From an uncultured bacterium (lineage in GTDB: Bacteria > Hydrothermota > Tepidihabitantia > Tepidihabitantales > Tepidihabitantaceae): a stretch of DNA of 31,902 nucleotides. Within the stretch, counting starts at the first letter, position 1, and each line of letters starts with the position of its first letter. The stretch is from NCBI GenBank assembly GCA_964610135.1, contig CAZSUX010000002.1, forward strand, positions 1 to 31,902, in the 5' to 3' direction. The notes under the pieces are model-generated. The model ran no database searches, had not been told where the DNA came from, and saw nothing but the letters and a program-made list of their open reading frames with translations. A program made the position numbers and the translations under genes. This document shows, piece by piece, positions 1 through 31,902 of the stretch.

Positions 1-2
1 CC

Positions 3-362
3 GGCGGCGGGCGCATCATCCTCGTCGCTTCGACCGCGGGCCAGCGGGGCGAGGCATTCCACTCGCACTATGCCGCCAGCAAGGGCGCGGTCATCAGCCT
101 GACCAAGTCGCTCGCGCCGGAACTGGCCGCCGACCACATCCTGGTCAACTGCATCGCACCGGGCTGGTTTGACACCGACATGTCACGGTCCAGCTTGAGC
201 AAGCCCCGTGTCCGTCAGCAGGTTGTCGCGACGATTCCGCTGGGCCGGGTCGGCCGGCCTGAGGAGTTCGCCGGCGCCGTCCTCTTCCTTGCTTCCGAAC
301 TCTCGACCTTTGTCACCGGCGAAATCCTGAACGTCAACGGTGGAGCCGTCCTCGCCGGGTAG
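3..362 (+). CDS. SDR-family oxidoreductase (FabG-like), 5'-truncated by window edge
   Basis: Frame open from base 3: GGGRIILVASTAGQRG...HYAASKGAV (YxxxK)...VNCIAPGWFDTDM...IPLGRVGRPEE...VTGEILNVNGG, a classical SDR C-terminal half. Confidence 0.9.
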   Translation, partial: GGGRIILVASTAGQRGEAFHSHYAASKGAVISLTKSLAPELAADHILVNCIAPGWFDTDMSRSSLSKPRVRQQVVATIPLGRVGRPEEFAGAVLFLASELSTFVTGEILNVNGGAVLAG

Positions 363-429
363 TCCTACGTTAGACAAGCGGTCGAGGCGTCCCGTCCCGC
401 CGCCACACACGGTGGGGCAGAGGGTCGCG

Positions 430-1107
430 ATGGCTTTCACCGTCGCGGCACTGGCCGCGCTTGCGGCTCTGCTCGTGCTCGCCGGCAGCAGGGCCTGGCA
501 CCTGTTCCGCTATCCTGCGGAGTTACGTTTGCTGGTGCGGAGCTGGGGTGCGTGGGCGCCGGTCGGTATCATCCTGCTGCAGGTCATCCAGATTGTTGTG
601 GCGCCGCTTCCGGGAAACGCGATGTCGTTCGCCTGCGGGTACGGGCTGGGGCTTTGGCCGACCATCATCTGGTTGATGATCGGCGTTCTGCTCGGCGCGA
701 CGGTCGACTTCCTGCTCATCAAGCTGCTCGGACGCAGGCTGCTTCGTTACTTCCTGCCGCCGGAACGGCTGGCAAAGCTGGACGCGCTCATCCTGCGCCG
801 GGGCACGTTCTATATCTTCCTGTTACTGCTGGTTCCGAATCCGGTCGGGGACTGGGTGTACTACCTGGCAGGCCTGACGTCGCTGCCGCTGCCGGTCTTT
901 CTCGGCCTGGTTCTCATCGGGCGCCTGCCCTCAAACCTGCTCGAGTGCGCGGTGGGGGCAAGCGCGACTCACTTCGGCTGGCGGGAGTGGGCAATCGTCG
1001 GGCTGGTTGCGGCGATTCTCGGGCTGCTCTACTACCAGCACCGGCACCGGATCGAGGCCGCGCTGGACCGCATCAGCAGTCGGCGCACGCGGCCCGTTCG
1101 TTTCTAG
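430..1107 (+). CDS. VTT/TVP38-TMEM64 (DedA superfamily, SNARE_assoc) membrane protein
   Basis: Multiple hydrophobic segments; WAPVGIILLQVIQIVVAPLPG, FACGYGLG, G-x-T-x-x-F and LLLLVPNPVGDWVYYLAG resemble TVP38 motifs. Start at ATG 430 (GTG 412 possible); the ORF-track start at 340 overlaps the upstream gene. Confidence 0.8.
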   Translation: MAFTVAALAALAALLVLAGSRAWHLFRYPAELRLLVRSWGAWAPVGIILLQVIQIVVAPLPGNAMSFACGYGLGLWPTIIWLMIGVLLGATVDFLLIKLLGRRLLRYFLPPERLAKLDALILRRGTFYIFLLLLVPNPVGDWVYYLAGLTSLPLPVFLGLVLIGRLPSNLLECAVGASATHFGWREWAIVGLVAAILGLLYYQHRHRIEAALDRISSRRTRPVRF

Positions 1108-1267
1108 GCAAGCCGCGGCCTTCCGGAAGACGGCGGATACCGACGCTGAACTGGGGCTGTCGTTGTCGCGGTGGGGCCGGCCCCGAACTATCTAAATAAC
1201 TGAAAGATAATGCTTTAGGTGACATATGTGTCATCCAATCCGACATCTCGGGAATCACGCCGGGAAC

Positions 1268-1531
1268 CGTTCCCGGGACGGTTCCCGGGGTGGTTTGGGA
1301 GGCCTTGTCCACGGTCTCTCAGGCCGCTACTTCGACCGCGGTTCGGGGGTCGTTGTGGAGGCCGATTCGCGTGGCGATAGGCGAGTCCATCTCGGCCGTG
1401 AATCCGATGTCGATTCGCCGGACCAAGGGCAGGCCGAATTCGGGTGCGAGTCACGTTGTGGTTGCGGCGGTGATTCGTTCCGCGGTTCGCGAGTTGGGTT
1501 GCCGGGCGATTTGCGCGGCGTTTCCGGCCGT
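1268..1531. repeat. Degenerate 12-bp-period tract (22 units), including an 11-bp perfect inverted repeat at 1260-1288
   Basis: In phase 1268+12n, all 22 units end in C or T and many begin G(A/G)TT (e.g. GATTCGCGTGGC, GATTCGCCGGAC, GATTCGTTCCGC, GGTTCGCGAGTT). CCGGGAACCGT-N7-ACGGTTCCCGG is at 1260-1288. Confidence 0.6.
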
Positions 1532-1617
1532 TCCTCGAAGAGAGGGGGCGCGTGCGGCCGTCGGAGAGCCGTTCCCGGTCTCAGCCGAGGCGACGGCGCG
1601 GGGCAGGAGGGCTTGCG

Positions 1618-2559
1618 CTATTTCAGCCCGGTCGCGACCGGCGCGTCGGCCGCGACCGACCACTCGCTGAAGCTGCCGTCGTAGACCGCGACGTGCTCGT
1701 ATCCGAGTATGTGCTTCAAGGTCACATACGTGGTTATTGAGCGGTACCCTCGGTTGCAGTAGATGATGATATTCTTGTCCGGGGTGACGCCGAGTTGCTC
1801 GTACTCCTGCTTCAGCTCGACCGGGTCGCGCCAAGTGTAGTCCCCGCTCAGGTCTTTCAGCCATGGCCGGTTGATGGCGCCGGGGATGTGCCCGCGCCGC
1901 TTCGTGTAGCCGGCGTCTCCGCTGAACATTGCGGGCGACCGCACGTCGAGAATGACCGTCTTCTTGTCTCCGAGCGCGGCCTTGACGTCGGCCAGCCTCA
2001 CCCTGACACCTTCGTTCAGCCTTGCCGGCAGCCGATAGACCGCCGCCTCGATTTTCGGGAAGTCCTGGGTAAGAGGCCGTCCCTCACTCCGCCACCGGTC
2101 AAGCTCGCCGGCAACCAGCGCCTGTCGCTTGTGGCCCACGTAGTCGAGTAGCCAGGTCAGGTACGGCGACAGCGAGTCAATCACCTCGGAATAGACTACT
2201 ACGGTCGTAGTGTCGGTGATGCCCATCCGACCGAGCAGTTGTGCGAACATCTCCGGCGGTATCGGCTTCGCCGGCACGCCGTTCTCAGGCAGGGTCAGCG
2301 CGTCGGGGAAGAGGTGGACCGCGCCCGGTACGTGGGCCTCCCAGTAGTACTCGATTCCGTAGCGCAGGTCCACGATTCTGACGTCCGGCCGGCTCAGATT
2401 GGCCGCAAGCCACTCGGTGGTCTTCATCAGGTCGGACGGTGCGGCGGCAGCGGCTCCGGCTGCCACGAATGTCAGCAGGACGAAGGTCAGCAGCCAGGCA
2501 TGGTTGCTCCGGTGCGCCGGTGTCGGCAATGCTCTGTTCTTTGATTCGTTCAGCTTCAT
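1618..2559 (-). CDS. Two-domain rhodanese/sulfurtransferase (SseA/YnjE-like) with N-terminal hydrophobic signal segment
   Basis: VRIVDLR...YWEAHVPGAVH, VILDVRS...GHIPGAINRPW, active-site loop IIIYCNRGYRS, C-terminal VAVYDGSFSEWS. N-terminus WLLTFVLLTFVAAGAAAAA. Start ATG 2559 is supported by the adjacent promoter. Confidence 0.9.
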   Translation of the reverse strand: MKLNESKNRALPTPAHRSNHAWLLTFVLLTFVAAGAAAAAPSDLMKTTEWLAANLSRPDVRIVDLRYGIEYYWEAHVPGAVHLFPDALTLPENGVPAKPIPPEMFAQLLGRMGITDTTTVVVYSEVIDSLSPYLTWLLDYVGHKRQALVAGELDRWRSEGRPLTQDFPKIEAAVYRLPARLNEGVRVRLADVKAALGDKKTVILDVRSPAMFSGDAGYTKRRGHIPGAINRPWLKDLSGDYTWRDPVELKQEYEQLGVTPDKNIIIYCNRGYRSITTYVTLKHILGYEHVAVYDGSFSEWSVAADAPVATGLK

Positions 2560-2565
2560 ACAGAG

Positions 2566-2594
2566 ATGATAGACGTCGGGCGGTCGGCAGTCAA
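2566..2594 (-). promoter_or_regulatory. sigma70 promoter of the rhodanese gene (leaderless geometry)
   Basis: Minus strand TTGACT(2594-2589)-N17-TATCAT(2571-2566)-N6-ATG(2559); no Shine-Dalgarno. Confidence 0.7.
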
Positions 2595-2634
2595 GCCGGC
2601 AACAAGTATGGCGGCGAGCATTGTGAAGCGCCGC

Positions 2635-2664
2635 TTGACAAAGAGCAGAGTTCGCGCTATCACT
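2635..2664 (+). promoter_or_regulatory. Candidate sigma70 promoter for the 2784 gene, divergent from the rhodanese promoter
   Basis: TTGACA(2635-2640)-N17-TATCAC(T); the -10 is imperfect. Confidence 0.45.
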
Positions 2665-2783
2665 AGTCGTCGGCGAGAGCAGGTCCAAGGCGTATTACCG
2701 ACCGCTGACAACTGCCGGTCATGTCGGAGCCCCGGCGTTTCCAGGCCAGCAAGGTACGAAATAAAGGAGATTACCCCATCAGG

Positions 2784-4028
2784 ATGTTGACTGTCCGCTA
2801 CGCGTTAATGACGGACTCGGGAGCTTCGGCCGCCCGCGGGCGGTCGTTTTCAAGGACCGGGGCCGTAGTGGCGCATTGGGTTCCTTTCGCCGCGGCTGTC
2901 CTGTTGTTTGCGGGAGCAGGGCAGCTGTTCGGCGCACCGGTTTCATCTGAGGCCGTTCCTCCCCGACCGGGTCAAGAGAACTTCAGCTATCTCTGGAACG
3001 TCACTCTGCACAACCCGATGCCCGGTACGAGTTCGGTGTCTTTCCGGGTTGAGGCACGCGAGGCCAAGCTCGGAATTGTGTTTTCGGCAAGCACTCAGCC
3101 GATTGCACTTGCCCCGGGCGAACGCCGACTGACGGCGGCGGATATCAGGTTGACCGACGTGTCGAGCAAGAAGGGTTACGAGGCCTTCGCCGAGCCGGAC
3201 AAGGTGCTGCCGGAAGGCGACTATACCTACCTCATCACACTGGTCCCGGGAATGAGGCAGAACGCGTTCTTTCTCAGAGTGCGCGTGCCCAAACCGGTAG
3301 AGCTGGCCTGGCCGCCCAACGGCGCCGTGGTCGGCGACACCCGACCCGTGTTCGTGTGGAAGCCGCCGGTAGCGTCCGGGCCCGTCGTCGCGTACAACTA
3401 CGCACTGCGCGTAGTGGAAGTAGGGCCGGGCCAGACGGGGGCAACGGCTATCGGCCGCAACCAGCCGGTCTTCGAAGACGGTCGAGTCTCGGCAACGGCG
3501 TACCGGCTCCCCGCGCCGAGCGCGCTCGTGCCGGGCAAGACCCACGCCTGGCGGGTTGTTGTACTGGACACGGCCGGGTTGCCGGTTGACACCGCGCATA
3601 CCCAAAGCAAGGCAGGTTCGTTTGTGTACAAGCCCGGCGAAAACCAGCCCGCAACTCAAACCAGTTTCACATTCCCGAAAGCCGGGCGGTCGGTCACCGG
3701 GAACGCGTCGCTGGTGGTCACGTCTGATGTCCCGGATGCGGAATTGTGCGTGCTGGAGTATTCACTGGGCAGCGATTCTGCCAGCCAGGACTGGCACGTG
3801 ATCGGTTCCTTTCCCCAGGTGCGGGGTTCGTTCGTCGGGATGTGGCGTTCCGACTCCGCAGTCCTTCGCGCGGGGGAGACACTCCCCAGCCCATGCTTCG
3901 TGAGAGCCACTGTCCTGGGCCGCAAGGGACAGCGCGGCCAGGCGGAGCCCTTGCCGCTGGTCATCAACAAGCCGCTCCCGCGGGACCGGCGTGGTTGCGG
4001 CGGCTGCAACTGGCGTCCGGAAGAGTAG
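2784..4028 (+). CDS. Hypothetical secreted protein with Ig/FN3-like beta-rich domains
   Basis: Long ORF; hydrophobic N-terminal segment (HWVPFAAAVLLFAGAGQLFGA); VELAWPPNGAVVGDTRPVFVWKP...YALRV motif typical of Ig-like modules; ends RRGCGGCNWRPEE. Start uncertain (2784 or 2808; AAGGAG at 2764). Confidence 0.65.
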   Translation: MLTVRYALMTDSGASAARGRSFSRTGAVVAHWVPFAAAVLLFAGAGQLFGAPVSSEAVPPRPGQENFSYLWNVTLHNPMPGTSSVSFRVEAREAKLGIVFSASTQPIALAPGERRLTAADIRLTDVSSKKGYEAFAEPDKVLPEGDYTYLITLVPGMRQNAFFLRVRVPKPVELAWPPNGAVVGDTRPVFVWKPPVASGPVVAYNYALRVVEVGPGQTGATAIGRNQPVFEDGRVSATAYRLPAPSALVPGKTHAWRVVVLDTAGLPVDTAHTQSKAGSFVYKPGENQPATQTSFTFPKAGRSVTGNASLVVTSDVPDAELCVLEYSLGSDSASQDWHVIGSFPQVRGSFVGMWRSDSAVLRAGETLPSPCFVRATVLGRKGQRGQAEPLPLVINKPLPRDRRGCGGCNWRPEE

Positions 4029-4202
4029 ACGCATTCAAGCCGACCGGATAGTGCCGGCCCGCGGCGCGGAGCAGTCCTTCCGGCAGCGTCGACGTCCGCC
4101 GGCACAAGCAGCCAGGTTGAGACCGGGCAGGTCTGAATCTACGCATCGAACACGGCCCGTGCCGGCGGGAGGAGAACGGGCCTGCAGGGTCGCCTCTCGG
4201 TT

Positions 4203-4230
4203 TTGACAGTAGTGCGTTCGTCCCTATAAT
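4203..4230 (+). promoter_or_regulatory. Consensus sigma70 promoter of valS
   Basis: TTGACA(4203-4208)-N16-TATAAT(4225-4230)-N8-ATG(4239); no Shine-Dalgarno. Confidence 0.8.
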
Positions 4231-4238
4231 ACCCAGTC

Positions 4239-6857
4239 ATGCCAGAAGCGAACGGAAGCGATTTTCCCCCAAGGTACGACCCGAAGCCGGTCGAGGCGAA
4301 GTGGTACTCGTTCTGGGAGAAGTCCGGGTTCTTCACCGCCGACGCGAAGTCGCCGAAGCCGAAGTATTCGATAGTCATCCCGCCGCCGAACGTTACAGGT
4401 TCCCTGCACATGGGCCACGCGCTGGACAACGGGCTGCCGGATATTCTCATCCGGCACAAGAAGATGCAGGGGTTTGAGACACTCTGGCTGCCCGGCATGG
4501 ATCACGCCGGCATCGGAACGCAGGTCAAGGTCGAAAAGATGCTGGCCGAAGAGGGCAAGACCCGGTTCGACCTCGGGCGCGAAGGGTTCCTGAAGCGCGC
4601 CTGGGAGTGGAAAGAGAAGTACGGCGGGGAGATTACTGTCCAGCTACGGCGGCTCGGCTGCTGCCTTGACTGGACGAGGCTGCGGTTCACGATGGACGAG
4701 GGACTCTCGCGCGCCGTGCGTGAGGCATTTGTCCGGTACTACGAGAAGGGGCTCATCTATCGTGGGCTCAGAATCGTGAACTGGTGCCCGCGCTGCGGTA
4801 CGGCAGTCTCCGATCTTGAGGTGAAGTTCAGGGAAGAGAACGCGCACCTCTGGTATGTTCGCTATCCGGTGACGCCGGGCACGGGATACATCATCGTGGC
4901 GACGACACGGCCGGAGACGATGCTCGGAGACACCGCGGTGGCGGTGAACCCGAAGGACGAACGGTTCAAAGACCTGGTGGGCAAGATGCTGGAACTACCC
5001 CTGACCGGCAGGAAGATCCCGGTGGTCGCCGATGCGGCCGTGGAGATGGAGTTCGGGACCGGCGCGGTGAAGGTGACGCCTGCACACGACCCGGTTGATT
5101 TCGACATCGGCGAGCGGCACAAGCTCGATCGCGTCCAGGTTATCGGCGACGATGCACGGATGACCGATGCGGCGCCGGCGAAGTACCGGCGCATGACGCG
5201 CGAGGAATGCCGGAAGGCGGTCGTCGAGGATCTTGAGACGCAGGGTTTGATGGAGAAGATTGAAGACTACAGGCACTCGGTCGGGACCTGCGACCGCTGC
5301 GAGACCGTGATTGAGCCGCTGGCAAGCATGCAGTGGTGGGTGAAGATGAAGCCGCTGGCCGAGCCGGCAATCCGCGTGGTCGAAGAGGGCAAAGTGAAGC
5401 TCCACCCCGAGCGGTGGACCAAGGTCTACCTTGAGTGGATGAAGAACATCCGCGACTGGTGCATTTCGCGTCAGCTCTGGTGGGGGCATCGGATTCCGGT
5501 CTGGTACTGCGACTGCGGGGAGATTGTGGTCGCGCGCGAGGACCCGACCGAATGCCCGAAGTGCCATTCGCAGAGACTGCGCCAGGACGAGGACGTGCTG
5601 GATACCTGGTTCTCGTCGGCCCTGTGGCCCTTCTCGACCATGGGCTGGCCGGAGAAGACGTCGGATTTCGCCAAGTTCTACCCGACCGACTTCCTGACGA
5701 CTGACCCGGATATCATCTTCCGCTGGGAAGCGCGGATGATATTCTCGGCGCTGGAGTTCACGGGCACGGTGCCGTTCGACGACGTGTACATCCACTCGAC
5801 CGTGCTGGACAAGAACGGGGCGAGGATGAGCCGGTCCAAGGGTATCGGCGTCGACCCGCTGGAGATATTCGACCTGTACGGCACCGACGCGGCGCGGTTC
5901 ACCATCTGCTACCTTGAGAGCCAGTCCCAGAGCTACCGGCTATGGAACGAGCGGTTCGAACTCGGTCGGAACTTCTGCAACAAGATATGGAATGCATGCC
6001 GATTGGTGGCGGATGAGGTCCGGAAGTCGCAATCCCAGGGACAGCCCCAGGCTCCGGACAACTGGATCCGGCAACGCTTCAACGCGGTGCTCGAGCGGGT
6101 GAACGACGGGCTTGAGCGCTACACTTTCTCCCAGGTGGCGTCGGCGCTGTACGATTTCTTCTGGCACGACCTGTGTGATTGGTATCTTGAGTTCTCCAAG
6201 TCCCGACTGAAGGGCGGCGACTCGGCAGTCAGGCAGACTCTGTATGACGTCTTCCGCGGCAGCCTGCAGCTGCTGCATCCGATCATACCGTTCATCACCG
6301 AGGAATTGTGGCACAGGCTGGGCTTCGGGGGGGGGCAGGAGTCAATCCTGCAGTCGAAGTGGCCTGAGGCGCTTGCGTTGGACGAACGTGAGACTGCGCG
6401 GGTCGAGATGATGCGGGAGTTGATCACGGCGGTGCGGAACATACGGGCGGAGATGGAGGTGCCGGCCAAGACCGCGGTCCGATGCATAGTCAACTCGGCC
6501 GATGCAGGCCTGACCGCGTTCCTCGCCCGCAACGAAAACCTGATTGGTGAGCTGGCCAGGGTGTCCGGGTTGGAGTTCGGGTCGGACCGGCCGGCGAAGT
6601 CGTCGATCGCCGTGCTGTCCGGCTGTGAGGCATACGTTCCTCTCGCGGGTGTGGTCGACGTCGAGAAGGAACTCGGCCGGATGAAGAAGGAAGTCGCGAA
6701 CCTCGAGAAGCTGGTCGCCGGCATCGACACGAAGTTCGCGAACCCCGATTTTGTTTCTCGCGCCAAGCCCGAGGTGGTCGAGGCAGAACGCGGCCGGCGA
6801 GTTGGATTCACAAGCAAGCTCGAACGGCTGAAGAACCAGCTCGAGTCGTGGACATGA
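4239..6857 (+). CDS. valS: Valine--tRNA ligase
   Basis: PPPNVTGSLHMGH (HIGH), DHAGIGTQ, editing-domain TTRPETMLGDTAVAV and GTGAVKVTPAHD, DWCISRQLWWGHRIP, DVLDTWFSS, C-terminal coiled coil. KMSKS appears as RMSRS. Confidence 0.97.
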   Translation: MPEANGSDFPPRYDPKPVEAKWYSFWEKSGFFTADAKSPKPKYSIVIPPPNVTGSLHMGHALDNGLPDILIRHKKMQGFETLWLPGMDHAGIGTQVKVEKMLAEEGKTRFDLGREGFLKRAWEWKEKYGGEITVQLRRLGCCLDWTRLRFTMDEGLSRAVREAFVRYYEKGLIYRGLRIVNWCPRCGTAVSDLEVKFREENAHLWYVRYPVTPGTGYIIVATTRPETMLGDTAVAVNPKDERFKDLVGKMLELPLTGRKIPVVADAAVEMEFGTGAVKVTPAHDPVDFDIGERHKLDRVQVIGDDARMTDAAPAKYRRMTREECRKAVVEDLETQGLMEKIEDYRHSVGTCDRCETVIEPLASMQWWVKMKPLAEPAIRVVEEGKVKLHPERWTKVYLEWMKNIRDWCISRQLWWGHRIPVWYCDCGEIVVAREDPTECPKCHSQRLRQDEDVLDTWFSSALWPFSTMGWPEKTSDFAKFYPTDFLTTDPDIIFRWEARMIFSALEFTGTVPFDDVYIHSTVLDKNGARMSRSKGIGVDPLEIFDLYGTDAARFTICYLESQSQSYRLWNERFELGRNFCNKIWNACRLVADEVRKSQSQGQPQAPDNWIRQRFNAVLERVNDGLERYTFSQVASALYDFFWHDLCDWYLEFSKSRLKGGDSAVRQTLYDVFRGSLQLLHPIIPFITEELWHRLGFGGGQESILQSKWPEALALDERETARVEMMRELITAVRNIRAEMEVPAKTAVRCIVNSADAGLTAFLARNENLIGELARVSGLEFGSDRPAKSSIAVLSGCEAYVPLAGVVDVEKELGRMKKEVANLEKLVAGIDTKFANPDFVSRAKPEVVEAERGRRVGFTSKLERLKNQLESWT

Positions 6858-6876
6858 CGATGGGAAGTGGTAGAAT
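6849..6876 (+). promoter_or_regulatory. Promoter of the 6883 gene (extended -10, leaderless geometry)
   Basis: TGGACA(6849-6854)-N16-TAGAAT(6871-6876), preceded by TGn, followed by N6-ATG(6883). Confidence 0.6.
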
Positions 6877-6882
6877 CCCAGT

Positions 6883-7446
6883 ATGAAGTCCTTCATCTCG
6901 AGCCTCGGTTGGATCATGTTCCTGGCGCTGGCAGTCTGCTTCCTGGTCTTCTACAATTTCGTATACGCACCGCGCGCTGACCGGATCGTCAGACAGCAGA
7001 ATGAGATCAGTATGTGGATTGGCCAGTTGCAGCAGGTGAACGACAGCATCAAGCGGGTGGAGGCGGAGCGCGACACCGTGTTCAGCGTGTCGTACTCGTT
7101 CGACGTGCTGTTCGGCGGAGCGGCAGACCTGAAGCTCGTTCCCTCGGCCGATTCATTGCTGCGGACGTGCGTTACTTCCCTGCAGTCGCACGCCGGGTCG
7201 GTCGAGGTCATCGGCCACGCCGGCGGCGGACAGGCGCCGCAGGCGATCAGGGACAGGTATCCGGGTAGCTGGGACTATGCCGCGGCTGCGGCCGGGGCGG
7301 TCGCGAGCCGCCTTGCGGCGTGGGGCGTGTCCTCTGACCGGATCCGGGTCTTGAGTCTCTTAGGTTCGCGCGCGACCGGTGCGGCTGCCAGGCCGGGTGT
7401 CGGTTCCGCAACTCCCCGAGTCGAAATCGTCGTAAGGACTCAGTGA
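6883..7446 (+). CDS. Membrane-anchored protein with a degenerate OmpA/MotB-like C-terminal domain
   Basis: N-terminal TM helix, short coiled coil, then VEVIGHAGG...WDYAAAAAGAVASRLAAWGVSSDRIRV...PRVEIVV, aligning by eye with GHTD...WELS..RA..V...GV...RI...RRVEI. Confidence 0.65.
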   Translation: MKSFISSLGWIMFLALAVCFLVFYNFVYAPRADRIVRQQNEISMWIGQLQQVNDSIKRVEAERDTVFSVSYSFDVLFGGAADLKLVPSADSLLRTCVTSLQSHAGSVEVIGHAGGGQAPQAIRDRYPGSWDYAAAAAGAVASRLAAWGVSSDRIRVLSLLGSRATGAAARPGVGSATPRVEIVVRTQ

Positions 7447-7922
7447 CCAGTCGTGCGCTCGTGGGCCTGGCGCTGCTGGCCGGGTTCGTCTCGGCGCAGA
7501 CGCCCGACATTCTGAAGCCGCAGTTGGACCCGGCCGACACCACGGCTAGGGCCGATTCGGTTCGTGTCTATCGCCCGGCCAAGTCCACGGGTACGGCAGT
7601 CCTGCTTTCCTTCCTGCTGCCCGGCGGCGGCCAGGTCTACACCGGCAACTGGTGGAAGGCGGCGCTGATTGCGCCGGCCGAGGTCACGTTGGGGTACTTT
7701 TCGGTCAAAGAACACCTGGCTGCCACCAGGGCCTGGGACGACGGGGACACGACCGGATACGTGCAGCACCGCGACCGGCGGACAGCGCTGCTTTGGTGGA
7801 CCGGTGCGGTGTTGGCTTTCTCGATGGCTGACGCCTACGTCTCGGCCCAGATGTACGGGTTCGACCGGGAGATGCGGCTTACCCTTGGCCCGGTGCGGGC
7901 CGGGATCGCGATGGAGTTCTAG
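7443..7922 (+). CDS. DUF5683-like membrane/envelope protein
   Basis: Signal-like N-terminus; KSTGTAVLLSFLLPGGGQVYTGNWWK motif; GTG start overlaps the upstream stop (GTGA). Confidence 0.65.
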   Translation: MTSRALVGLALLAGFVSAQTPDILKPQLDPADTTARADSVRVYRPAKSTGTAVLLSFLLPGGGQVYTGNWWKAALIAPAEVTLGYFSVKEHLAATRAWDDGDTTGYVQHRDRRTALLWWTGAVLAFSMADAYVSAQMYGFDREMRLTLGPVRAGIAMEF

Positions 7923-7924
7923 CC

Positions 7925-8602
7925 GTGAGCACGTTGATTGCCGCCGCCGGCAGATTCCAGATGGACGTCCTTGCCCGGGCGACGCGTCAGGCAGCGGACG
8001 CCGACTGTGAGTCCGGCGGCTGGGGCGTGGCTCACTGCTACGGCAACCGGCTGGAGACCATCAGGTCCGCGCAGCCGTGCGCGCAGGACCCGGACTTCGG
8101 CAAGCTGGATGAAATCCGCACCGACATGGCACTGGTCTGCATCGGCGGGATGGCCCCGGCCTCGCCGCGCGAACTTAGACCATACATCCGGCGCGAGACC
8201 GGTCATATCTGGGCTTTCGCACACTCCGGCCTCGTCAAGCACGAGGACCGGCTTGACACCGGCGGCCGGATCACCGATTCCAAAAACCCGAGCGAGCGGT
8301 ATTTCCTCTATCTCTTGAGCAAGCTCGAGGAGCAGTCCCCGGCCGAATCCCTGACCCGCGCCATGGCCGCGCTCGGGGATGAGGATTCGCTGTCATTCTG
8401 CATGATGTGTGCCGACATGATGCTGGTTGGTTGCTGGTACGGGGATGAGTCGGAATCAACGGGGCGGTTGTGCTCGGGAGAAAGCGGGTTGGTGAGGTAC
8501 TTCAGCACCAAACCACTCGCTTCCCTGCCCGAGGTCCACTGGCAGGCGATGCCGAACCGGATCGTGCTGGCCATAACGCGCACACGGCGCGAGTTGCCCT
8601 AG
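7925..8602 (+). CDS. Class II glutamine amidotransferase-like (YafJ/EgtC fold) protein lacking Cys1
   Basis: GGWGVAHCY, PCAQDPDF, RPY...WAFAHSG, DS...SERYFLYLL match the YafJ/EgtC layout; the N-terminus is MSTL rather than MC. Confidence 0.6.
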   Translation: MSTLIAAAGRFQMDVLARATRQAADADCESGGWGVAHCYGNRLETIRSAQPCAQDPDFGKLDEIRTDMALVCIGGMAPASPRELRPYIRRETGHIWAFAHSGLVKHEDRLDTGGRITDSKNPSERYFLYLLSKLEEQSPAESLTRAMAALGDEDSLSFCMMCADMMLVGCWYGDESESTGRLCSGESGLVRYFSTKPLASLPEVHWQAMPNRIVLAITRTRRELP

Positions 8603-8660
8603 CCCCGGACTCCGGCCGGCTAGCCCCCGCAGCTTTCCACAACTTTCCTGACTACACCAC

Positions 8661-8687
8661 GGAAAAGAAAACGGCCCACGGGGCCGT
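8661..8687 (-). terminator. Intrinsic terminator downstream of pilT
   Basis: Minus strand ACGGCCC-CGT-GGGCCGT followed by TTTCTTTTCC. Confidence 0.65.
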
Positions 8688-8708
8688 GAACAAAGCATCG
8701 TAGAGGGT

Positions 8709-9827
8709 CTACTTGCGGCCGGGTGTGTTGCCGCCGCGCTGGCCGAATTCCACGAGTTCGCGGAATCCCTTGGGGTCGGACGCCGACGCGATGGCGGTTT
8801 CGTAGGTAACTTTGCCGGCACGGTAGAGTTCGGACAAGTACATGTCAAACGAAATGCTGCCTTCGGACGAACTGGTCTGAATTGCCGACGCCAAGTGCTC
8901 GGTCTTGCGCTCACGGATGAGGTTGCGGACCGCGGGCGTGGCTACCATTATCTCGTAGCAGCCGACCCGGCCTTTGCCGCCTGCCTTGAGCAGCAGGCGC
9001 TGGGAGAAGACGGCCAATAGCGAGAGCGAGAACTGGATACGTATCTGGTCCCGGATTTCAGGCGGGAAGATGTCGATGAACCGGGTAATCGTCTCCGGCG
9101 CGTTGGTGGTGTGCAGGGTGCCGATGACCAAGTGGCCCGATTCAGCGGCCCAGATGGTTGCTTCTGATGTCGCCAGGTCTCGAATCTCGGCAACGAGGAT
9201 GACGTTCGGGTTGGAGCGCAGGCCCTTCATGACTGCCTCGCGGAAGGACGAAACGTCAACGCCGACCTCGCGCTGGGTTATGAGGCCGTTCTTGTGGTCG
9301 TGGTTGAACTCGATGGGGTCTTCGATAGTGAGTACGTGGCGCGGGCTCTCCAGGATGTAGTCGACGAAGGTCGCCTGCGTCGTGGTTTTGCCCATGCCGG
9401 TCGGTCCGGTCACGAGGATGAGGCCGTGCGGTCGGTCGAGCAGGTTCTTGATGCGCGGGATGAGGTGCGTCGTCACGAAGAGCTCTTCGAACGTGAGAAT
9501 GCGACGCGGAATGAGCCGGAGGGCCATGCCGAAATAGCCCTTCTGTTTGTACACGGCCACACGGAAACGGGCCATGTTGCGGAAGTTAAGTGCGAAGTCG
9601 CCGCCTCCGCCGTTGTCGATCTGGGCGCGCAGGTGCCGCAGGTCTTTGGTTGCAATGTTCTTGAAGCTGTCGGTCATCTCAGGGATCAGTACCGGGCATC
9701 CCTCGATGGGGTGGAGATAGCCGTCAATGCGGAGCGTCGGGGGCCGCCCCACGGTGAGGTGCAGGTCGGATGCATTCCGCTTGATGCACTCGGCTAGGAG
9801 TGTATCGAAGAACTCTTCGTCGGTCAT
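8709..9827 (-). CDS. pilT: Type IV pilus retraction ATPase PilT/PilU family
   Basis: ASDLHL, Walker A GPTGMGKTTT, TIEDPIE, Walker B ILVAEIRD, His box GHLVIGTLHT, AVRNLIRE (AIRNLIRE signature). Start ATG 9827. Confidence 0.9.
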   Translation of the reverse strand: MTDEEFFDTLLAECIKRNASDLHLTVGRPPTLRIDGYLHPIEGCPVLIPEMTDSFKNIATKDLRHLRAQIDNGGGGDFALNFRNMARFRVAVYKQKGYFGMALRLIPRRILTFEELFVTTHLIPRIKNLLDRPHGLILVTGPTGMGKTTTQATFVDYILESPRHVLTIEDPIEFNHDHKNGLITQREVGVDVSSFREAVMKGLRSNPNVILVAEIRDLATSEATIWAAESGHLVIGTLHTTNAPETITRFIDIFPPEIRDQIRIQFSLSLLAVFSQRLLLKAGGKGRVGCYEIMVATPAVRNLIRERKTEHLASAIQTSSSEGSISFDMYLSELYRAGKVTYETAIASASDPKGFRELVEFGQRGGNTPGRK

Positions 9828-9837
9828 AACCTGCACT

Positions 9838-9866
9838 AATATAGGGCCCCCCCCGCGGCAAGTCAA
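9838..9866 (-). promoter_or_regulatory. pilT promoter with a G8 run in the spacer
   Basis: Minus strand TTGACT(9866-9861)-TGCCGC GGGGGGGG CCC (17 nt)-TATATT(9843-9838)-N10-ATG(9827). Confidence 0.65.
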
Positions 9867-9894
9867 GTTTTGTTGCGATAGCGTTTATGGTTTC

Positions 9895-9923
9895 TTGACA
9901 GTATGTCCCAGCGGGTCTAAGAT
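9895..9923 (+). promoter_or_regulatory. Promoter of the hdr-flx-mvh operon
   Basis: TTGACA(9895-9900)-N17-TAAGAT(9918-9923)-N12-ATG(9936); back-to-back with the pilT promoter. Confidence 0.7.
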
Positions 9924-9935
9924 ACTAGTCCACCA

Positions 9936-10331
9936 ATGGCGACAGCCTATTCGTCGGCTGAACTGCTTGAGCAGGTTGAGGCGCTGAGCGGCCAGGCCGT
10001 CAGCGACTGCTATCAGTGCGGCTGCTGTACATCGGGTTGTCCGATCGGTGAGGCGATGGATCCGCCGCCCAGCAAGGGAATCAGGCTGCTGCAGTTGGGC
10101 AGGGCCGAAGAGTTGCTCGGTTCTGACGGAATATGGATGTGCGCGAGTTGCCTTGTCTGCGGGACACGCTGCCCCAGGGGGGTCGACTACGCCCGAATCG
10201 CTGAGGCCTGCCGCGCGTTGATTCTCCGGTCCAAGCAGAGCAGGGTAGACCCCGATACTGTTACTGCCCCGGAACTTGATGAGATTCCGCAACAGGCGTT
10301 TATCGCGGCCTTCCGCAAGTCATCGGTATGA
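9936..10331 (+). CDS. hdrC: Heterodisulfide reductase subunit C
   Basis: CYQCGCCTSGCP and WMCASCLVCGTRCP; stop overlaps the hdrB start (ATGA). Confidence 0.9.
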   Translation: MATAYSSAELLEQVEALSGQAVSDCYQCGCCTSGCPIGEAMDPPPSKGIRLLQLGRAEELLGSDGIWMCASCLVCGTRCPRGVDYARIAEACRALILRSKQSRVDPDTVTAPELDEIPQQAFIAAFRKSSV

Positions 10332-11188
10332 CCAAATACACCTACTACCCAGGCTGCACGCTCTACACCAAGGCACGGAGTCTGGACCTGTGTGCGCGCA
10401 GGGCAGCCGAGAAGGTTGGGTTCGAACTGGTCGAGATGCCGTCATGGAACTGCTGCGGGGCCATATACAACGCCACCAGCGATGACCTCGCGGCCCAGGT
10501 TGGGTCGGTGCGCAATCTGGCCAAGGCCAGCCAGTTGGGTGACAAGCTGGTCACCCTGTGCGCCGCATGCCACAACGTGCTCAAGCGGGTGCAGAACCGG
10601 CTGGACCAGCCGGGCAACGAGGTCGAAAGCGAGCGTCTGAAGACATTCGTTGACGAGAAATTCGAGCAGCCGGTCAAGGTGCTGCACTACCTCGAAGTCC
10701 TGAAGAACGACATTGGCTGGGACAAGGTCAAAGAGAAGGTCACGAAGCCGCTGGTCAAACTCAAGGTTGCGTCCTACTACGGGTGCCTGATGGTCAGGCC
10801 CAGCGAAGTGCTGGAATTCGACGACCCGGAGAATCCCCAGGTGATGGATGACCTGATACGCATTCTCGGGGCGGCGCCCACCAAGTTCGACTTCAAGGCC
10901 GAATGCTGCGGAGGGTATCTGGTCGTGAACCGTCGTGATGTGGCCAAGTCCGCGTCGCAGAGGATCCTGGACAATGCCAAGGCCTGGGGCGCGGAGGCGG
11001 TCGTTACGACCTGCCCGTTGTGCCAGTACAACCTGGACAAGTTGCGGGTGATGACCGGAGGTTCTCTGCCCGTGTTCTACTTCACGCAATTGCTCGGCAT
11101 CGCGGTCGGACTTACGCAGGACGAGCTCGGGCTGGAGCACAATGCCGGCGACCCGGTCGGATTCCTGAAAGCGAAGGGCCTGCTGTGA
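10328..11188 (+). CDS. hdrB: Heterodisulfide reductase subunit B
   Basis: Two CCG domains: YYPGC...NCCG...CAAC and YYGC...ECCGG...TTCPLCQYNL. Confidence 0.93.
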   Translation: MTKYTYYPGCTLYTKARSLDLCARRAAEKVGFELVEMPSWNCCGAIYNATSDDLAAQVGSVRNLAKASQLGDKLVTLCAACHNVLKRVQNRLDQPGNEVESERLKTFVDEKFEQPVKVLHYLEVLKNDIGWDKVKEKVTKPLVKLKVASYYGCLMVRPSEVLEFDDPENPQVMDDLIRILGAAPTKFDFKAECCGGYLVVNRRDVAKSASQRILDNAKAWGAEAVVTTCPLCQYNLDKLRVMTGGSLPVFYFTQLLGIAVGLTQDELGLEHNAGDPVGFLKAKGLL

Positions 11189-13209
11189 CGCAAGACGCAT
11201 CACGCCCCACGCCTGATGCCGGAATCCCGCACGCTGACGTGCCTGGCGTCGAGCCTCGTGCGTCGAGCGTGAGGCGTGTTGGCGTTTTCGTCTGCCACTG
11301 CGGTATCAACATCGCCGGAACGGTCAAGATTCCCGAGGTGCTGGAGAGGGTCGGGGCGATGCAGGGCGTGGCGGTGACCAAGGACTACAAGTACTGCTGT
11401 TCGGATCCGGGCCAGCAGATGATCCGGGACTCAATCAAGACTGACAAGCTGGACCGGGTCATCGTTGCCTGCTGTTCGCCGACGCTGCACGAGACGACGT
11501 TCCGCAACGCCTGCGGCGAGGCGGGGCTGAATCCCTACCTCTGCGAGATTGCCAATATCCGCGAGCAGTGTGCCTGGGTGACCGAAGACAAGGACAAGGC
11601 GACCGACAAGGCGACCGAGATCATCCGGACCACAAAGGCCAAGGTTGAGAACGACCTCCCGCTTGAAGCCATCACCGTGCCAATCAACAAGCGCGCGCTG
11701 GTAGTCGGGGCAGGGATTGCCGGCATCCAGGCCGCGCTGGACATCGCCAACGCCGGGTACGAGGTCGTGCTGGTGGAGAAAGAGCCCTCCATCGGCGGAC
11801 ACATGGCCCAGCTTTCCGAGACTTTCCCTACTCTGGACTGCTCCCAGTGCATCTTGACCCCGCGGACGGTCGAGACGGGCCGGCATCCGAAGATAAAGCT
11901 GATGACCTATTCCGAAATCGACAGCGTCTCCGGTTATGTCGGCAACTTCAAGGTGAAGGTCAGACAGAAGGCGCGCTACGTCGACTTCAAGACCTGCACA
12001 GGCTGCGGCGCGTGTCTCGAGAAGTGCCCGGGTAGAACCGAGTCACGGTTCGAGCGCGGGCTGACCAAAGGCAAGGCGATCTACCGGTTGCTGCCGCAGG
12101 CCGTGCCTAACCGGCCCGTGATTGACGCCAAGGCTTGCGTATACCTGACCAAGGGCAAGTGCGGCATCTGCGCCAAGGTCTGTCCGACCGGCGCCATCCG
12201 CTACGACGACACCGACAAGTTCGTCGAGGAAGAGGTCGGCGCAATCGTGCTGGCGACCGGGTATGAGTTGTTCGACGCGACCAAGCTCGGGTCGTACGGC
12301 TTCGGGCTTGTCCCGGACGTGATTGATGGTCTCGCCTTCGAGCGGCTGCTCTCTGCTTCCGGGCCCACGTCGGGCGAGGTCAAGCGACCCTCAGACGGCA
12401 AGACGCCGAAGAAGATTGTGTTCGTGCAGTGCGCAGGCTCTCGCGACTCGACCGCCGGGATGCCATACTGCTCGAAGATCTGCTGCATGTATACGGCCAA
12501 GCAGGCGATACTCTACCGGCATCGGGTTCACGACGGGCAGGCGACAATCTGCTACATTGATGTGCGGACCCCGGGCAAGGGGTTCGAGGAGTTCTACAAG
12601 CGCGCAACCGACGACGGTATCCAGTATCTGCGCGGCAAGGTCTCCAAGATATTCCGGCAGGGCGACAAGGTTGTGGTCTGGGCCGCGGACACGCTGGCCG
12701 GCCGCAAGGTAGAACTCGAAGCGGACATGGTTGTGCTCGCCACGGCAGTCATCGCCAACCCGGACGGCGTGGCCTTGGCGCGCAAGCTGAAGACCCAGAT
12801 CGACACGCACGGTTTCATGACCGAGGCGCACCCGAAGCTCAGGCCGGTCGAGACCCTGACCGCTGGGTTCTTCCTGGCCGGTTGCGGCCAGGGGCCCAAG
12901 GACATCCCGGAAACCGTGGCGCAGGCATCGGCAGCGGCCGCCAAGGTCCTGGCAATGTTCGGGAACACGCGCCTTACCCACTCGCCGACGACAGCTCAGG
13001 TTGACGAGGAGATCTGCGTGGGCTGCGGCTACTGCGAGCGGACGTGCGCCTACGAAGCGGTGAAGGTCGACCCGGCGAAGAAGAAGGCGGTCGTGAACGC
13101 GGCCCTCTGCGAAGGGTGCGGAGCGTGCGCGGTTGCCTGTCCGTCGGGTGCGATGACGCACAAGAACGCCACCAAGAAGTCGATATTCGAGATGGCGGAT
13201 TCGTTCTAG
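11185..13209 (+). CDS. hdrA: Heterodisulfide reductase subunit A, canonical type, with a repeat-derived N-terminal extension
   Basis: GVFVCHCG, ACCSP, NIREQCAWV, FAD motif GAGIAG, DCSQCILTP, inserted ferredoxin, QCAGSRD..YCSKICCMY, C-terminal 2x[4Fe-4S]. GTG 11185 overlaps the hdrB stop. Confidence 0.93.
   Translation: MTQDASRPTPDAGIPHADVPGVEPRASSVRRVGVFVCHCGINIAGTVKIPEVLERVGAMQGVAVTKDYKYCCSDPGQQMIRDSIKTDKLDRVIVACCSPTLHETTFRNACGEAGLNPYLCEIANIREQCAWVTEDKDKATDKATEIIRTTKAKVENDLPLEAITVPINKRALVVGAGIAGIQAALDIANAGYEVVLVEKEPSIGGHMAQLSETFPTLDCSQCILTPRTVETGRHPKIKLMTYSEIDSVSGYVGNFKVKVRQKARYVDFKTCTGCGACLEKCPGRTESRFERGLTKGKAIYRLLPQAVPNRPVIDAKACVYLTKGKCGICAKVCPTGAIRYDDTDKFVEEEVGAIVLATGYELFDATKLGSYGFGLVPDVIDGLAFERLLSASGPTSGEVKRPSDGKTPKKIVFVQCAGSRDSTAGMPYCSKICCMYTAKQAILYRHRVHDGQATICYIDVRTPGKGFEEFYKRATDDGIQYLRGKVSKIFRQGDKVVVWAADTLAGRKVELEADMVVLATAVIANPDGVALARKLKTQIDTHGFMTEAHPKLRPVETLTAGFFLAGCGQGPKDIPETVAQASAAAAKVLAMFGNTRLTHSPTTAQVDEEICVGCGYCERTCAYEAVKVDPAKKKAVVNAALCEGCGACAVACPSGAMTHKNATKKSIFEMADSF
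11187..11278. repeat. Inverted pair of heptamer arrays (5+5 units)
   Basis: GACGCAA GACGCAT CACGCCC CACGCCT GATGCCG (11187-11221), 22-nt spacer, TGGCGTC GAGCCTC GTGCGTC GAGCGTG AGGCGTG (11244-11278). AGGCGTG is the reverse complement of CACGCCT. Confidence 0.75.
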
Positions 13210-13215
13210 GGCACG

Positions 13216-16200
13216 ATGACCAGTGACCAGGTACCAGTGACCAGCCCCGAGCCGGCGAACGGGCCAGTCGGTGCAGTGCTGGTAGTGGGCTCGGGAATCG
13301 GCGGCATCCAGGCGGCGCTGGAACTGGGCGATGCCGGGTTCAAGGTCTACCTGCTCGACGAGGGGCCGGCCATCGGCGGCGTGATGGCGATGCTCGACAA
13401 GACCTTCCCGACCAACGACTGCTCGATGTGCATCCTGTCGCCGAAACTGGTCGGCACCGGCAGGCACCAGAACATCGAGCTCGTCAACTACAGCGAGCTC
13501 TTGAGCCTTGATGGCGAGCCCGGGCGGTTCAAGGCGAAGATTCGCCGGAAGCCGCGGTTCGTCCTCCTCGACAAGTGCACGGGTTGTATGGACTGCACCA
13601 AGGTCTGTCCGGTCGAGGTGCCGGACGAGTACAACCAGAAGCTGGCGATGCGCCGGGCGACCTATAAGCTCTACCCGCAGGCGATTCCCAATGCGGTAGC
13701 TATCGAGAAGAACGAAGGCAAGGCCCCGTGTCGGCTGGCCTGCCCATCCGGCGTCAACGCGCAGGGATACGTTGCGCTCATCTCGCAACGGAAGTTCAAG
13801 GAAGCCTACGAACTGGTGCGCGAGCGGTTGCCGTTCCCTGGCATCTGCGGTCGCGTCTGCCACCACCCGTGCGAGCAGGAGTGCAACCGCAAGGAGTACG
13901 AATCACCCGTTTCCATCCGGACCCTGAAGCGGTTCGCCGCCGACTACGTGTATTCCAACAAGATCGAATACCCCGTCATCAAAGCACCGGCAGCGGAACG
14001 CTCGGAGCAGGTCGCAGTAGTCGGGGCCGGCCCGGCCGGGCTTACCTGTGCGCTCGACCTGCGCGCCAAAGGCTACAAGGTGACCGTGTTTGATGCCACG
14101 GACAAGCCGGGCGGGATGATGCGCTGGGGCATTCCGGCGTACCGCCTGCCGCGCGAGACCCTTGACCGGGAAATCAAGGACATCACCGATACCGGCGTCG
14201 ATCTGAAGCTCAAGAGCCCGGTCAACGGGACCGCGGGCGTTCAGAACCTGCTCGGACAGGGGTTTTCTGCAGCGTTCGTCGCCCTCGGCTGCTCCAAGAG
14301 CCGGACCCTGAAGATTGACGGGATGGATCTTGATGGCGTGTTGCACGGCATCGAGTTCCTGCGCGACGTCAACGCCGGCAAGAAGCCGGCGGTCGGCAAG
14401 CGAGTCGTTGTCATCGGCGGCGGCAACGTCGCGGTTGACGTGGCGCTGTGCGCCCGACGGCTCGGCGCCGAGGACGTGACGATGACGTGCCTGGAGTGCC
14501 GCGAGGAAATGCCGGCCCACGAGTGGGAAATCTCCGACGCGACGGCCGAGGGTGTGAAGCTGAACCCCTCGTGGGGACCGCAGGCGGTTGCTGGTGAGAA
14601 CGGCAAGGTGACCGGACTCCGGACAATCGAGTGCACGCGGGTCTTCGATGACGCGCACAAGTTCAACCCGCAGTTCGGCTGCGTCGAGGGGTTTGTTCCT
14701 GCCGACACCGTTATCCTTGCCATCGGCCAGGCGGTGGATGCCGACGGGTTTGACGGGTTCGAGCGCGGACCGGGCGGTACGTTCAAGGTCAATCCGCTGA
14801 CATTTGAGACCACTCTGCCCGGTGTCTTCGCCGGCGGCGATATGGTTTCGGGACCGGCGTCGGTGATTGAGGCCGTGAATGCCGGCCACGAGGCCGCGAT
14901 TTCGATTGATCGGTTCATCAACCGGCAGGATCTGGCCGAAGGACGCGCGAAGCCGAAGGAACAGGCGGCCAAGGCCGAAGAGTCGGCAGCGGCCAGAGCG
15001 AAGATCGAGCGGCGCGAGCGTGCCGAGGAAGTTTCGTTGCCGGCAAGTGAGCGCGTCGCAGACTTCCGTGAAGTAGCGCAGGGTTTCACCGAAGAGCAGG
15101 CAGTCGCTGAGGCACAGCGCTGCCTGAACTGCGGCATCTGCTGCGAGTGCCTCCAGTGCGTCACCGCCTGCGAGGCGAAGGCAATCGACCACACGCAGAC
15201 CGCGTCCGAGGAGGAACTCGAAGTCGGTGCGGTCGTTCTTTCCGCCGGGTTCAAGGAGTACAAACCGACGGGTGAATACGGCTACGGTTACGGCCGGTAC
15301 CCGAACGTGGTGACCAGCCTCGAGTTTGAGCGCATACTCTCCGCCTCCGGGCCGTACGAAGGCCACGTGAAGCGGCCGAGCGACCTGACGCAGCCGAAGA
15401 AAGTCGCTTGGATTCAGTGTGTCGGTTCGCGCAACGCCGAGCACTACTATTGTTCGTCGGTCTGCTGCATGTACGCGACCAAGGAAGCGGTCATCGCCCG
15501 CGAGCACTGCGGCGGCAACCTCGACTGCCACGTCTACTACATGGACATGCGTTGCTTCGGCAAGGACTTTGAGAAGTATTACGACCGGGCGAAGGATGAG
15601 TACGGCGTCCAGTTCCGGCGATGCAAGGTGAGCGCGGTGCAGAGGAAGGGACAAAGGACGAGGGACGAAGGACAAAGCCCGGACGGGACCGACGAGGACC
15701 TTCTGATATCGTACGAGGATGAGGCGGGGACACTGCGCGAGGAGGAGTACGACATGGTCGTGGTCTCGACCGCGCTCGCGGCCAATCCGCGTGCGGTTGA
15801 GATGGCAAAGCGCATTGGCGTAGCCACCGACGACCAAGGGTTCGTGAAAACCGACCGGTTCGAACCGGTGCTGACCGACCGGCCCGGCGTCTACGCCTGC
15901 GGCGCGCTGGCTGAGCCGAAGGACATTCCCGAGACCGTGACCGAGGCGACCGGCGCGGCCGGCGCAGTAGCGGTTCTGCTCGCCCCGGCTCGCAACACGC
16001 TGGTCCGGCCCAAGGTGTACCCGCCGTTCCGTGACGTGTCGGGTGAGGAGCCGCGCATTGGCGTGTTTATCTGCAACTGCGGCATCAACATCGGCGGCGT
16101 GGTGAAGGTGCCGAGCGTGGTGGAGTACGCCCGCACGCTGCCGAACGTGGTTTTTGTCGACGAGAACCTTTTTACCTGCTCTCAGGACACGCAGCAGAAG

Positions 16201-17793
16201 ATCCGTACCGCTATCGAGGAACACAGGCTCAACCGCGTCGTTGTCGCGTCCTGCACGCCGCGGACGCACGAGCCGCTGTTCCAGGAAACGCTGGCCGAGG
16301 CCGGCCTGAACCCGTACTTGTTCGCGATGGCCAACATCCGTGACCAGTGCTCGTGGGTCCACATGCAGGAGCCGGACGAGGCGACCGAGAAATCGAAGGA
16401 GCTGGTTAGGATGGCGGTGGCCAACTCGCGACTGCTCCGTCCGCTCTCGTCATCGCCGCAGGCGATCGTTCAGAAGGCGCTTGTCATCGGTGGCGGGCTG
16501 GCCGGGATGACCTCGGCAATCGCGGTTGCCGACCAGGGATTTGAAACCTTCCTTGTCGAGAAGGGTGACCGACTGGGCGGCAACCTGCTCAACCTGAGAT
16601 ACACCGAGACCGGCGATGACTTGGTCAGCTACGTGGCACGGCTGGAGCAGCGGCTGAGGGCCCACCCGTTGGTGAAGGTCTTCACCGGCGCCGAGTTGAC
16701 TGCTGTCACGGGCTACGTTGGTAACTACAAAACGACGGTCCAGAGGGAAGGACAAAGGACGAAGAACGAAGGGCAGAGCCAGGACGGATCCGAGGTCATC
16801 GAACATGGCGTCTTCATCGTCGCCACCGGTGCGGAGGAGTACCGGCCGACCGAATTCCTCTACGGCAAGGACCCACGTGTCCTTACCCAGACTGAGTTTG
16901 AGCAAGTCCTCTCCGGTTCACCTTCACTTGATCCCTCGACCCCTCGACCTCTTGATCCCTCTTCTCTCAAGCACGTAGTGATGGTCCAGTGTGTCGGGTC
17001 GCGGGAGAAAGAGCATCCATGGTGTTCGCGCATTTGCTGCACCGAGGCGGTGAAGAACGCGCTCAAACTGAAGAGCATCAGCCCGAAGGCGAATGTCTAT
17101 GTTCTATATCGGGACATGCGTACCTACGGGTTCAAGGAGAAGCTGTACCGCGACGCGCGCGAGGCAGGTGTGATGTTCGTCCGATTCGACCCGGAGACGA
17201 AGCCGGAGGTGACGAGCGCCGACGGCCGGCTGCACGTGTCGGTGTACGACCCGGTACTGCAGCGCCGGCTCGGCATCAACGCCGACCTGCTGGTGCTGTC
17301 GGCCGGCGTGGTCCCGGCGAAGTCGAACCACGACATCGGGCAACTGCTCAAGGTCCCGCTCAACGAGGACGGTTTCTTCCTCGAAGCGCATATGAAACTC
17401 AGGCCGGTGGATTTCACGACCCGCGGCGTGTTCATGGCCGGCATGGCGCACAGCCCGCGCCGGATACCCGAGACCGTGGCTCAGGCGTACGCGGCCGCGG
17501 CGCGCGCCTGCTCGATAATCTCGCACAAGGAGCTTTCGACCGAGGCGGTCGTGGCCGAGGTGAACCCGCGTTGGTGTACGGGCTGCGGCATGTGCGAGGA
17601 GATTTGTCAGTACGAGGCGGTGCGGCTCAACCCCGTGACCGGTAAGTCCGAGGTGACGGCGGTGCTGTGCCAGGGCTGCGGCGCGTGCGCGGCCGCCTGT
17701 CCGTCGGAGGCGATAAAGCTCAAGGGCTTCGAGGCGAAGAATGTCATTTCGATGGTCGACGCGGCATTGGAAGGGTGTGGAATAGATGGCTAA
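13216..17793 (+). CDS. hdrA: HdrL-type large HdrA: two HdrA FAD modules plus a GltD/NfnB-like pyridine-nucleotide oxidoreductase insert
   Basis: GSGIGG and DKTFPTNDCSMC; insert CRLACP...GICGRVCHHPCEQECNR...GAGPAG...GGGNVAVD...GVFAGGD; YCSSVCCMY; internal GVFICNCG; second GGGLAG; WCSRICC; C-terminal ferredoxin. Confidence 0.9.
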   Translation: MTSDQVPVTSPEPANGPVGAVLVVGSGIGGIQAALELGDAGFKVYLLDEGPAIGGVMAMLDKTFPTNDCSMCILSPKLVGTGRHQNIELVNYSELLSLDGEPGRFKAKIRRKPRFVLLDKCTGCMDCTKVCPVEVPDEYNQKLAMRRATYKLYPQAIPNAVAIEKNEGKAPCRLACPSGVNAQGYVALISQRKFKEAYELVRERLPFPGICGRVCHHPCEQECNRKEYESPVSIRTLKRFAADYVYSNKIEYPVIKAPAAERSEQVAVVGAGPAGLTCALDLRAKGYKVTVFDATDKPGGMMRWGIPAYRLPRETLDREIKDITDTGVDLKLKSPVNGTAGVQNLLGQGFSAAFVALGCSKSRTLKIDGMDLDGVLHGIEFLRDVNAGKKPAVGKRVVVIGGGNVAVDVALCARRLGAEDVTMTCLECREEMPAHEWEISDATAEGVKLNPSWGPQAVAGENGKVTGLRTIECTRVFDDAHKFNPQFGCVEGFVPADTVILAIGQAVDADGFDGFERGPGGTFKVNPLTFETTLPGVFAGGDMVSGPASVIEAVNAGHEAAISIDRFINRQDLAEGRAKPKEQAAKAEESAAARAKIERRERAEEVSLPASERVADFREVAQGFTEEQAVAEAQRCLNCGICCECLQCVTACEAKAIDHTQTASEEELEVGAVVLSAGFKEYKPTGEYGYGYGRYPNVVTSLEFERILSASGPYEGHVKRPSDLTQPKKVAWIQCVGSRNAEHYYCSSVCCMYATKEAVIAREHCGGNLDCHVYYMDMRCFGKDFEKYYDRAKDEYGVQFRRCKVSAVQRKGQRTRDEGQSPDGTDEDLLISYEDEAGTLREEEYDMVVVSTALAANPRAVEMAKRIGVATDDQGFVKTDRFEPVLTDRPGVYACGALAEPKDIPETVTEATGAAGAVAVLLAPARNTLVRPKVYPPFRDVSGEEPRIGVFICNCGINIGGVVKVPSVVEYARTLPNVVFVDENLFTCSQDTQQKIRTAIEEHRLNRVVVASCTPRTHEPLFQETLAEAGLNPYLFAMANIRDQCSWVHMQEPDEATEKSKELVRMAVANSRLLRPLSSSPQAIVQKALVIGGGLAGMTSAIAVADQGFETFLVEKGDRLGGNLLNLRYTETGDDLVSYVARLEQRLRAHPLVKVFTGAELTAVTGYVGNYKTTVQREGQRTKNEGQSQDGSEVIEHGVFIVATGAEEYRPTEFLYGKDPRVLTQTEFEQVLSGSPSLDPSTPRPLDPSSLKHVVMVQCVGSREKEHPWCSRICCTEAVKNALKLKSISPKANVYVLYRDMRTYGFKEKLYRDAREAGVMFVRFDPETKPEVTSADGRLHVSVYDPVLQRRLGINADLLVLSAGVVPAKSNHDIGQLLKVPLNEDGFFLEAHMKLRPVDFTTRGVFMAGMAHSPRRIPETVAQAYAAAARACSIISHKELSTEAVVAEVNPRWCTGCGMCEEICQYEAVRLNPVTGKSEVTAVLCQGCGACAAACPSEAIKLKGFEAKNVISMVDAALEGCGIDG
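13217..13244. repeat. Heptamer array (4 units) forming the first codons of hdrL
   Basis: TGACCAG TGACCAG GTACCAG TGACCAG; translates as MTSDQVPVTS. Confidence 0.75.
15640..15692. repeat. 53-bp in-frame module, copy 1 (4 heptamers GGACRAR)
   Basis: CAGAGGAAG GGACAAA GGACGAG GGACGAA GGACAAA GCCCGGACGGGACCGA; peptide QRKGQRTRDEGQSPDGTD. Confidence 0.8.
16741..16793. repeat. 53-bp in-frame module, copy 2
   Basis: CAGAGGGAA GGACAAA GGACGAA GAACGAA GGGCAGA GCCAGGACGGATCCGA; 44/53 identical to 15640-15692; peptide QREGQRTKNEGQSQDGSE. Confidence 0.8.
16927..16958. repeat. Octamer array (4 units) in frame in hdrL
   Basis: CTTGATCC CTCGACCC CTCGACCT CTTGATCC; peptide LDPSTPRPLDP just before VVMVQCVG. 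Confidence 0.8.
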
Positions 17794-18208
17794 TTACGAA
17801 CCTAAGATTGTTGGATTTCTCTGCAACTGGTGCACTTATGCGGGGGCGGACCTCGCCGGCACGTCACGTATGCAGTACCCGCCGAATATGCGACCGATAC
17901 GGGTGATGTGCTCGGGTGCAGTCGACTCGGTGTACGTCCTGCGCGCCCTGCTCGAGGGCGCGGACGGTGTGTTTATTGGTGGCTGTCACCCCGGCGACTG
18001 CCACTACGTCTCGGGCAACTACAAGGCGCGGCGCCGGATGGTGCTGTTCAACTCGGTGATGCAGTCGCTCGGCCTCGAGTCCGACCGCGTCTGGCTGCGC
18101 TGGATTTCCGCGGCCGAGGGCCGGAAGTTCGCCGATACGGTTACCGAGATGACCGTCCACCTCCGCGAGAAGGGGCCGAGTGCCTTCAAAGAGAAGTGGG
18201 AAGTGTGA
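17786..18208 (+). CDS. mvhD: MvhD/FlxD-family [2Fe-2S] adaptor subunit
   Basis: FLCNWCTYAGAD, RVMCSG, GCHPGDCHY, WISAAEG. Confidence 0.92.
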   Translation: MANYEPKIVGFLCNWCTYAGADLAGTSRMQYPPNMRPIRVMCSGAVDSVYVLRALLEGADGVFIGGCHPGDCHYVSGNYKARRRMVLFNSVMQSLGLESDRVWLRWISAAEGRKFADTVTEMTVHLREKGPSAFKEKWEV

Positions 18209-18215
18209 GGGAGCG

Positions 18216-19334
18216 ATGAAGGGAACACTTAAGGTAGACGCGAAGAACCCCGAGGCGGCAATCCGCGGCCTGTTCGCGAAGTGGTTGAAGGACAGCAGGC
18301 TCTCCGCGATTCTCACGCCGGCGTATTCGGCAGCAGGCACCGCCACGATGGCGCTTGTCTCCGACCCGGAGAAGCTGGCCGAGGCCGCGCCGCTGATGCC
18401 GGCGATGGGCGTCAACTCGGCGTCAATCGTGGCCGAGATTGCCCGCGAGGCTTCCCCGAATGCGAAAGTCGGGTTGTTCCTGCGGCCGTGCGAGCTGCGG
18501 GCTGTAGTCGAGTTGATGAAGCTGAAGCAAGTAGTGCCCGACAGCCTCGTGCTCATCGGCGTTGACTGCCCGGGTACGTACAAGGCGGCCGGGTTCCGCG
18601 ACGTGCGCGGCAAGGACGCGGATTTCGACAACAAGCACGCGCTCGAACAGGCGGGCTATGCCGACAACGTGAACTTCCGGATGGGCTGCCAGCTCTGCGA
18701 GTATCCGAAGCCGCTCGTCTTCGACCTGAATGTCGGGTTCATCGGGATGGACGTCGACAAGGAGCTCTGGCTCGAGGCCGCCACTGACAAGGGCAAGGCG
18801 CTGCTCGAGGGAGTCGAACTGAAGGCGCAGGACGAACCGGAGAAGCGGAAGAAGGCGCTGGAGGGCCTGAGCGCCGGCCGGAAGGCGAAGACGGCCGCCC
18901 GTATCGAGGAACTGGACAAGGCAATGCTGGGACCGGACAAGCTCGTCGCGTACTTCGCTGACTGCCTCAACTGCCATAACTGCATGAAGGTCTGCCCGGT
19001 CTGCTATTGCCGAGAGTGCTTCTTCGATTCCGACACGTTCCAGCGCGACATCGGCGAGCACGTCCGTGTCTCCCTGCGCAAAGGCGCGACCCGGATGCCG
19101 TCCGAGACTCTTCTGTTCCATCTGACCCGTATGAACCATATGATGGCTTCGTGTGTGCAGTGCGGCATCTGCGAGGACTCGTGCCCGGTGACCATTGGCC
19201 TTGCTACTTTGTTCAAGAAGGTCTCGCAGAACGCACAGAAGGAGTTCGACTACGTGTCCGGGCGTAACCTGGATGAACCGCTGCCGCTGGCGACGTTCCG
19301 CGAGTCCGAATTCCTCAAGGTAGGGGAAGAATAG
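18216..19334 (+). CDS. FdhB/FrhB-related 4Fe-4S dicluster protein (FlxC-like paralog)
   Basis: RPCELRA, IGVDCPG, CQLCEYP, CLNCHNCMKVCPVCYCRECFF, FHLTRMNH, CVQCGICEDSCP. SD GAGGGA before ATG 18216. Confidence 0.8.
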   Translation: MKGTLKVDAKNPEAAIRGLFAKWLKDSRLSAILTPAYSAAGTATMALVSDPEKLAEAAPLMPAMGVNSASIVAEIAREASPNAKVGLFLRPCELRAVVELMKLKQVVPDSLVLIGVDCPGTYKAAGFRDVRGKDADFDNKHALEQAGYADNVNFRMGCQLCEYPKPLVFDLNVGFIGMDVDKELWLEAATDKGKALLEGVELKAQDEPEKRKKALEGLSAGRKAKTAARIEELDKAMLGPDKLVAYFADCLNCHNCMKVCPVCYCRECFFDSDTFQRDIGEHVRVSLRKGATRMPSETLLFHLTRMNHMMASCVQCGICEDSCPVTIGLATLFKKVSQNAQKEFDYVSGRNLDEPLPLATFRESEFLKVGEE

Positions 19335-19336
19335 GG

Positions 19337-20137
19337 ATGGAAGAGACAAAGGGACAAAGGGACAAAGTGGCTGGGAGTCCGACTTCTTCACTAGGTCCCT
19401 TGATTCCTCGATCCCTTGATCCCTCTTCCGCAGAACTGCTCGTCAACGACCTCGACACTGAGTTCAAGACCCGGCTGGCTGAGAAGTACGGCGACACTGG
19501 GTTCATGCACTGCTTTTCCTGCGGGTCGTGTTCGGCATCCTGCCCGGTGCGGAAGCTTGATGAGAAGTACAACCCGAGGCGCATCATCCGGATGGCGATA
19601 CTCGGTATGAAGGATGAAGTCTACAAGTCCGAGTTCGTCTGGATGTGCTCCTACCACACGACCTGCCTGAACCGCTGCCCCCAGAAGGTGAACATCGGCG
19701 AGGTGGCCGATGCGGTCTCGCGCATGGCGGAAGAGGAGCGCAAGCGGCCGGCTTCCCACAAGGGCAAGGTGACGCAGGCGGAGCGGGACCGGGACTTCAA
19801 GCAGCAGGTGATGAAGGCGGCCAGCAGCGTTTCGGCCTGTTTCACCTGCGGTTCCTGCACCGCGGTCTGCCCGGAGACGCTGTTCGACCCGGAGAAGGAC
19901 CCGCGGCGGTTCATCCGCAAGGTCAACCTCGGGTTGCGGGACGAGGCGCTGGCCGACGAATTCAAGGATATCTGCGCGATTCACTACCGCTGCATCTCGC
20001 GCTGCCCGCAGGGAGTGCAGATCAGCAAGATCATGAATGCCATCAAGCAGTGCGCAGTGGAAGATGGCCACAGCTACCCGGCGTCACTGGCGGCGCTTGA
20101 GAAAGCGGACCGGTCGAAGTCAGGTGCTAGAAGCTAG
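19337..20137 (+). CDS. Tandem (double) HdrC-like protein; second cluster motif of each domain is CxxHxxCxxxCP
   Basis: Domain 1 CFSCGSCSASCP / CSYHTTCLNRCP; domain 2 CFTCGSCTAVCP / CAIHYRCISRCP; NPRRIIR and DPRRFIR linkers as in HdrC. Confidence 0.8.
   Translation: MEETKGQRDKVAGSPTSSLGPLIPRSLDPSSAELLVNDLDTEFKTRLAEKYGDTGFMHCFSCGSCSASCPVRKLDEKYNPRRIIRMAILGMKDEVYKSEFVWMCSYHTTCLNRCPQKVNIGEVADAVSRMAEEERKRPASHKGKVTQAERDRDFKQQVMKAASSVSACFTCGSCTAVCPETLFDPEKDPRRFIRKVNLGLRDEALADEFKDICAIHYRCISRCPQGVQISKIMNAIKQCAVEDGHSYPASLAALEKADRSKSGARS
19343..19423. repeat. Imperfectly inverted pair of octamer arrays at the start of the tandem hdrC gene
   Basis: GAGACAAA GGGACAAA GGGACAAA (19343-19366), spacer, TAGGTCCC TTGATTCC TCGATCCC TTGATCCC (19392-19423). 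Confidence 0.75.
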
Positions 20138-20146
20138 AGCAAGCAC

Positions 20147-20548
20147 GTGACAGACGAAGCCAAAAGCCAAGAGCCAAAAGCCAAAAGTCAAAGCAGCGGA
20201 CCGGCTGACTTACGTGACAGGCTGCTTGATTTCGCTGCGAGTTGCTTGAAGCTTGGCGGTCGGCTGACGCGGACGACCCCGGGCCGGTATGTGGCCGGGC
20301 AGTTGATGCGTTCCAGCGCTTCTGCCGGGGCGAACTACATGGAGGCACGCGGCGCGGAGAGCCGCGCCGATTTCGTCCACAAGCTCCAGGTGGCACTCAA
20401 GGAAGCCAAGGAATCCCAGTACTGGCTCGCTCTCGTCGTCCGAGCGGAACTACTCAATCCCGGCTTTGTTCAGGTTCTGGCCGACGAAGCAGACGCTTTG
20501 GTTCGAATCCTCGCGAAGTCGGTCGTTACCGCCAAAGGACACAGATGA
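20147..20548 (+). CDS. Four-helix bundle protein (23S rRNA intervening-sequence protein / Avd-like family)
   Basis: DLRDRLLDFA...GQLMRSSASAGANYMEA...SRADFVHKLQVALKEAKESQYWL...EADALVRIL matches the family pattern QL.RS..S..AN..EA....S..DF..KL.I..KEA.E..YWL. Confidence 0.9.
   Translation: MTDEAKSQEPKAKSQSSGPADLRDRLLDFAASCLKLGGRLTRTTPGRYVAGQLMRSSASAGANYMEARGAESRADFVHKLQVALKEAKESQYWLALVVRAELLNPGFVQVLADEADALVRILAKSVVTAKGHR
20157..20191. repeat. Left heptamer array of the four-helix-bundle cassette
   Basis: AAGCCAA AAGCCAA GAGCCAA AAGCCAA AAGTCAA. Confidence 0.9.
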
Positions 20549-20553
20549 CGGTT

Positions 20554-20588
20554 TTGCGTCTTGGCTTTTGGCCTTTGGCTTTTAACTT
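20554..20588. repeat. Right (inverted) heptamer array of the four-helix-bundle cassette
   Basis: TTGCGTC TTGGCTT TTGGCCT TTGGCTT TTAACTT; TTGGCTT is the exact reverse complement of AAGCCAA. Confidence 0.9.
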
Positions 20589-20605
20589 GACTCCGGAGTT
20601 CCATC

Positions 20606-23600
20606 ATGCCTGAGCCTTCGACTGGCAAGATCGGTGCTGTATTGGTTGTCGGCGGAGGAATCGGTGGCGTGCAGTCTGCGCTCGACCTGGCCGATTCCGG
20701 CTACAAGGTCTATCTGGTTGACCGTGCACCAGCCATCGGCGGCATCATGGCGATGCTCGACAAGACCTTCCCGACCAACGACTGCTCCATGTGCATCCTC
20801 TCACCCAAGCTGGTCGCTGCCGGACGGCACAAGGACATCGAACTGATGACCCTGACCGAGGTGCTGGGAGTCGAGGGAGAGCCGGGCAACTTCAAGGTTC
20901 GGCTCAAGCGCCATGCCCGCTCAGTCGACCTGTCGAAATGCACCGGCTGCGGCGACTGCTTGACCAAGTGTCCGGTCAAAGACCTGCCGAACGAGTTTGA
21001 GGGCGGACTTTCGAATCGCCGCGCCATCTACCGTCTCTACGCGCAGGCAGTGCCGAACGCGCCGATGATTGACCGCGAGCATTGCCTGAAGTTCACCAAG
21101 GACAAGTGCGGTGCCTGCCAGAAGACGTGCAAGGCCGGCGCCATCGACTACGCTCAGCAGGATGAGGAGTTCACGGTCGAGGTCGGCTCAGTCGTGGTCG
21201 CCGCCGGCTCGAAGATAGCGCCGACCGCACTCCGGCCCGAGTACGGCCACGGCCGATACCCCAACGTCGTGTCCAGCCTCCAGTTCGAGCGGATCCTGTC
21301 TGCGTCCGGGCCATACGGCGGTCACGTCAAACGTCCGTCCGACGGCAAGGCGCCGAAGAAGGTCGCGTGGCTGCAGTGCGTCGGGTCGCGTGACGACTCA
21401 GTCGAGCGCGGTTATTGCTCGGCGATGTGCTGCATGTACGCAGTCAAAGAGGCGGTCATTACGAAGGAACACTCGAGCAATGTCGAGCCGACCGTCTTCT
21501 ACATGGACATGCGTTCGTACGGCAAGGACTTCGACAAGTACGTCGACCGGGCCGAGCAGCAGTATGGAGTCCGTCTGGTCCGCGCTCGCGTCCCGGAAAT
21601 CCGCGAGGACCCGGGTACGCACAACCTCACACTCCGCTACGCCTCGGACGGAGGCAGCTTTGCCGAGGAGTTTGAAATGGTCGTGCTCTCCTGCGGCTTC
21701 GTGCCGCCGCCCGAACTCGTGGACCTGGGCAAACGGCTCGACTTCGAGCTGGACAGATACGGGTTCGCCGCCACCGACGATTGGGCGCCCGCTCGGACGA
21801 GCCGCCCCGGCGTCAGTGTGGCCGGCAGTTTTGCCCAGCCGATGGCTATCCCGGAGACTGTGACCGGCGCGTCGGGAGCGGCCGCTGCGGCCGAGGAGAT
21901 TCTCGCGGCTGAGCGCGGCCGTTTGGTCGCAGTCAAGGAGATGGCGGCTGAGACCGACGTGCGCGGGGAGGCGCCGAGGATAGGCGTGTTCGTCTGCCAC
22001 TGCGGCATCAACATCGGCGGAGTCGTGCGCGTCCCGGAAGTCGTCGAGTTCGCCCGGACCCTGCCTCACGTGGCCTATGCCGAGGAGAACCTGTACTCAT
22101 GCTCGGGCGACACCCAGGACAAGATCAGGGACCGGATCCGCGAGCACCGGCTCAACCGGGTAGTGGTTGCTTCCTGCTCGCCTCGGACTCACGAGCCGCT
22201 GTTCCAGGCCACGGTCGCCGAGGCGGGTCTGAACCCGCACCTGTTCGCGATGACCAACATCCGCGACCAGTGCTCGTGGGTGCACATGAAGGAGCCGGAC
22301 AAGGCGACTGAGAAGTCCAAGGACCTGGTGAAGATGGCGGTCGCACGGGCCATGCGCCTGAAGGCGCTGCCCAAGGTCAAACTGCCCGTGACCAGAGCTG
22401 GATTGGTCGTCGGTGGCGGCATCGCCGGCATGACGGCGGCTCTGTCTTTGGCCGGAGAGGGATTCGATGCATTCCTGGTCGAGCAGGACAAAGAACTCGG
22501 CGGGAATGCCCGCAGCATCGCCCGTACCGTCGAGGGCGACGACGTGCAGAAGCGTTTGAAGGAACTGGCGGACAAGGTCACCAGCCATCCTCGCATCAAG
22601 ACGTTCCTCAATGCGCGCATCAAGGCGATAGACGGCTTTGTCGGCAACTACCAGACCACGCTTGAGGGTGAGGGCACCGTCCTGAAGCACGGAGTCGTGG
22701 TGGTGGCGACGGGCGCGCAATACCGCACACCGACCGAGTACTGCTACGGCCAGAGTTCTCGCATCGTGAGCCAGAAGGAACTGGAAGAGATGATCGAGGG
22801 GTCCAAGGGTCCACGGGTTGGCCTCAGCGGCCTCCGTCAGACGGCGCAGGGGGCCAGGCCTTCGGAGTCACCCGAACCCCGGAACCCCCGAACCCTGGAA
22901 CCCACCTCGCTTCGCTCGGTGGTCATGATCCAGTGCGTTGGGTCGCGCGAGGCTGACCGGCCCTACTGCTCGCGCATCTGCTGCACCGAAGCAGTGAAGA
23001 ACGCGCTGGCAATCAAGGAACTGAACCCCGAGACCGACGTCTGCGTCCTCTATCGCGACATCCGTACCTACGGCATGCGTGAGGAGTACTATCGGCAGGC
23101 GCGCGAGAAAGGTGTCGTCTTCATTCGCTTTGCGCCGGAGACCAAGCCCGATGTACGGGTCGTCGACGGCCGGCCGATTGTCACTGTCAACGACCCGATA
23201 CTGGGCCGGGAAATCGAACTTCAGCCGGATATCCTCGCGCTGTCGTCCGGAATCGTGCCGCAGTCCGGCTCCGAGGGACTGGCCCAGATGCTCAAGGTAC
23301 CGTTGAACAGCGATGGGTTTTTCCTCGAGGCCCATATGAAGCTGCGGCCGGTGGATTTCGCCACCGACGGTGTGTTCATGGCCGGGCTGTGCCACTTCCC
23401 CAAGTTCATCGACGAGGCTACTGCCCAGGCCCAGGCTGCTGCCAGCCGGGCCGCCACGATACTGTCCCGCGACACGCTCGATGCGGAAGCAACGGTAGCC
23501 AACGTGGACCCGGCCAAGTGCTCGGCCTGTCACATGTGCGAAGGGCTCTGTGCCTACCATGCCATCGAAGTGAAGGTCGTGAACGAACGCACCGGCAAGC

Positions 23601-23734
23601 AGGCCGCGGTCGTCAACGAAGCGATGTGCAAAGGCTGCGGCGCCTGCGCCGCCAACTGCCGCTCGCTGGCCATCGATATCCGCGGCTTCCAGTCCGATAA
23701 CATCAGCCGCGAAATCGCGGCGCTGCTGGACTAA
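20606..23734 (+). CDS. hdrA: HdrA-like protein with two FAD modules (no GltD insert)
   Basis: GGGIGG, DKTFPTNDCSMC, ferredoxin insert, YCSAMCCMY, internal GVFVCHCG, GGGIAG, YCSRICC, C-terminal CSACHMC/CKGCGAC; paralogous to 13216-17793. Confidence 0.92.
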   Translation: MPEPSTGKIGAVLVVGGGIGGVQSALDLADSGYKVYLVDRAPAIGGIMAMLDKTFPTNDCSMCILSPKLVAAGRHKDIELMTLTEVLGVEGEPGNFKVRLKRHARSVDLSKCTGCGDCLTKCPVKDLPNEFEGGLSNRRAIYRLYAQAVPNAPMIDREHCLKFTKDKCGACQKTCKAGAIDYAQQDEEFTVEVGSVVVAAGSKIAPTALRPEYGHGRYPNVVSSLQFERILSASGPYGGHVKRPSDGKAPKKVAWLQCVGSRDDSVERGYCSAMCCMYAVKEAVITKEHSSNVEPTVFYMDMRSYGKDFDKYVDRAEQQYGVRLVRARVPEIREDPGTHNLTLRYASDGGSFAEEFEMVVLSCGFVPPPELVDLGKRLDFELDRYGFAATDDWAPARTSRPGVSVAGSFAQPMAIPETVTGASGAAAAAEEILAAERGRLVAVKEMAAETDVRGEAPRIGVFVCHCGINIGGVVRVPEVVEFARTLPHVAYAEENLYSCSGDTQDKIRDRIREHRLNRVVVASCSPRTHEPLFQATVAEAGLNPHLFAMTNIRDQCSWVHMKEPDKATEKSKDLVKMAVARAMRLKALPKVKLPVTRAGLVVGGGIAGMTAALSLAGEGFDAFLVEQDKELGGNARSIARTVEGDDVQKRLKELADKVTSHPRIKTFLNARIKAIDGFVGNYQTTLEGEGTVLKHGVVVVATGAQYRTPTEYCYGQSSRIVSQKELEEMIEGSKGPRVGLSGLRQTAQGARPSESPEPRNPRTLEPTSLRSVVMIQCVGSREADRPYCSRICCTEAVKNALAIKELNPETDVCVLYRDIRTYGMREEYYRQAREKGVVFIRFAPETKPDVRVVDGRPIVTVNDPILGREIELQPDILALSSGIVPQSGSEGLAQMLKVPLNSDGFFLEAHMKLRPVDFATDGVFMAGLCHFPKFIDEATAQAQAAASRAATILSRDTLDAEATVANVDPAKCSACHMCEGLCAYHAIEVKVVNERTGKQAAVVNEAMCKGCGACAANCRSLAIDIRGFQSDNISREIAALLD
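22794..22902. repeat. Inverted pair of octamer arrays in frame in the third hdrA
   Basis: TCGAGGGG TCCAAGGG TCCACGGG (22794-22817), 53-nt spacer, CCCGAACC CCGGAACC CCCGAACC CTGGAACC (22871-22902). Confidence 0.8.
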
Positions 23735-23752
23735 ACGATGGGAGAATCGCAC

Positions 23753-24211
23753 ATGCCGGAAACTGCTGCGGCCGAGAAGGCAGTCGGCGGCGAATTCGAA
23801 CCCAAGATCGTGGCTTTTCTCTGCAACTGGTGTTCGTATGCCGGCGCCGACCTTGCCGGCATATCGCGCATCCAGTACCCGCCCAGCATCCGGGTCATTC
23901 GCGTTCCGTGCTCCGGTCGGGTTGACCCCTTCTATATCCTCAAGGCGCTGCAGAACGGCGCGGATGGCGTGCTCATCTCCGGCTGCCATCCCGGCGACTG
24001 CCACTACCTGACCGGAAACTATGTCGCCCGGCGCCGGTTCGCAGTCCTCAACGACCTGCTGGAGTTCGCCGGCATCGACCAGGGCCGGGTTAGCTTCTCC
24101 TGGGTTTCTGCTGCCGAAGGTGAACGGTTCGCGGAGGTCGTGCGCGACGTCACCGAGAAGGTCCGCCAACTCGGGCCGAACAAGAAGCTGCTGAGGGAGC
24201 CAATCGCGTGA
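23753..24211 (+). CDS. flxD: MvhD-like subunit of the Flx module
   Basis: FLCNWCSYAGAD, RVPCSG, GCHPGDCHY; first in the flxD-C-B-A order. SD GGAG 8 nt before ATG 23753 (alternative start 23738). Confidence 0.88.
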   Translation: MPETAAAEKAVGGEFEPKIVAFLCNWCSYAGADLAGISRIQYPPSIRVIRVPCSGRVDPFYILKALQNGADGVLISGCHPGDCHYLTGNYVARRRFAVLNDLLEFAGIDQGRVSFSWVSAAEGERFAEVVRDVTEKVRQLGPNKKLLREPIA

Positions 24212-25047
24212 GCCGCGAAGACCAACTCCGCAAGCGGGCCACGGAGTTGCTGGCGGGCAAGGAAGTCGTGATGGTTCTCGGCTATCGTGCGGGCAAGCGT
24301 CCCGGCACGGCCACACCCGCATTCGTCACCCGGCCGGAAGACGTCGATACGCTCATCTTCGACGACCGCTGCGGCCCCAACCTCGCCGCCTACCTTCCGC
24401 GCGTCAAGCACCGGGGCAAGATTGCCATCGTTGCCAAAGGCTGTGATTCGCGCTCAATCGTCTCCCTGCTCAAGGAGAAACAGGTTGACCGCGGGCAACT
24501 AGTGATTCTCGGAGTCGGCTGTGAAGGCGTGAAAGAGAACGGCCGCCTCAGCGATTCCTGCACGACCTGCGCTCACCCGAACCCGGTAATCTGCGACGAG
24601 ATGATAGGGGAGAAGGTGGCCGAGCGCGAGCCCGCTCCCAACCCGCTGGCCGACTTTGAGAAGCTCTCGCCGGACCAGCGCTGGCAGGCATTGATGGACG
24701 ACGTCTCGCGCTGCATCCGCTGCTATGCCTGCCGCCAGGTCTGCCCGAACTGCTATTGCCCTACCTGCTTTGTCGACGCCAACAGCCCGCAGTGGGTCGG
24801 CAAGACCACAGCCGGTTCGGACAACATGATGTTCCATCTGATGCGGGCGATGCACATGGCCGGTCGCTGCGTGGAGTGCGGTTCCTGCAGTCGCGGGTGC
24901 CCGATGGGTATCGACCTGATGAAGTTCAACCGTAAGGTGGCACATGTCGTGAAGGAGCGGTTCGGCGCTGTCGCGGGGTTGAATCCCGACGAACCACCGG
25001 CGCTTGCTGCCTTCGACCCGAACGACAAACAGGAGTTCATACGCTGA
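24208..25047 (+). CDS. flxC: 4Fe-4S dicluster protein FlxC
   Basis: KGCDSRS, CIRCYACRQVCPNCYCPTCF, FHLMRAMHMAGRCVECGSCSRGCP; gene order. Confidence 0.82.
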   Translation: MSREDQLRKRATELLAGKEVVMVLGYRAGKRPGTATPAFVTRPEDVDTLIFDDRCGPNLAAYLPRVKHRGKIAIVAKGCDSRSIVSLLKEKQVDRGQLVILGVGCEGVKENGRLSDSCTTCAHPNPVICDEMIGEKVAEREPAPNPLADFEKLSPDQRWQALMDDVSRCIRCYACRQVCPNCYCPTCFVDANSPQWVGKTTAGSDNMMFHLMRAMHMAGRCVECGSCSRGCPMGIDLMKFNRKVAHVVKERFGAVAGLNPDEPPALAAFDPNDKQEFIR

Positions 25048-25048
25048 C

Positions 25049-25116
25049 CATTGTAGATTGCGGATTGCAGATGGCAGATGGCAGAGTTCGGCGGCCGGCG
25101 TCTGGCGTTTGGAGCT
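25049..25116. repeat. Heptamer arrays filling the flxC-flxB intergenic gap
   Basis: CATTGTA GATTGCG GATTGCA GATGGCA GATGGCA (25049-25083), then CGGCGTC TGGCGTT TGGAGCT (25096-25116), which are only weakly complementary to the first array. Confidence 0.7.
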
Positions 25117-25120
25117 ACCC

Positions 25121-26140
25121 ATGACCCAACGCATCGTGACCGCCGCCGACCTCGACAGACTCGTGGCCGGCTGGACCAAGAGTGCCGTGGTCTACGCCCC
25201 GGTCAAGGTCAAAGACTGGACCGAGTTCCGCCGGGTTTCGTCATTGGCCGAAGCCGACTTCACCCAGGTGAACACCAAACTTTCCGCCCGGGGTCTTCTG
25301 TTCCCGCAGTGCGAGACCATGTTCCGGTTTGAGACAAGCCGGCCGGACAAGGCGGAGGAAGCCGACCAGCCTGAGGCGCAGGTCATCCTTGGCGTCCGTC
25401 CCTGCGACGCCGCGGGTATCGCCGTGCTCGACAAGTTCTTTGCCGGCCAGGGTGAGACCGATACCTTCTACCGGCGACGCCGTGAGAAGACGACGCTGGT
25501 TGGCCTAGCCTGCTCCGCTCCGGCCGACACCTGCTTCTGCTCTGCGGTCGGCGGCTCGCCGGCCGGAACGCGCGGGCTCGACCTCCTGCTCACCGACCTT
25601 GGCGGCCGTTACCTGGCCGAGCCGCTTACCGACAACGGCGAGGCGGCAGTGAAGGACTTGCCTGAGGCCGCTTCTGCCGACCTCGCGAAGAAGAAGGAAA
25701 TCGCTGACAAAGCCGCCGCTGCCATGGCCCAGCGCATCGATACCGGCAAGCTCAAGCAGTTGCTTGACTCGGCCGACAGCCATCCGGTGTGGGAAGACCT
25801 CAGTCTCGCCTGCGTCAATTGCGGTGCCTGCACCTTCGTCTGTCCCACCTGCCACTGCTTCGACATCACGGACGAGACGCGCAAAGGCAAAGGCGCCCGC
25901 CTTCGTGTCTGGGACACCTGCCAGTTCTGTCTCTACTCGCAGCACGCCTCCGGCCATAACCCGCGCCAGACCCATGTCTCTCGTTTCCGCAACCGGGCGA
26001 TGGACAAGTTCAAGTACACTGTCGATATGATTGGCGAAGTCTCGTGCGTCGGCTGCGGACGATGCGTTCGCGAGTGCCCGGAATCTATCGACATTCGCGA
26101 GACAGTCGAGACACTGATGACCGTGCTGCCGGAGAAATAG
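25121..26140 (+). CDS. flxB: AsrA/sulfhydrogenase-beta-like 4Fe-4S protein FlxB
   Basis: GVRPCDAAG, CFC...GGSP, CVNCGACTFVCPTCHCF, RVWDTC, CVGCGRCVRECP. Start ATG 25121. Confidence 0.85.
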   Translation: MTQRIVTAADLDRLVAGWTKSAVVYAPVKVKDWTEFRRVSSLAEADFTQVNTKLSARGLLFPQCETMFRFETSRPDKAEEADQPEAQVILGVRPCDAAGIAVLDKFFAGQGETDTFYRRRREKTTLVGLACSAPADTCFCSAVGGSPAGTRGLDLLLTDLGGRYLAEPLTDNGEAAVKDLPEAASADLAKKKEIADKAAAAMAQRIDTGKLKQLLDSADSHPVWEDLSLACVNCGACTFVCPTCHCFDITDETRKGKGARLRVWDTCQFCLYSQHASGHNPRQTHVSRFRNRAMDKFKYTVDMIGEVSCVGCGRCVRECPESIDIRETVETLMTVLPEK

Positions 26141-26983
26141 ATGGCGCGAAATCCATACGAGCCGATTTCAGTCAGAGTTGAGAAGGTCACCGTCGAGAAC
26201 GAGGCAAAGGACCTCAAGACCTTCGACCTTGCATTCACTGATCCCGAAGCGCGCAAGGCGTTCGACTTCACTCCCGGCCAGTTCGGGTTCCTCTCAATGA
26301 TGGGCGTTGGCGAGGCGCCGTTCGGCATCGCCTCGGCCCCATCCGAGGAACTGGTCAAGTACACGGTCAAGCGTGTCGGCAGCTTTACGACTTCGCTCCA
26401 CGAACTTGAGCCGGGCGCGGCCATCGGTATGCGCGGCCCCTGGGGTAACTCCTACCCGTTCGACCGGATGAAGGGGAAGGACATCGTCATCGTCTCCGGC
26501 GGCTTCTCGTTCACGACGCTGCGCTCGACCATTGTCTACCTCCTCGACCCAGCCCGCCGGTCCCAGTTCGGCAAGGTCACCGTGGTCTACGGTGCCCGTT
26601 CAGCGGGTGAGTTGCTCTACAAGGACGAGATCAAAGCGTGGGAGCTGAGTCCGGACCTTGCCCTGCATCTCTGCGTGGACCGGCTCGCCGGCGCATCCTG
26701 GCCCAAGACCGAAGGCCTTGTTCCGAACGTGCTCCAGCAGGTCGCGCCGTCGGCTGCGAATGCGGTTGCGCTCGTCTGCGGCCCGCCCGTCATGATTCGC
26801 TTCACCCATCCGGTTCTGGAGAAGCTCGGGTTCAAGCCTGAAGACGTTTTCCTTTCGCTTGAGAATCGAATGAAGTGCGGCATCGGCAAGTGCGGCCACT
26901 GCAACATCGGTCCCAAGTACGTCTGCAAAGACGGACCGGTTTTCAGCTACCAGGAGCTGCTCCGACTCCCGCCGGAGTACTAG
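26141..26983 (+). CDS. flxA: FAD/NAD(P)-binding oxidoreductase FlxA (AsrB / hydrogenase-gamma-like)
   Basis: FTPGQF, GEAPFGIAS, RGPWGN, SGGFS, YGARS, VCGPPVM, MKCGIGKCGHC...VCKDGPVF ([2Fe-2S]). Confidence 0.88.
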   Translation: MARNPYEPISVRVEKVTVENEAKDLKTFDLAFTDPEARKAFDFTPGQFGFLSMMGVGEAPFGIASAPSEELVKYTVKRVGSFTTSLHELEPGAAIGMRGPWGNSYPFDRMKGKDIVIVSGGFSFTTLRSTIVYLLDPARRSQFGKVTVVYGARSAGELLYKDEIKAWELSPDLALHLCVDRLAGASWPKTEGLVPNVLQQVAPSAANAVALVCGPPVMIRFTHPVLEKLGFKPEDVFLSLENRMKCGIGKCGHCNIGPKYVCKDGPVFSYQELLRLPPEY

Positions 26984-26993
26984 CCCTCCTGCG

Positions 26994-27245
26994 ATGTTGA
27001 CCGGCGCGCACTGGACAACCGCAAGGCTCGGTGATTGTCATCCCGGTGACTGTTGCTACAAGCGCATCGAGGTGCTTCGGGCGCTGATGAAGCAGCTCGG
27101 GGTCGAGGAGGCCCGGCTGCGCCTCGAGTGGATTCCGGTGGCCGAGGGCGTGGAGTTCGCCCGGGTCGTGCGCGACTACACCGAAGAGATACGGAAGCTG
27201 GGCCCGCTCGAGCTGAGGCGGGTCGCGATCGAGGACGAGACCTAG
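26994..27245 (+). pseudogene. mvhD: Truncated, degenerate mvhD relic
   Basis: Only the C-terminal half remains: DCHPGDCCYKRIEVL...RLRLEWIPVAEGVEFA. The FxCNWC and RVxCSG ligand segments are absent, and about 8 codons (GNYKAR region) are missing relative to the two intact paralogs. Confidence 0.75.
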
Positions 27246-27261
27246 GACGCATGGAGGTAAT

Positions 27262-28239
27262 GTGGCCGAGAAGCTGAAGTTCGGATTCTACTGGGCCGCC
27301 TCCTGCGGCGGCTGCGAAATCGCGGTGCTCGACACCAACGAGAAGATCCTCGACGTGGTGGCGGGCGCCGACATCCTGTTCTGGCCGGTGGCGATGGACA
27401 CCAAGTACGACGACGTCCGGGCGATGCCGGACGGGCACATGGACGTTTGCTTCTTCAACGGGTCGATCCGGAACTCTGAAGCGAAGGAGATCGCGCACCT
27501 GCTGCGCAGGAAGTCGAAGGTGCTCGTGGCGTTCGGCTCCTGCGCCCACCACGGGTGCATCCCGGGTCTCGCCAACCTGCACAATCGGGAAGAGGTGTTC
27601 GCCACCGTCTACCACAATGAGCCGGCGCTCGACGACTCGGCCGGGACCGAGCCGCAGACGAAGTTCCAGGCGCCGGAGGGTGAACTCACGCTGCCGAAGT
27701 TCTTCAACCACGTCTACCCGCTCGACCAGGTGGTCGACGTCGACTACTACCTGCCGGGCTGCCCGCCGCCGGTGCCGCTCATCCTCAACGCGGTGACCGC
27801 CATCTTCAAGGGCGAGCTGCCGCCCAAGGGCACGGTGCTCGCCCCGGTCAAGGCGCTGTGCGACGACTGCGTGCGCAACAAGCACGAGGCGAAGAAGATG
27901 CCGGACGTGAAGCGGACCTGGGAAATCAAGGCCGACCCGGAGAAGTGCTTCCTCGAGCAGGGCATCATTTGCATGGGCCCGGTGACGCGCTCGGGCTGCG
28001 AGACGCGGTGCATCAACGGCAATTCGCCGTGCACCGGGTGCATGGGTCCTACGCCCGAGGTTACGGACCAGGGCGCCAAGATGATATCGGCGCTCGGCTC
28101 GATCCTGGCGGTCGATGGCGAGAAGGAACTGGGTGACGAGGCGACGCAGGAACTGATGGCCAAGATCAAAGACCCGGTCGGTACCTTCTACATGTACGGC
28201 CTGGCGAGCGCAATCATCAAACACAAGCGAGGCAAGTAA
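27262..28239 (+). CDS. mvhG: [NiFe]-hydrogenase small subunit, group 3c
   Basis: ASCGGCE, GSCAHHGCIPGL, YLPGCPP, CDDC, CFLEQGIICMGPVTRSGC...C...PCTGCMG. Confidence 0.92.
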   Translation: MAEKLKFGFYWAASCGGCEIAVLDTNEKILDVVAGADILFWPVAMDTKYDDVRAMPDGHMDVCFFNGSIRNSEAKEIAHLLRRKSKVLVAFGSCAHHGCIPGLANLHNREEVFATVYHNEPALDDSAGTEPQTKFQAPEGELTLPKFFNHVYPLDQVVDVDYYLPGCPPPVPLILNAVTAIFKGELPPKGTVLAPVKALCDDCVRNKHEAKKMPDVKRTWEIKADPEKCFLEQGIICMGPVTRSGCETRCINGNSPCTGCMGPTPEVTDQGAKMISALGSILAVDGEKELGDEATQELMAKIKDPVGTFYMYGLASAIIKHKRGK

Positions 28240-29702
28240 TGGCGAACCGCATCACGATTGACCCGATCACGCGCCTCGAAGGCCACGGCAAGATCGAGAT
28301 ATTCCTCAACGACAAAGGCGAGGTCGAAAACGCCTACCTGCAGGTCCCGGAGCTGCGCGGGTTCGAGCAGTTTTGCGTCGGGCGCAAGGCAGAGGACATG
28401 CCTCAGCTTACGAGCCGGATCTGCGGGGTGTGCCCGGTCGCGCACCACTTCGCCGCAACCAAGGCGCTCGACGCGGCGTTCGGGGTCGAACCAACCGAGA
28501 CTGCGCGCAAGCTTCGCGAGTTGTTATACCACGGCTACATCATCTACGACCACATCCTGCACTTCTACTTCCTGGGCGGCCCGGACTTCGTGGTGGGGCC
28601 GGACGCGCCCAAGGAGAAGCGCAACATCCTCGGCGTCATTGAGAAGGTCGGGCTCGACATCGCGAAAGAAGTCATCAAGCACCGGGCCTACGGCCAGAAG
28701 ATCTCCGAGATCCTCGGCGGCAAGCCGACCCACCCCGTGTCCGGGATTCCCGGCGGCCAGACCAAGGGGCTGAACGAAGAGGAGCGCAAGAGCATCGAGG
28801 AGATGGCGACTTCGTGCGTCGGCTTCGCCGAGTTTTCGCTCAAGCTGTTCGCCGACGTCGTGCTCAAGAACGAGGCCTACATGGGCCTCGTGACGAACCC
28901 GAACCTCGGGCTCGACACCTACAACATGGGGCTGGTCGACGCGAACAACCGCGTGAACTTCTACGACGGCAACGTCCGGGTGACCGGCCAGGACGACAAG
29001 GAGTTCGTCAAGTTTGCGCAGCACGAGTACCTCGACCACATCCGCGAGCACGTACTCGAGTGGTCCTACGTCAAGGTCCCGTACCTCAAGGCGGTCGGCT
29101 ACAAGGGCCTCGTCGACGGCAAGGACTCGGGCATCTACCGGGTCGGCCCGCTCGGGCGCCTCAACGCGGCCGAGGGCATGGCGACGCCGAAGGCGAACGA
29201 GCACTACCAGCAGATGTTCGATACCTTCAAGACCCGGCCGGTGAACGCGACGCTCGCGTTCCACTGGGCGCGGCTGATCGAACTGCTCTACGCCAGCGAG
29301 TACGCGCTCGAACTGTCCAAGGACCCGCAGATCACCGACCCGGACATCCGGAACATGGACTACAACATGCAGGAAGAGGGCATCGGCATCGTCGAGGCGG
29401 CGCGGGGTACGCTTATCCACCACTACTGGGTGGACGAAGAGCGGCTGATGAAGAAGGTGAACCTGATCGTCGCGACGACCAACAACATGGGGCCGATCTG
29501 CATGTCGGTCCGGAACGCGGCGAAGGAGCTTATCCACGACGGCAAGGCGGACGACGGATTGCTGAACACGGTCGAGATGTTCTTCCGGGCCTATGACCCG
29601 TGCTTCGCCTGCGCGAGCCATGTGGTGGGACAGGTGCCGCTCGAGGTGAACATCCGCAACGCGGACGGCTCGCTGCACGAGCGGCTGTCGAACCACGGCT
29701 AG
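28239..29702 (+). CDS. mvhA: [NiFe]-hydrogenase large subunit, group 3c (Cys form, with a cleavable C-terminal tail)
   Basis: TRLEGH, L1 RICGVCPVAH, L2 RAYDPCFACASH followed by a C-terminal extension. Confidence 0.93.
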   Translation: MANRITIDPITRLEGHGKIEIFLNDKGEVENAYLQVPELRGFEQFCVGRKAEDMPQLTSRICGVCPVAHHFAATKALDAAFGVEPTETARKLRELLYHGYIIYDHILHFYFLGGPDFVVGPDAPKEKRNILGVIEKVGLDIAKEVIKHRAYGQKISEILGGKPTHPVSGIPGGQTKGLNEEERKSIEEMATSCVGFAEFSLKLFADVVLKNEAYMGLVTNPNLGLDTYNMGLVDANNRVNFYDGNVRVTGQDDKEFVKFAQHEYLDHIREHVLEWSYVKVPYLKAVGYKGLVDGKDSGIYRVGPLGRLNAAEGMATPKANEHYQQMFDTFKTRPVNATLAFHWARLIELLYASEYALELSKDPQITDPDIRNMDYNMQEEGIGIVEAARGTLIHHYWVDEERLMKKVNLIVATTNNMGPICMSVRNAAKELIHDGKADDGLLNTVEMFFRAYDPCFACASHVVGQVPLEVNIRNADGSLHERLSNHG

Positions 29703-29749
29703 CCCGCCGCCAAGGTAATCCTGCTCGACTAGCAGTACCTCAGACTCTT

Positions 29750-29785
29750 GCCGCCCCGGCCTTAGGGCCGGGGCGGCTGCTTTCT
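29750..29785 (+). terminator. Terminator hairpin ending the redox operon
   Basis: Perfect 12-bp stem GCCGCCCCGGCC-TTAG-GGCCGGGGCGGC followed by TGCTTTCT (weak U tract). Confidence 0.7.
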
Positions 29786-29817
29786 GACCTCGCAGCGAGG
29801 GTCTGCCCCTGCGTTCT

Positions 29818-29857
29818 TGTCACCGTACGGTGACAGCGTGTAACCGTACGGTTACAC
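29818..29857. promoter_or_regulatory. Two perfect palindromes in tandem (operator-like)
   Basis: TGTCACCGTACGGTGACA (29818-29835) and GTGTAACCGTACGGTTACAC (29838-29857); centres 21 bp apart. Confidence 0.6.
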
Positions 29858-29911
29858 TTTCGGCGGCCCGATTTGCCTAAGTTTCGCATTCTCAACCCGT
29901 GAATCTCTGGC

Positions 29912-31586
29912 ATGAACGGTGCGTTCGGCGAGCCGATGATAGCGGCTGCCATGTTGCCCGGTCAGTACAACGTGACGCCCGATGGCGAACAACAGCCAAT
30001 CCCGGTGCATCACGGCTGTGCGCGTGGCGCGGCAACGGCCACAATGTCGCACCCGGTGAAGTGGGCTGCTGACAAGAGGTTGTTTACTCACCTCGTCCGT
30101 CTGACGCAGACACGTGAATAGCGGTGGAAAGACAGGGCGCTCACAAGCCACGCATTCTCGTTCAGATATGGTCGCATGTGTGGCGAACGGCCGGTGGCAC
30201 GAGAGGTGTGGGACAAAGCGGCGCTGTGGGTAGTCGGGGCCGACACCGAAGACCCCGATTATGGACCGGACGGGACCCTGTGGCGGTACGATACCATCTT
30301 CGGGTGGGATGATTTCGAGATCAACGACGACACTTCCGACGAAGATTTCGAGTTCTTCCTCGATAGCGGTGCCTGCATTACCTACGCGCCGAACCTGGGG
30401 TACAGCGCAGTGAATCAGGTTGACGGCTACATATACTGCCTGCCCGGCCTTAGCAAGGAATCCTGGCGCTTCTCGATTGAGCCCGATGCGGACATCGTGC
30501 CCTCGGGCATCTTCCCGCCGAATGGCTCGACCATCGCGGACAAGACGCCGCTGTTCCAGTGGACCGGCGGGGCGGCTGTGTATCGGCTGCAGGTCTCGAT
30601 CGATCCGAGCTTCAGCATGGGCTCGTGCGTGATAGACGAGATCGTCTCTGGGACGGAATACCAGACCCCTGGCAAACTCGCCAACACTCTGTACTACTGG
30701 CGCACCGGCACTCCCGGGGGCGGCGGCAACTGGAACTTCGCCGATCCGCTCAGCTTCACGGAAGACGGCGAGTGGAAGAAGCTCGACAAGATCGACGAAA
30801 AAGTCTACGCAGGTGCGGCAATGGCGTATTACGCGGGGCATCCGGTATACCAGGACGCTAAACCACGCGTTTACGCGGCAACGGGCGGCAACGACCCAGG
30901 GAATGGCTTCTTTAGCATCGCCCTCCATAAGGATTCCAATTGGGTCGAGGAGCCGGTTCTCCCTGACCAAAGGTGCGCGTGGCCCGGTACGTCTCTGACC
31001 TCCAGTCCAACCGGAGGCGTTGGGTGGTGTTTGGTGGCCGTGTTCGGTGGATCTCAGCAGTACACCGGCCAGCAATATGGCTACGAGCCCGGGGGCCAAG
31101 GCCGAGGATGGTTCAGGTACAGCGACTCAGTGGTTGACCCGCTACCGCAGTACATCGGCCCCGGTGGTACATGTGTCCTGGGCCCGAGTCCCTGGACGTA
31201 CTTAGTAACCGGCGCGAAGATGTATCCTTACGAGGAAACCCTACTACTTCTACGCAATAGACCCCAAGTACAAGAAAGCCAAGAAGCCCAAGGAAGGTTC
31301 GCAGGCTGGTGATGTTCATACCGGAAGCCTGCGGGCGCAGGTCATCGCCTCACACGACGGTATAGAGGTCGAGTATCAGTTGCCTGCCGCCGCTTGCGTG
31401 CGCGCGACCTTGCACGACGCGGTCGGAAGGCGGCTTGGTGTGCTCGATGTCGGTAGCCAGCAGCCCGGCACTCACCGGCTGAGCTGGACTCAGGACCGCG
31501 GAGGTCGAAATCTCGCCTCTGGGGCCTACTTCGTGCTCCTTGACATGGGCGTGGAGAAGGCTACGCTGAAGGCGATCATTCGCTAG
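29912..31586 (+). pseudogene. Frameshifted gene for a secreted protein with FN3-like and C-terminal T9SS/FlgD-type sorting domains
   Basis: Coding signal is split over frames: 29912-~30075; then VVYSPRPSDADT*IAVERQG (TGA at 30115); then 30176-~31235; then KPYYFYAIDP...YQLPAAACVRATLHDAVGRRLGVL...LASGAYFVLL...IIR* ending at 31586. Confidence 0.65.
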
Positions 31587-31596
31587 GTCCGCTATT

Positions 31597-31624
31597 CGGA
31601 GGGGCGGACATTTCCGCCCCTCCG
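31597..31624 (+). terminator. GC-rich hairpin (possible terminator or processing stem; no U tract)
   Basis: CGGAGGGGCGGA-CATT-TCCGCCCCTCCG, 12-bp perfect stem. Confidence 0.5.
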
Positions 31625-31640
31625 GGCTTGGAGCACTACG

Positions 31641-31902
31641 ATGATTACAGTGAGGCTTCTTCTTCTCCTTCTCCTGTCCTCTGCCACGATGGCCCTTGCT
31701 TCCTTCGGGCCGAACGTCCGCATCGACCACAAGTTGCCCAGTCACAGTTGCGTCAATCCTGCGATTACCGTCGGCCCGGGCGCGCCTTCGAGTCAACCAA
31801 TATACGTCGCGTTCGAGGACGACTCGATGATGGGTATCTTCTGTGTACATTCCGATGTCATGTTCCAGAGGTCAACCGATGGGGGCAGGACCTGGCTGCC
31901 CA
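31641..31902 (+). CDS. Secreted Asp-box (BNR)/sialidase-like repeat protein, 3'-truncated by window edge
   Basis: GGAG SD then MITVRLLLLLLLSSATMALA signal peptide; FGPNVRID...IYVAFED...DVMFQRSTDGGRTW (SxDxGxTW Asp box). Confidence 0.75.
   Translation, partial: MITVRLLLLLLLSSATMALASFGPNVRIDHKLPSHSCVNPAITVGPGAPSSQPIYVAFEDDSMMGIFCVHSDVMFQRSTDGGRTWLP

Follow-up and report, generated by a model that had tools for sequence, protein, structure and literature searches.

Several Hdr-type electron-transfer clusters are known that resemble the locus described here. In Syntrophobacter fumaroxidans the HdrABC/HdrL-MvhD-FeS proteins Sfum_0819-0824 were co-detected under sulfate reduction (PMC5947623), an HdrL has been described from Desulfobacterium autotrophicum (PMC2702500), and NAD(P)H has been proposed as donor or acceptor for HdrL clusters (PMC5947623, PMC2702500). 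[quoted passage not shown] In BamE of class II benzoyl-CoA reductase, a fused HdrA dimer with an MvhD-like adaptor whose structure is given in a cryo-EM preprint, only one FAD bifurcates (10.64898/2026.04.10.717634).

We analyzed a 31,902-nt stretch of DNA (the window) from an uncultured bacterium and find a locus at 9936-29702 that arranges known parts in a new way rather than forming a new system: its sub-units all have published counterparts (HdrABC/HdrL, Hdr/Flox, Mvh, HdrA types I-III, BamE). An earlier note on this DNA had raised the prospect that the arrangement itself is known, which holds for the sub-units individually and not for the succession of flxDCBA, truncated mvhD and mvhGA, a combination seen, among the related loci compared, in this window only. 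With a probability of about 0.6, the locus would be one operon of a WOR-3-like anaerobe encoding a modular soluble Hdr-type bifurcating (or confurcating) system, in which an NAD(P)H-linked core is joined by add-on donors.

Gene content of the locus

ORF calling yielded 16 plus-strand ORFs within 9936-29702, identified by Pfam and NCBIfam scans. The earlier count of 15 intact ORFs and an mvhD relic agrees with this total, except that one of the intact ORFs is an unrelated IVP gene. The locus opens with hdrC (9936-10331, 131 aa), which encodes two 4Fe-4S motifs (Pfam Fer4_8/Fer4_17; NCBIfam HdrC/QmoC-like), and hdrB (10328-11188, 286 aa), which encodes two CCG domains with all ten Cys (Pfam CCG twice; TIGR03288, 5e-49). 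This HdrB is the only one in the window, as tblastn returns the self-match alone. The start of the type I hdrA (11185-13209, 674 aa) overlaps the hdrB stop (GTGA), and its product contains N-terminal Fe-S, FAD, inserted ferredoxin and C-terminal ferredoxin domains and aligns across its whole length to the solved HdrA 5ODC_A. The next gene, hdrL (13216-17793, 1525 aa), encodes a fused HdrA dimer (Pfam/NCBIfam scans, HdrA alignment) with a GltD/NfnB-like FAD and NAD(P)H module (about aa 166-650) inside the inserted-ferredoxin domain of its N-half, and is followed by mvhD-1 (17786-18208, 140 aa), a full-length [2Fe-2S] adaptor (Pfam FlpD, 6e-53, profile positions 1-121 of 123).

X (18216-19334, 372 aa from an ATG set from relatives; mechanical ORF start 18180) encodes an FdhB/FlxC-like Fe-S protein that matches PDB FdhB chains (9t1s_M, 4e-32; also 8rvu_E and 7bkb_E) and is 26% identical to FlxC. 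Y (19337-20137, 266 aa) encodes a tandem HdrC-like protein with two HdrC repeats (TIGR03290 in two stretches, 7e-36; PDB HdrC chains) and no CCG domain. The type II HdrA, hdrA2 (20606-23734, 1042 aa), is a fused dimer by Pfam/NCBIfam and the 5ODC_A alignment, with an FAD domain and an inserted ferredoxin domain in the N-half and an N-terminal Fe-S domain, an FAD domain and a C-terminal ferredoxin domain in the C-half; the top fold match of its AF2 model (pLDDT 79.7, pTM 0.82) is HdrA 5odh_A.

Between Y and hdrA2 lies an IVP element (20147-20588) with imperfect 36-nt inverted-repeat arms (20157-20192 and 20553-20588). Its ORF (20147-20548) is no Hdr component and belongs to the four-helix-bundle / 23S-rRNA-IVP family (PF05635, TIGR02436). 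The element is absent at the same junction in L001, L085 and L086, has orthologues in L083, L108 and L111 (dN/dS 0.08-0.15), and is transcribed, as seen in metatranscriptome contigs.

The 3′ part begins with mvhD-2, or flxD (23738-24211, 157 aa), which is full-length (Pfam FlpD, 4e-56), and continues with flxC (24208-25047, 279 aa), an FdhB-like Fe-S protein by Pfam/NCBIfam scans and comparison with X. AsrA / sulfhydrogenase-beta-like FlxB (25121-26140, 339 aa from an ATG taken from L001) matches Fer4_22 and NF040833 (2e-57), and AsrB / sulfhydrogenase-gamma-like FlxA (26141-26983, 280 aa) carries an FAD/NAD(P)H-binding domain and a 2Fe-2S domain (NAD_binding_1, DHODB_Fe-S_bind; NF006220, 2e-67). 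An mvhD relic of 83 aa (26994-27245) then covers FlpD profile positions 58-123 only, with no obvious Shine-Dalgarno sequence before it. Compared with the full-length mvhD found before mvhG in the closest relative (L105), about 63 N-terminal and 8 internal residues are missing, and the relic is 68% identical to the C-terminal part (dN/dS 0.30). An assembly artefact at the flxA-relic-mvhG junction was ruled out by contigs from two independent salt-marsh runs that span it with 0 mismatches.

The last two genes encode a [NiFe]-hydrogenase. Its small subunit, MvhG (27262-28239, 325 aa; Oxidored_q6), scores 6e-63 to VhuG, and its group-3c-type large subunit, MvhA (28239-29702, 487 aa), scores 1e-123 to VhuA, with intact RICGVC and DPCFACASH motifs and a C-terminal extension. 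The best PDB matches of MvhA are 7t2r_D (9e-112), which we take to be the electron-bifurcating NiFe-HydABCSL of Acetomicrobium mobile, and 5odc_F (2e-103). We consider it quite doubtful that after the loss of MvhD the four genes flxB-flxA-mvhG-mvhA form a group-3b-like NAD(P)-coupled (sulf)hydrogenase of beta-gamma-delta-alpha order that works independently of HdrA. Their order is that of hydBGDA, the mvhD in between is degenerate, and the best scores of FlxB and FlxA are to sulfhydrogenase beta and gamma (2e-57 and 1.5e-56). However, MvhG and MvhA are clearly of the 3c type (1e-23 to HydD and 3e-57 to sulfhydrogenase), flxDCBA occurs without a hydrogenase in L001, L083 and many Desulfobacterota, and the junction is unique to the lineage of the window.

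As the earlier note had stated, the window holds no dsrC; a search within it found neither dsrC nor tusA. A tandem-rhodanese gene is encoded on the minus strand at 1618-2688.

Conservation of the core

The first eight redox genes (hdrC-hdrB-hdrA-hdrL-mvhD-X-Y-hdrA2) are conserved in at least seven distinct relatives. This core stands alone in L085, L086 and L111 and is also present in L005; it is followed by flxDCBA in L001 and L083 and by mvhD only in L108. L002 combines the core with hdrCB, NuoEFG-like genes and mvhDGA, and L098/L099 combine hdrL through hdrA2 with mvhDGA. The comparison shows that these eight genes alone make up the conserved unit, inherited as a block, to which individual lineages have added Flx and Mvh modules at the 3′ end. 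All intact redox genes (14/14) are under purifying selection (dN/dS 0.03-0.28). Outside this group, many Desulfobacterota loci share the order hdrA-flxDCBA.

Probable transcription unit

Intergenic gaps, with starts refined against relatives, range from −8 to +16 nt, with two exceptions: 57 nt between the IVP gene and hdrA2 and 73 nt between flxC and flxB. A sigma-70-like promoter (TTGACA-17-TAAGAT, 9895-9923, plus strand) lies 12 nt upstream of the hdrC ATG, a distance that implies a near-leaderless transcript, and is the sole plus-strand site of its kind in 8500-20700. Overall, promoter-like sites occur at the chance rate; metatranscriptome contigs, however, have 5′ ends at 9940-9957 in at least four runs (X15, X22, X26, X28), and none covers 9850-9939. 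The best terminator-like site is a strong plus-strand hairpin at 29750-29777, 48 nt past mvhA, with 12 G-C pairs, a loop of 4, then TGCTTTCT (fold z-score −4.06). A scan for internal sigma-70, sigma-54 and terminator sites, by which the unit could be split, found no convincing one in the region. These features, which bear out the single promoter, single terminator and tight coupling proposed earlier, indicate that transcription most likely starts at 9895-9923 and ends at 29750-29777.

RNA contigs span the hdrC-hdrB and Y-IVP junctions and also lie on hdrL, mvhD-1/X, Y, the IVP gene and hdrA2. The RNA data are sparse Logan contigs from related lake populations, with DNA carry-over possible, and no contig of at least 95% identity covers flx/mvh (23857-29849), so these contigs do not establish one continuous 20-kb mRNA. 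Processing sites or weak promoters might lie in the 57-nt gap, the 73-nt gap and the IVP stem, which, to judge from rRNA intervening sequences, would be a likely target of RNase III. It is conceivable, if rather unlikely, that such sites divide the output into one mRNA for the core and one or two for the accessory modules. Such a split would fit the long inverted repeat that encloses the IVP gene in both MFE and centroid folds, the higher contig depth on this gene, the contig ends near the element (left 20126-20130; right 20514-20591), the lack of an RNA contig bridging it to hdrA2, and the separability of the accessory modules in evolution. Against it, the region contains no consensus promoter or terminator, a contig does bridge Y to the element, and ends of low-depth assembly contigs are unreliable.

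HdrA-type flavin modules

Gene content and the alignment to 5ODC_A agree on three HdrA types alongside a single HdrBC, as previously claimed, and the three HdrA proteins contain five thioredoxin-reductase-type modules. All five (5/5) carry GxGxxG, the HA4 cysteines, E356 and K409. Only three of the five (HdrA, HdrL N-half and HdrA2 N-half) combine the C194/C197 (CxxC) pair with an inserted ferredoxin domain, and the same alignment places neither in the C-halves of HdrL and HdrA2. The full bifurcation signature would thus belong only to the three former flavins, and the earlier figure of five HdrA-type FAD modules, correct as a count, overstates capacity. By analogy with the second FAD of BamE, the two C-half flavins probably have a structural and electron-relay role; they might still be active, because they retain K409 and E356, unlike BamE with its Gln768.

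Proposed function

Substrate sites of only three kinds occur in the core. HdrL provides a GltD/NfnB-like site for NAD(P)H, HdrA and HdrA2 each provide an inserted ferredoxin domain, and HdrB provides two CCG domains with non-cubane clusters, a candidate site for a disulfide or another high-potential acceptor. The nucleotide site of HdrL reads GGGNVA (GxGxxA, aa 401-406), which by the rule in PMC12054007 suggests NADPH rather than NADH, the nucleotide assumed in the earlier note. Electron direction in HdrL is ambiguous because the GltD module occupies the branch normally used for ferredoxin reduction. In the modular system that we favor, the core alone would couple NAD(P)H, ferredoxin and a disulfide in one oxidoreductase whose overall chemistry is that proposed for FlxABCD-HdrABC. 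HdrL would be the entry point for NADPH, Fe-S wiring between HdrA-type modules would come from MvhD, X and Y, and high-potential electrons would leave through the single HdrBC.

Three kinds of donor module (Flx, HdrL and MvhGA) are present, as had been noted. The first 3′ add-on would pass electrons from FlxA (FAD, NAD(P)H) through FlxB, FlxC and MvhD-2 to HdrA2, and the second would pass them from MvhA to MvhG of the group-3c [NiFe]-hydrogenase. The wiring of the proposed H2 input is the least secure part because the hydrogenase has lost its cognate MvhD; the hydrogenase would therefore either use MvhD-1 or MvhD-2, the two intact copies, or be poorly coupled.

Alternatively, all products of the locus could assemble into one mega-complex with two or three HdrA-type bifurcating flavins in series, a cascade that we judge unlikely. 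High-potential output would, on this improbable route, pass through Y, X and MvhD to the C-terminal ferredoxin domain of the next module, resembling the coupling in class II benzoyl-CoA reductase. In its favor, hdrA, hdrL and hdrA2 invariably neighbor one another, and relatives that have the core alone carry just one copy each of MvhD, X and Y. Y duplicates HdrC but lacks a partnering HdrB, and X shares homology with FdhB, the subunit docked to MvhD in solved Fdh-Hdr complexes. Precedents are the coupled modules in BCRII (10.64898/2026.04.10.717634) and the 'second bifurcation by a co-clustered type I HdrA' proposed in PMC12054007. Its basis here is nevertheless gene adjacency, and sulfate-reducer Hdr paralogues are regulated and detected independently (PMC5947623).

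Synteny is compatible with the suggestion that some HdrA paralogs function with no HdrB of their own. A tentative, somewhat unlikely scheme is disulfide-free confurcation, in which NAD(P)H (from Flx or HdrL) and reduced ferredoxin feed HdrA2/HdrL to form H2 at MvhAG in fermentation, with HdrBC serving type I HdrA only. No HdrBC is dedicated to HdrA2 or HdrL, loci with hdrA2-mvhD-mvhGA but lacking hdrBC are common among other phyla (L022, L045, L047, L080, L081), 7t2r_D is the closest solved large subunit to MvhA, and WOR-3 are described as H2-metabolising anaerobes (PMC12542636). This scheme is opposed by the truncation of the cognate MvhD, by the strong purifying selection that maintains the 5′ hdrCB, and by the lack of mvhGA beside the core in the closest relatives (L001, L083, L085, L086, L108, L111).

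Comparison with known systems

As in the S. fumaroxidans cluster, hdrABC adjoins an HdrA-GltD fusion (HdrL), MvhD and an FdhB-like Fe-S protein, but the unit here always adds the tandem-HdrC protein Y and a second fused-dimer HdrA, its host is WOR-3-like, and the window lacks dsr genes. The 3′ part shares with FlxABCD-HdrABC (Hdr/Flox) of Desulfovibrio vulgaris and other anaerobes the placement of FlxA (FAD/NAD(P)H, 2Fe-2S), FlxB, FlxC and an MvhD-like FlxD beside hdrA; it differs in that the adjoining HdrA is a 1042-aa fused dimer, that hdrBC lies 10 kb upstream and is common to two other HdrA types, and that mvhGA is appended in the window's lineage. The methanogen MvhADG-HdrABC (PDB 5ODC) is built from comparable parts: group-3c-type large and small subunits, an MvhD adaptor and the same HdrA domain set. 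Here, in contrast, the cognate mvhD is truncated, scores stay below the NCBIfam equivalog cut-offs, and CoM-S-S-CoB is not expected because the host is not a methanogen.

BamE and archaeal type II HdrA have, as here, two thioredoxin-reductase domains per chain, the CxxC pair and inserted ferredoxin domain in the N-terminal unit only, and then an MvhD-like adaptor. Compared with BamE by its description, the C-half here keeps the K409-equivalent Lys in place of Gln768, and the BamBC and BamGHI partners are absent. Finally, HdrL resembles type III HdrA of ANME-1/Bathyarchaeota (PMC12054007) in having GltD inserted at the inserted-ferredoxin domain; the archaeal proteins are single HdrA units with GXGXXG, whereas HdrL is a fused dimer with GGGNVA (GxGxxA).

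Gene content and transcription signals of the operon

Based on Pfam, NCBIfam and PDB sequence searches, we assigned identities to 16 consecutive ORFs on the + strand (9936-29702) of the window, which has a G+C content of 63%. The operon opens with hdrC (9936-10331; Pfam Fer4_8/Fer4_17) and hdrB (10328-11188; Pfam CCG in two stretches, with Cys at residues 10, 42, 43, 78, 81 and 153, 185, 186, 230, 233 as read from the sequence); the two 4Fe-4S clusters of HdrC and the two CCG motifs of HdrB are those expected of HdrABC. These are followed by the canonical hdrA (11185-13209, 674 aa), hdrL (13216-17793, 1525 aa), mvhD-1 (17786-18208), which overlaps the hdrL stop codon, a gene denoted X for an FdhB/FlxC-like Fe-S protein (18216-19334; best PDB matches FdhB of solved Fdh-Hdr complexes, 4e-32), and a gene denoted Y for a tandem HdrC-like protein (19337-20137). 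Downstream of Y are an IVP gene (20147-20548), encoding a four-helix-bundle protein of the 23S-rRNA-IVP family, hdrA2 (20606-23734, 1042 aa), mvhD-2/flxD, flxC, flxB and flxA (23738-26983), an mvhD remnant of 83 aa (26994-27245), and mvhG and mvhA (27262-29702). Candidate division WOR-3 is the label of the closest hdrA2 homologues (70-95% identity), and an exact look-up of the hdrA2 product gave no match. The single HdrB claimed in the earlier note holds for the window, which has only one HdrB-like sequence. The IVP ORF, counted there as an intact ORF of the operon, is instead an unrelated four-helix-bundle gene, above the family cut-offs of PF05635 and TIGR02436 (52.7 vs 33.8 and 68.3 vs 24 bits).

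With starts refined against relatives, spacing between genes is −8 to +16 nt, except at IVP to hdrA2 (57 nt) and flxC to flxB (73 nt). The flxC/flxB spacer (25048-25120) has GCAGATG-type repeats (GCAGATGGCAGATGGCAGAG), and unlike in the window, flxC and flxB overlap by 4 nt in the related locus L001; the spacer may be the footprint of a lost inserted element. GC skew is −0.03 to −0.07 over mvhD-2/flxCBA (23000-27000) and +0.02 to +0.11 elsewhere in the operon, and the Flx cassette may have had a different history.

Upstream, a single sigma-70-like site occurs on the + strand, TTGACA-17-TAAGAT at 9895-9923, sites of this type being at chance level overall. The end of its −10 box lies 12 nt from the hdrC ATG, and no Shine-Dalgarno sequence was found upstream of hdrC. 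RNA contigs from metatranscriptomes of several lake-water runs start at 9940-9957, with none over 9850-9939. Based on these 5′ ends and the position of the −10 box, the operon mRNA may be leaderless or nearly so, starting just 5′ of the hdrC ATG. A hairpin of 12 G-C pairs (29750-29777, fold z-score −4.06) lies 3′ of mvhA.

We searched the operon for internal promoters or terminators, which would have split the unit proposed in the earlier note, and found no consensus site of either kind within 9936-29702. A sigma-54 consensus search gave matches at chance level and none in intergenic gaps, and an Rfam search of the window returned no element. RNA contigs bridge the hdrC|hdrB and Y|IVP junctions and also lie on hdrL, mvhD-1/X, Y, IVP and hdrA2; none was found on flx/mvh at ≥95% identity, the source lake populations being relatives that may lack these modules. 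With contigs on the core genes and none on flx/mvh, a single 20-kb transcript is likely rather than demonstrated.

A conserved core with a variable 3′ end

We compared the window with related loci, taking the close relatives one by one. In L001 (hdrA2 89% identical to that of the window), hdrCBA-hdrL-mvhD-X-Y-hdrA2-flxDCBA is followed by unrelated genes. L083/L084 (90%) share this arrangement and carry an IVP at the same site as the window and a second between flxB and flxA. The operons of L085 (81%), L086 (79%) and L111 stop after hdrA2, and those of L108/L109 have the core and mvhD only. In the complete WOR-3 genome CP070680 (L002, 70%), hdrC-hdrA-hdrL-mvhD-X-Y-hdrA2 is followed by hdrCB, a split hdrA with NuoE/F/G-like parts and mvhDGA. 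More divergent loci retain hdrA-hdrL-mvhD-X-Y-hdrA2 (L005, about 50%) or hdrL-mvhD-X-Y-hdrA2-mvhD-mvhG-mvhA (L098/L099, about 52%). Purifying selection acts on each of the 14 intact redox genes (dN/dS 0.03-0.28 against L001, L083 and L002).

A scan of distant relatives, whose listed matches have 45-53% identity and include no WOR-3, served for the distribution of hdrA2-mvhD-flxCBA/mvhGA and not for close synteny. In at least 80 distant loci among the matches listed, the gene after hdrA2 is nearly always mvhD; flxCBA or mvhGA commonly come next, or hdrCB lies upstream of hdrA2. This comparison of loci argues that the row of three HdrA types is a recurrent inherited unit and that the Flx and Mvh modules are accessory; among the loci compared, the exact 16-ORF string occurs only in the window.

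At the Flx position, L002 has a split HdrA (14468-19409), the N-part of which is fused to a NuoE-like 2Fe-2S domain and followed by a NuoF-like protein, and the C-part of which is fused to a NuoG-like N-terminus, with mvhDGA after it. By its predicted domains this segment is an Hdr/HydABC-type hybrid.

Origin of the hydrogenase genes and the mvhD remnant

The mvhD remnant between flxA and mvhG has its closest match (68% identity) in the C-terminal portion of a full-length mvhD in L105, a related locus with the order hdrA-mvhD-mvhG and an MvhG 89% identical to that of the window. Identity of the remnant to the window's own mvhD copies is only 45-48%, and an origin as a duplicate of mvhD-1 or mvhD-2 was rejected on these values. 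By sequence, its ancestor is the mvhD found ahead of mvhG in relatives (L105, L002) and not one of the other copies in the operon. Relative to L105 mvhD it lacks the N-terminal ~63 residues, with three conserved Cys (the CxxC...C half), and 8 internal residues, and it covers positions 58-123 only of the FlpD profile. Its open frame of 83 codons is kept, with a dN/dS of 0.30 vs 0.13 for mvhG; the remnant may be dead, or may survive as a piece for C-terminal docking.

In two independent salt-marsh runs, contigs cross both flxA|remnant and remnant|mvhG with 0 mismatches. The junction is therefore real, and a chimeric assembly at flxA|mvhG is excluded. Synonymous divergence between the window (27262-29702) and L002 (19868-22427) is 0.70 for mvhG and 0.55 for mvhA, about half the 0.9-1.7 of core genes. 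This hints that the hydrogenase genes share a more recent ancestor, possibly through recombination or transfer between lineages; codon bias is an alternative explanation of the same values. Taken together, the remnant, the junction and the low synonymous divergence make the hydrogenase look like a comparatively recent attachment that has lost its own adaptor.

The Ni-Fe ligand motifs of MvhA are intact (RICGVC and DPCFACASH, matching RxCGxC and DPCxxCxxH). The gene order flxB-flxA-(remnant)-mvhG-mvhA copies the beta-gamma-delta-alpha order of group 3b NAD(P)-coupled sulfhydrogenases, but this assignment was rejected, as the Vhu/Mvh type (group 3c) gives much stronger matches to MvhG and MvhA than sulfhydrogenase does (MvhA: VhuA 1e-123 vs sulfhydrogenase 3b 3e-57). 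The cognate full-length MvhD of group 3c is represented beside mvhGA only by the 83-aa remnant, and the operon holds two other, intact mvhD genes. The best PDB match of MvhA is 7t2r_D (9e-112), which we take to be from the electron-bifurcating NiFe-HydABCSL of Acetomicrobium mobile, slightly ahead of the methanogen MvhA 5odc_F (2e-103). MvhA carries a C-terminal extension requiring cleavage, but neither hyp genes nor a gene for the endopeptidase occur in the window.

An IVP element in the operon

The IVP gene lies between the 36-nt arms of an inverted repeat built of GCCAAAAG-type units. A chimeric assembly at this repeated element was rejected, as Y and hdrA2 adjoin without IVP, and touch, in L001, L085 and L086. 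The gene is orthologous in L083, L108 and L111 and under purifying selection (dN/dS 0.08-0.15). IVP-type copies were located at 20147-20588 in the window, 9539-9983 and 15463-15905 in L083, 14455-14930 and 7709-7725 in L085, 10056-10615 in L108 and 5985-6561 in L111. They have 36-45-nt inverted repeats of short tandem units and occupy intergenic sites of the operons; in copies elsewhere in relatives' operons the arm sequences differ and the stem-around-ORF layout is the same. L108 and L111 carry two copies of the right arm.

RNA folding predicts a stem formed by the two arms, and as an alternative to the single 20-kb transcript this stem could split the message, at a site where RNA contigs run across the upstream boundary. 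IVP is transcribed: no other part is as well covered or as little diverged in the RNA contigs, the depth of which we do not take as a measure of expression, and IVP diverges less than the flanking Y. A role in mRNA processing is a possibility by analogy to rRNA intervening sequences; the copy described here occupies an mRNA intergenic site and not 23S rRNA. No IVP/four-helix-bundle mobile element turned up in the literature searched.

Three candidate bifurcating flavins

The five thioredoxin-reductase-type modules of the operon were aligned to HdrA of Methanothermococcus thermolithotrophicus (5ODC_A). The 674-aa HdrA aligns over residues 2-647 with all Cys motifs, E356 and K409 present, and has the N-terminal Fe-S, FAD thioredoxin-reductase, inserted ferredoxin and C-terminal ferredoxin domains of HdrABC. 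The GxGxxG motif for FAD, all four cluster-HA4 Cys and equivalents of E356 and K409 are retained in each of the five modules. The C194/C197 pair (TNDCSxC) and the inserted ferredoxin domain are found only in type I HdrA and the N-halves of HdrL and HdrA2, and the N-terminal Fe-S and C-terminal ferredoxin domains only in HdrA and the C-halves of HdrL and HdrA2. HdrA2 and HdrL are therefore fused pseudo-dimers with a single copy of each accessory domain. HdrA2 thus has the type II, fused-dimer layout, with two FAD domains, the CxxC pair and inserted ferredoxin domain in the N-unit, and the N-terminal Fe-S and C-terminal ferredoxin domains in the C-unit. An AlphaFold2 model of HdrA2 (pLDDT 79.7, pTM 0.82) has the solved HdrA 5odh_A as its best fold match (E = 4e-52, TM 0.75 on target).

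The fused-dimer architecture is shared with BamE of class II benzoyl-CoA reductase, a fused HdrA dimer in which the N-terminal FAD beside Cys59-Cys62 alone bifurcates and the second FAD, where Gln replaces Lys, is structural (10.64898/2026.04.10.717634); the comparison uses the preprint description and not an alignment. By this yardstick, a CxxC pair beside the bifurcating FAD and an inserted ferredoxin domain, the operon has three candidate bifurcating flavins. The five FAD modules claimed earlier are present, three of them being candidates for bifurcation by this measure. The C-halves differ from BamE in keeping the Lys equivalent to K409, along with the E356 equivalent, and with this Lys their flavins might still be active.

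In HdrL, a GltD/NfnB-like module (aa ~166-650) lies between both cluster motifs of the inserted ferredoxin domain, with a match to PRK12771 (2e-166 over aa 166-673), NfnB-type PDB matches and HdrA matches on both flanks. HdrA domains and a GltD module in one chain, followed by mvhD, are the defining features of HdrL. The earlier note had NADH entering via HdrL; the second dinucleotide motif, GGGNVA, suggests NADPH over NADH by the dinucleotide-motif rule applied in PMC12054007.

Predicted function and comparison with known systems

From the identities of the genes, their motifs and conservation pattern, and the layout of the operon, we infer that the core is most likely a soluble NAD(P)H : ferredoxin : disulfide (or other high-potential acceptor) oxidoreductase that operates by flavin-based bifurcation or confurcation. 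HdrL would be the entry for pyridine nucleotides and HdrBC the single high-potential outlet, with ferredoxin sites at the inserted ferredoxin domains of HdrA and HdrA2 and MvhD, X and Y as Fe-S connectors. The Flx module would add an entry from NAD(P)H through FlxA, FlxB, FlxC and MvhD-2 to HdrA2, and MvhAG a further one from H2, though the system could alternatively run towards H2 evolution. The products could form one mega-complex or several complexes. A more elaborate arrangement, which we consider unlikely, is that the core is a multi-flavin cascade, in which the FADs of type I HdrA and the N-halves of HdrL and HdrA2, and the NfnB/GltD-like FAD, share one HdrBC sink. MvhD, the FdhB-like protein and the tandem HdrC would then wire the flavins so that the output of one bifurcation feeds the next, and Flx, NuoEFG-like and Mvh donor cassettes would be exchangeable at the 3′ end.

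With respect to the acceptor of the predicted bifurcase, no dsrC was found in the window. A protein with two rhodanese domains (1618-2688, − strand), 7 kb upstream, is the window's only sulfur-trafficking candidate; its linkage to the Hdr operon is not evident.

Hdr-type bifurcation is a main route for strict anaerobes to low-potential ferredoxin, and the locus bears on how non-methanogens use many HdrA paralogues and on their acceptor. At present it is a genomic prediction from an uncultured lineage, built from catalogued parts. With its relatives it forms a natural comparison series, in which one 8-gene core with three HdrA architectures carries no donor or a Flx, NuoEFG-like or Mvh module. 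This series could guide expression and cryo-EM on whether HdrL and fused-dimer HdrA are self-sufficient NAD(P)H-driven bifurcases, whether one HdrBC is common to several HdrA modules, and what purpose the FdhB-like and tandem-HdrC connectors have.

The operon differs from methanogen HdrABC, which acts on CoM-S-S-CoB, in its bacterial host and in HdrA, HdrB and HdrC scores that are all below the NCBIfam equivalog cut-offs (e.g. 790 vs 1100, 167 vs 345). The contiguous hdrA2-mvhD2-flxC-flxB-flxA order is that of FlxABCD-HdrABC, and the hdrA2-mvhD-flxCBA order is also found in L001, L083, L014, L016, L017, L044 and L063. HdrL was defined in Desulfobacterium autotrophicum (PMC2702500), and an HdrABC/HdrL-MvhD-FeS unit and an Hdr/Flox unit were detected as proteins in S. 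fumaroxidans (PMC5947623). Archaeal HdrA types I (canonical), II (two TrxR domains) and III (GltD insertion) and multi-type clusters have been catalogued, and it was proposed that a co-clustered type I HdrA carries out a second bifurcation (PMC12054007). A 2025 survey of WOR-3 noted only mvhADG and hdrABC, in 34 MAGs (PMC12542636). The literature searched describes neither this core nor the combined string, and a Flx/DsrC query returned nothing. As the sub-units are all catalogued and their combination is undescribed in that literature, the operon is a new arrangement of known parts and not a new kind of system.

Follow-up and report, generated by a model that had tools for sequence, protein, structure and literature searches.

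Paired heptamer and octamer arrays around a four-helix-bundle gene in an Hdr-Flx operon: probable arms of insertion elements resembling rRNA intervening sequences

Array sites and a filled cassette in the window

In the window (the whole stretch of 31,902 nt analyzed here), Hdr and Flx genes are interspersed with short tandem arrays of 7- or 8-nt units, and two of these arrays enclose a gene for a four-helix-bundle (4HB) protein (Table 1). The product of this gene matches PF05635 (E 5.6e-14), TIGR02436 (68.3 bits, cut-off 24) and PDB entry 2RLD (E 3.7e-17). Its flanking arms, 36 nt long and 81% complementary, form a long-range stem in both the MFE and the centroid fold, and the right arm is followed by a GGAG ribosome-binding site (20595-20598) and the hdrA2 ATG (20606). 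Assembled metatranscriptome contigs, which have no power to reveal cleavage, cover the gene with 0 mismatches in three runs (X22, X23 and X24) and with 2-9 mismatches in two further runs (X19 and X25); one contig reads from hdrC2 through into the cassette. Compared with its homologue in locus L002, the gene has a dN/dS of 0.13 (range 0.07-0.13), and by this estimate of about 0.1 the protein is under purifying selection. The non-coding right end is identical to that of L002 at 43/50 nt and the synonymous sites of the gene differ by 62% (pS 0.62); on these figures, protein and non-coding arm are both kept far better than synonymous sites. Genes for a transposase, a reverse transcriptase or RNase III are absent from the window, as is any template/variable repeat pair of the diversity-generating retroelement (DGR) type, and no target-site duplication was definable for the elements.

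Table 1. Elements, arrays and cassette positions in the window and in orthologous operons
Feature	Position	Strand	Remarks
Site A, intergenic hairpin	11187-11268	+	Spans hdrB1 stop (11186-11188) to probable hdrA1 GTG (11269)
Site B, solo (TGACCAG)x4	13217-13244	+	hdrL codons 1-10; TRF
Site C, in-frame 12-codon insertion KGQRTRDEGQSP in hdrL	15646-15681	+	Purine-rich GGACRAR 7-mer arm
Site D-left, in-frame purine-rich 7-mer arm	16744-16776	+	Second hdrL loop; copy of site C element
Site D-right, in-frame pyrimidine-rich 8-mer arm TTGATCCC / TCGACCCC	16925-16965	+	hdrL loop preceding VVMVQCVGSR
Site E, ORF-less 8-mer hairpin	19340-19429	+	(AAGGGACA)x3.4, 28 nt, (TCCCTTGA)x3.6
Remnant of GAAGCTA-type left arm	20117-20142	+	Overlaps hdrC2 end
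Complete element (4HB gene and arms)	20147-20591	+	~445 nt
4HB protein gene, 133 aa	20147-20548	+	Left array = first ~16 codons
Cassette left arm (AAGCCAA)x5.1	20157-20192	+	TRF score 58; inverted repeat I1
Cassette right arm (TTGGCTT)x3-4, TTGAC at end	20551-20591	+	TRF, inverted-repeat and fold calls
Site F, in-frame 8-mer element	22798-22904	+	hdrA2 loop preceding VVMIQCVGSR; left arm GGGTCCAA, right arm GAACCCCG
Site G, adjacent direct heptamer arrays (ATTGCAG)x5 and (TTCGGCG-like)x4	25050-25114	+	
TRF period-7/8 arrays, first six	13217-13244, 15649-15677, 16747-16772, 16933-16961, 19341-19367, 19396-19424		
TRF period-7/8 arrays, last five	20157-20192, 20561-20583, 22799-22818, 22874-22903, 25050-25085		
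Cassette in orthologous operons	hdrA1/hdrL		L002, L004
Cassette in orthologous operons	fdhB/hdrC2		L012
Cassette in orthologous operons	hdrC2/hdrA2		Window, L001, L007, L016, L019, L022, L088, L090
Cassette in orthologous operons	flxB/flxA		L003, L005, L006, L008, L009, L010, L038

Tandem Repeats Finder (TRF) called 11 period-7/8 arrays in the window, compared with a mean of 1.9 and a maximum of 6 in dinucleotide-preserving shuffles (n = 100), and a degenerate period of 14 (2x7) at 11245-11277. Short-period arrays are present at every one of the eight loci listed in the first-pass annotation, which also held that none occur in 1-9.9 kb or in mvhG/mvhA; this is correct because no period-7/8 array lies outside 13217-25085. 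Reading frames are intact at every array, again as the annotation had it. The shared paired geometry that it described applies to part of the set: folding is better than in shuffles only at the cassette arms (stem z -2.1), at site E (-39.6 kcal/mol, z -3.35) and at site A (-42.7 kcal/mol, z -2.36), where ~5 degenerate GACGCAA-type units stand opposite ~5 GGCGTCG-type units. Among the remaining sites, B and C are solo arms, with no significant RNA structure predicted for B; D-left and D-right are insertions in two distinct hdrL loops rather than a single hairpin; site F pairs weakly in the window and its fold is not significant. Site G consists of two neighboring, mutually non-complementary direct arrays (z +0.43), and arrays of the same polarity are also stacked in L004 (1034-1231). 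The polarity of the arms is consistent, 5' arms being rich in purines and 3' arms in pyrimidines.

The intragenic copies are in frame, stop-free and located in variable loops, and the TGA of the array unit reads CGA at 10/10 in-frame positions and TGA at 10/16 out-of-frame positions. Alignment to orthologues and to solved HdrA bears out the suspicion that the array peptides are lineage-specific insertions. The site C insertion is missing in L002, L004 and the paralogue hdrA2, and that of D-right is missing in L002, L004 and L016. Site F, at a position in hdrA2 paralogous to that of D-right in hdrL, adds ~19 residues to the window protein relative to HdrA of a methanogen (8RVU); its element is missing in L016, and other orthologues have different units there (GGGACAAA / GATCCCTY). 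Site E lies in frame right behind the hdrC2 start codon and contributes 29-30 additional codons. Positions 15635-15692 and 16736-16793 are 83% identical over 58 nt (family D20), and because this identity extends to the flanks, sites C and D-left are copies of one discrete element. Likewise, 16922-16964 and the right arm of site E are 84% identical over 43 nt (family D4), a match that takes in the non-repeat ends CTTCACT and CTCTTC. As judged by these alignments, both pairs are copies of discrete elements.

Gain, loss and exchange at orthologous junctions

Comparison loci (L-numbers) were collected by similarity to the window 4HB protein, a way of sampling that partly accounts for the apparent concentration in Hdr-Flx operons. 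Cassettes in orthologous operons occupy four different junctions. The window protein is 80% identical to that of L002, which sits at another junction, and 51-56% identical to those of cassettes at its own junction. The site E junction is bare in L016, L007, L088 and L090, holds a hairpin in L001, L019 and L022 and is filled by a 7-mer 4HB cassette in L012, which supports the proposed kinship between 'empty' hairpins and filled cassettes. The 8-mer family of site E was also found in another metagenome-assembled genome (L029). The remnant overlapping the hdrC2 end matches a different 4HB cassette, which fills this junction in L012, L016 and L022, in its left arm and the region of its start; L088 has this remnant too.

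Other sites vary in the same manner. The site A junction carries other array families in L090, L088 and L004. The site B array is shared by L090 and missing from L002, L004 and L088, which have shorter hdrL N-termini; in L002 and L004, a 4HB cassette lies immediately upstream of hdrL at this junction. At the D-left loop, L004 has a full hairpin with arms CGAAGGA / AACCCTCG. Site G, which occupies the gap from the fer279 stop (25045-25047) to the flxB ATG (25121), is kept in L009, L010 and L038 and missing in L008, whose stop and start codons overlap here; its unit ATTGCAG is the unit of 4HB cassettes in L005, L009 and L038. L090 carries two ORF-less AAGCCAA elements, whose full lengths align to the two ends of the L090 cassette, at two junctions that are both bare in the window, and L033, L041 and L059 have ORF-less hairpins with the unit of the neighboring cassette and a retained AAAATG. 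The empty sites of the window are not footprints of its own cassette, as had been suggested, because none has AAGCCAA and most belong to 8-mer families known from other genomes too. Taken as sequence comparisons, these alignments demonstrate that the elements form discrete families with multiple copies in multiple genomes, that they stand at different junctions of orthologous operons and are swapped at one junction, and that ORF-less versions alignable to cassette ends exist.

Exchange of this kind could also be read at the DNA level, with the arrays as recombination sites at which hairpin or cruciform extrusion allows cassette capture and exchange, as for integron attC sites or IS110-family repeat targets, and with RNA folding as incidental. 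Replacement at the same junction with the previous arm's remnant left behind, the right arms duplicated around the 4HB gene in L059, L010, L088 and L090, the lack of sense-strand bias in arm pairing across homologues (G:U 91 vs 79; Wilcoxon p 0.48) and the fixed distance of Geobacter octamer sites from IS110-family elements all fit such a mechanism. However, the window has no cassette-linked recombinase and none was noticed in the loci, the only experimentally studied member is RNA-processed, and the ORF follows the direction of host transcription in 52/53 cases; we regard this explanation as highly improbable.

Association with the four-helix-bundle family

Among 80 homologous 4HB genes with room on both sides (>15 phyla, archaea included), an array lies upstream of 65, downstream of 63 and on both sides of 56, compared with about 9/80 expected from local background (binomial p about 1e-45), which supports the suspected tie between arrays and gene. 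The arms of the homologues pair over about 29 bp, with a folding energy of about -34 kcal/mol. The same arrangement is found in finished plasmids of Nostoc, Planktothrix, Chlorohelix, Treponema and Anabaena, where arrays reach 7-41 copies. In the flanks of 4HB genes, period 7 is the most frequent, above 9 or 12. In this sample, no gene has 8-mer arrays as its only flank, and they appear only in L030 (outer arms) and L074 (one arm of two); the kinship of 8-mer elements and 7-mer cassettes therefore rests on common design, common sites and L030.

The simple hairpin-element model does not predict solo and same-polarity stacked arrays. These, at least, might instead be tolerated low-complexity linkers that arose in place by replication slippage, unrelated to the cassette. 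A single ACCAG motif in L002 could be the source of site B, Coxiella strains differ in copy number, the plasmid arrays are long, and 93/165 arrays lack a partner. Slippage would not, however, account for the non-repeat flanks common to C/D-left and D-right/E-right, for the occurrence of the same 8-mer families in different genomes, for the preference of TRF periods 7 and 8 over 6, 10 and 11, for the constant arm polarity or for the very strong tie to one protein family, and it is a very unlikely origin.

The 52/53 count refers to genes whose neighbors agree in strand, and median gaps to neighboring genes are about 50 nt: the complete form is co-oriented within host operons, from one gene's stop to the next gene's ribosome-binding site, which, as read from the sequence, the element itself supplies. 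Together with the conserved right arm and protein, the transcription of hdrC2 and cassette as one, the exact placement of five sites at gene junctions and the paired arrays between operon genes of Geobacter metallireducens, proposed as global regulator sites (PMC2700814), this would suit host-selected cis-regulatory RNA duplexes or binding sites for the 4HB protein or RNase III/E, which segment or stabilize a roughly 20-kb polycistronic mRNA and thereby set Hdr/Flx subunit ratios. Yet one junction is bare, hairpin-bearing or cassette-bearing among close relatives with otherwise conserved operons, the array family at site A differs in every relative, and half of the window sites have no fold. 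Cassettes also occur in unrelated contexts of many phyla, such as between cas1 and cas2 or beside restriction-type genes, and in-frame copies in protein loops are unexplained by regulatory need. We consider cis-regulation unlikely. Of the first-pass interpretation, the array/4HB link, the empty-filled kinship and the lineage-specific peptides stand, but the own-cassette footprints do not, and we find no support for tuning of subunit stoichiometry or recognition by the 4HB protein.

Relation to intervening sequences and other repeat systems

We think it probable that the arrays are arms of small palindromic insertion elements designed like bacterial rRNA intervening sequences (IVS). In such an element, about 4-6 tandem units of 7 (or 8) nt, rich in purines, would face a reverse-complementary array, with a promoterless TIGR02436/PF05635 4HB gene between the arms in the complete form; ORF-less derivatives would have only a short loop, and solo arms would also be derived. 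On the transcript, the arms would form an imperfect duplex of 24-36 bp that, by analogy with the IVS of Coxiella, Leptospira and Salmonella, may be an RNase III substrate, so that the operon mRNA would be cut at those junctions; arm pairing, with its lack of strand bias, fits a selected RNA or DNA structure alike. The 4HB protein, apparently homologous to the DGR accessory protein Avd and to a toroidal homopentamer, would serve the element, probably as an array-binding protein.

The closest known systems are the S23p-carrying 23S rRNA IVS of Coxiella burnetii, also on record for Leptospira and Brucella. A 28-bp terminal stem closes the Coxiella IVS (428-444 nt); 3-4 tandem heptamers lie in this stem, ahead of the S23p ORF, and RNase III cuts inside the stem (PMC4990558). 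The window element is alike in size (about 445 nt), in its enclosing terminal inverted repeats (24-36 bp stem), in a 5' arm whose tandem heptamers immediately precede or overlap the ORF start, in an ORF of the same family and in being transcribed with its host gene from no promoter of its own. Unlike the Coxiella IVS, it lies in an mRNA operon between two protein genes rather than in rRNA helix 9, 25 or 45, its ORF is under strong purifying selection (dN/dS about 0.1) whereas that of Coxiella was judged decaying, and ORF-less copies within coding sequence accompany it; its excision by RNase III is a prediction. The earlier remark on the lack of any established mechanism linking such repeats to this family was too strong, given the Coxiella heptamers. 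We found no paper making a general link between TIGR02436/PF05635 and heptamer arrays.

Other arrays have been described without the protein. Geobacter metallireducens has 'global regulator binding sites' of classes 1-3 and 49 GGACCGG x4 elements (PMC2700814). As described there, they likewise comprise 4-5 tandem 7-/8-nt units, mostly in opposite-strand pairs at variable spacing, between successive operon genes and also inside genes, but they were read as IHF/HU or regulator sites, with no 4HB link. The TAACTGA repeats of Beggiatoaceae, Cyanobacteria and Bacteroidetes, with the cyanobacterial STRR heptamers alongside (PMC4679880), are likewise intergenic, oriented tandem heptamers. These arrays of 2-6 copies frequently stop just short of a start codon and are patchily distributed over the phylogeny; they differ in being described as direct repeats with no partner protein, a proposed translational role and one inverted pair only. 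STRR-like heptamer arrays do flank the 4HB genes of Nostoc, Anabaena and Planktothrix.

A gene between inverted repeat copies, accompanied by many gene-less hairpin copies, is also the arrangement of REPIN/REP with RAYT and of MITEs, and Rickettsia palindromic elements insert in frame into protein-coding genes, as the window elements do. RAYT is an HUH transposase; we know of no catalytic activity of the 4HB protein. REPs are not tandem arrays, and each lineage of the window-type cassettes has its own unit. Avd shares the homologous four-helix-bundle fold and family, and PF05635 is the most frequent Pfam family beside DGR reverse transcriptases (PMC10053308), but the window lacks both hallmarks of such systems (reverse transcriptase and repeat pair), and the 4HB relatives are placed in unrelated operons.

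The IVS-like elements would be selfish and locally proliferating, surviving only where expression stays undamaged; comparison of relatives shows such elements gained, lost and exchanged, both at junctions of genes and in loops of proteins, across many bacteria and archaea.

The filled cassette and its likeness to rRNA intervening sequences

The small gene between hdrC2 and hdrA2 (Table) encodes a four-helix-bundle (4HB) protein. Its product scores 52.7 bits against PF05635 (cut-off 33.8) and 68.3 bits against TIGR02436 ('four helix bundle protein'; cut-off 24), and residues 16-132 match 2RLD, a solved member of the family, with E values of 3.7e-17 as a single sequence and 8.4e-27 as a profile. 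Inverted tandem heptamers enclose the gene: the left arm, (AAGCCAA)x5.1, forms its codons 4-16, and the right arm, (TTGGCTT)x3-4, lies past its stop, has TTGAC at its end and is followed directly by the GGAG and ATG of hdrA2. The arms, 36 nt each, are 81% complementary and 360 nt apart, and their stem appears in both the MFE and centroid folds of the 461-nt transcript (z -2.1).

Genes of the operon and repeat arrays of the window
Feature	Coordinates	Strand	Remark
hdrC1	9936-10331	+	
hdrB1	10328-11188	+	
Site A	11187-11268		
hdrA1	about 11269-13209	+	
hdrL	13216-17793	+	HdrL-type fusion, 1525 aa
Site B	13217-13244		
Site C	15646-15681		
Site D-left	16744-16776		
Site D-right	16925-16965		
mvhD1	17786-18208	+	
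FrhB/FdhB-like Fe-S protein	18180-19334	+	
hdrC2	19337-20137	+	tandem-HdrC protein
Site E	19340-19429		ORF-less 8-mer hairpin
4HB small gene	20147-20548	+	133 aa
Cassette left arm	20157-20192		
Cassette right arm	20551-20591		
hdrA2	20606-23734	+	double-HdrA protein, 1042 aa
Site F	22798-22904		
mvhD2	23738-24211	+	
fer279	24208-25047	+	Fe-S protein
Site G	25050-25114		
flxB-like	25121-26140	+	
flxA-like	26141-26983	+	
mvhG	27262-28239	+	
mvhA	28239-29702	+	

This design recalls the intervening sequences (IVS) of rRNA genes. The 23S rRNA IVS of Coxiella burnetii measures 428-444 nt and has a 28-bp terminal stem, three to four tandem GACAGAT heptamers before an S23p ORF, and an RNase III cut inside the stem, at the first repeat (PMC4990558); the Xanthomonas S23p protein is cited in that paper as a toroidal homopentamer. 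Our cassette has the same architecture: complementary termini form a stem of at least 20 bp around it, its 5' arm is built of tandem heptamers, and the loop holds an S23p-family (PF05635) ORF. The host differs, being an mRNA operon and not a 23S or 16S rRNA helix, and the window holds no Rfam match. Because it shares every structural feature of a Coxiella-type IVS except the defining residence in rRNA, we call it IVS-like rather than an IVS.

Other identities fit less well. Among the long ORFs of the window, none showed a domain of a reverse transcriptase, a transposase or RNase III, nor was there a template repeat/variable repeat pair of a diversity-generating retroelement (DGR), the only long direct repeats of the window being paralogous hdrA-type coding segments. 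The flanked gene matches only PF05635/TIGR02436 and no HUH (Y1) transposase, unlike a REP/RAYT system, and a defence-system identity was rejected with no PADLOC family at E <= 0.01. The nearest named relatives of the window are metagenome-assembled genomes (MAGs) of candidate division WOR-3; one MAG contig, L001 (L-numbers denote related loci in other genomes or plasmids), is 99-100% identical over 17.8-20.6 kb, a stretch that includes site E and the cassette. This agreement, and the presence of the design in finished plasmids of cultured strains, rule out an assembly artefact.

Both the protein and the right arm of the cassette are under constraint. Seven 4HB pairs gave dN/dS values of 0.07-0.13, indicating purifying selection. 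In the comparison with L002 the non-coding right end retains 43 of 50 positions, against a difference of 62% at synonymous sites, so the arm itself is constrained. Sense and antisense arm duplexes of 59 cassettes showed no asymmetry (G:U 91 vs 79, p 0.48), a result compatible with either RNA or DNA as the form under selection. The cassette is present in lake metatranscriptome contigs, with no mismatch in three runs; one contig leads from hdrC2 into the cassette and another spans 20172-20591, arm to arm; as assembled contigs, they make transcription visible, and their ends say nothing on cleavage. A 123-nt RNA contig in a further metatranscriptome run, X25, carries a 31-nt AAGCCAA array (window 20156-20186) between flanks unlike those of the window, placing this array in another context in that lake community.

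Heptamer arrays beside 4HB genes in other genomes

The first-pass annotation had proposed that the arrays and the 4HB gene belong to one system, and the wider survey bears out their association. The 4HB family is very large, 1303 of 1386 candidates collected for this one query matching at E <= 0.001. A scan with one genome per species yielded 80 loci with homologues at 45-99% identity. They were gathered through similarity to the window's 4HB protein alone, so sampling accounts in part for how strongly they concentrate in Hdr-Flx operons. Gene calls in these loci are ORF-based approximations. Bacterial hosts include WOR-3, Planctomycetota, Acidobacteriota, Nitrospirota, Thermodesulfobacteriota, Bacteroidota, Chloroflexota, Omnitrophota, Zixibacteria and Cloacimonadota, among others; the archaeal hosts are Methanosarcinales and Methanomicrobia. 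In the 80 genes flanked on each side by 150 nt or more, a period-7/8 array lay at or just before the start in 65, just past the stop in 63, on both sides in 56 and on neither in 8. From the background outside cassettes in the same loci (0.34 arrays per kb), about 9 of the 80 would be expected to have one (binomial p about 1e-45). Tandem Repeats Finder (TRF) alone gave no array by the cassettes of L016, L019 and L022; closer inspection of L016, L022 and the second L012 cassette revealed degenerate GAAGCTA/TAGCTTC arrays that had escaped it. Arm pairing averages about 29 bp and about -34 kcal/mol. The unit varies by locus, with a 5' arm that is always purine- or A-rich and a rotation-fitted consensus near AATGCAA.

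Finished plasmids show the design as well, including those of Nostoc flagelliforme (a 4HB gene with AATTCAA x4.4 and AATTTTG x4.6), Planktothrix agardhii (AAATCGT and ACGATTT), Chlorohelix, Treponema saccharophilum and Anabaena cylindrica, and the cyanobacterial examples tie the heptamer repeats of that phylum to the 4HB gene family. Plasmid pTS1 of T. saccharophilum (1152-1961 of its locus) holds AGGAAAG x41, then TCCGCTC x6.6, the 4HB gene and CTCTCCG x11, so copy number can far exceed the roughly five of MAGs. A match between five repeats and five pentamer subunits was accordingly dropped, the median being about 5 copies in MAG loci and the range 4 to 41 in finished plasmids. On pANACY.01 of A. 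cylindrica PCC 7122 (1312-2145 of its locus) the 4HB gene, with the long heptamer arrays AAGTAAA x9.4 and TTAACTT x16, lies between cas2 and cas1 on the strand opposite to both. On the plasmid of Candidatus Chlorohelix allophototropha (1370-2029 of its locus) the cassette has a DUF1156 gene on one side and a Swt1-family HEPN gene on the other, and the array block upstream of the 4HB gene recurs downstream. Carriage by phages was set aside, with a single relative in viral contigs (IMG/VR).

Arrays within and between the operon genes

Within the window, TRF called 31 arrays, 11 of them of period 7 or 8 and all of these confined to 13217-25085; 100 dinucleotide-preserving shuffles gave a mean of 1.9 and a maximum of 6. 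The first-pass annotation had confined such arrays to the Hdr-Flx part of the operon, and this distribution holds, as none occurs in 1-11 kb or beyond 25.1 kb. Its locus at 11187-11278 is a degenerate 7-mer pattern that TRF calls as period 14, and the stretch 16741-16958, listed there as one locus, is not a single hairpin and resolves into two separate loop insertions. In the window, L088 and L090, the DNA next to the operon holds 2 arrays in about 22 kb, against some 29 in about 48 kb of operon. Across 462 kb of flanks of the related loci, period 7 is the commonest (83 arrays, against 37 of period 8, 71 of period 9 and 29 of period 12), and a distribution led by 7 is not what coding DNA would be expected to give. 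Folds stronger than those of shuffled sequence are limited to the cassette, site E and site A, and are not seen at sites B, C, D, F or G.

Comparison with relatives shows several arrays to be lineage-specific insertions in coding sequence. Site C amounts to 12 extra codons when set against L002, L004 and the paralogue; the D-left and D-right insertions occupy two different hdrL loops, the former holding a full hairpin in L004; site E adds 29-30 codons directly behind the hdrC2 start; and site F, in the loop before VVMIQCVGSR, is absent in L016, that loop being about 19 residues shorter in the solved methanogen HdrA. Segments 15635-15692 and 16736-16793 are 83% identical over 58 nt, and 16922-16964 and 19386-19428 are 84% identical over 43 nt, non-repeat ends included in both. 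In-place slippage, by which each array would have arisen where it stands, has a lower probability, being weakened by these shared non-repeat flanks; judged from the alignments, the in-gene arrays are in all likelihood copies of discrete sequences. The families AAGGGACA/TCCCTTGA and GGGTTCAA/GAACCCC also occur in another MAG (L029). For 8-mer arrays within long ORFs, the TGA of the unit reads CGA at the in-frame position in 10 of 10 cases, an absence that follows from how ORFs are defined, and is kept as TGA out of frame in 10 of 16; by this contrast, the consensus unit has been edited so that the frame stays open.

At site F the window and L001 differ in matched fashion in both arms (GGGTC.../GAACCC vs GGGAC.../GATCCC), but the site lies inside a mosaic block of lower identity, so recombinational import is as likely as in-place change. 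Across hdrA2 (20700-23800), blocks of 85-100% identity between the window and L001 alternate, which points to recombination between diverged lineages inside one gene. Paralogous segments of hdrL and hdrA2 (13246-13534 with 20609-20897, and 16033-16332 with 21956-22255) share 74-77% nucleotide identity. Such likeness might allow the two genes to recombine and could account for the same loop (D-right and F) being hit in both.

Many of the closest homologues sit in orthologous Hdr-Flx operons but at different junctions: hdrA1/hdrL in L002 and L004; fdhB-like/hdrC2 in L012; hdrC2/hdrA2 in the window, L001, L007, L012 (its second cassette), L016, L019, L022, L088 and L090; and flxB/flxA in L003, L005, L006, L008, L009, L010 and L038. 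The 4HB proteins do not cluster by junction. That of the window is 80% identical to its counterpart in L002, which has another junction and the same AAGCCAA unit, and only 51-56% identical to the group (L016, L019, L022 and L012) that shares its junction. The GAAGCTA-type left arm of this group is retained just upstream of the window cassette (20117-20142). Protein grouping and remnant together show that cassettes are replaced at a junction and move between junctions. In the window, L001, L019 and L022 an 8-mer hairpin lacking an ORF occupies the fdhB-like/hdrC2 junction, which is bare in L016, L007, L088 and L090 and holds a 7-mer cassette in L012. L090, whose cassette is 92% identical to that of the window, has ORF-less AAGCCAA/TTTGGC elements at hdrL/mvhD1 and hdrA2/mvhD2, both bare in the window. 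Over their full length these elements align with the left and right cassette ends, down to the terminal TTGA...GGAGG...ATG. In L033, L041 and L059, ORF-less hairpins carry the unit of the neighbouring cassette and retain an AAAATG mini-ORF. At site A the array family is different in every relative. Structures selected by the host for regulation are less probable in view of this junction polymorphism.

The hdrB1/hdrA1 junction of L004 (1034-1231) has five successive purine-rich arrays of differing units (GAGGGTTC x5, CGGAGAG x3.7, GCAAAGT-type x4.7 and, after a short spacer, AGAAGTC x5.6) over about 230 nt, without complementary arms. In L088 (13881-18107) the operon ends after hdrA2, and a McrBC-type restriction pair on the other strand replaces the Flx/Mvh genes.

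Elements are placed precisely in the gap from a stop codon to the following start, and the ribosome-binding site comes with them; the reading frame of the upstream gene continues into the left array in L010 and L012. Where the neighbours agree in direction, the 4HB gene is co-oriented with both in 52 of 53 cases, with gaps of about 50 nt. A search for target-site duplications at these junctions, which are too diverged, found only a GGAG-like motif recurring at both ends. DNA-level recombination sites, as a further explanation, are likewise of lower probability, given the strict co-orientation with host transcription and the lack of a linked recombinase. Before the downstream gene, the right arm of the cassette is repeated two or three times with 50-65 nt spacers in L010 (2690-2885), L088 (10405-10560) and L090 (10460-10615).

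A probable family of palindromic array elements

The data are best read as a family of palindromic, IVS-type tandem-array elements in three forms, which would be complete with a 4HB gene, ORF-less, or reduced to solo arms. Such elements would proliferate locally and persist solely where harmless, either at stop/start junctions, where they supply the downstream ribosome-binding site, or in permissive loops, in frame and stop-free. By analogy with the rRNA examples, paired arms may be processed by RNase III, and conservation, homology to the DGR accessory protein Avd and constant association with arrays suggest that the 4HB protein binds them. Some observations fit all models poorly: the stacked same-polarity arrays of site G and of the L004 hdrB1/hdrA1 junction, the duplicated right arms, and the 8-mer arrays, which in our sample are never the sole flank of a gene and near 4HB genes appear only in L030, as outer arms, and in L074, as one arm of the two.

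Several known repeats, described without a link to a protein, resemble the ORF-less copies, namely the unexplained hepta- and octanucleotide pairs of Geobacter metallireducens (PMC2700814), the cyanobacterial STRRs and the TAACTGA repeats (PMC4679880); REPIN/RAYT, MITEs and the in-frame Rickettsia palindromic elements do so by analogy only. Among the class 1 sites of G. metallireducens, IS110-family ISGme8/9 lie at a fixed distance from octanucleotide array sites (PMC2700814), an arrangement which, as far as these sites go, suggests that the arrays are themselves insertion targets. In the full-text literature, a scope outside which most subscription journals fall, we found no paper on a general link between the 4HB family and inverted heptamer arrays and no description of such cassettes in mRNA operons.

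To our knowledge, the origin and mobility of rRNA IVS have been open questions since about 1990, and we know of no assigned function for the 'four helix bundle protein' family outside DGRs. Our results show that an IVS design can exist outside rRNA, with the same cassette living between protein-coding genes; this cassette switches junctions between related genomes, leaves ORF-less copies and gets translated inside essential redox enzymes. Tentatively, and with rather more reserve, we propose that TIGR02436 4HB genes with inverted tandem heptamer arrays could form one widespread, operon-dwelling class of mobile element in bacteria and archaea, of which the 23S rRNA IVS would be the first-noticed special case. 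Its ORF-less and solo-arm derivatives would then account for repeat families that have long lacked an explanation, such as cyanobacterial STRRs, the 'global regulator sites' of Geobacter and the repeat peptides found in frame within enzymes, and its protein would bind the arrays and share in copying or processing the element.

If these results hold, N- and C-terminal extensions and loop peptides of these lineages (KGQRDKG, LDPSxPRSLDPSS) should be annotated with care, as they would be element-derived. A single type of element would then lie behind several heptamer repeat families that lack an explanation, and cultured Nostoc, Planktothrix, Treponema saccharophilum and Geobacter metallireducens would become test material for mobility, RNase III processing and protein-array binding.

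What the first reader, a model, noticed from the sequence alone, without database searches (positions are those of the whole stretch)
15640..16793. The same ~18-codon repeat module inserted twice at unrelated positions of hdrL
Seen: 15640-15692 and 16741-16793 are 44/53 identical, including non-repeat flanks (CAGAGG...GCCnGGACGG), and give QRKGQRTRDEGQSPDGTD versus QREGQRTKNEGQSQDGSE. The surrounding contexts differ (RRCKVSAV...DLLISYEDE versus VGNYKTTV...VIEHGVFIV), and the paralog at 20606 lacks the module at both equivalent places (PEIREDPGTHNL; YQTTLEGEGTVL). Inference: a discrete DNA unit was copied into tolerant surface loops of an electron-bifurcating enzyme. This suggests the arrays move or are templated as units rather than arising by local slippage.
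Basis: partly seen in the sequence, partly recalled or inferred. Interest (0 to 1): 0.75.

Follow-up and report, generated by a model that had tools for sequence, protein, structure and literature searches.

The report
Repeat-array element halves inside hdrL loops
Two surface loops of a large heterodisulfide-reductase-like enzyme in a WOR-3 bacterium each carry the same 54-base, in-frame block of 7-base tandem repeats; the blocks are half-copies of a strain-variable family of selfish hairpin repeat elements, and one loop was most likely overwritten from the other.

Summary
Each is built on GGACRAR heptamers and sits in the 1525-aa HdrL-like ORF. Contigs from three independent sequencing runs reproduce both sites exactly.

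Both modules lie in low-confidence coil at the tips of beta-hairpins.

The modules belong to a family of 70-90-nt palindromic elements: an arm of 3-4 octamers (RAGGGAYM), a loop (AAGTGRCGGA...CACTY), and an inverted arm. In some strains these are clean in-frame insertions in ValRS, a GATase-like gene, a ferredoxin gene and the hdrA paralog. Sister strains have empty sites. The two hdrL modules are left halves without hairpin potential; 16922-16964 is a right half.

Seven orthologs carry an 18-residue insert at site 1; in the four with DNA it is an octamer version of the same length. The window's site 1 matches site-2 modules better (44-46/54, no gaps) than orthologous site-1 modules (25-32/54). 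That points to ectopic conversion from site 2 to site 1.

Copying as a unit is supported. Simple double insertion is not, and slippage also occurs: one relative differs by a 21-nt step.

By-product: PF05635 (rRNA-intervening-sequence protein) genes are flanked by heptamer arrays in 9 of 9 unrelated plasmids.

The parts
13216..17793 (+). Host gene. HdrL-like protein of 1525 aa: an HdrA-like module split by a GltD-like NAD(P)H/FAD insertion, then a second HdrA-like module and a C-terminal 2x[4Fe-4S] domain.
   Evidence: ORF and translation. Pfam gives Pyr_redox_2, Fer4_20, FAD_oxidored and Fer4. Residues 635-1525 align to HdrA 5odc_A at E=5e-154. The model matches HdrA structures with TM 0.77-0.79 normalised to the target. 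Orthologs at 92-50% identity are largely candidate division WOR-3.
15640..15693 (+). Site-1 module (codons 809-826). Head CAGAGG, then AAGGGACA AAGGACG AGGGACG AAGGACA, then tail AAGCCCGGACGGGACCGAC. It is a left-half array element of the heptamer type.
   Evidence: Coil between strands E170-176 and E195-200 of the fragment model, pLDDT about 53. It corresponds to the HdrA 461-466 hairpin. The orthologous DNA in L001, L003, L005 and L006 is an octamer module of the same 54 nt; L002, L246 and L247 are empty.
16741..16794 (+). Site-2 module (codons 1176-1193). Head CAGAGG, then a degenerate (GAAGGAC)n array, then tail GAGCCAGGACGGATCCGAG. It is a left-half element and the probable donor type for site 1.
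   Evidence: Coil between E537-543 and E558-563, pLDDT 64. It sits where canonical HdrA carries its inserted ferredoxin domain, after residue 238. The same module occurs in L001 and L128, and a form 21 nt shorter in L002.
16922..16964 (+). Site-3 right-half element in hdrL: loop end CTTCACTT plus the inverted octamer arm (GATCCCTC/GACCCCTC), read as SLDPSTPRPLDPS.
   Evidence: 84% identical to 19386-19428. TRF period 8. Present in P0002, P0006, P0008 and P0014 and absent from most orthologs; L001, L002 and L006 are empty at DNA level. The TTGAT units fall only in the phase that avoids an in-frame TGA.
13217..13244 (+). (TGACCAG)x4 heptamer array forming codons 1-10 of hdrL (MTSDQVPVTS).
   Evidence: TRF. 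The N-termini of orthologs are hypervariable and repeat-derived. The same unit, as its reverse complement, flanks a PF05635 gene in Euhalothece.
19337..19430 (+). Complete hairpin element forming the first ~27 codons, including the ATG, of the ferredoxin-like gene 19337-20137: (AAGGGACA)3, AAGTGGC...CACT, (GATCCCTY)3-4.
   Evidence: RNA fold -39.3 kcal/mol, z -2.7. Filled in the window, L003, L005 and L006; empty in L001, L246 and L247.
22799..22903 (+). Array pair (GGGTCCAA x2.5 and GAACCCCG x3.8) in the hdrA paralog, at the position equivalent to hdrL site 3.
   Evidence: L006 and L246 carry a standard octamer hairpin element there, and L247 is empty.
20147..20583 (+). PF05635 (23S rRNA intervening-sequence protein, four-helix bundle) gene bracketed by inverted heptamer arrays: (AAGCCAA)5 at 20157-20192 and (TTGGCTT)3.3 at 20561-20583.
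   Evidence: Pfam. TRF. The gene sits at other operon positions in L006 and L246 and is absent from the array-free L247.
20606..23734 (+). HdrA-HdrA paralog (1042 aa) lacking modules at the site-1 and site-2 equivalents.

Best explanation
The two 54-nt blocks are hairpin-less left halves of a lineage-specific family of selfish palindromic repeat elements. A left half is an element terminus (GGAAG...), an arm of tandem 7-8-nt units, and the start of the loop. These elements colonise the genomes of some strains of this WOR-3 lineage. They survive inside essential genes only under three conditions: the insertion is a multiple of three bases, the orientation and phase give no stop codon, and the site is a tolerant loop or terminus.

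In hdrL both tolerant sites are beta-hairpin tips, in different domains of the two HdrA-like modules. The translated product is an 18-residue, charged and probably disordered loop with no role in catalysis.

Site 1 was first occupied by an octamer-type module, as in the closest relatives. In the lineage of this window its core was then overwritten by the heptamer-type module of site 2. The likely route is ectopic gene conversion or template switching, guided by the shared head (CGGTS-CAGAGGAAGGGACA) and tail (GACGGGAC). That event explains the 44/53 identity. Copy number also changes by slippage, but only in in-frame steps of three units.

Shown: the anatomy, the loop location, filled and empty alleles, the element family, and paralogous similarity exceeding orthologous similarity. 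Inferred: the conversion mechanism and its direction, selection against hairpins inside the ORF, and neutrality of the loops.
For: 1. Identity, phase and array structure of the two modules, reproduced in independent contigs.
2. The model of residues 635-1525 (pLDDT 82, pTM 0.81) puts both inserts in low-confidence coil between beta-strands. The alignment to HdrA and the internal module alignment show the positions are not equivalent.
3. Among 59 orthologs, most have short hairpins at both sites, including several that are 90-92% identical. States are patchy on the tree.
4. Complete elements share the loop AAGTG[GA]CGGA...CACTY and octamer arms. They are clean 75-81-nt in-frame insertions next to empty sites in sister strains, in ValRS, a GATase-like gene, a ferredoxin gene and the paralog. 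They fold strongly (-50 kcal/mol, z -5.7), whereas the hdrL halves do not (z about 0).
5. The site-1 tails in relatives (GAGTGACGG...) match the loop start.
6. Window site 1 against site-2 modules gives 44-46/54 ungapped. Against orthologous site-1 modules it gives 25-32/54 ungapped, or 37-43 with 6-8 gap columns. Changing an octamer array into the heptamer array step by step would pass through frameshifted intermediates.
7. The closest relative, P0001, has octamer site 1 plus heptamer site 2. A lake-water strain has the heptamer-type core at site 1 with a CAACGG head as in L001, which is a mosaic pattern.
8. Syntenic DNA of one sister strain (L247) has no 7/8-mer arrays in 24.5 kb. Another (L003) has 19 period 7-9 arrays in 18.6 kb.
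Against: No mobility gene was found in the window, and no target-site duplication could be defined, so how whole elements spread is unknown.

Empty alleles already contain short stretches resembling the arm-loop junction: GTCGAGGGCAGTGAGGAC at site 1 and CGGAAGTCCGACGGC at site 2. Part of the head or tail could therefore be ancestral, and some local origin cannot be excluded.

The conversion is inferred from five orthologous loci plus one metagenome fragment and one contig, not from a dated phylogeny. The protein NJ tree may itself be blurred by recombination.

The whole complex was not modelled.
Confidence: 0.62

Rival explanations
1. Two independent insertions of one mobile heptamer-type element from a third donor locus, with no exchange between the two hdrL sites.
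For: Whole elements of the family do appear as unit insertions next to empty sites. Heptamer-armed hairpins with an AGTCAG-like loop start exist in metagenomes, for example L148.
Against: Site 1 is occupied in four relatives with DNA by an octamer module with the same boundaries and the same 54-nt length, so the window allele is a replacement and not a new insertion. There is no third copy in 31.9 kb. Among 126 (GGACRAA)n arrays from metagenomes, only the hdrL ortholog has this head and tail.
Confidence: 0.2
2. Independent local origin. Replication slippage expanded proto-repeats already present in each hairpin, and the similarity is convergence on slippage-prone heptamers.
For: Empty alleles carry unit-like seeds. 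The 9-mer SDx arrays at site 2 in L003 and L005, and the exact 21-nt difference between L001 and L002, show that slippage occurs here. Heptamer repeats are reported as over-represented in bacteria and attributed to polymerase slippage (PMC4692102).
Against: The shared non-repeat head CAGAGGAAGGGACA is ancestral to neither site. Module length and phase are identical. Paralogous similarity exceeds orthologous similarity. Sister strains range from array-free to array-rich, which is hard to explain by a universal polymerase property.
Confidence: 0.12
3. The loops are functional and selected at protein level, for example as charged docking or regulatory loops of the complex, and the DNA similarity is a by-product.
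For: The length at site 1 is exactly 18 residues in seven orthologs, and the sequences are strongly charged.
Against: The loops are absent from orthologs that are 90-92% identical. Sequences are hypervariable and the repeat type changes between strains. Model confidence is low. The same repeats occur in unrelated genes and in intergenic DNA.
Confidence: 0.05
4. Assembly or binning artefact that joined repeat-containing reads wrongly.
For: Logan contigs often break near the arrays.
Against: Contigs from independent runs span site 1 (X1, X2, X3) and site 2 (X2) with no differences. Both modules sit in frame within conserved unique coding sequence.
Confidence: 0.01

Closest known systems
Rickettsia palindromic elements (RPE; Ogata et al. 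2000, as reviewed in PMC2229807)
   Same: Selfish palindromic DNA found in frame inside conserved protein-coding genes. It is tolerated by the proteins, is present or absent between relatives, and no transposase of its own is known.
   Different: RPEs are 105-146 bp of unique sequence. The elements here are 70-90 nt with arms made of tandem 7-8-nt units. There is no sequence relation and the phylum differs. The two hdrL modules are only half elements without a hairpin.
23S rRNA intervening sequences carrying an S23p/PF05635 ORF (Coxiella, Leptospira; PMC4990558)
   Same: Stem-forming inverted flanks and tandem heptamers next to the S23p ORF, with strain-variable copy number. RNase III cuts in the repeat region. 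IVS elements are suspected to be mobile. In this window and its relatives, and in 9 of 9 plasmids tested, PF05635 genes are flanked by heptamer arrays.
   Different: The known examples sit in rRNA helices. Here the cassettes sit between protein genes, and the ORF-less hairpins and half elements lie inside ORFs and are translated.
Heptamer tandem repeats of cyanobacteria and others (the three tandem heptanucleotides reported for Calothrix PCC 7601, which from my own knowledge are the STRR sequences; GGGAATC of Xanthomonas and GGGGAYT of Nostoc, PMC4692102; TAACTGA of Beggiatoaceae, PMC4679880)
   Same: Units of 7 nt (here also 8), about 4 copies, occasional inverted pairs, and extensive variation between close relatives. 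The octamer arrays are G3N5 x4, a G-quadruplex-type motif like the Xanthomonas arrays.
   Different: Those arrays are reported as mainly intergenic, and the Xanthomonas arrays as under-represented in coding regions. Here they lie in frame in essential genes and are organised as discrete hairpin elements with a conserved loop.
In-frame tandem repeats of Borg elements (PMC9879509)
   Same: Fast-evolving tandem repeats inside ORFs that create new disordered protein segments (from the abstract listed).
   Different: The abstract says Borg repeats arise independently. From my own knowledge, not checked here, their units are multiples of three. Here the units are 7-8 nt, so only three-unit steps keep the frame, and modules share non-repeat ends and are copied.

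Membership tests
Protein-coding palindromic selfish elements (RPE-like) | Palindrome or long stem-loop | tested here: met
   Met for complete family members: L003 ValRS element -50.1 kcal/mol, z -5.7; window 19337-19432 -39.3 kcal/mol, z -2.7. Not met for the two hdrL modules themselves (z -0.18 and -0.06), which are half elements.
Protein-coding palindromic selfish elements (RPE-like) | In-frame presence in conserved genes, with empty sites in relatives | tested here: met
   ValRS, a GATase-like gene, a ferredoxin gene, the hdrA paralog, and hdrL sites 1-3.
Protein-coding palindromic selfish elements (RPE-like) | Insertion at the protein surface without loss of function | tested here: inconclusive
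   Low-pLDDT coil at hairpin tips. No coordinates, no complex model and no activity data.
Protein-coding palindromic selfish elements (RPE-like) | Sequence homology to Rickettsia RPE families | not tested
   No RPE sequences were compared. The composition (tandem G-rich octamers) makes homology unlikely.
Heptamer simple-sequence repeats (cyanobacterial and Xanthomonas type) | Head-to-tail units of 7 nt, several copies | tested here: met
   TRF period 7, 4.1 and 3.7 copies.
Heptamer simple-sequence repeats (cyanobacterial and Xanthomonas type) | Intergenic location, under-represented in coding DNA (PMC4692102) | tested here: not met
   Both arrays, and most other arrays of the window, lie inside long ORFs.
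G-quadruplex-forming repeat arrays | Four G3+ tracts with loops of 7 nt or less | tested here: not met
   The window modules have only 2 and 1 GGG tracts. The octamer module at site 1 of L001 has G3N5 x4. Actual folding cannot be tested here.
MITE | Terminal inverted repeats plus target-site duplication plus a cognate transposase | tested here: inconclusive
   The inverted arms are present. No target-site duplication could be defined at the filled and empty sites. No transposase gene was found in the window, and the rest of the genome was not available.
IVS-type cassette (PF05635/S23p with repeat stems) | S23p-family ORF between stem-forming flanks that contain tandem heptamers | tested here: met
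   Met for window 20147-20583 and for 4 of the 5 copies in relatives. Heptamer arrays flank the gene in 9 of 9 plasmid homologues. The hdrL modules contain no ORF, so a link to this family is only by shared repeat type.
IVS-type cassette (PF05635/S23p with repeat stems) | Excision from the transcript by RNase III | not testable with these tools
   Needs RNA end mapping. Only contig-level metatranscriptome runs were listed.
Phase-variable contingency locus | Unit-number polymorphism within a population that switches the reading frame | tested here: inconclusive
   No indels were seen in contigs of four runs, but contigs hide rare variants. Differences between strains are in-frame.
HdrL/HdrA (host protein) | HdrA fold with FAD domain, Cys-rich N-terminal domain and ferredoxin domains, plus a GltD-like insertion | tested here: met

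The most novel reading that the evidence does not exclude
The heptamer and octamer arrays, including the two hdrL modules, may be footprints or ORF-less derivatives of IVS-type selfish cassettes whose cargo is the PF05635 (S23p; from my own knowledge a relative of the retroelement protein Avd) four-helix-bundle protein. On this reading, such cassettes live not only in rRNA but between and inside protein-coding genes across phyla. Their protein or a partner enzyme would take part in writing or copying the repeat arms at sites of microhomology. This would give the unexplained bacterial heptamer repeats, including those of cyanobacteria, a concrete genetic agent.
Probability: 0.15. Interest if true: 0.85.

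Novelty: new variant of a known kind. Interest (0 to 1): 0.6.

Why it matters
A conserved, probably essential redox enzyme can carry translated selfish repeat DNA in two loops. Such inserts can be exchanged between loops of one gene, which is a fast way to make and remodel disordered surface segments.

The site where the second module sits is the point of the HdrA fold where canonical HdrA has its inserted ferredoxin domain. It therefore marks a structurally permissive hot spot.

The sharp contrast between array-free and array-rich sister strains, together with the regular flanking of PF05635 genes by heptamer arrays, turns an old descriptive puzzle into a testable comparison of gene content and insertion sites. 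That puzzle is why 7-nt repeats are over-represented in some bacteria.

Tried and rejected
- A strict junction pattern (array end plus tail) found nothing in the metagenome collection, which evidently does not hold the JGI contigs of the orthologs. The looser array pattern was used instead.
- Rfam gave no family in the window.
- Pfam on 20 ORFs of the window found no transposase, RAYT or reverse transcriptase.
- Pairing between the site-2 and site-3 arrays as a split hairpin was rejected: the 246-nt fold has z -0.17.
- I first read the site-2 tail as purely ancestral sequence, which would fix the copy direction. I dropped this when the tail also matched the loop start of complete elements. The direction now rests on the distribution of array types among relatives.
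- Enrichment of PF05635 genes in array-selected loci (about 8 loci in 1.41 Mb) was not decisive and was biased. It was replaced by the unbiased plasmid test.
- The paper by Elhai et al. 2008 on small dispersed repeats could not be opened. Statements about it are from my own knowledge and are not used as evidence.
- Two orthologous contigs had no retrievable DNA.
Full report
**Observation.** The stretch 15640-15692 and the stretch 16741-16793 match at 44 of 53 positions without gaps. Both begin in frame 0 of the 1525-codon ORF 13216-17793. Extended by one base, each is an 18-codon module:
- site 1: CAGAGG-AAGGGACA-AAGGACG-AGGGACG-AAGGACA-AAGCCCGGACGGGACCGAC
- site 2: CAGAGG-GAAGGAC-AAAGGAC-GAAGAAC-GAAGGGC-AGAGCCAGGACGGATCCGAG

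Tandem Repeats Finder calls period-7 arrays at 15649-15677 and 16747-16772. A triple GGACRAR pattern hits only these two loci, with 7 overlapping hits against 0.02 expected. Only ten offsets in the window reach 42/53, and the others I identified are collinear alignments of hdrA paralogs. Logan contigs from three salt-marsh runs cover site 1 with no differences, and two of them also cover site 2 or part of it with none. The sequence is therefore real.

**Host gene and organism.** The ORF is an HdrL-like protein. It has an HdrA-like module interrupted by a GltD-like flavoprotein insertion, followed by a second HdrA-like module (Pfam; HdrA 5odc_A at E=5e-154; internal module alignment 33% identical, E=8e-30). 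It sits in an hdrCBA-hdrL-mvhD cluster with a second hdrA-hdrA paralog. The best homologues, at 92-50% identity, come from metagenomes, and the named ones are largely candidate division WOR-3.

**Where the modules sit in the fold.** An AlphaFold2 model of residues 635-1525, built with 46 orthologs, has pLDDT 82 and pTM 0.81. It matches HdrA structures with TM 0.77-0.79 normalised to the target.
- Site 1 (fragment residues 175-192) is coil between strands 170-176 and 195-200, with pLDDT about 53.
- Site 2 (fragment 542-559) is coil between strands 537-543 and 558-563, with pLDDT 64.

Against HdrA, site 1 is the 461-466 hairpin. Site 2 is the point after residue 238 where canonical HdrA, and the first module of HdrL, carry an inserted ferredoxin domain. 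The internal alignment pairs site 1 with FDPETKPEVTSADGRL in module 2. It pairs site 2 with the position just before EELEVGAVVLSAG in module 1.

**Orthologs.** In an alignment of 59 orthologs, most have short hairpins, SR-V-EGS-EDL at site 1 and xxDGxx at site 2. These include several that are 90-92% identical.
- Site 1 carries an 18-residue insert in P0001-4, P0008 and P0010, and shorter ones in a more distant clade.
- Site 2 is hypervariable. It is the QRKGQRTKDEGQSQDGTE type in P0001, a short QRKGQSQDGTE in P0007, SDx arrays in others, a non-repeat RPTGNGRQPTT in others, and long composite inserts in P0034, P0035 and P0037.
- On an NJ tree the states are interleaved. This implies rapid turnover or allele exchange.

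**DNA of relatives.** Site 1 in L001, L005 and L006 is CARMGG-(RAGGGATC)4-GAGTGACG.... In L003 it is (RAGGGAYA)4. All are exactly 54 nt. The window's site 1 differs from these by three 1-nt losses and a 3-nt gain. In contrast, it aligns without gaps to site-2 modules:

| Window site 1 compared with | Identity |
|---|---|
| L001 site 2 | 46/54, ungapped |
| L128 site 2 | 45/54, ungapped |
| Window site 2 | 44/54, ungapped |
| Orthologous site-1 modules | 25-32/54 ungapped, or 37-43 with 6-8 gap columns |

The closest relative, P0001, has an octamer site 1 and a heptamer site 2. A lake-water strain has the heptamer-type site-1 core with a CAACGG head as in L001, which is a mosaic. Paralogous similarity above orthologous similarity, equal length, equal phase and shared ends all fit ectopic conversion of site 1 by site 2. 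Slippage also acts: the L002 site 2 is the L001 module minus exactly three heptamers.

**The element family.** The window holds about a dozen 7/8-mer arrays. Syntenic DNA of sister strains ranges from 19 period 7-9 arrays in 18.6 kb (L003) to none in 24.5 kb (L247). Many arrays come as pairs: (RAGGGAYM)3-4, then AAGTG[GA]CGGA...CACTY, then (GATCCCTY)3-4, for 70-90 nt in total.

Such elements are clean in-frame insertions next to empty orthologous sites:
- 75 nt in ValRS of L003;
- about 75 nt in a GATase-like gene of L003;
- 81 nt forming the new 5' end of the ferredoxin gene at 19337 in the window, L003, L005 and L006;
- one at the site-3 equivalent of the paralog in L006 and L246.

Complete elements fold strongly (-50.1 kcal/mol, z -5.7). 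The hdrL modules do not. The site-1 tails GAGTGACGG equal the loop start. The hdrL segment 16922-16964 is a loop end plus right arm and is 84% identical to 19386-19428. So hdrL holds two left halves and one right half. In the right half, the TTGAT units fall only in the phase that avoids TGA, which shows selection for an open frame.

**Wider distribution.** (RAGGGATC)3 occurs in more than 119 stretches of species-representative genomes. These are mostly Phycisphaerae and other Planctomycetota, WOR-3, Gemmatimonadota and others, and the arrays are often hairpin pairs. (GGACRAA)3 occurs in more than 120 metagenome contigs of very different composition. Only the hdrL ortholog L128 shares the CAGAGG head and GGACGG tail. 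The module as such is therefore hdrL-specific, which argues for intragenic copying and against a dispersed donor.

**By-product.** The PF05635 gene at 20147-20548 lies between inverted (AAGCCAA)n arrays. Four of its five copies in relatives are likewise bracketed, their operon positions differ, and the array-free L247 has none.

I tested this on a sample chosen by protein similarity alone. Of 26 plasmid records with a homologue, nine from nine taxa were fetched (cyanobacteria, Chloroflexota, Bacteroidota, Spirochaetota). All nine genes have heptamer arrays within about 150 nt of both ends, most within about 60 nt, and most are inverted pairs.

The Coxiella rRNA intervening sequence is reported to carry 2-3 strain-variable GACAGAT heptamers before its S23p ORF, with RNase III cutting at the first repeat (PMC4990558). 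No paper in the held library links such genes outside rRNA with heptamer arrays, and none contains these array strings.

**Comparison with the known.** The closest concept is the Rickettsia palindromic element, selfish palindromes found in frame in conserved genes (PMC2229807). The repeat chemistry resembles the heptamer arrays of cyanobacteria and Xanthomonas, which come in about four units, sometimes as inverted pairs, and vary between relatives. The Xanthomonas arrays are under-represented in coding DNA (PMC4692102), and the TAACTGA arrays of Beggiatoaceae are mainly intergenic (PMC4679880). Borg tandem repeats also create disordered protein segments (PMC9879509). The present case differs in combining tandem-unit arms, a conserved loop, in-frame residence in essential genes, half elements, and exchange between two loops of one gene.

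**Verdict.** This is a new variant of a known kind. Confidence in the composite explanation is about 0.6. The mechanism by which whole elements spread remains unknown.

Noticed in passing
window 20147-20583; L005 7734-8171; L006 22395-22831; L246 16730-17199 and 22757-23382; L249-L257: PF05635 (23S rRNA intervening-sequence protein, four-helix bundle) genes are bracketed by tandem heptamer arrays, usually inverted. They sit at different positions of the hdr operon in different strains. All nine homologues fetched from unrelated plasmids (Nostoc, Planktothrix, Gloeocapsa, Anabaena, Euhalothece, Chlorohelix, Bernardetia, Treponema) show heptamer arrays flanking the gene.
   Followed up: partly
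L247 (GCA_040961665.1 contig) versus L003 and the window: Sister strains with about 90% identical HdrL differ sharply in array load. L247 has no 7/8-mer arrays in 24.5 kb of syntenic DNA, and L003 has 19 period 7-9 arrays in 18.6 kb. The array-free locus also lacks the PF05635 gene.
   Followed up: partly
window 6327-6344 (ValRS gene 4239-6857): The window's ValRS has three extra codons (GGGCAGGAG, GQE) exactly where L003's ValRS carries a complete 75-nt hairpin element. Three other strains have nothing there. This may be a footprint or a seed.
   Followed up: no
window 19337-19430: A complete hairpin element supplies the ATG and the first ~27 codons of the ferredoxin-like gene. Strains without it start at a TTG further in.
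   Followed up: partly
window 13217-13244: The first ten codons of hdrL are a (TGACCAG)4 heptamer array. The N-termini of orthologs are similarly repeat-derived and hypervariable. The same unit, as its reverse complement, flanks a PF05635 gene in Euhalothece (L257).
   Followed up: no
window 25050-25085; L006 21300-21331; L246 21649-21678: An (ATTGCAG)n array lies at the junction of two ferredoxin-like genes. It is kept at the same place in several strains and is absent from L247.
   Followed up: no
L001 2960-2991, L005 3149-3182, L006 12425-12456 (site 1 of relatives): The octamer version of the site-1 module is a G3N5 x4 motif on the sense strand, so it could form a G-quadruplex. The window's heptamer version has lost two of the four GGG tracts.
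   Followed up: no
L254 (Anabaena cylindrica plasmid), L251 and L252: PF05635 genes with their arrays are wedged between cas2 and cas1. In two unrelated plasmids they lie between a DUF1156 gene and a Swt1-family HEPN gene, which suggests insertion into operons of defence-type genes.
   Followed up: no
window 11020-13209: The listed hdrA ORF (729 aa, GTG start) overlaps hdrB by about 170 nt. Relatives have 641-674 aa, so the true start is probably near 11190-11250, next to a small period-14 repeat at 11245-11277.
   Followed up: no

Follow-up and report, generated by a model that had tools for sequence, protein, structure and literature searches.

The 23S rRNA IVS lie inside the 23S rRNA gene and are excised by RNase III, and REP/BIME elements are mobilised by RAYT transposases. 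REPs are extragenic, measure 20–40 bp and bear a GTAG or CGTC head (PMC3733652). Rickettsia palindromic elements (RPEs) are described as small, dispersed palindrome-type repeats which occur in frame in unrelated conserved genes and whose extra peptide is compatible with the fold of the host protein (PMC10969869, citing Ogata et al.); according to the same article, Rickettsia provides the best-documented cases of palindromic repeats lying in frame within conserved enzymes. Heptameric SSRs are represented by GGGAATC in Xanthomonas, GGGGAYT in Nostoc and the TAACTGA repeats of Beggiatoaceae (PMC4692102, PMC4679880), and units with a length other than a multiple of three are reported to be rare in coding regions (PMC4679880).

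The stretch of DNA analysed here (31.9 kb, hereafter the window) contains tandem arrays of 7- or 8-nt units both between and within genes of an hdr cluster. The features concerned are the following:
11186 to 11214, + strand: weak heptamer array directly 3' of the hdrB stop codon.
13217 to 13244, + strand: four copies of TGACCAG, encoding HdrL residues 1 to 10.
15647 to 15677, + strand: hdrL site 1, in-frame G-rich period-7/14 array (AGGGACA AAGGACG ...).
16747 to 16772, + strand: hdrL site 2, in-frame G-rich heptamers (GAAGGAC AAAGGAC GAAGAAC GAAGG).
16927 to 16968, + strand: hdrL site 3, four octamers CTYGAYCY and terminal CTCTTCTCTC, with the in-frame peptide LDPSTPRPLDPSSL; a family-A element represented by its C-rich arm alone (right half).
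19340 to 19371, + strand: left arm of a complete family-A hairpin at the start of an Fe-S gene, GAAGAGAC AAAGGGAC AAAGGGAC AAAGTGGC.
19392 to 19429, + strand: right arm of this hairpin, units CTTGATTC CTCGATCC CTTGATCC at 19399-19422, terminal CTCTTCC.
20154 to 20195, + strand: five copies of AAGCCAA, 5' arm of a PF05635 cassette, 81-90% complementary to the 3' arm.
20551 to 20589, + strand: three copies of TTGGCTT, inverted 3' arm of this cassette.
22794 to 22818, + strand: G-rich left array (family B) of the hdrA3 loop, GGGTCCAA GGGTCCAC GGGT, matching the arms of the ValRS element in the relative L006.
22819 to 22870, + strand: GC-rich spacer of the hdrA3 loop, inside the segment 22786-22915 that is unalignable to the relative L082.
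22871 to 22903, + strand: C-rich right array (family B) of the hdrA3 loop, CCCGAACC CCGGAACC CCCGAACC CTGGAACC C.
25049 to 25116, + strand: intergenic heptamers between two Fe-S genes, five copies of ATTGYRG followed by three of GGCGKYY.

A sequence-only reading had placed octamer arrays in hdrL, in hdrA3 and at 19392-19423, and direct reading confirmed all of them: CTTGATCC CTCGACCC CTCGACCT CTTGATCC followed by CTCTTCTCTC from 16927 (units at 16927-16958); TCGAGGGGTCCAAGGGTCCACGGGT at 22794-22818 and, separated from it by 52-53 nt, CCCGAACC CCGGAACC CCCGAACC CTGGAACC C at 22871-22903; and TAGGTCCC TTGATTCC TCGATCCC TTGATCCC at 19392-19423. The stretch said to be common to the hdrL array and the one at 19392-19423 was likewise read in both, as CTTGATCCCTCTTC (16950-16963 and 19415-19428). 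Overlooked were three further hdrL arrays (13217-13244, 15647-15677 and 16747-16772) and the left arm at 19340-19371 which belongs to the array at 19392-19423. An assembly artefact was rejected for the hdrA3 allele, since contigs of three independent salt-marsh runs match it with 0-1 differences (covering 22400-23047, 22776-22926 and 22756-22910); these runs carry the allele at 2-4x as contigs, a depth too shallow for minor alleles or copy-number variation.

The arrays are not specific to HdrA: tandem arrays of 7/8-nt units are numerous in the lineage, frequently in inverted pairs, and we presume them to be comparable to cyanobacterial STRR. They are located at gene junctions and, in frame, in loops of HdrL (four sites), of HdrA3 and, in relatives, of ValRS; in-frame copies also reside in at least 5 other ORFs. 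Family A (GGGACAAA...YTYGATCC, apex AAAGTG...CACT, termini GGAAGAG/CTCTTCC) occupies the start of the Fe-S gene in the window, the HdrA3 loops of L082 and L006, and ValRS of L007. It was also found in 7 metagenome contigs, in all 7 in frame within long sense ORFs and with the G-rich arm first, where the pattern search fixed both arms and the independent observations are the apex and the ORF context only. Family B is represented by the arms in hdrA3 of the window, which match the ValRS elements of L006; the 52-nt spacer of hdrA3 had no match in any fetched sequence. At one and the same ValRS site, L006 carries family B, L007 family A and the window no element. Filled and empty states are likewise seen where the Fe-S gene at 19337-20137 begins: its ATG at 19337 is supplied by the family-A element, which is absent from L081 and L006, where the sequence suggests a TTG start codon.

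The termini GGAAGAG...CTCTTCC, as well as GGAAGGGATG...CATCCCTTTCC, pair in predicted folds as terminal inverted repeats. Comparison of filled and empty sites showed about 15-17 nt of native sequence to be replaced (16-17 nt where this could be delimited), and no target-site duplication was present in three such comparisons, made at the start of the Fe-S gene, at hdrL site 3 and in ValRS. The elements are dispersed over gene junctions and, in frame, over the interior of conserved enzymes; they differ among very close relatives, and they replace native sequence without target-site duplication. Because neither a transposase nor a target-site duplication nor an excision product was identified, we infer mobility from the distribution only. 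MITEs are similar in their small size, lack of coding content, dispersal and terminal inverted repeats (here GGAAGAG...CTCTTCC), and a possible ORF-bearing relative has the same ends; they differ in that the target is replaced here instead of duplicated and that no parent element with a transposase was found, the relative with an ORF encoding a four-helix-bundle protein. With REP/BIME elements the present ones share short imperfect palindromes, high abundance and the lack of target-site duplication, whereas neither a GTAG or CGTC head in any copy read nor a RAYT gene was seen, and a large number of copies lie inside genes. RPEs, compared by description, are alike in having in-frame copies in conserved enzymes with intact ORFs, the HdrA3 insert being predicted to be disordered. 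However, RPEs are about 150 bp long with a conserved family consensus and peptide, whereas the elements described here comprise 40-110 nt of tandem 7/8-nt units in variable number and switch unit type at a given site, and their host is WOR-3-like and not a Rickettsia.

The host proteins belong to the HdrA family, which is marked by an FAD Rossmann fold and the QCxGSR...C..CC cluster motif, as judged from Pfam matches and from a match to PDB HdrA (8rvu/5odc, E about 1e-69); five copies of the cluster motif are spread over the three proteins. The two HdrA paralogs had been proposed to carry arrays in the same loop, and these loops are indeed homologous, joining a TQxE(F/L)E helix to a strand that carries VVMxQCVGSR. 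The native loop from helix to VVMxQ comprises 15 residues and persists in outgroups as well as in several of the close relatives: at HdrL site 3 in P0121 (closest match, 92%), with the allele AMLHESPDKAMELKH in L081/P0121, and in HdrA3 of P0017, P0019 and P0022-24. Alignment of homologs at this loop gave 15 residues for array-free proteins as against 18-44 aa for inserted HdrA3 alleles, the latter representing at least 5 array types at exactly the same position. Native and inserted HdrA3 alleles are interleaved in a neighbour-joining tree, which is crude and does not model recombination. HdrL has four insertion sites relative to outgroups. Site 1 is a 12-residue insert, and octamer arrays occupy the same site in L007 and L081; at site 2, L007 carries GGGTTCAG octamers and L006 no array; at site 3, four units in the window compare with one in L007, a difference of 24 nt. 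L082 is 96.7% identical to the window across 5,084 nt and then becomes unalignable over 22786-22915, its array type differing from that of the window exactly at the HdrA3 loop. The 23 kb of L090 are free of arrays. Orthologs from other phyla (P0209 and P0076) contain 7-residue-periodic inserts at the same loop. The insertion hot spot suggested earlier is therefore well supported by the native loops, the at least 5 array types and the switch in L082, and the loop before VVMxQCVGSR is best read as a permissive site, hence a hot spot.

Different families at one site could also reflect allelic recombination between lineages instead of repeated insertion. Taken alone, homologous recombination would shuffle pre-existing loop alleles among related strains, with no hot spot for new insertion, which we consider possible, if doubtful. 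Consistent with it, the unalignable tract between window and L082 reaches into native flank codons (EEMIEG versus EQVLEG; TSLRS versus SSLQS), identity falls from 96.7% upstream to 94.0% downstream, the 34-residue allele has the same length in families A and C, and an apex GT(G/T)GC(G/T)GACAC is common to the ValRS elements of L006 and of L007 despite different arms. Native alleles nested among inserted ones, however, still demand several independent replacements, because a lost native loop cannot regenerate, and the periodic inserts of P0209 and P0076 come from other phyla; moreover, recombination accounts for the spread of alleles but not for their origin.

A strict scan of the window, which asked for four or more copies with a self-match of 80% or higher, detected 5 period-7 and 2 period-8 arrays, compared with means of 0.007 and 0.003 in 300 dinucleotide-preserving shuffles, and no array with a period of 6 or 9-11. 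Period-7 and period-8 arrays of 3-5 copies were detected by TRF and a separate scan, and arrays were likewise found in L006, L007, L081 and metagenome contigs. Seventy-four distant loci (1.29 Mb) yielded 7 period-8 and 49 period-7 arrays; the octamer arrays are concentrated in the WOR-3-like lineage of the window. With regard to contingency loci, the tracts of the window are short (4 units) and degenerate, and the known allele difference of 24 nt keeps the frame.

Heptameric SSRs resemble these arrays in their dispersed, over-represented tandem 7-nt units, their variability in close relatives and the occurrence of some inverted pairs (PMC4692102, PMC4679880), and their G-rich units are reminiscent of GGGWYCRR. 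They are, however, overwhelmingly intergenic, whereas 7-/8-nt units are found here in frame in essential enzymes: hdrL site 3, the hdrA3 loop and three more hdrL arrays lie in frame within ORFs, and the array at 19392-19423 is part of an element which replaces an inter-cistronic start region and is read from its own ATG. In further contrast, octamers are prominent here, and conserved apex and termini are those of a discrete element. Among long SSRs, heptamers are reported to be the commonest class in the majority of bacterial genomes and to be due to polymerase slippage (PMC4679880, PMC4692102, both summarising Mrazek 2007). Replication slippage in place, generating a long SSR from local sequence in a merely length-tolerant loop with nothing mobile involved, would fit the whole-unit copy-number differences between relatives (4 versus 1, 24 nt) and the alternation of periods 7 and 8 at one hdrL site across genomes. 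As the sole explanation it is nevertheless unlikely, given that the same unit families, the apex AAAGTG...CACT and the termini recur at unrelated genes and genomes, that native codons are replaced and not duplicated, that G-rich and inverted C-rich arrays come paired, and that wholly different arrays stand between 96.7%-identical flanks.

The hdrA3 arrays had been interpreted as a full hairpin and the hdrL array as a half-site. The former is not supported: a repeat search found no inverted repeat in 22780-22920, the segment 22786-22915 folds no better than shuffles (RNA z -0.19, DNA z -0.65), and the arms are opposed in G-rich/C-rich polarity, yet out of register. The hdrL array does resemble the right half of a family-A element, of which it retains the apex-proximal CACTTGATCC and the terminal CCCTCTTC; it gave no fold signal (16927 to 16968, z +0.61). 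The further suggestion of an ancestral hairpin eroded to different extents stands in a narrow sense only, as no common ancestral hairpin lies behind both paralogs, whose inserts belong to different, lineage-specific unit families. Compact copies, on the palindrome criterion of RPEs, contrast with both HdrA copies of the window: 6 of 9 paired copies tested beat dinucleotide shuffles (z -2.6 to -4.2), and the pair 19340-19371/19392-19423 is 75-85% complementary (z -2.62). Long-range pairing between the hdrL arrays at 16747 and 16927 was rejected (z -0.23), and strand asymmetry of folding, a possible clue to RNA function, had no consistent direction.

The folding of compact pairs beyond shuffles and the many copies at junctions within one operon would suit a selected role at the nucleic acid level, by mRNA hairpins that affect stability, processing by RNase III or a translational pause from one domain to the next, or by G-quadruplexes. 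The only canonical G-quadruplex motif (at least 4 G3+ tracts, loops of 1-7 nt) in the 31.9-kb window is the minus strand of 22871-22903, and similar GGGAATC repeats form G-quadruplexes in vitro (PMC4692102). As a unifying feature the motif was rejected, since it fits one array only; the AAGCCAA, ATTGCAG and TGACCAG families are devoid of G tracts. Considering also the absence of fold signal in both HdrA copies, the variable presence among close relatives, including the array-free 23 kb of L090, and the lack of matches when the window was searched for Rfam families, rRNA and tRNAs, such a role is decidedly unlikely.

At the protein level, the right-array region of hdrA3 corresponds to HdrA3 residues 730-766. 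The check for disorder proposed with the sequence-only reading was positive: AlphaFold2 predicts HdrA3 with a pLDDT of 86.7 overall and of <50 for the insert 736-762, located between the confident elements H723-734 and E771-778. Inside genes, the elements are translated into a low-complexity loop that is predicted to be disordered. The ORFs of HdrA3, ValRS and other proteins remain intact despite the inserts. Within units, YGA is CGA in 13 of 13 in-frame cases (TGA in 0/13), whereas out of frame it is TGA in 18 of 36, in a test that used ORFs selected for being open across the element. The closeness to the Cys-rich cluster motif pointed out earlier appears incidental; elements occur in ValRS, other proteins and intergenic DNA, and three canonical, conserved SASGP...RPSD versions of the loop in the same proteins are array-free. 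Judged from these sequences, the arrays probably do nothing for the enzyme. An adaptive flexible charged linker tuning HdrA interactions or electron bifurcation near [4Fe-4S]/FAD, which the insert position directly N-terminal of the cluster-binding CxGSR...C..CC motif and the consistent composition (G-rich arms basic, C-rich arms acidic/proline) might suggest, is highly improbable in view of ortholog peptides that are wholly different while the DNA periodicity stays, the short native loop in the nearest relatives, the low pLDDT of the insert and the same element in ValRS and unrelated proteins.

Between the Fe-S gene and hdrA3, the window contains a cassette whose ORF (20147-20548) is a PF05635 four-helix-bundle gene (E = 5.6e-14) with arms at 20154-20195 and 20551-20589. 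Inverted heptamer arrays bracket PF05635 genes in 7 of the 8 cassettes examined, and the same arrangement of a PF05635 ORF with stem-forming inverted repeats was detected in L092, L098, L100, L101 and L103. As in the 23S rRNA IVS (S23p/PF05635), a PF05635 ORF lies between inverted repeats able to form a long stem (81-90% complementary in the window); in contrast to the IVS, the cassettes have protein-coding neighbours within operons (hdr cluster; hrcA-grpE) and are not in rRNA, and their stems consist of tandem heptamers. To our knowledge, PF05635 is not a known transposase, and a literature search on it returned nothing relevant. The inversion of heptamer arrays around PF05635 genes may represent a new link. 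An ORF-less hairpin has the same 3' end as the cassette; heptamer-armed hairpins share ends with PF05635 cassettes, from which the small hairpins may therefore derive by lack of the ORF. An octamer-armed PF05635 cassette was not seen, the N-termini of 120 homologs having heptamer periodicity only, and no PF05635-bearing parent was seen for the octamer families; the tie between these families and the cassettes is indirect, all cassettes seen being heptamer-armed. Tentatively, PF05635 genes might be the ORF-bearing form of an undescribed class of hairpin cassettes with inverted 7/8-nt arms which inserts into transcribed operons of several phyla and whose ORF-less derivatives, including the octamer elements of the HdrA loops, colonise junctions and, in frame, coding sequence; the PF05635 protein would then recognise or mobilise the arrays.

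Overall, we consider it reasonably likely that the three arrays belong to a family of small, dispersed repeat elements found throughout the lineage, one array being a complete copy and the other two degenerate or partial ones, and that these elements are selfish or neutral and tolerated in a permissive loop. Each element consists of 7- or 8-nt units in tandem, with GGGWYCRR as the approximate octamer consensus, and typically has a G-rich array, a short apex and an inverted C-rich array. It would spread or be exchanged at the DNA level via copying or recombination, its arms growing, shrinking and homogenising by slipped-strand mispairing or gene conversion. Selection would filter the outcome only, by demanding a total length in frame and no in-frame stop codon and by favouring copies whose sense strand begins with the G-rich arm, an order that yields hydrophilic K/G/Q/R/D and L/D/P/S residues; copies would survive only in surface loops free of constraint. 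One such permissive site would be the loop that precedes VVMxQCVGSR in the HdrA domain of C-terminal type, and both paralogs as well as orthologs in other phyla would therefore keep acquiring arrays there, as inserts without a role in Hdr catalysis.

The lineage thereby bends two rules, with in-frame palindromic repeats outside Rickettsia and with 7-8-nt repeats in coding sequence, where non-triplet tandem units would persist in essential enzymes because configurations that shift the frame or introduce a stop are lost. Caution is advised when metagenomic Hdr paralogs are annotated or aligned, as length variants of 3-29 residues in these loops are repeat insertions and not functional signatures. 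The natural copies of the element map out which loops of HdrA, HdrL and ValRS are permissive and, if the link to PF05635 is true, would supply a testable genomic context for a widespread, enigmatic protein family.

The window has a G+C content of about 63% and harbours an hdr gene cluster composed of the following genes:

hdrC, 9936-10331
hdrB, 10328-11188
first hdrA, ending at 13209
hdrL, 13216-17793, encoding a 1,525-residue NfnB/GltD-HdrA fusion
mvhD and then a FrhB-like gene, between hdrL and the Fe-S gene
Fe-S gene, 19337-20137
PF05635 ("23S rRNA intervening sequence protein") gene, 20147-20548
hdrA3, 20606-23734, encoding a double HdrA of 1,042 residues, followed by mvhD and further Fe-S genes

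Among publicly available genomes, the nearest relatives are uncultured and carry the label candidate division WOR-3; the window sequence is present in salt-marsh metagenome runs. Three octamer arrays reported by the sequence-only reading, in hdrL (16927-16958), the Fe-S gene (19392-19423) and hdrA3 (22794-22902), read exactly as claimed, including CTTGATCCCTCTTC common to the first two. A strict test (at least four copies, at least 80% self-match) detected five arrays of period 7 and two of period 8 in the window, against 0.007 and 0.003 per window expected from 300 dinucleotide-preserving shuffles, and none of periods 6 or 9-11; a looser scan yielded 11-13, every one within 11.1-25.1 kb. Tandem 7/8-nt arrays of the window are confined to the hdr cluster (11186-25116); positions 1-11,000 and 25,200-31,902 are array-free, while upstream genes of relatives do have arrays. 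Codons 1-10 of hdrL consist of four TGACCAG units (13217-13244), a unit that resembles the STRR2 heptamer of cyanobacteria (TTGGTCA; TGACCAA on the opposite strand). The hdrA3 allele recurs, at 0-1 differences from the window, in contigs from three independent runs. In metagenome runs X1 and X3, contigs matching 22869-22903 show a second locus with a hairpin of family B (the unit type of the hdrA3 arms) and other flanks, GGGAGCCAAGGGTTCTGGGGTCAGGCCGGA before the C-rich arm and TACTGCTTTGTCATTCGTCATTTCC after it.

Both HdrA array sites are homologous, as proposed, each occupying the linker from the TQxE(F/L)E helix to the VVMxQCVGSR strand. Five QCxGSR motifs occur across the three HdrA proteins of the window; the canonical conserved loop SASGPxxGxVKRPSD stands before three of them and is array-free there, and only the two motifs in C-terminal-type HdrA domains have arrays in that position. 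Among 120 HdrA3 orthologs (52-95% identity), the native loop has 15 residues in most, e.g., EIIARNPQVLQGLNT, and in every ortholog below about 66% identity whose loop was readable. In the close clade, several states were found (P-numbers, homologous proteins; L-numbers, DNA loci of relatives; family A, octamers with a CTYGATCC-type C-rich arm):

native: P0017, P0019, P0022-24 and others
18-residue degenerate heptamer (SGNRQSPLAIRQLQS): DNA in L090
34-residue family-A insert: KGQRDKG...LDPSIPRSLDPSS
34-residue family-C insert: GSRGQGVEG...LESSNPGILDPSS
ATTGCAG/CTGCAAT heptamer hairpin: L001
44-residue family-B insert: window

Native and inserted alleles are interleaved in a neighbour-joining tree with the loop masked, and because native codons are gone from the inserted alleles, several independent replacements, or allele transfers, are required. 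Relative to outgroups, the hdrL arrays represent four lineage-specific insertions, at the N-terminus and at sites 1 (15647-15677), 2 (16747-16772) and 3 (16927-16968). Site 3 is native (AMLHESPDKAMELKH) in the closest homolog, P0121 (92%), and in many others; the half-element allele of the window recurs in P0122, P0126, P0128 and P0134, L007 has one unit versus four in the window (a 24-nt difference), and L006 contains a complete family-C hairpin. At sites 1 and 2 the unit type, and even the period, varies between genomes. The sequences suggest that heptamer arrays at this HdrA loop extend well beyond the WOR-3-like clade. In the same loop, HdrL/HdrA proteins of distant lineages (P0209, P0076, P0199 and P0205; about 52-58% identity) carry 7-residue-periodic low-complexity inserts, e.g., SRPQTPDSRPQTQ and ATCNLQLATCNS.

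The full hairpin ascribed to hdrA3 did not hold up: no inverted repeat was detected in 22780-22920, and segment 22786-22915 folds like its shuffles (RNA z -0.19, DNA z -0.65). The array at 19392-19423 is a genuine four-unit array but not a solitary one: it belongs to a complete element, with paired G-rich and inverted C-rich arrays, in which it is the right arm; the left arm (19340-19371) is 75-85% complementary and the pair folds with z -2.62 versus shuffles. Compact paired copies likewise fold better than dinucleotide shuffles, while others, among them the window hdrA3 segment, do not:

Fold z of array copies
L007 ValRS, -3.69
L082 HdrA3, -3.52
L006 ValRS, -3.80
L001 HdrA3, -4.03
L006 intergenic, -4.21
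L006 HdrA3, -1.85 (no gain)
L006 ValRS site 1, -0.92 (no gain)
hdrL half-site, +0.61 (no gain)

Folding showed no consistent strand preference, only 22871-22903 (minus strand) among the arrays fits a canonical G4 motif, and Rfam gave no matches.

The arrays are not restricted to HdrA. One position in ValRS carries a family-B hairpin in L006 (4715-4805) and a family-A hairpin in L007 (1228-1325), both with the apex GT(G/T)GC(G/T)GACAC, versus only a 17-nt palindrome, GCAGGAGTCAATCCTGC, in the window (6335-6351); the arms of the window hdrA3 insert match the L006 ValRS family-B elements. Further ValRS inserts at other sites comprise a hairpin in L006 and a heptamer array in L007. A metagenome-wide search with the family-A hairpin pattern retrieved seven contigs, and all seven elements lie inside long ORFs, on the sense strand and with the G-rich arm first, in ValRS (same site), another HdrA (same loop) and five unrelated proteins. 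Aligned copies have a common apex AAAGTG...CACT and termini GGAAGAG/CTCTTCC, neither imposed by the search. Filled/empty comparisons revealed no target-site duplication; in the two with delimitable boundaries the element stands in place of 16-17 native nucleotides. Neither an enzyme nor a duplication or excision product of the element was observed. In the Fe-S gene, the element took the place of the native start region and, within 19329-19345, provides the ATG at 19337; judged from the element-free L081 and L006, the native start is likely a TTG a few bases past the upstream stop codon.

Inverted tandem heptamer arrays also bracket PF05635 four-helix-bundle genes, in seven of the eight cassettes examined. 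These include:

window 20147-20589: AAGCCAA x5 and inverted TTGGCTT x3, arms 81-90% complementary
L092:3001-3462: arms AAGYCAA/TTGGCTT
L098:1724-2165 and L100:3001-3470: ATTGCAG-type arms, other junction of the same operon
L101:1390-1970: repeat arrays at both ends; a different genomic setting, low in G+C
L103:1440-1890 (L103/L104): Dehalococcoidia, between hrcA and grpE

Array-bracketed cassettes span more than one phylum (WOR-3-like, Dehalococcoidia), inserted at junctions between operon genes (hdr cluster; hrcA-grpE). The sole exception, L007, has GAAGCTAGA...TCTAGCTTC flanks in place of the heptamer arrays; at L007:15890-16075, an approximately 100-nt direct duplication of the Fe-S gene 3' end precedes the PF05635 gene. 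The 5' AAGCCAA array of the window cassette is translated as an N-terminal extension, and array-encoded peptides (KSQEPKAKSQ, CRLQNADCRM, MQNCRK) start many homologs; 43 of 96 with a recognisable core have extensions of at least 12 residues, 25 of these 43 with 7-residue periodicity. L006:16715-16810, between hdrL and mvhD, is a heptamer hairpin without an ORF; its right half can be aligned with PF05635 cassettes at their 3' ends, an alignment that takes in the non-repeat CGGTTTTGCGT, and its sense strand folds with G-U pairs (z -4.21), the opposite strand much more weakly. ATTGCAG/CTGCAAT units are common to the L001 HdrA3 loop and the L098/L100 cassette arms. No paper connecting PF05635 genes with heptamer arrays was found in the literature searched.

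Turnover of the arrays is rapid. L082, which shares one genome bin with L005, matches the window at 96.7% identity across 5,084 nt and at 94.0% across the 896 nt that follow; between them, the 130 nt at 22786-22915 are unalignable to the 100-nt counterpart, a family-A hairpin. This difference runs on into flanking codons, which hints that recombination may have contributed to it. Three features of the window are absent from L081 (88% identical): the insert at hdrL site 3, the element at the Fe-S gene and the cassette with PF05635. L090 (about 89-90% protein identity, same operon) has no 7/8-nt arrays in 23,075 nt at the scan threshold, so that sister lineages contrast sharply in how many arrays they carry.

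Within genes, the Y of CTYGATCC varies with codon phase, in-frame YGA being CGA in 13 of 13 cases and out-of-frame TGA in 18 of 36, a test that is partly circular because ORFs were picked for being open. An AlphaFold2 model of HdrA3 (71-sequence alignment; pLDDT 86.7, pTM 0.88) places residues 736-762 below pLDDT 50, within the array-encoded stretch 730-766 and between helix 723-734 and strand 771-778; on either side of the insert, the protein can be aligned with solved HdrA structures.

Among known systems, MITEs and REPs differ in that the present element fails the target-site-duplication and head-motif tests, respectively. The cassette form is similar to rRNA intervening sequences with an S23p ORF, but the cassettes sit in mRNA operons. 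Heptameric long simple-sequence repeats (Xanthomonas GGGAATC, Nostoc, Beggiatoaceae TAACTGA) are of the same sequence type (PMC4692102, PMC4679880), whereas the present arrays lie within coding sequence and have a discrete apex and termini. Rickettsia palindromic elements share the in-frame insertion into conserved genes (PMC10969869); the arrays here, however, consist of tandem short units and belong to another lineage.

The arrays are best explained as a dispersed DNA-level repeat element of tandem 7/8-nt units in inverted arrays, for which we infer mobility. Gene junctions and unconstrained loops would be the places that tolerate it, slippage and conversion would make its arms change fast, and frame and stop-codon constraints would select which in-gene copies persist. 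The proposed insertion hot spot is retained in a permissive sense, the loop being native or array-bearing among orthologs with several unit types, and the HdrA loop is best regarded as a permissive hot spot rather than a site at which arrays serve the enzyme.

Follow-up and report, generated by a model that had tools for sequence, protein, structure and literature searches.

The small four-helix-bundle gene embedded in a 19.8-kb Hdr/Mvh/hydrogenase operon forms, together with two opposed arrays of tandem heptamers, a compact cassette, and this gene-plus-inverted-arrays architecture is found family-wide. The cassette is one member of a large class that is previously undescribed within the scope of the literature searched; this literature contained no earlier account of such cassettes but was thin on subscription journals, and a prior description is possible. 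The finding links the proteins encoded in the intervening sequences (IVSs) of 23S rRNA to STRR-like heptamer repeats. As best explanation, to which we assign about an even chance, we propose an mRNA-operon counterpart of the ORF-bearing 23S rRNA IVSs, namely a cassette of ca. 420–560 nt with a PF05635 gene between inverted heptamer arrays, whose arms might pair, be processed and be read by a protein. The relevant features of the window, i.e. of the whole analysed stretch of 31,902 nucleotides, are the following:

19337–20137, + strand: upstream flanking gene for a two-[4Fe-4S]-dicluster protein of the Hdr/Mvh operon (Pfam and orthologues)
20110–20125, + strand: 5′ strand of a predicted outer helix (CCGGTCGAAGTCAGGT) in the last codons of the upstream gene, pairing with 20608–20625
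20114–20146, + strand: relic left arm of a "type 2" cassette with the in-phase heptamers GAAGTCA GGTGCTA GAAGCTA GAGCAAG ..., compared with loci L031, L016, L020, L024 and L089
20147–20548, + strand: PF05635/TIGR02436 four-helix-bundle (23S rRNA IVS protein) gene, 133 aa, GTG start (MTDEAKSQEPKAKSQ...)
20157–20192, + strand: left arm, five tandem heptamers of AAGCCAA type (corresponding to GCCAAAA when read in the family register), contained in the 5′ end of the ORF
20553–20588, + strand: right arm, about five heptamers of TTTGGCT type, reverse complement of the left arm, non-coding, 5 nt past the stop codon
20593–20608, + strand: RBS (CCGGAG) and start codon (ATG) of the downstream gene, adjoining the right arm
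20606–23734, + strand: downstream flanking gene for an HdrA-like flavoprotein of 1042 aa (Pfam)
20608–20625, + strand: 3′ strand of the predicted outer helix (GCCTGA..CTTCGACTGG), reaching from the last base of the start codon into the first codons of the HdrA-like gene downstream

The 133-aa protein matches the PF05635 and TIGR02436 profiles with 52.7 bits (cut-off 33.8) and 68.3 bits (cut-off 24), respectively. Its AF2 monomer model (pLDDT 87.8) is composed of four helices formed by residues 22–131, while residues 1–19 are encoded by the left array and predicted to be disordered. Foldseek related the model to the structures 2RLD (TM 0.91, E = 4e-7), 2GSC (TM 0.85) and Avd (4DWL, TM 0.80), and the gene is thus, as the preliminary description had surmised, a member of the IVS/Avd-like family. 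2RLD, which contains five chains, is also matched by sequence (E = 4e-17); Avd and 2GSC were not reached in a profile search of the PDB sequences, and their relation is visible by fold alone. A homopentameric toroid has been reported for the S23p protein of Xanthomonas (PMC4990558). Judged from dN/dS values of 0.05–0.14 against orthologues, the protein core is under purifying selection. The remaining large ORFs between 9936 and 29702 encode, according to Pfam, HdrB/C, HdrA-like flavoproteins, MvhD, Fe-S proteins, an FAD/NAD protein and a NiFe hydrogenase. In accordance with the preliminary description, no reverse transcriptase (RT) or transposase was detected among the 21 large ORFs scanned in the window (the 325-aa ORF at 27262–28239 was left out), nor was an integrase. 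Likewise, a scan of positions 19800–20800 revealed no sigma-70 promoter or intrinsic terminator, Rfam gave no matches in the window at gathering or E-value thresholds, and PADLOC models detected no defence systems.

The two arms read AAGCCAA AAGCCAA GAGCCAA AAGCCAA AAGTCAA (left) and TTTGCGT CTTGGCT TTTGGCC TTTGGCT TTTAACT (right). TRF assigns a period of 7 to both, counting 5.1 copies in the left array and 3.3 clean copies plus two degenerate units in the right one, and a repeat search delineates arms of 36 nt which are 81% complementary and 360 nt apart, without any repeats around the gene other than the inverted heptamer arrays. The 13-mer AGCCAAAAGCCAA occurs, with up to two mismatches, seven times in the 32-kb window, exclusively within the two arms (0.48 expected; 0 of 100 shuffles reach seven occurrences). 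Direct reading, TRF, repeat search and shuffles all confirm the opposed arrays around the gene as originally noticed. The cassette combines terminal inverted repeats enclosing an ORF, as defined for 23S IVSs, with tandem, hairpin-forming 7-bp units located in intergenic regions of operons, as defined for STRRs (PMC2670836). Its host is not a cyanobacterium but probably belongs to the WOR-3 lineage. The suggested stem of ca. 35 bp is possible, albeit imperfect: the arm-arm RNA duplex is calculated to have −35.1 kcal/mol (z = −5.7 versus the shuffled right arm), and none of 5271 other 36-mers taken from the window gets beyond −27.2 kcal/mol. In the MFE fold of 20120–20610 the arms are paired as anticipated, whereas the z-score of the whole region amounts to just −1.6; this value is uninformative because the GC-rich coding loop dominates, and the arm-only duplex test was used instead. 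The outer helix, predicted in a 551-nt fold with a pair probability of 0.71, consists of 16 bp interrupted by a 2-nt bulge and is conserved just partly in relatives. The upstream gene ends within the relic type-2 arm, which provides its final residues and stop codon.

The PF05635 family is very large, the subfamily of the cassette protein alone comprising 1302 cluster representatives at E ≤ 1e-5. Among 79 related loci from more than 10 phyla, the inverted-repeat score exceeds the maximum of 30 shuffles in 76 (median 40 versus 17), and a period of 7 is found in 66 left and 64 right arms. The expectations implied by the preliminary description, that homologous genes carry their own inverted 7-mer arrays and that orthologous hdr operons include empty as well as filled sites (see below), were both borne out. 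The arms have a median length of 39 nt within elements of 483 nt (median), and complete genomes of cultured organisms, among them Nostoc, Dolichospermum, Planktothrix, Treponema and Chondrinema, display the same layout. The density of tandem arrays is 4.04 per kb in the cassette flanks versus 0.43 per kb elsewhere, corresponding to a 9-fold enrichment, and 129 of 135 flank arrays have a period of 7 or a multiple of it. The heptamer consensus is nKCAAAA (TTTTGMn on the other side), with A at positions 4–7 in 41–48 of 50 loci. The two arms within one cassette always match each other. Cassettes abut with their arms the stop and start codons of the neighbouring genes. The orientation of the cassette is shared by 57 of 66 downstream neighbours (p = 1e-9) and by 46 of 64 upstream neighbours (p = 6e-4). 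The architecture is also present in unrelated operons, namely those for RND efflux, type I R-M, DUF1156/Swt1-HEPN, helicase/methylase and xisHI. In a search of 80 related loci, motifs of 23S rRNA gave chance hits alone, the flanks in the present case being hdr genes, and at two phage-borne homologues examined heptamer arrays are absent. The array sequences vary from site to site. A simple "regulon" of identical arrays is not supported, as the cassette heptamer is found solely at the cassette, both in the 32-kb window and in 50 kb of a Nostoc plasmid where other arrays use other heptamers.

Comparison of 15 orthologues revealed 85% pairwise identity in the left arm, with 90% at its third codon positions versus 49% at those of the core, and the right arm is 81% identical versus 53% for the following 20 nt. 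dS in the array-encoded tail amounts to 0.5–0.8 (1.4 in one comparison) against 0.9–2.5 in the core. Arm identities of 81–85% versus 49% at synonymous sites imply that the arm sequences are under selection. Evidence for a paired RNA was sought in the same alignments and in 71 loci: G-U mismatches are not favoured over A-C mismatches (67 versus 78), leaving no strand-specific RNA signature, and covariation of the stem in the 15 type-1 orthologues, of which 82.6% of positions are paired and several mismatches conserved, is not above that of shuffles. The original idea of a stem looping out the gene therefore holds insofar as the arms can pair, whereas G-U bias and covariation do not back it and the arm sequence itself (nKCAAAA) is what is conserved. 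Judging by these comparisons, it is probably the sequence of the arms that is recognised, and the encoded protein, which has pentameric relatives, may be what recognises it.

The hdr junction occupied by the cassette is variable. It is empty in at least 12 loci, carries the type-1 cassette in ca. 21, a type-2 cassette in 11 and a gene-less hairpin in one, at flanking-gene identities of 62–100% (78–100% in filled loci) and with empty outgroups. Even close relatives with 88–92% identical flanking genes can be devoid of the four-helix-bundle gene. Where relatives have no cassette, their two hdr genes overlap, with the sequence GTGGATGA at the junction. The type-2 cassette resides in WOR-3 genomes at the same junction and encodes a protein ca. 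50% identical to that of type 1. At locus L005 a 78%-identical cassette is found at the junction corresponding to window position 13209/13216, and gene-less inverted array hairpins are present at equivalent junctions (locus L110; window 19341–19424). All type-1 cassettes down to 67% identity share the same hdr site, which argues for a long vertical residence, and paralogues within one MAG are only ca. 56% identical (L004 versus L014), which argues against a recent burst. Near-identical extra copies were not found in the 32 kb, where the arm motif is confined to the cassette. A convincing target-site duplication was not detected at the cassette borders in the loci compared; in type-1 loci, though not in type 2, the cassette ORF and the downstream ORF both start with a weak direct repeat, RTGMCTGAC. 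As judged from the comparison of loci, evolution has seen the cassette acquired, lost, replaced by another and transferred from one junction to another.

Transcripts of the cassette were retrieved from seven lake metatranscriptomes as 99–100%-identical contigs confined to 20090–20591. In X24–X27, flank depth is none or little. For one strain, a single set of metatranscriptomes thus contains cassette RNA separate from the flanking hdr RNA and more abundant than it. One RNA contig (19789–20542) reads in from the upstream gene, with which the cassette is co-transcribed. None of these cassette RNA contigs crosses into the downstream gene, whereas contigs from DNA runs cross both arms. The contig ends do not fit a defined RNase III cut and do not define cleavage sites. 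For the orthologue at locus L085, by contrast, the few RNA contigs obtained from thin runs map to the flanks alone, and a cassette enrichment is not observed.

For the proposed mRNA-operon counterpart of rRNA IVSs we envisage the following scenario: A cassette wedged between co-directional operon genes carries arms of four to six heptamer copies each, which would pair in the polycistronic transcript and loop out the four-helix-bundle message. Pairing would at the same time bring the upstream stop codon beside the RBS and start codon of the downstream gene and thereby render the insertion tolerable, by either or both of two routes. The stem might be subject to RNase-III-type processing in analogy to rRNA IVSs, or translational coupling might be preserved, since passage of ribosomes through the left arm would expose the downstream start. 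As it is the sequence of the arms with its constant 7-nt period, and not just their complementarity, that is conserved, we infer that they are read by a protein. The obvious candidate is the encoded protein itself, whose crystallised relatives form pentameric rings and which, by analogy, might accommodate about one heptamer per subunit.

A serious, though not a probable, alternative is a DNA-level mobile element, in which the arrays would be terminal inverted repeats of stacked binding sites and the RNA stem incidental; a recombinase acting in trans or the four-helix-bundle protein itself would then insert and excise the cassette, a scenario that partly overlaps, and is compatible, with the proposed IVS counterpart. 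It would account for the three or four states of one junction in close relatives, which are interleaved on the flanking-gene tree, for the same cassette type at a second junction (L005), for the type-2 arm relic beside the type-1 cassette and for the gene-less hairpins at equivalent junctions. Moreover, the arm mismatches are symmetrical as predicted by a DNA-level constraint, and the weak repeat RTGMCTGAC at type-1 loci might be read in the same sense. However, the scanned ORFs of the window contain no transposase, integrase or RT (an enzyme elsewhere in the genome is possible), a convincing target-site duplication is missing, the diverged paralogues and the long residence of type-1 cassettes at one hdr site do not point to recent mobility, and the strong co-orientation with the host genes is not required of a DNA transposon. 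The non-autonomous mobile cassette considered in the preliminary description accordingly stays plausible in view of two junctions and three site states, but is not corroborated by a mobility enzyme, a target-site duplication or recent copies.

The long residence under purifying selection and the co-transcription with the upstream gene are also compatible with an accessory or regulatory part of the Hdr/Mvh complex, the arrays then being a local translational-coupling structure. We consider this very unlikely, given that the gene is missing in close relatives with 88–92% identical flanking genes, that the ca. 50% identical protein of the type-2 cassette substitutes for it at the same site and that the architecture recurs in unrelated operons. 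Finally, the arrays might be neutral by-products of replication slippage in heptamer-prone genomes, with the gene lying between two of them by chance. Indeed, 89 solo or gene-less period-7/8 arrays are located away from four-helix-bundle ORFs in ca. 400 kb of the same loci, TRF finds several such arrays in the window, and array sequences differ between sites. Nevertheless, this reading is already disfavoured and in our opinion hardly credible in the light of the 9-fold enrichment at cassette flanks, the match between the arms of each cassette, the heptamer consensus conserved across phyla and the arm identity far above that at synonymous sites.

ORF-bearing (S23p/PF05635) 23S IVSs are found in Coxiella burnetii, Leptospira and Brucella, inserted into helix 9, 25 or 45 of the 23S rRNA. 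The IVS of Coxiella is 428 nt long; its terminal repeats form a stem of 28 bp, the loop contains an S23p ORF, and RNase III excises the element (PMC4990558). The present cassette of 432 nt shares with it the protein family, the size and a layout in which terminal inverted repeats enclose the ORF as the loop of a stem, as well as the sporadic presence or absence and the dependence on host transcription (PMC4990558). In contrast, the host transcript is here a protein-coding operon and the site a cistron junction instead of a helix tip. The cassette arms are tandem heptamers with a conserved unit.

STRRs (short tandemly repeated repetitive sequences) of filamentous cyanobacteria are 7-bp tandem repeats of undefined function that form hairpins in intergenic regions of operons, e.g. 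hupS-hupL, and for which roles in transcript stability or translational coupling were proposed (PMC2670836). Exactly such arrays flank the cassettes of Nostoc, Dolichospermum and Planktothrix, although cassette arrays differ from STRRs by bracketing a gene, by their occurrence far outside cyanobacteria and by the consensus unit shared within the subfamily. A link between STRRs and PF05635 was not found in the literature searched, and we know of no partner or function of the cyanobacterial STRR heptamers. PF05635 is the commonest Pfam family beside the RTs of diversity-generating retroelements (DGRs) (PMC10053308). The cassette protein shares the four-helix-bundle fold with the Avd protein of DGRs (4DWL; DGR RNP structures 8UBE and related), but no RT, template repeat or variable repeat lies near the cassette, and the sequence profile misses Avd. 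To our knowledge, no function outside DGRs has been assigned to the PF05635 family since rRNA IVSs were described.

REP/REPIN elements with their RAYT genes, as well as MITEs, are also characterized by inverted short repeats flanking a single gene and by gene-less hairpin copies elsewhere, with intergenic positions in operons, and both aspects recur in the cassettes and gene-less array hairpins. RAYT is, however, a Y1 transposase and REPs are dispersed copies of one sequence, whereas PF05635 has no catalytic activity known to us, each cassette site has its own heptamer variant and target-site duplications were not seen.

The PF05635 family and the heptamer repeats, each puzzling for ca. 30 years, come as one conserved operon package with arms under sequence-level selection, so that two descriptive oddities become one testable system. 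More generally, PF05635 proteins might be the trans-acting partners of bacterial heptamer arrays, with autonomous cassettes and gene-less relatives and with the rRNA IVSs as a special case. We rate this extension as unlikely on present grounds; if true, the pentameric ring would read single-stranded RNA or DNA in stretches of about five 7-nt units, and the many gene-less hairpins at cistron junctions, in protein linkers and in structured RNAs would be non-autonomous relatives. Such a new, widespread protein-repeat system would shape operon transcripts, might spread and would cover the cyanobacterial STRRs, the arrays seen here and TAACTGA-type repeats. The latter are direct heptamer repeats located directly 5′ of start codons in Beggiatoaceae, cyanobacteria and Bacteroidetes, for which a post-transcriptional role was proposed without mention of four-helix-bundle/S23 proteins (MacGregor 2015, PMC4679880). 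They resemble the arrays described here as tandem heptamers at gene starts, a position also taken by the solo arrays at 13217 and 25050 of the window, and the Chondrinema cassette is even flanked by TAACTGA-type arrays; unlike cassette arms, they are direct, of one sequence and without a known partner protein.

Practical consequences concern annotation, as arrays supply the coding sequence for N-terminal "tails" and for linker inserts in neighbouring proteins, and small genes interrupting R-M, efflux or redox operons are better read as cassettes than as subunits. If the cassette is harmless between coupled cistrons, it would offer a model from nature for inserting genes into operons in insulated form.

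The cassette consists of a 133-codon gene and two inverted heptamer arrays, one of which lies inside the 5′ end of the gene.

Features of the cassette (window coordinates, forward strand)
20147–20548, forward strand: cassette ORF, GTG start at 20147, TGA stop at 20546–20548, 133 codons; protein begins MTDEAKSQEPKAKSQ
20157–20192, forward strand: left array of five tandem heptamers (AAGCCAA AAGCCAA GAGCCAA AAGCCAA AAGTCAA), encoding codons 4–15
20553–20588, read on the forward strand: right array (TTTGCGT CTTGGCT TTTGGCC TTTGGCT TTTAACT), reverse complement, 5 bases past the stop

The preliminary description of heptamer arrays bracketing a four-helix-bundle gene in an Hdr operon was confirmed in all particulars by sequence, repeat, profile and structure tests. 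Tandem Repeats Finder assigned a period of 7 to both arrays, and an inverted-repeat search yielded arms of 36 nt with 81% complementarity and a spacing of 360 nt. The 13-mer motif matches 7 times (0.48 expected), exclusively within the arms. The calculated energy of the arm–arm RNA duplex is −35.1 kcal/mol, with a z-score of −5.7 relative to shuffles, and the best other 36-mer of the window pairs about 8 kcal/mol more weakly. The protein exceeds the cut-offs of both PF05635 and TIGR02436 and its high-confidence model is a four-helix bundle preceded by a disordered, array-encoded N-terminal tail; its top structural matches are 2RLD and 2GSC (“S23 ribosomal protein family”), followed by the DGR protein Avd. 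The ORFs around it (9936–29702) encode HdrC, HdrB, HdrA-like flavoproteins, two MvhD, Fe-S proteins and a NiFe hydrogenase, so that protein family and setting are as claimed; likewise, no reverse transcriptase or transposase was found among the scanned ORFs of 9936–29702.

The prediction that homologous genes carry arrays of their own also held. A scan with one genome per species gave 418 relatives, the best 80 of which (45–99% identity) were used; they belong to WOR-3, Chloroflexota, Acidobacteriota, Planctomycetota, Nitrospirota, Thermodesulfobacteriota, Betaproteobacteria, Bacteroidota, Elusimicrobiota, Armatimonadota, Bacillota and others, with one locus (L004, from a MAG) 99–100% identical to the window. 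The relatives ranking next belong to WOR-3, which makes this the probable lineage of the window. When each 5′ flank was aligned to the reverse-complemented 3′ flank, the inverted-repeat score exceeded the best of 30 shuffles in 76 of 79 loci (median 40 vs 17), and 66 left and 64 right arms had 7 as their main tandem period. Tandem arrays reach 4.04 per kb in cassette flanks compared to 0.43 per kb in the remainder of the same loci, and 129 of 135 flank arrays have a period of 7 or a multiple. The heptamer varies by locus (GCCAAAA, TGCAAAA, GGCAAAA, GTCAAAA, ATGAAAA, TGCAGAT, ACCGAGA, GCTAGAA), and within any one locus left and right arm always match each other; the cross-locus consensus is nKCAAAA, with A at positions 4–7 in 41–48 of 50 loci. 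Median lengths are 39 nt for the arm, 393 nt for the loop and 483 nt for the element. Distant homologues (28–45% identity) from cultured organisms, encoded on complete plasmids, share this layout, often perfectly, as in Nostoc flagelliforme, (TTCAAAA)4 and (TTTTGAA)4, and Nostoc punctiforme, (GTCGGAG)4 and (CTCCGAC)4-5. The simple array-gene-array form is found in Dolichospermum, Gloeocapsa and Monoglobus, and a hairpin-gene-hairpin variant in Planktothrix and Chlorohelix. The two phage-borne homologues examined have no heptamer arrays, which are therefore a trait of operon-borne members and not of all PF05635 genes. On Treponema saccharophilum plasmid pTS1 (L131), an exceptionally long array of about 40 heptamers of the AAAGNGG type and then its inverse lie upstream of the four-helix-bundle gene (1191–1518), and one more inverted array follows its stop codon.

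In the 80-locus set the cassette is co-directional with the downstream neighbour in 57 of 66 cases (p = 1e-9) and with the upstream neighbour in 46 of 64 (p = 6e-4), and its arms usually adjoin a neighbour's stop codon on one side and a neighbour's start codon on the other. Annotated records show interruption of RND adaptor/permease, hsdS/hsdR, helicase/methyltransferase and KAS III/peptidase operons, and in one context the cassette lies upstream of xisH-xisI. Such unrelated host operons together with co-orientation mark the cassette as a passenger that depends on transcription by its host and not as a subunit of any single system. The junction between DUF1156 and Swt1-family HEPN genes holds a cassette in both a cyanobacterium (Gloeocapsa PCC 7428, L137) and a Chloroflexota (Ca. 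Chlorohelix, L134); either the operon was transferred as a whole, cassette included, or this junction was a target on two occasions.

The upstream Fe-S protein served as the query of a metagenome scan that gave 45 orthologous operons, which were combined with the genome loci. Empty and filled sites had been predicted, and the hdr junction, between the Fe-S protein gene (19337–20137) and the HdrA-like gene (20606–23734), indeed occurs in four states: empty, type 1 (the cassette of the window), type 2 and gene-less hairpin. In empty junctions the two hdr genes overlap as GTGGATGA (L092, L095, L097, L098, L107, L112, L113, L117, L119, L121); L099 and L100 are cassette-free with a solo (TGACCAA)4 array. 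Type 1 occupies about 21 loci and type 2 a further 11, mostly WOR-3; the type-2 protein is only about 50% identical to that of type 1 and its arms consist of GAAGTCA/GAAGCTA heptamers. In L110 an inverted octamer-array hairpin without a gene holds the downstream start codon in its loop. Across these states the flanking genes are 62–100% identical to those of the window (78–100% in filled loci), and a neighbour-joining tree of one short upstream protein, without support values, interleaves the states with empty outgroups. A type-2 left arm is kept at window 20114–20146, in phase with the type-1 array and directly upstream of the type-1 cassette, where it encodes the final codons and stop of the upstream gene; L001, L089 and L109 have the same arrangement. 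Moreover, L005 carries, at a different operon junction corresponding to window 13209/13216, a cassette that is 78% identical and has the same AAGCCAA-type arms. The four site states, the relic arm and the location in L005 thus demonstrate that the cassette was gained, lost, replaced and moved over evolutionary time. All junctions involved precede an HdrA-type N-terminus, and every type-1 homologue down to 67% identity lies at the hdr junction, hence long residence. Several type-1 orthologues (L001, L087, L102, L104, L105) carry a tandem duplication of the right arm plus a spacer of about 60 nt (in L001, 10405–10447 and 10505–10547), and their interval between flanking gene cores is 622–651 nt vs 517–552 nt otherwise.

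The protein core is under purifying constraint in comparison with orthologues (dN/dS 0.05–0.14, dS 0.9–2.5). In a set of 15 orthologous cassettes, the third codon positions of the core have a pairwise identity of 0.49. The left arm reaches 0.85 (its third positions alone 0.90) and the non-coding right arm 0.81, with a drop to 0.53 just past the latter. The arms, about as conserved as first and second codon positions, are therefore conserved as nucleotide sequence. Pairing is retained in only 82.6% of cells of these 15 cassettes, some mismatches are kept by every member, and stem covariation does not exceed shuffles; in 71 loci G-U-compatible (67) and A-C-type (78) mismatches are equally common. 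What selection maintains thus seems to be each arm's heptamer sequence rather than the pairing alone.

The exact window sequence was found in lake metatranscriptomes. In seven RNA runs, contigs 99–100% identical to the window cover 20090–20591 at a depth of 4–8, with the flanking hdr genes at little or no depth in runs X24–X27. One RNA contig (19789–20542) runs in from the upstream gene, and none of the cassette RNA contigs crosses into the downstream gene. Because DNA runs show even depth and contigs spanning both arms, this pattern is not a repeat-assembly effect. The RNA contig ends, which carry neither strand nor true termini, fall at 20090–20172 on the left and 20410–20591 on the right and define no cleavage site. 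With the orthologue L085, sediment and soil runs give few RNA contigs, which lie on the flanks, none over the cassette. The RNA data go no further than supporting that the cassette is co-transcribed and that, in one population, its RNA is a distinct species of higher abundance.

The closest known system is the ORF-bearing intervening sequence (IVS) of 23S rRNA, which shares protein family, size, layout and sporadic distribution with the cassette but is defined by an rRNA location that the cassette lacks. The Coxiella IVS has 428 nt and a 28-bp stem cut by RNase III, and the Xanthomonas S23p is reported to be pentameric (PMC4990558). The arms are the same kind of repeat as cyanobacterial STRRs, 7-bp repeats of unknown function that fold into hairpins in gene spacers, for example between hupS and hupL (PMC2670836); STRRs are also reported to lie inside the gene encoding RNase P RNA. 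They also resemble TAACTGA repeats upstream of start codons (PMC4679880), and the Chondrinema cassette bears TAACTGA-type arrays. With Avd the relation is at fold level, and no DGR parts occur at the cassette. Neither heptamer repeats tied to PF05635 genes nor cassettes in mRNA operons are described in the mostly open-access literature searched. Hundreds of loci from many phyla belong to the cassette class, which joins IVS proteins and heptamer repeats, both long unexplained, into one testable system.

Mechanistically, the arms might pair in the transcript and loop out the four-helix-bundle message, which would place the upstream stop codon beside the downstream ribosome-binding site. The predicted fold contains an outer 16-bp helix (20110–20125 with 20608–20625, pair probability 0.71) over the downstream start region; ribosomes that pass from the upstream gene into the cassette ORF would open it and restore the coupling that the empty site obtains from its overlap. 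In size the stem matches the one cut in the Coxiella IVS, by analogy with which RNase III might cleave at the cassette. The data point to recognition of the arms by sequence as well as pairing, and the constant 7-nt period and conserved unit would call for a heptamer-reading factor. The encoded protein is the putative reader, since it is the sole component always inherited with the arms and its crystallised relatives form pentameric rings; arms of four to six units would fit one heptamer per ring subunit. We consider the chances about even that this combined account, a paired-arm cassette in operon mRNA whose arms are read by a protein, perhaps the encoded one, is correct.

A DNA-level reading, with the arms as recombination ends, is compatible with the combined account and appears possible, if rather doubtful. 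Empty sites and cassettes in unrelated host operons speak against the protein being a subunit of the Hdr complex, and the conservation of the arms speaks against neutral slippage as the origin of the arrays.

Arrays are not confined to cassettes. About 400 kb from 75 related loci contain 228 period-7/14 arrays. Of these, 139 flank four-helix-bundle ORFs, 59 are solo and 30 form inverted pairs without a gene. Among all tandem repeats of these genomes 7 is the dominant period, also away from cassettes. In the first 50 kb of Nostoc flagelliforme pNFSY05 (L140) at least 10 further heptamer arrays each have their own unit (among them TAATTCG, AACAGTT/ACTGATA, TGCGAAT, AAGGGGA, AAAGGTT/CTTTCCC and CCCTGCT), none of them the cassette unit TTCAAAA, and several are gene-less inverted pairs beside gene ends. 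Contigs of DNA runs X1, X2, X4 and X7 match window 20153–20194 alone (about 40 nt, 2–3 mismatches) and then diverge; the AAGCCAA array is therefore present in other sequence contexts of these communities.

Within the window, a solo (TGACCAG)x4 array at the cassette-free site 13217–13244 forms the first codons (MTSDQVPVTS) of a 1525-aa HdrA/GltD-like ORF. This is the junction filled by a type-1 cassette in L005, and the (TGACCAA)x4 array of L099 and L100 at the hdr junction is of like kind. Gene-less inverted octamer arrays, (AAGGGACA)x3.4 and (TCCCTTGA)x3.6, at 19338–19424 add about 32 codons to the 5′ end of ORF 19337–20137; they are missing in many orthologues, e.g. L001, whose matches begin at residue 33, and this hairpin type recurs at other junctions (L001 12780–12849; the L110 hdr junction). 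Further octamer arrays at 22797–22905 (GGGTCCAA... / ...GAACCCCG) lie in frame within the 1042-aa HdrA-like ORF and encode the linker EGSKGPRVGLSG...PEPRNPRTLEP; L001 carries another octamer hairpin at the equivalent position, where gene calling splits the gene into two overlapping ORFs (849 and 206 aa). Finally, a solo (ATTGCAG/ATGGCAG)x5 array at 25050–25085, between a gene end (25047) and a probable start (25122), has the heptamer of the left arms of cassettes in other WOR-3-like MAGs (L008, L011, L013, L040) and may be the relic arm of a lost cassette.
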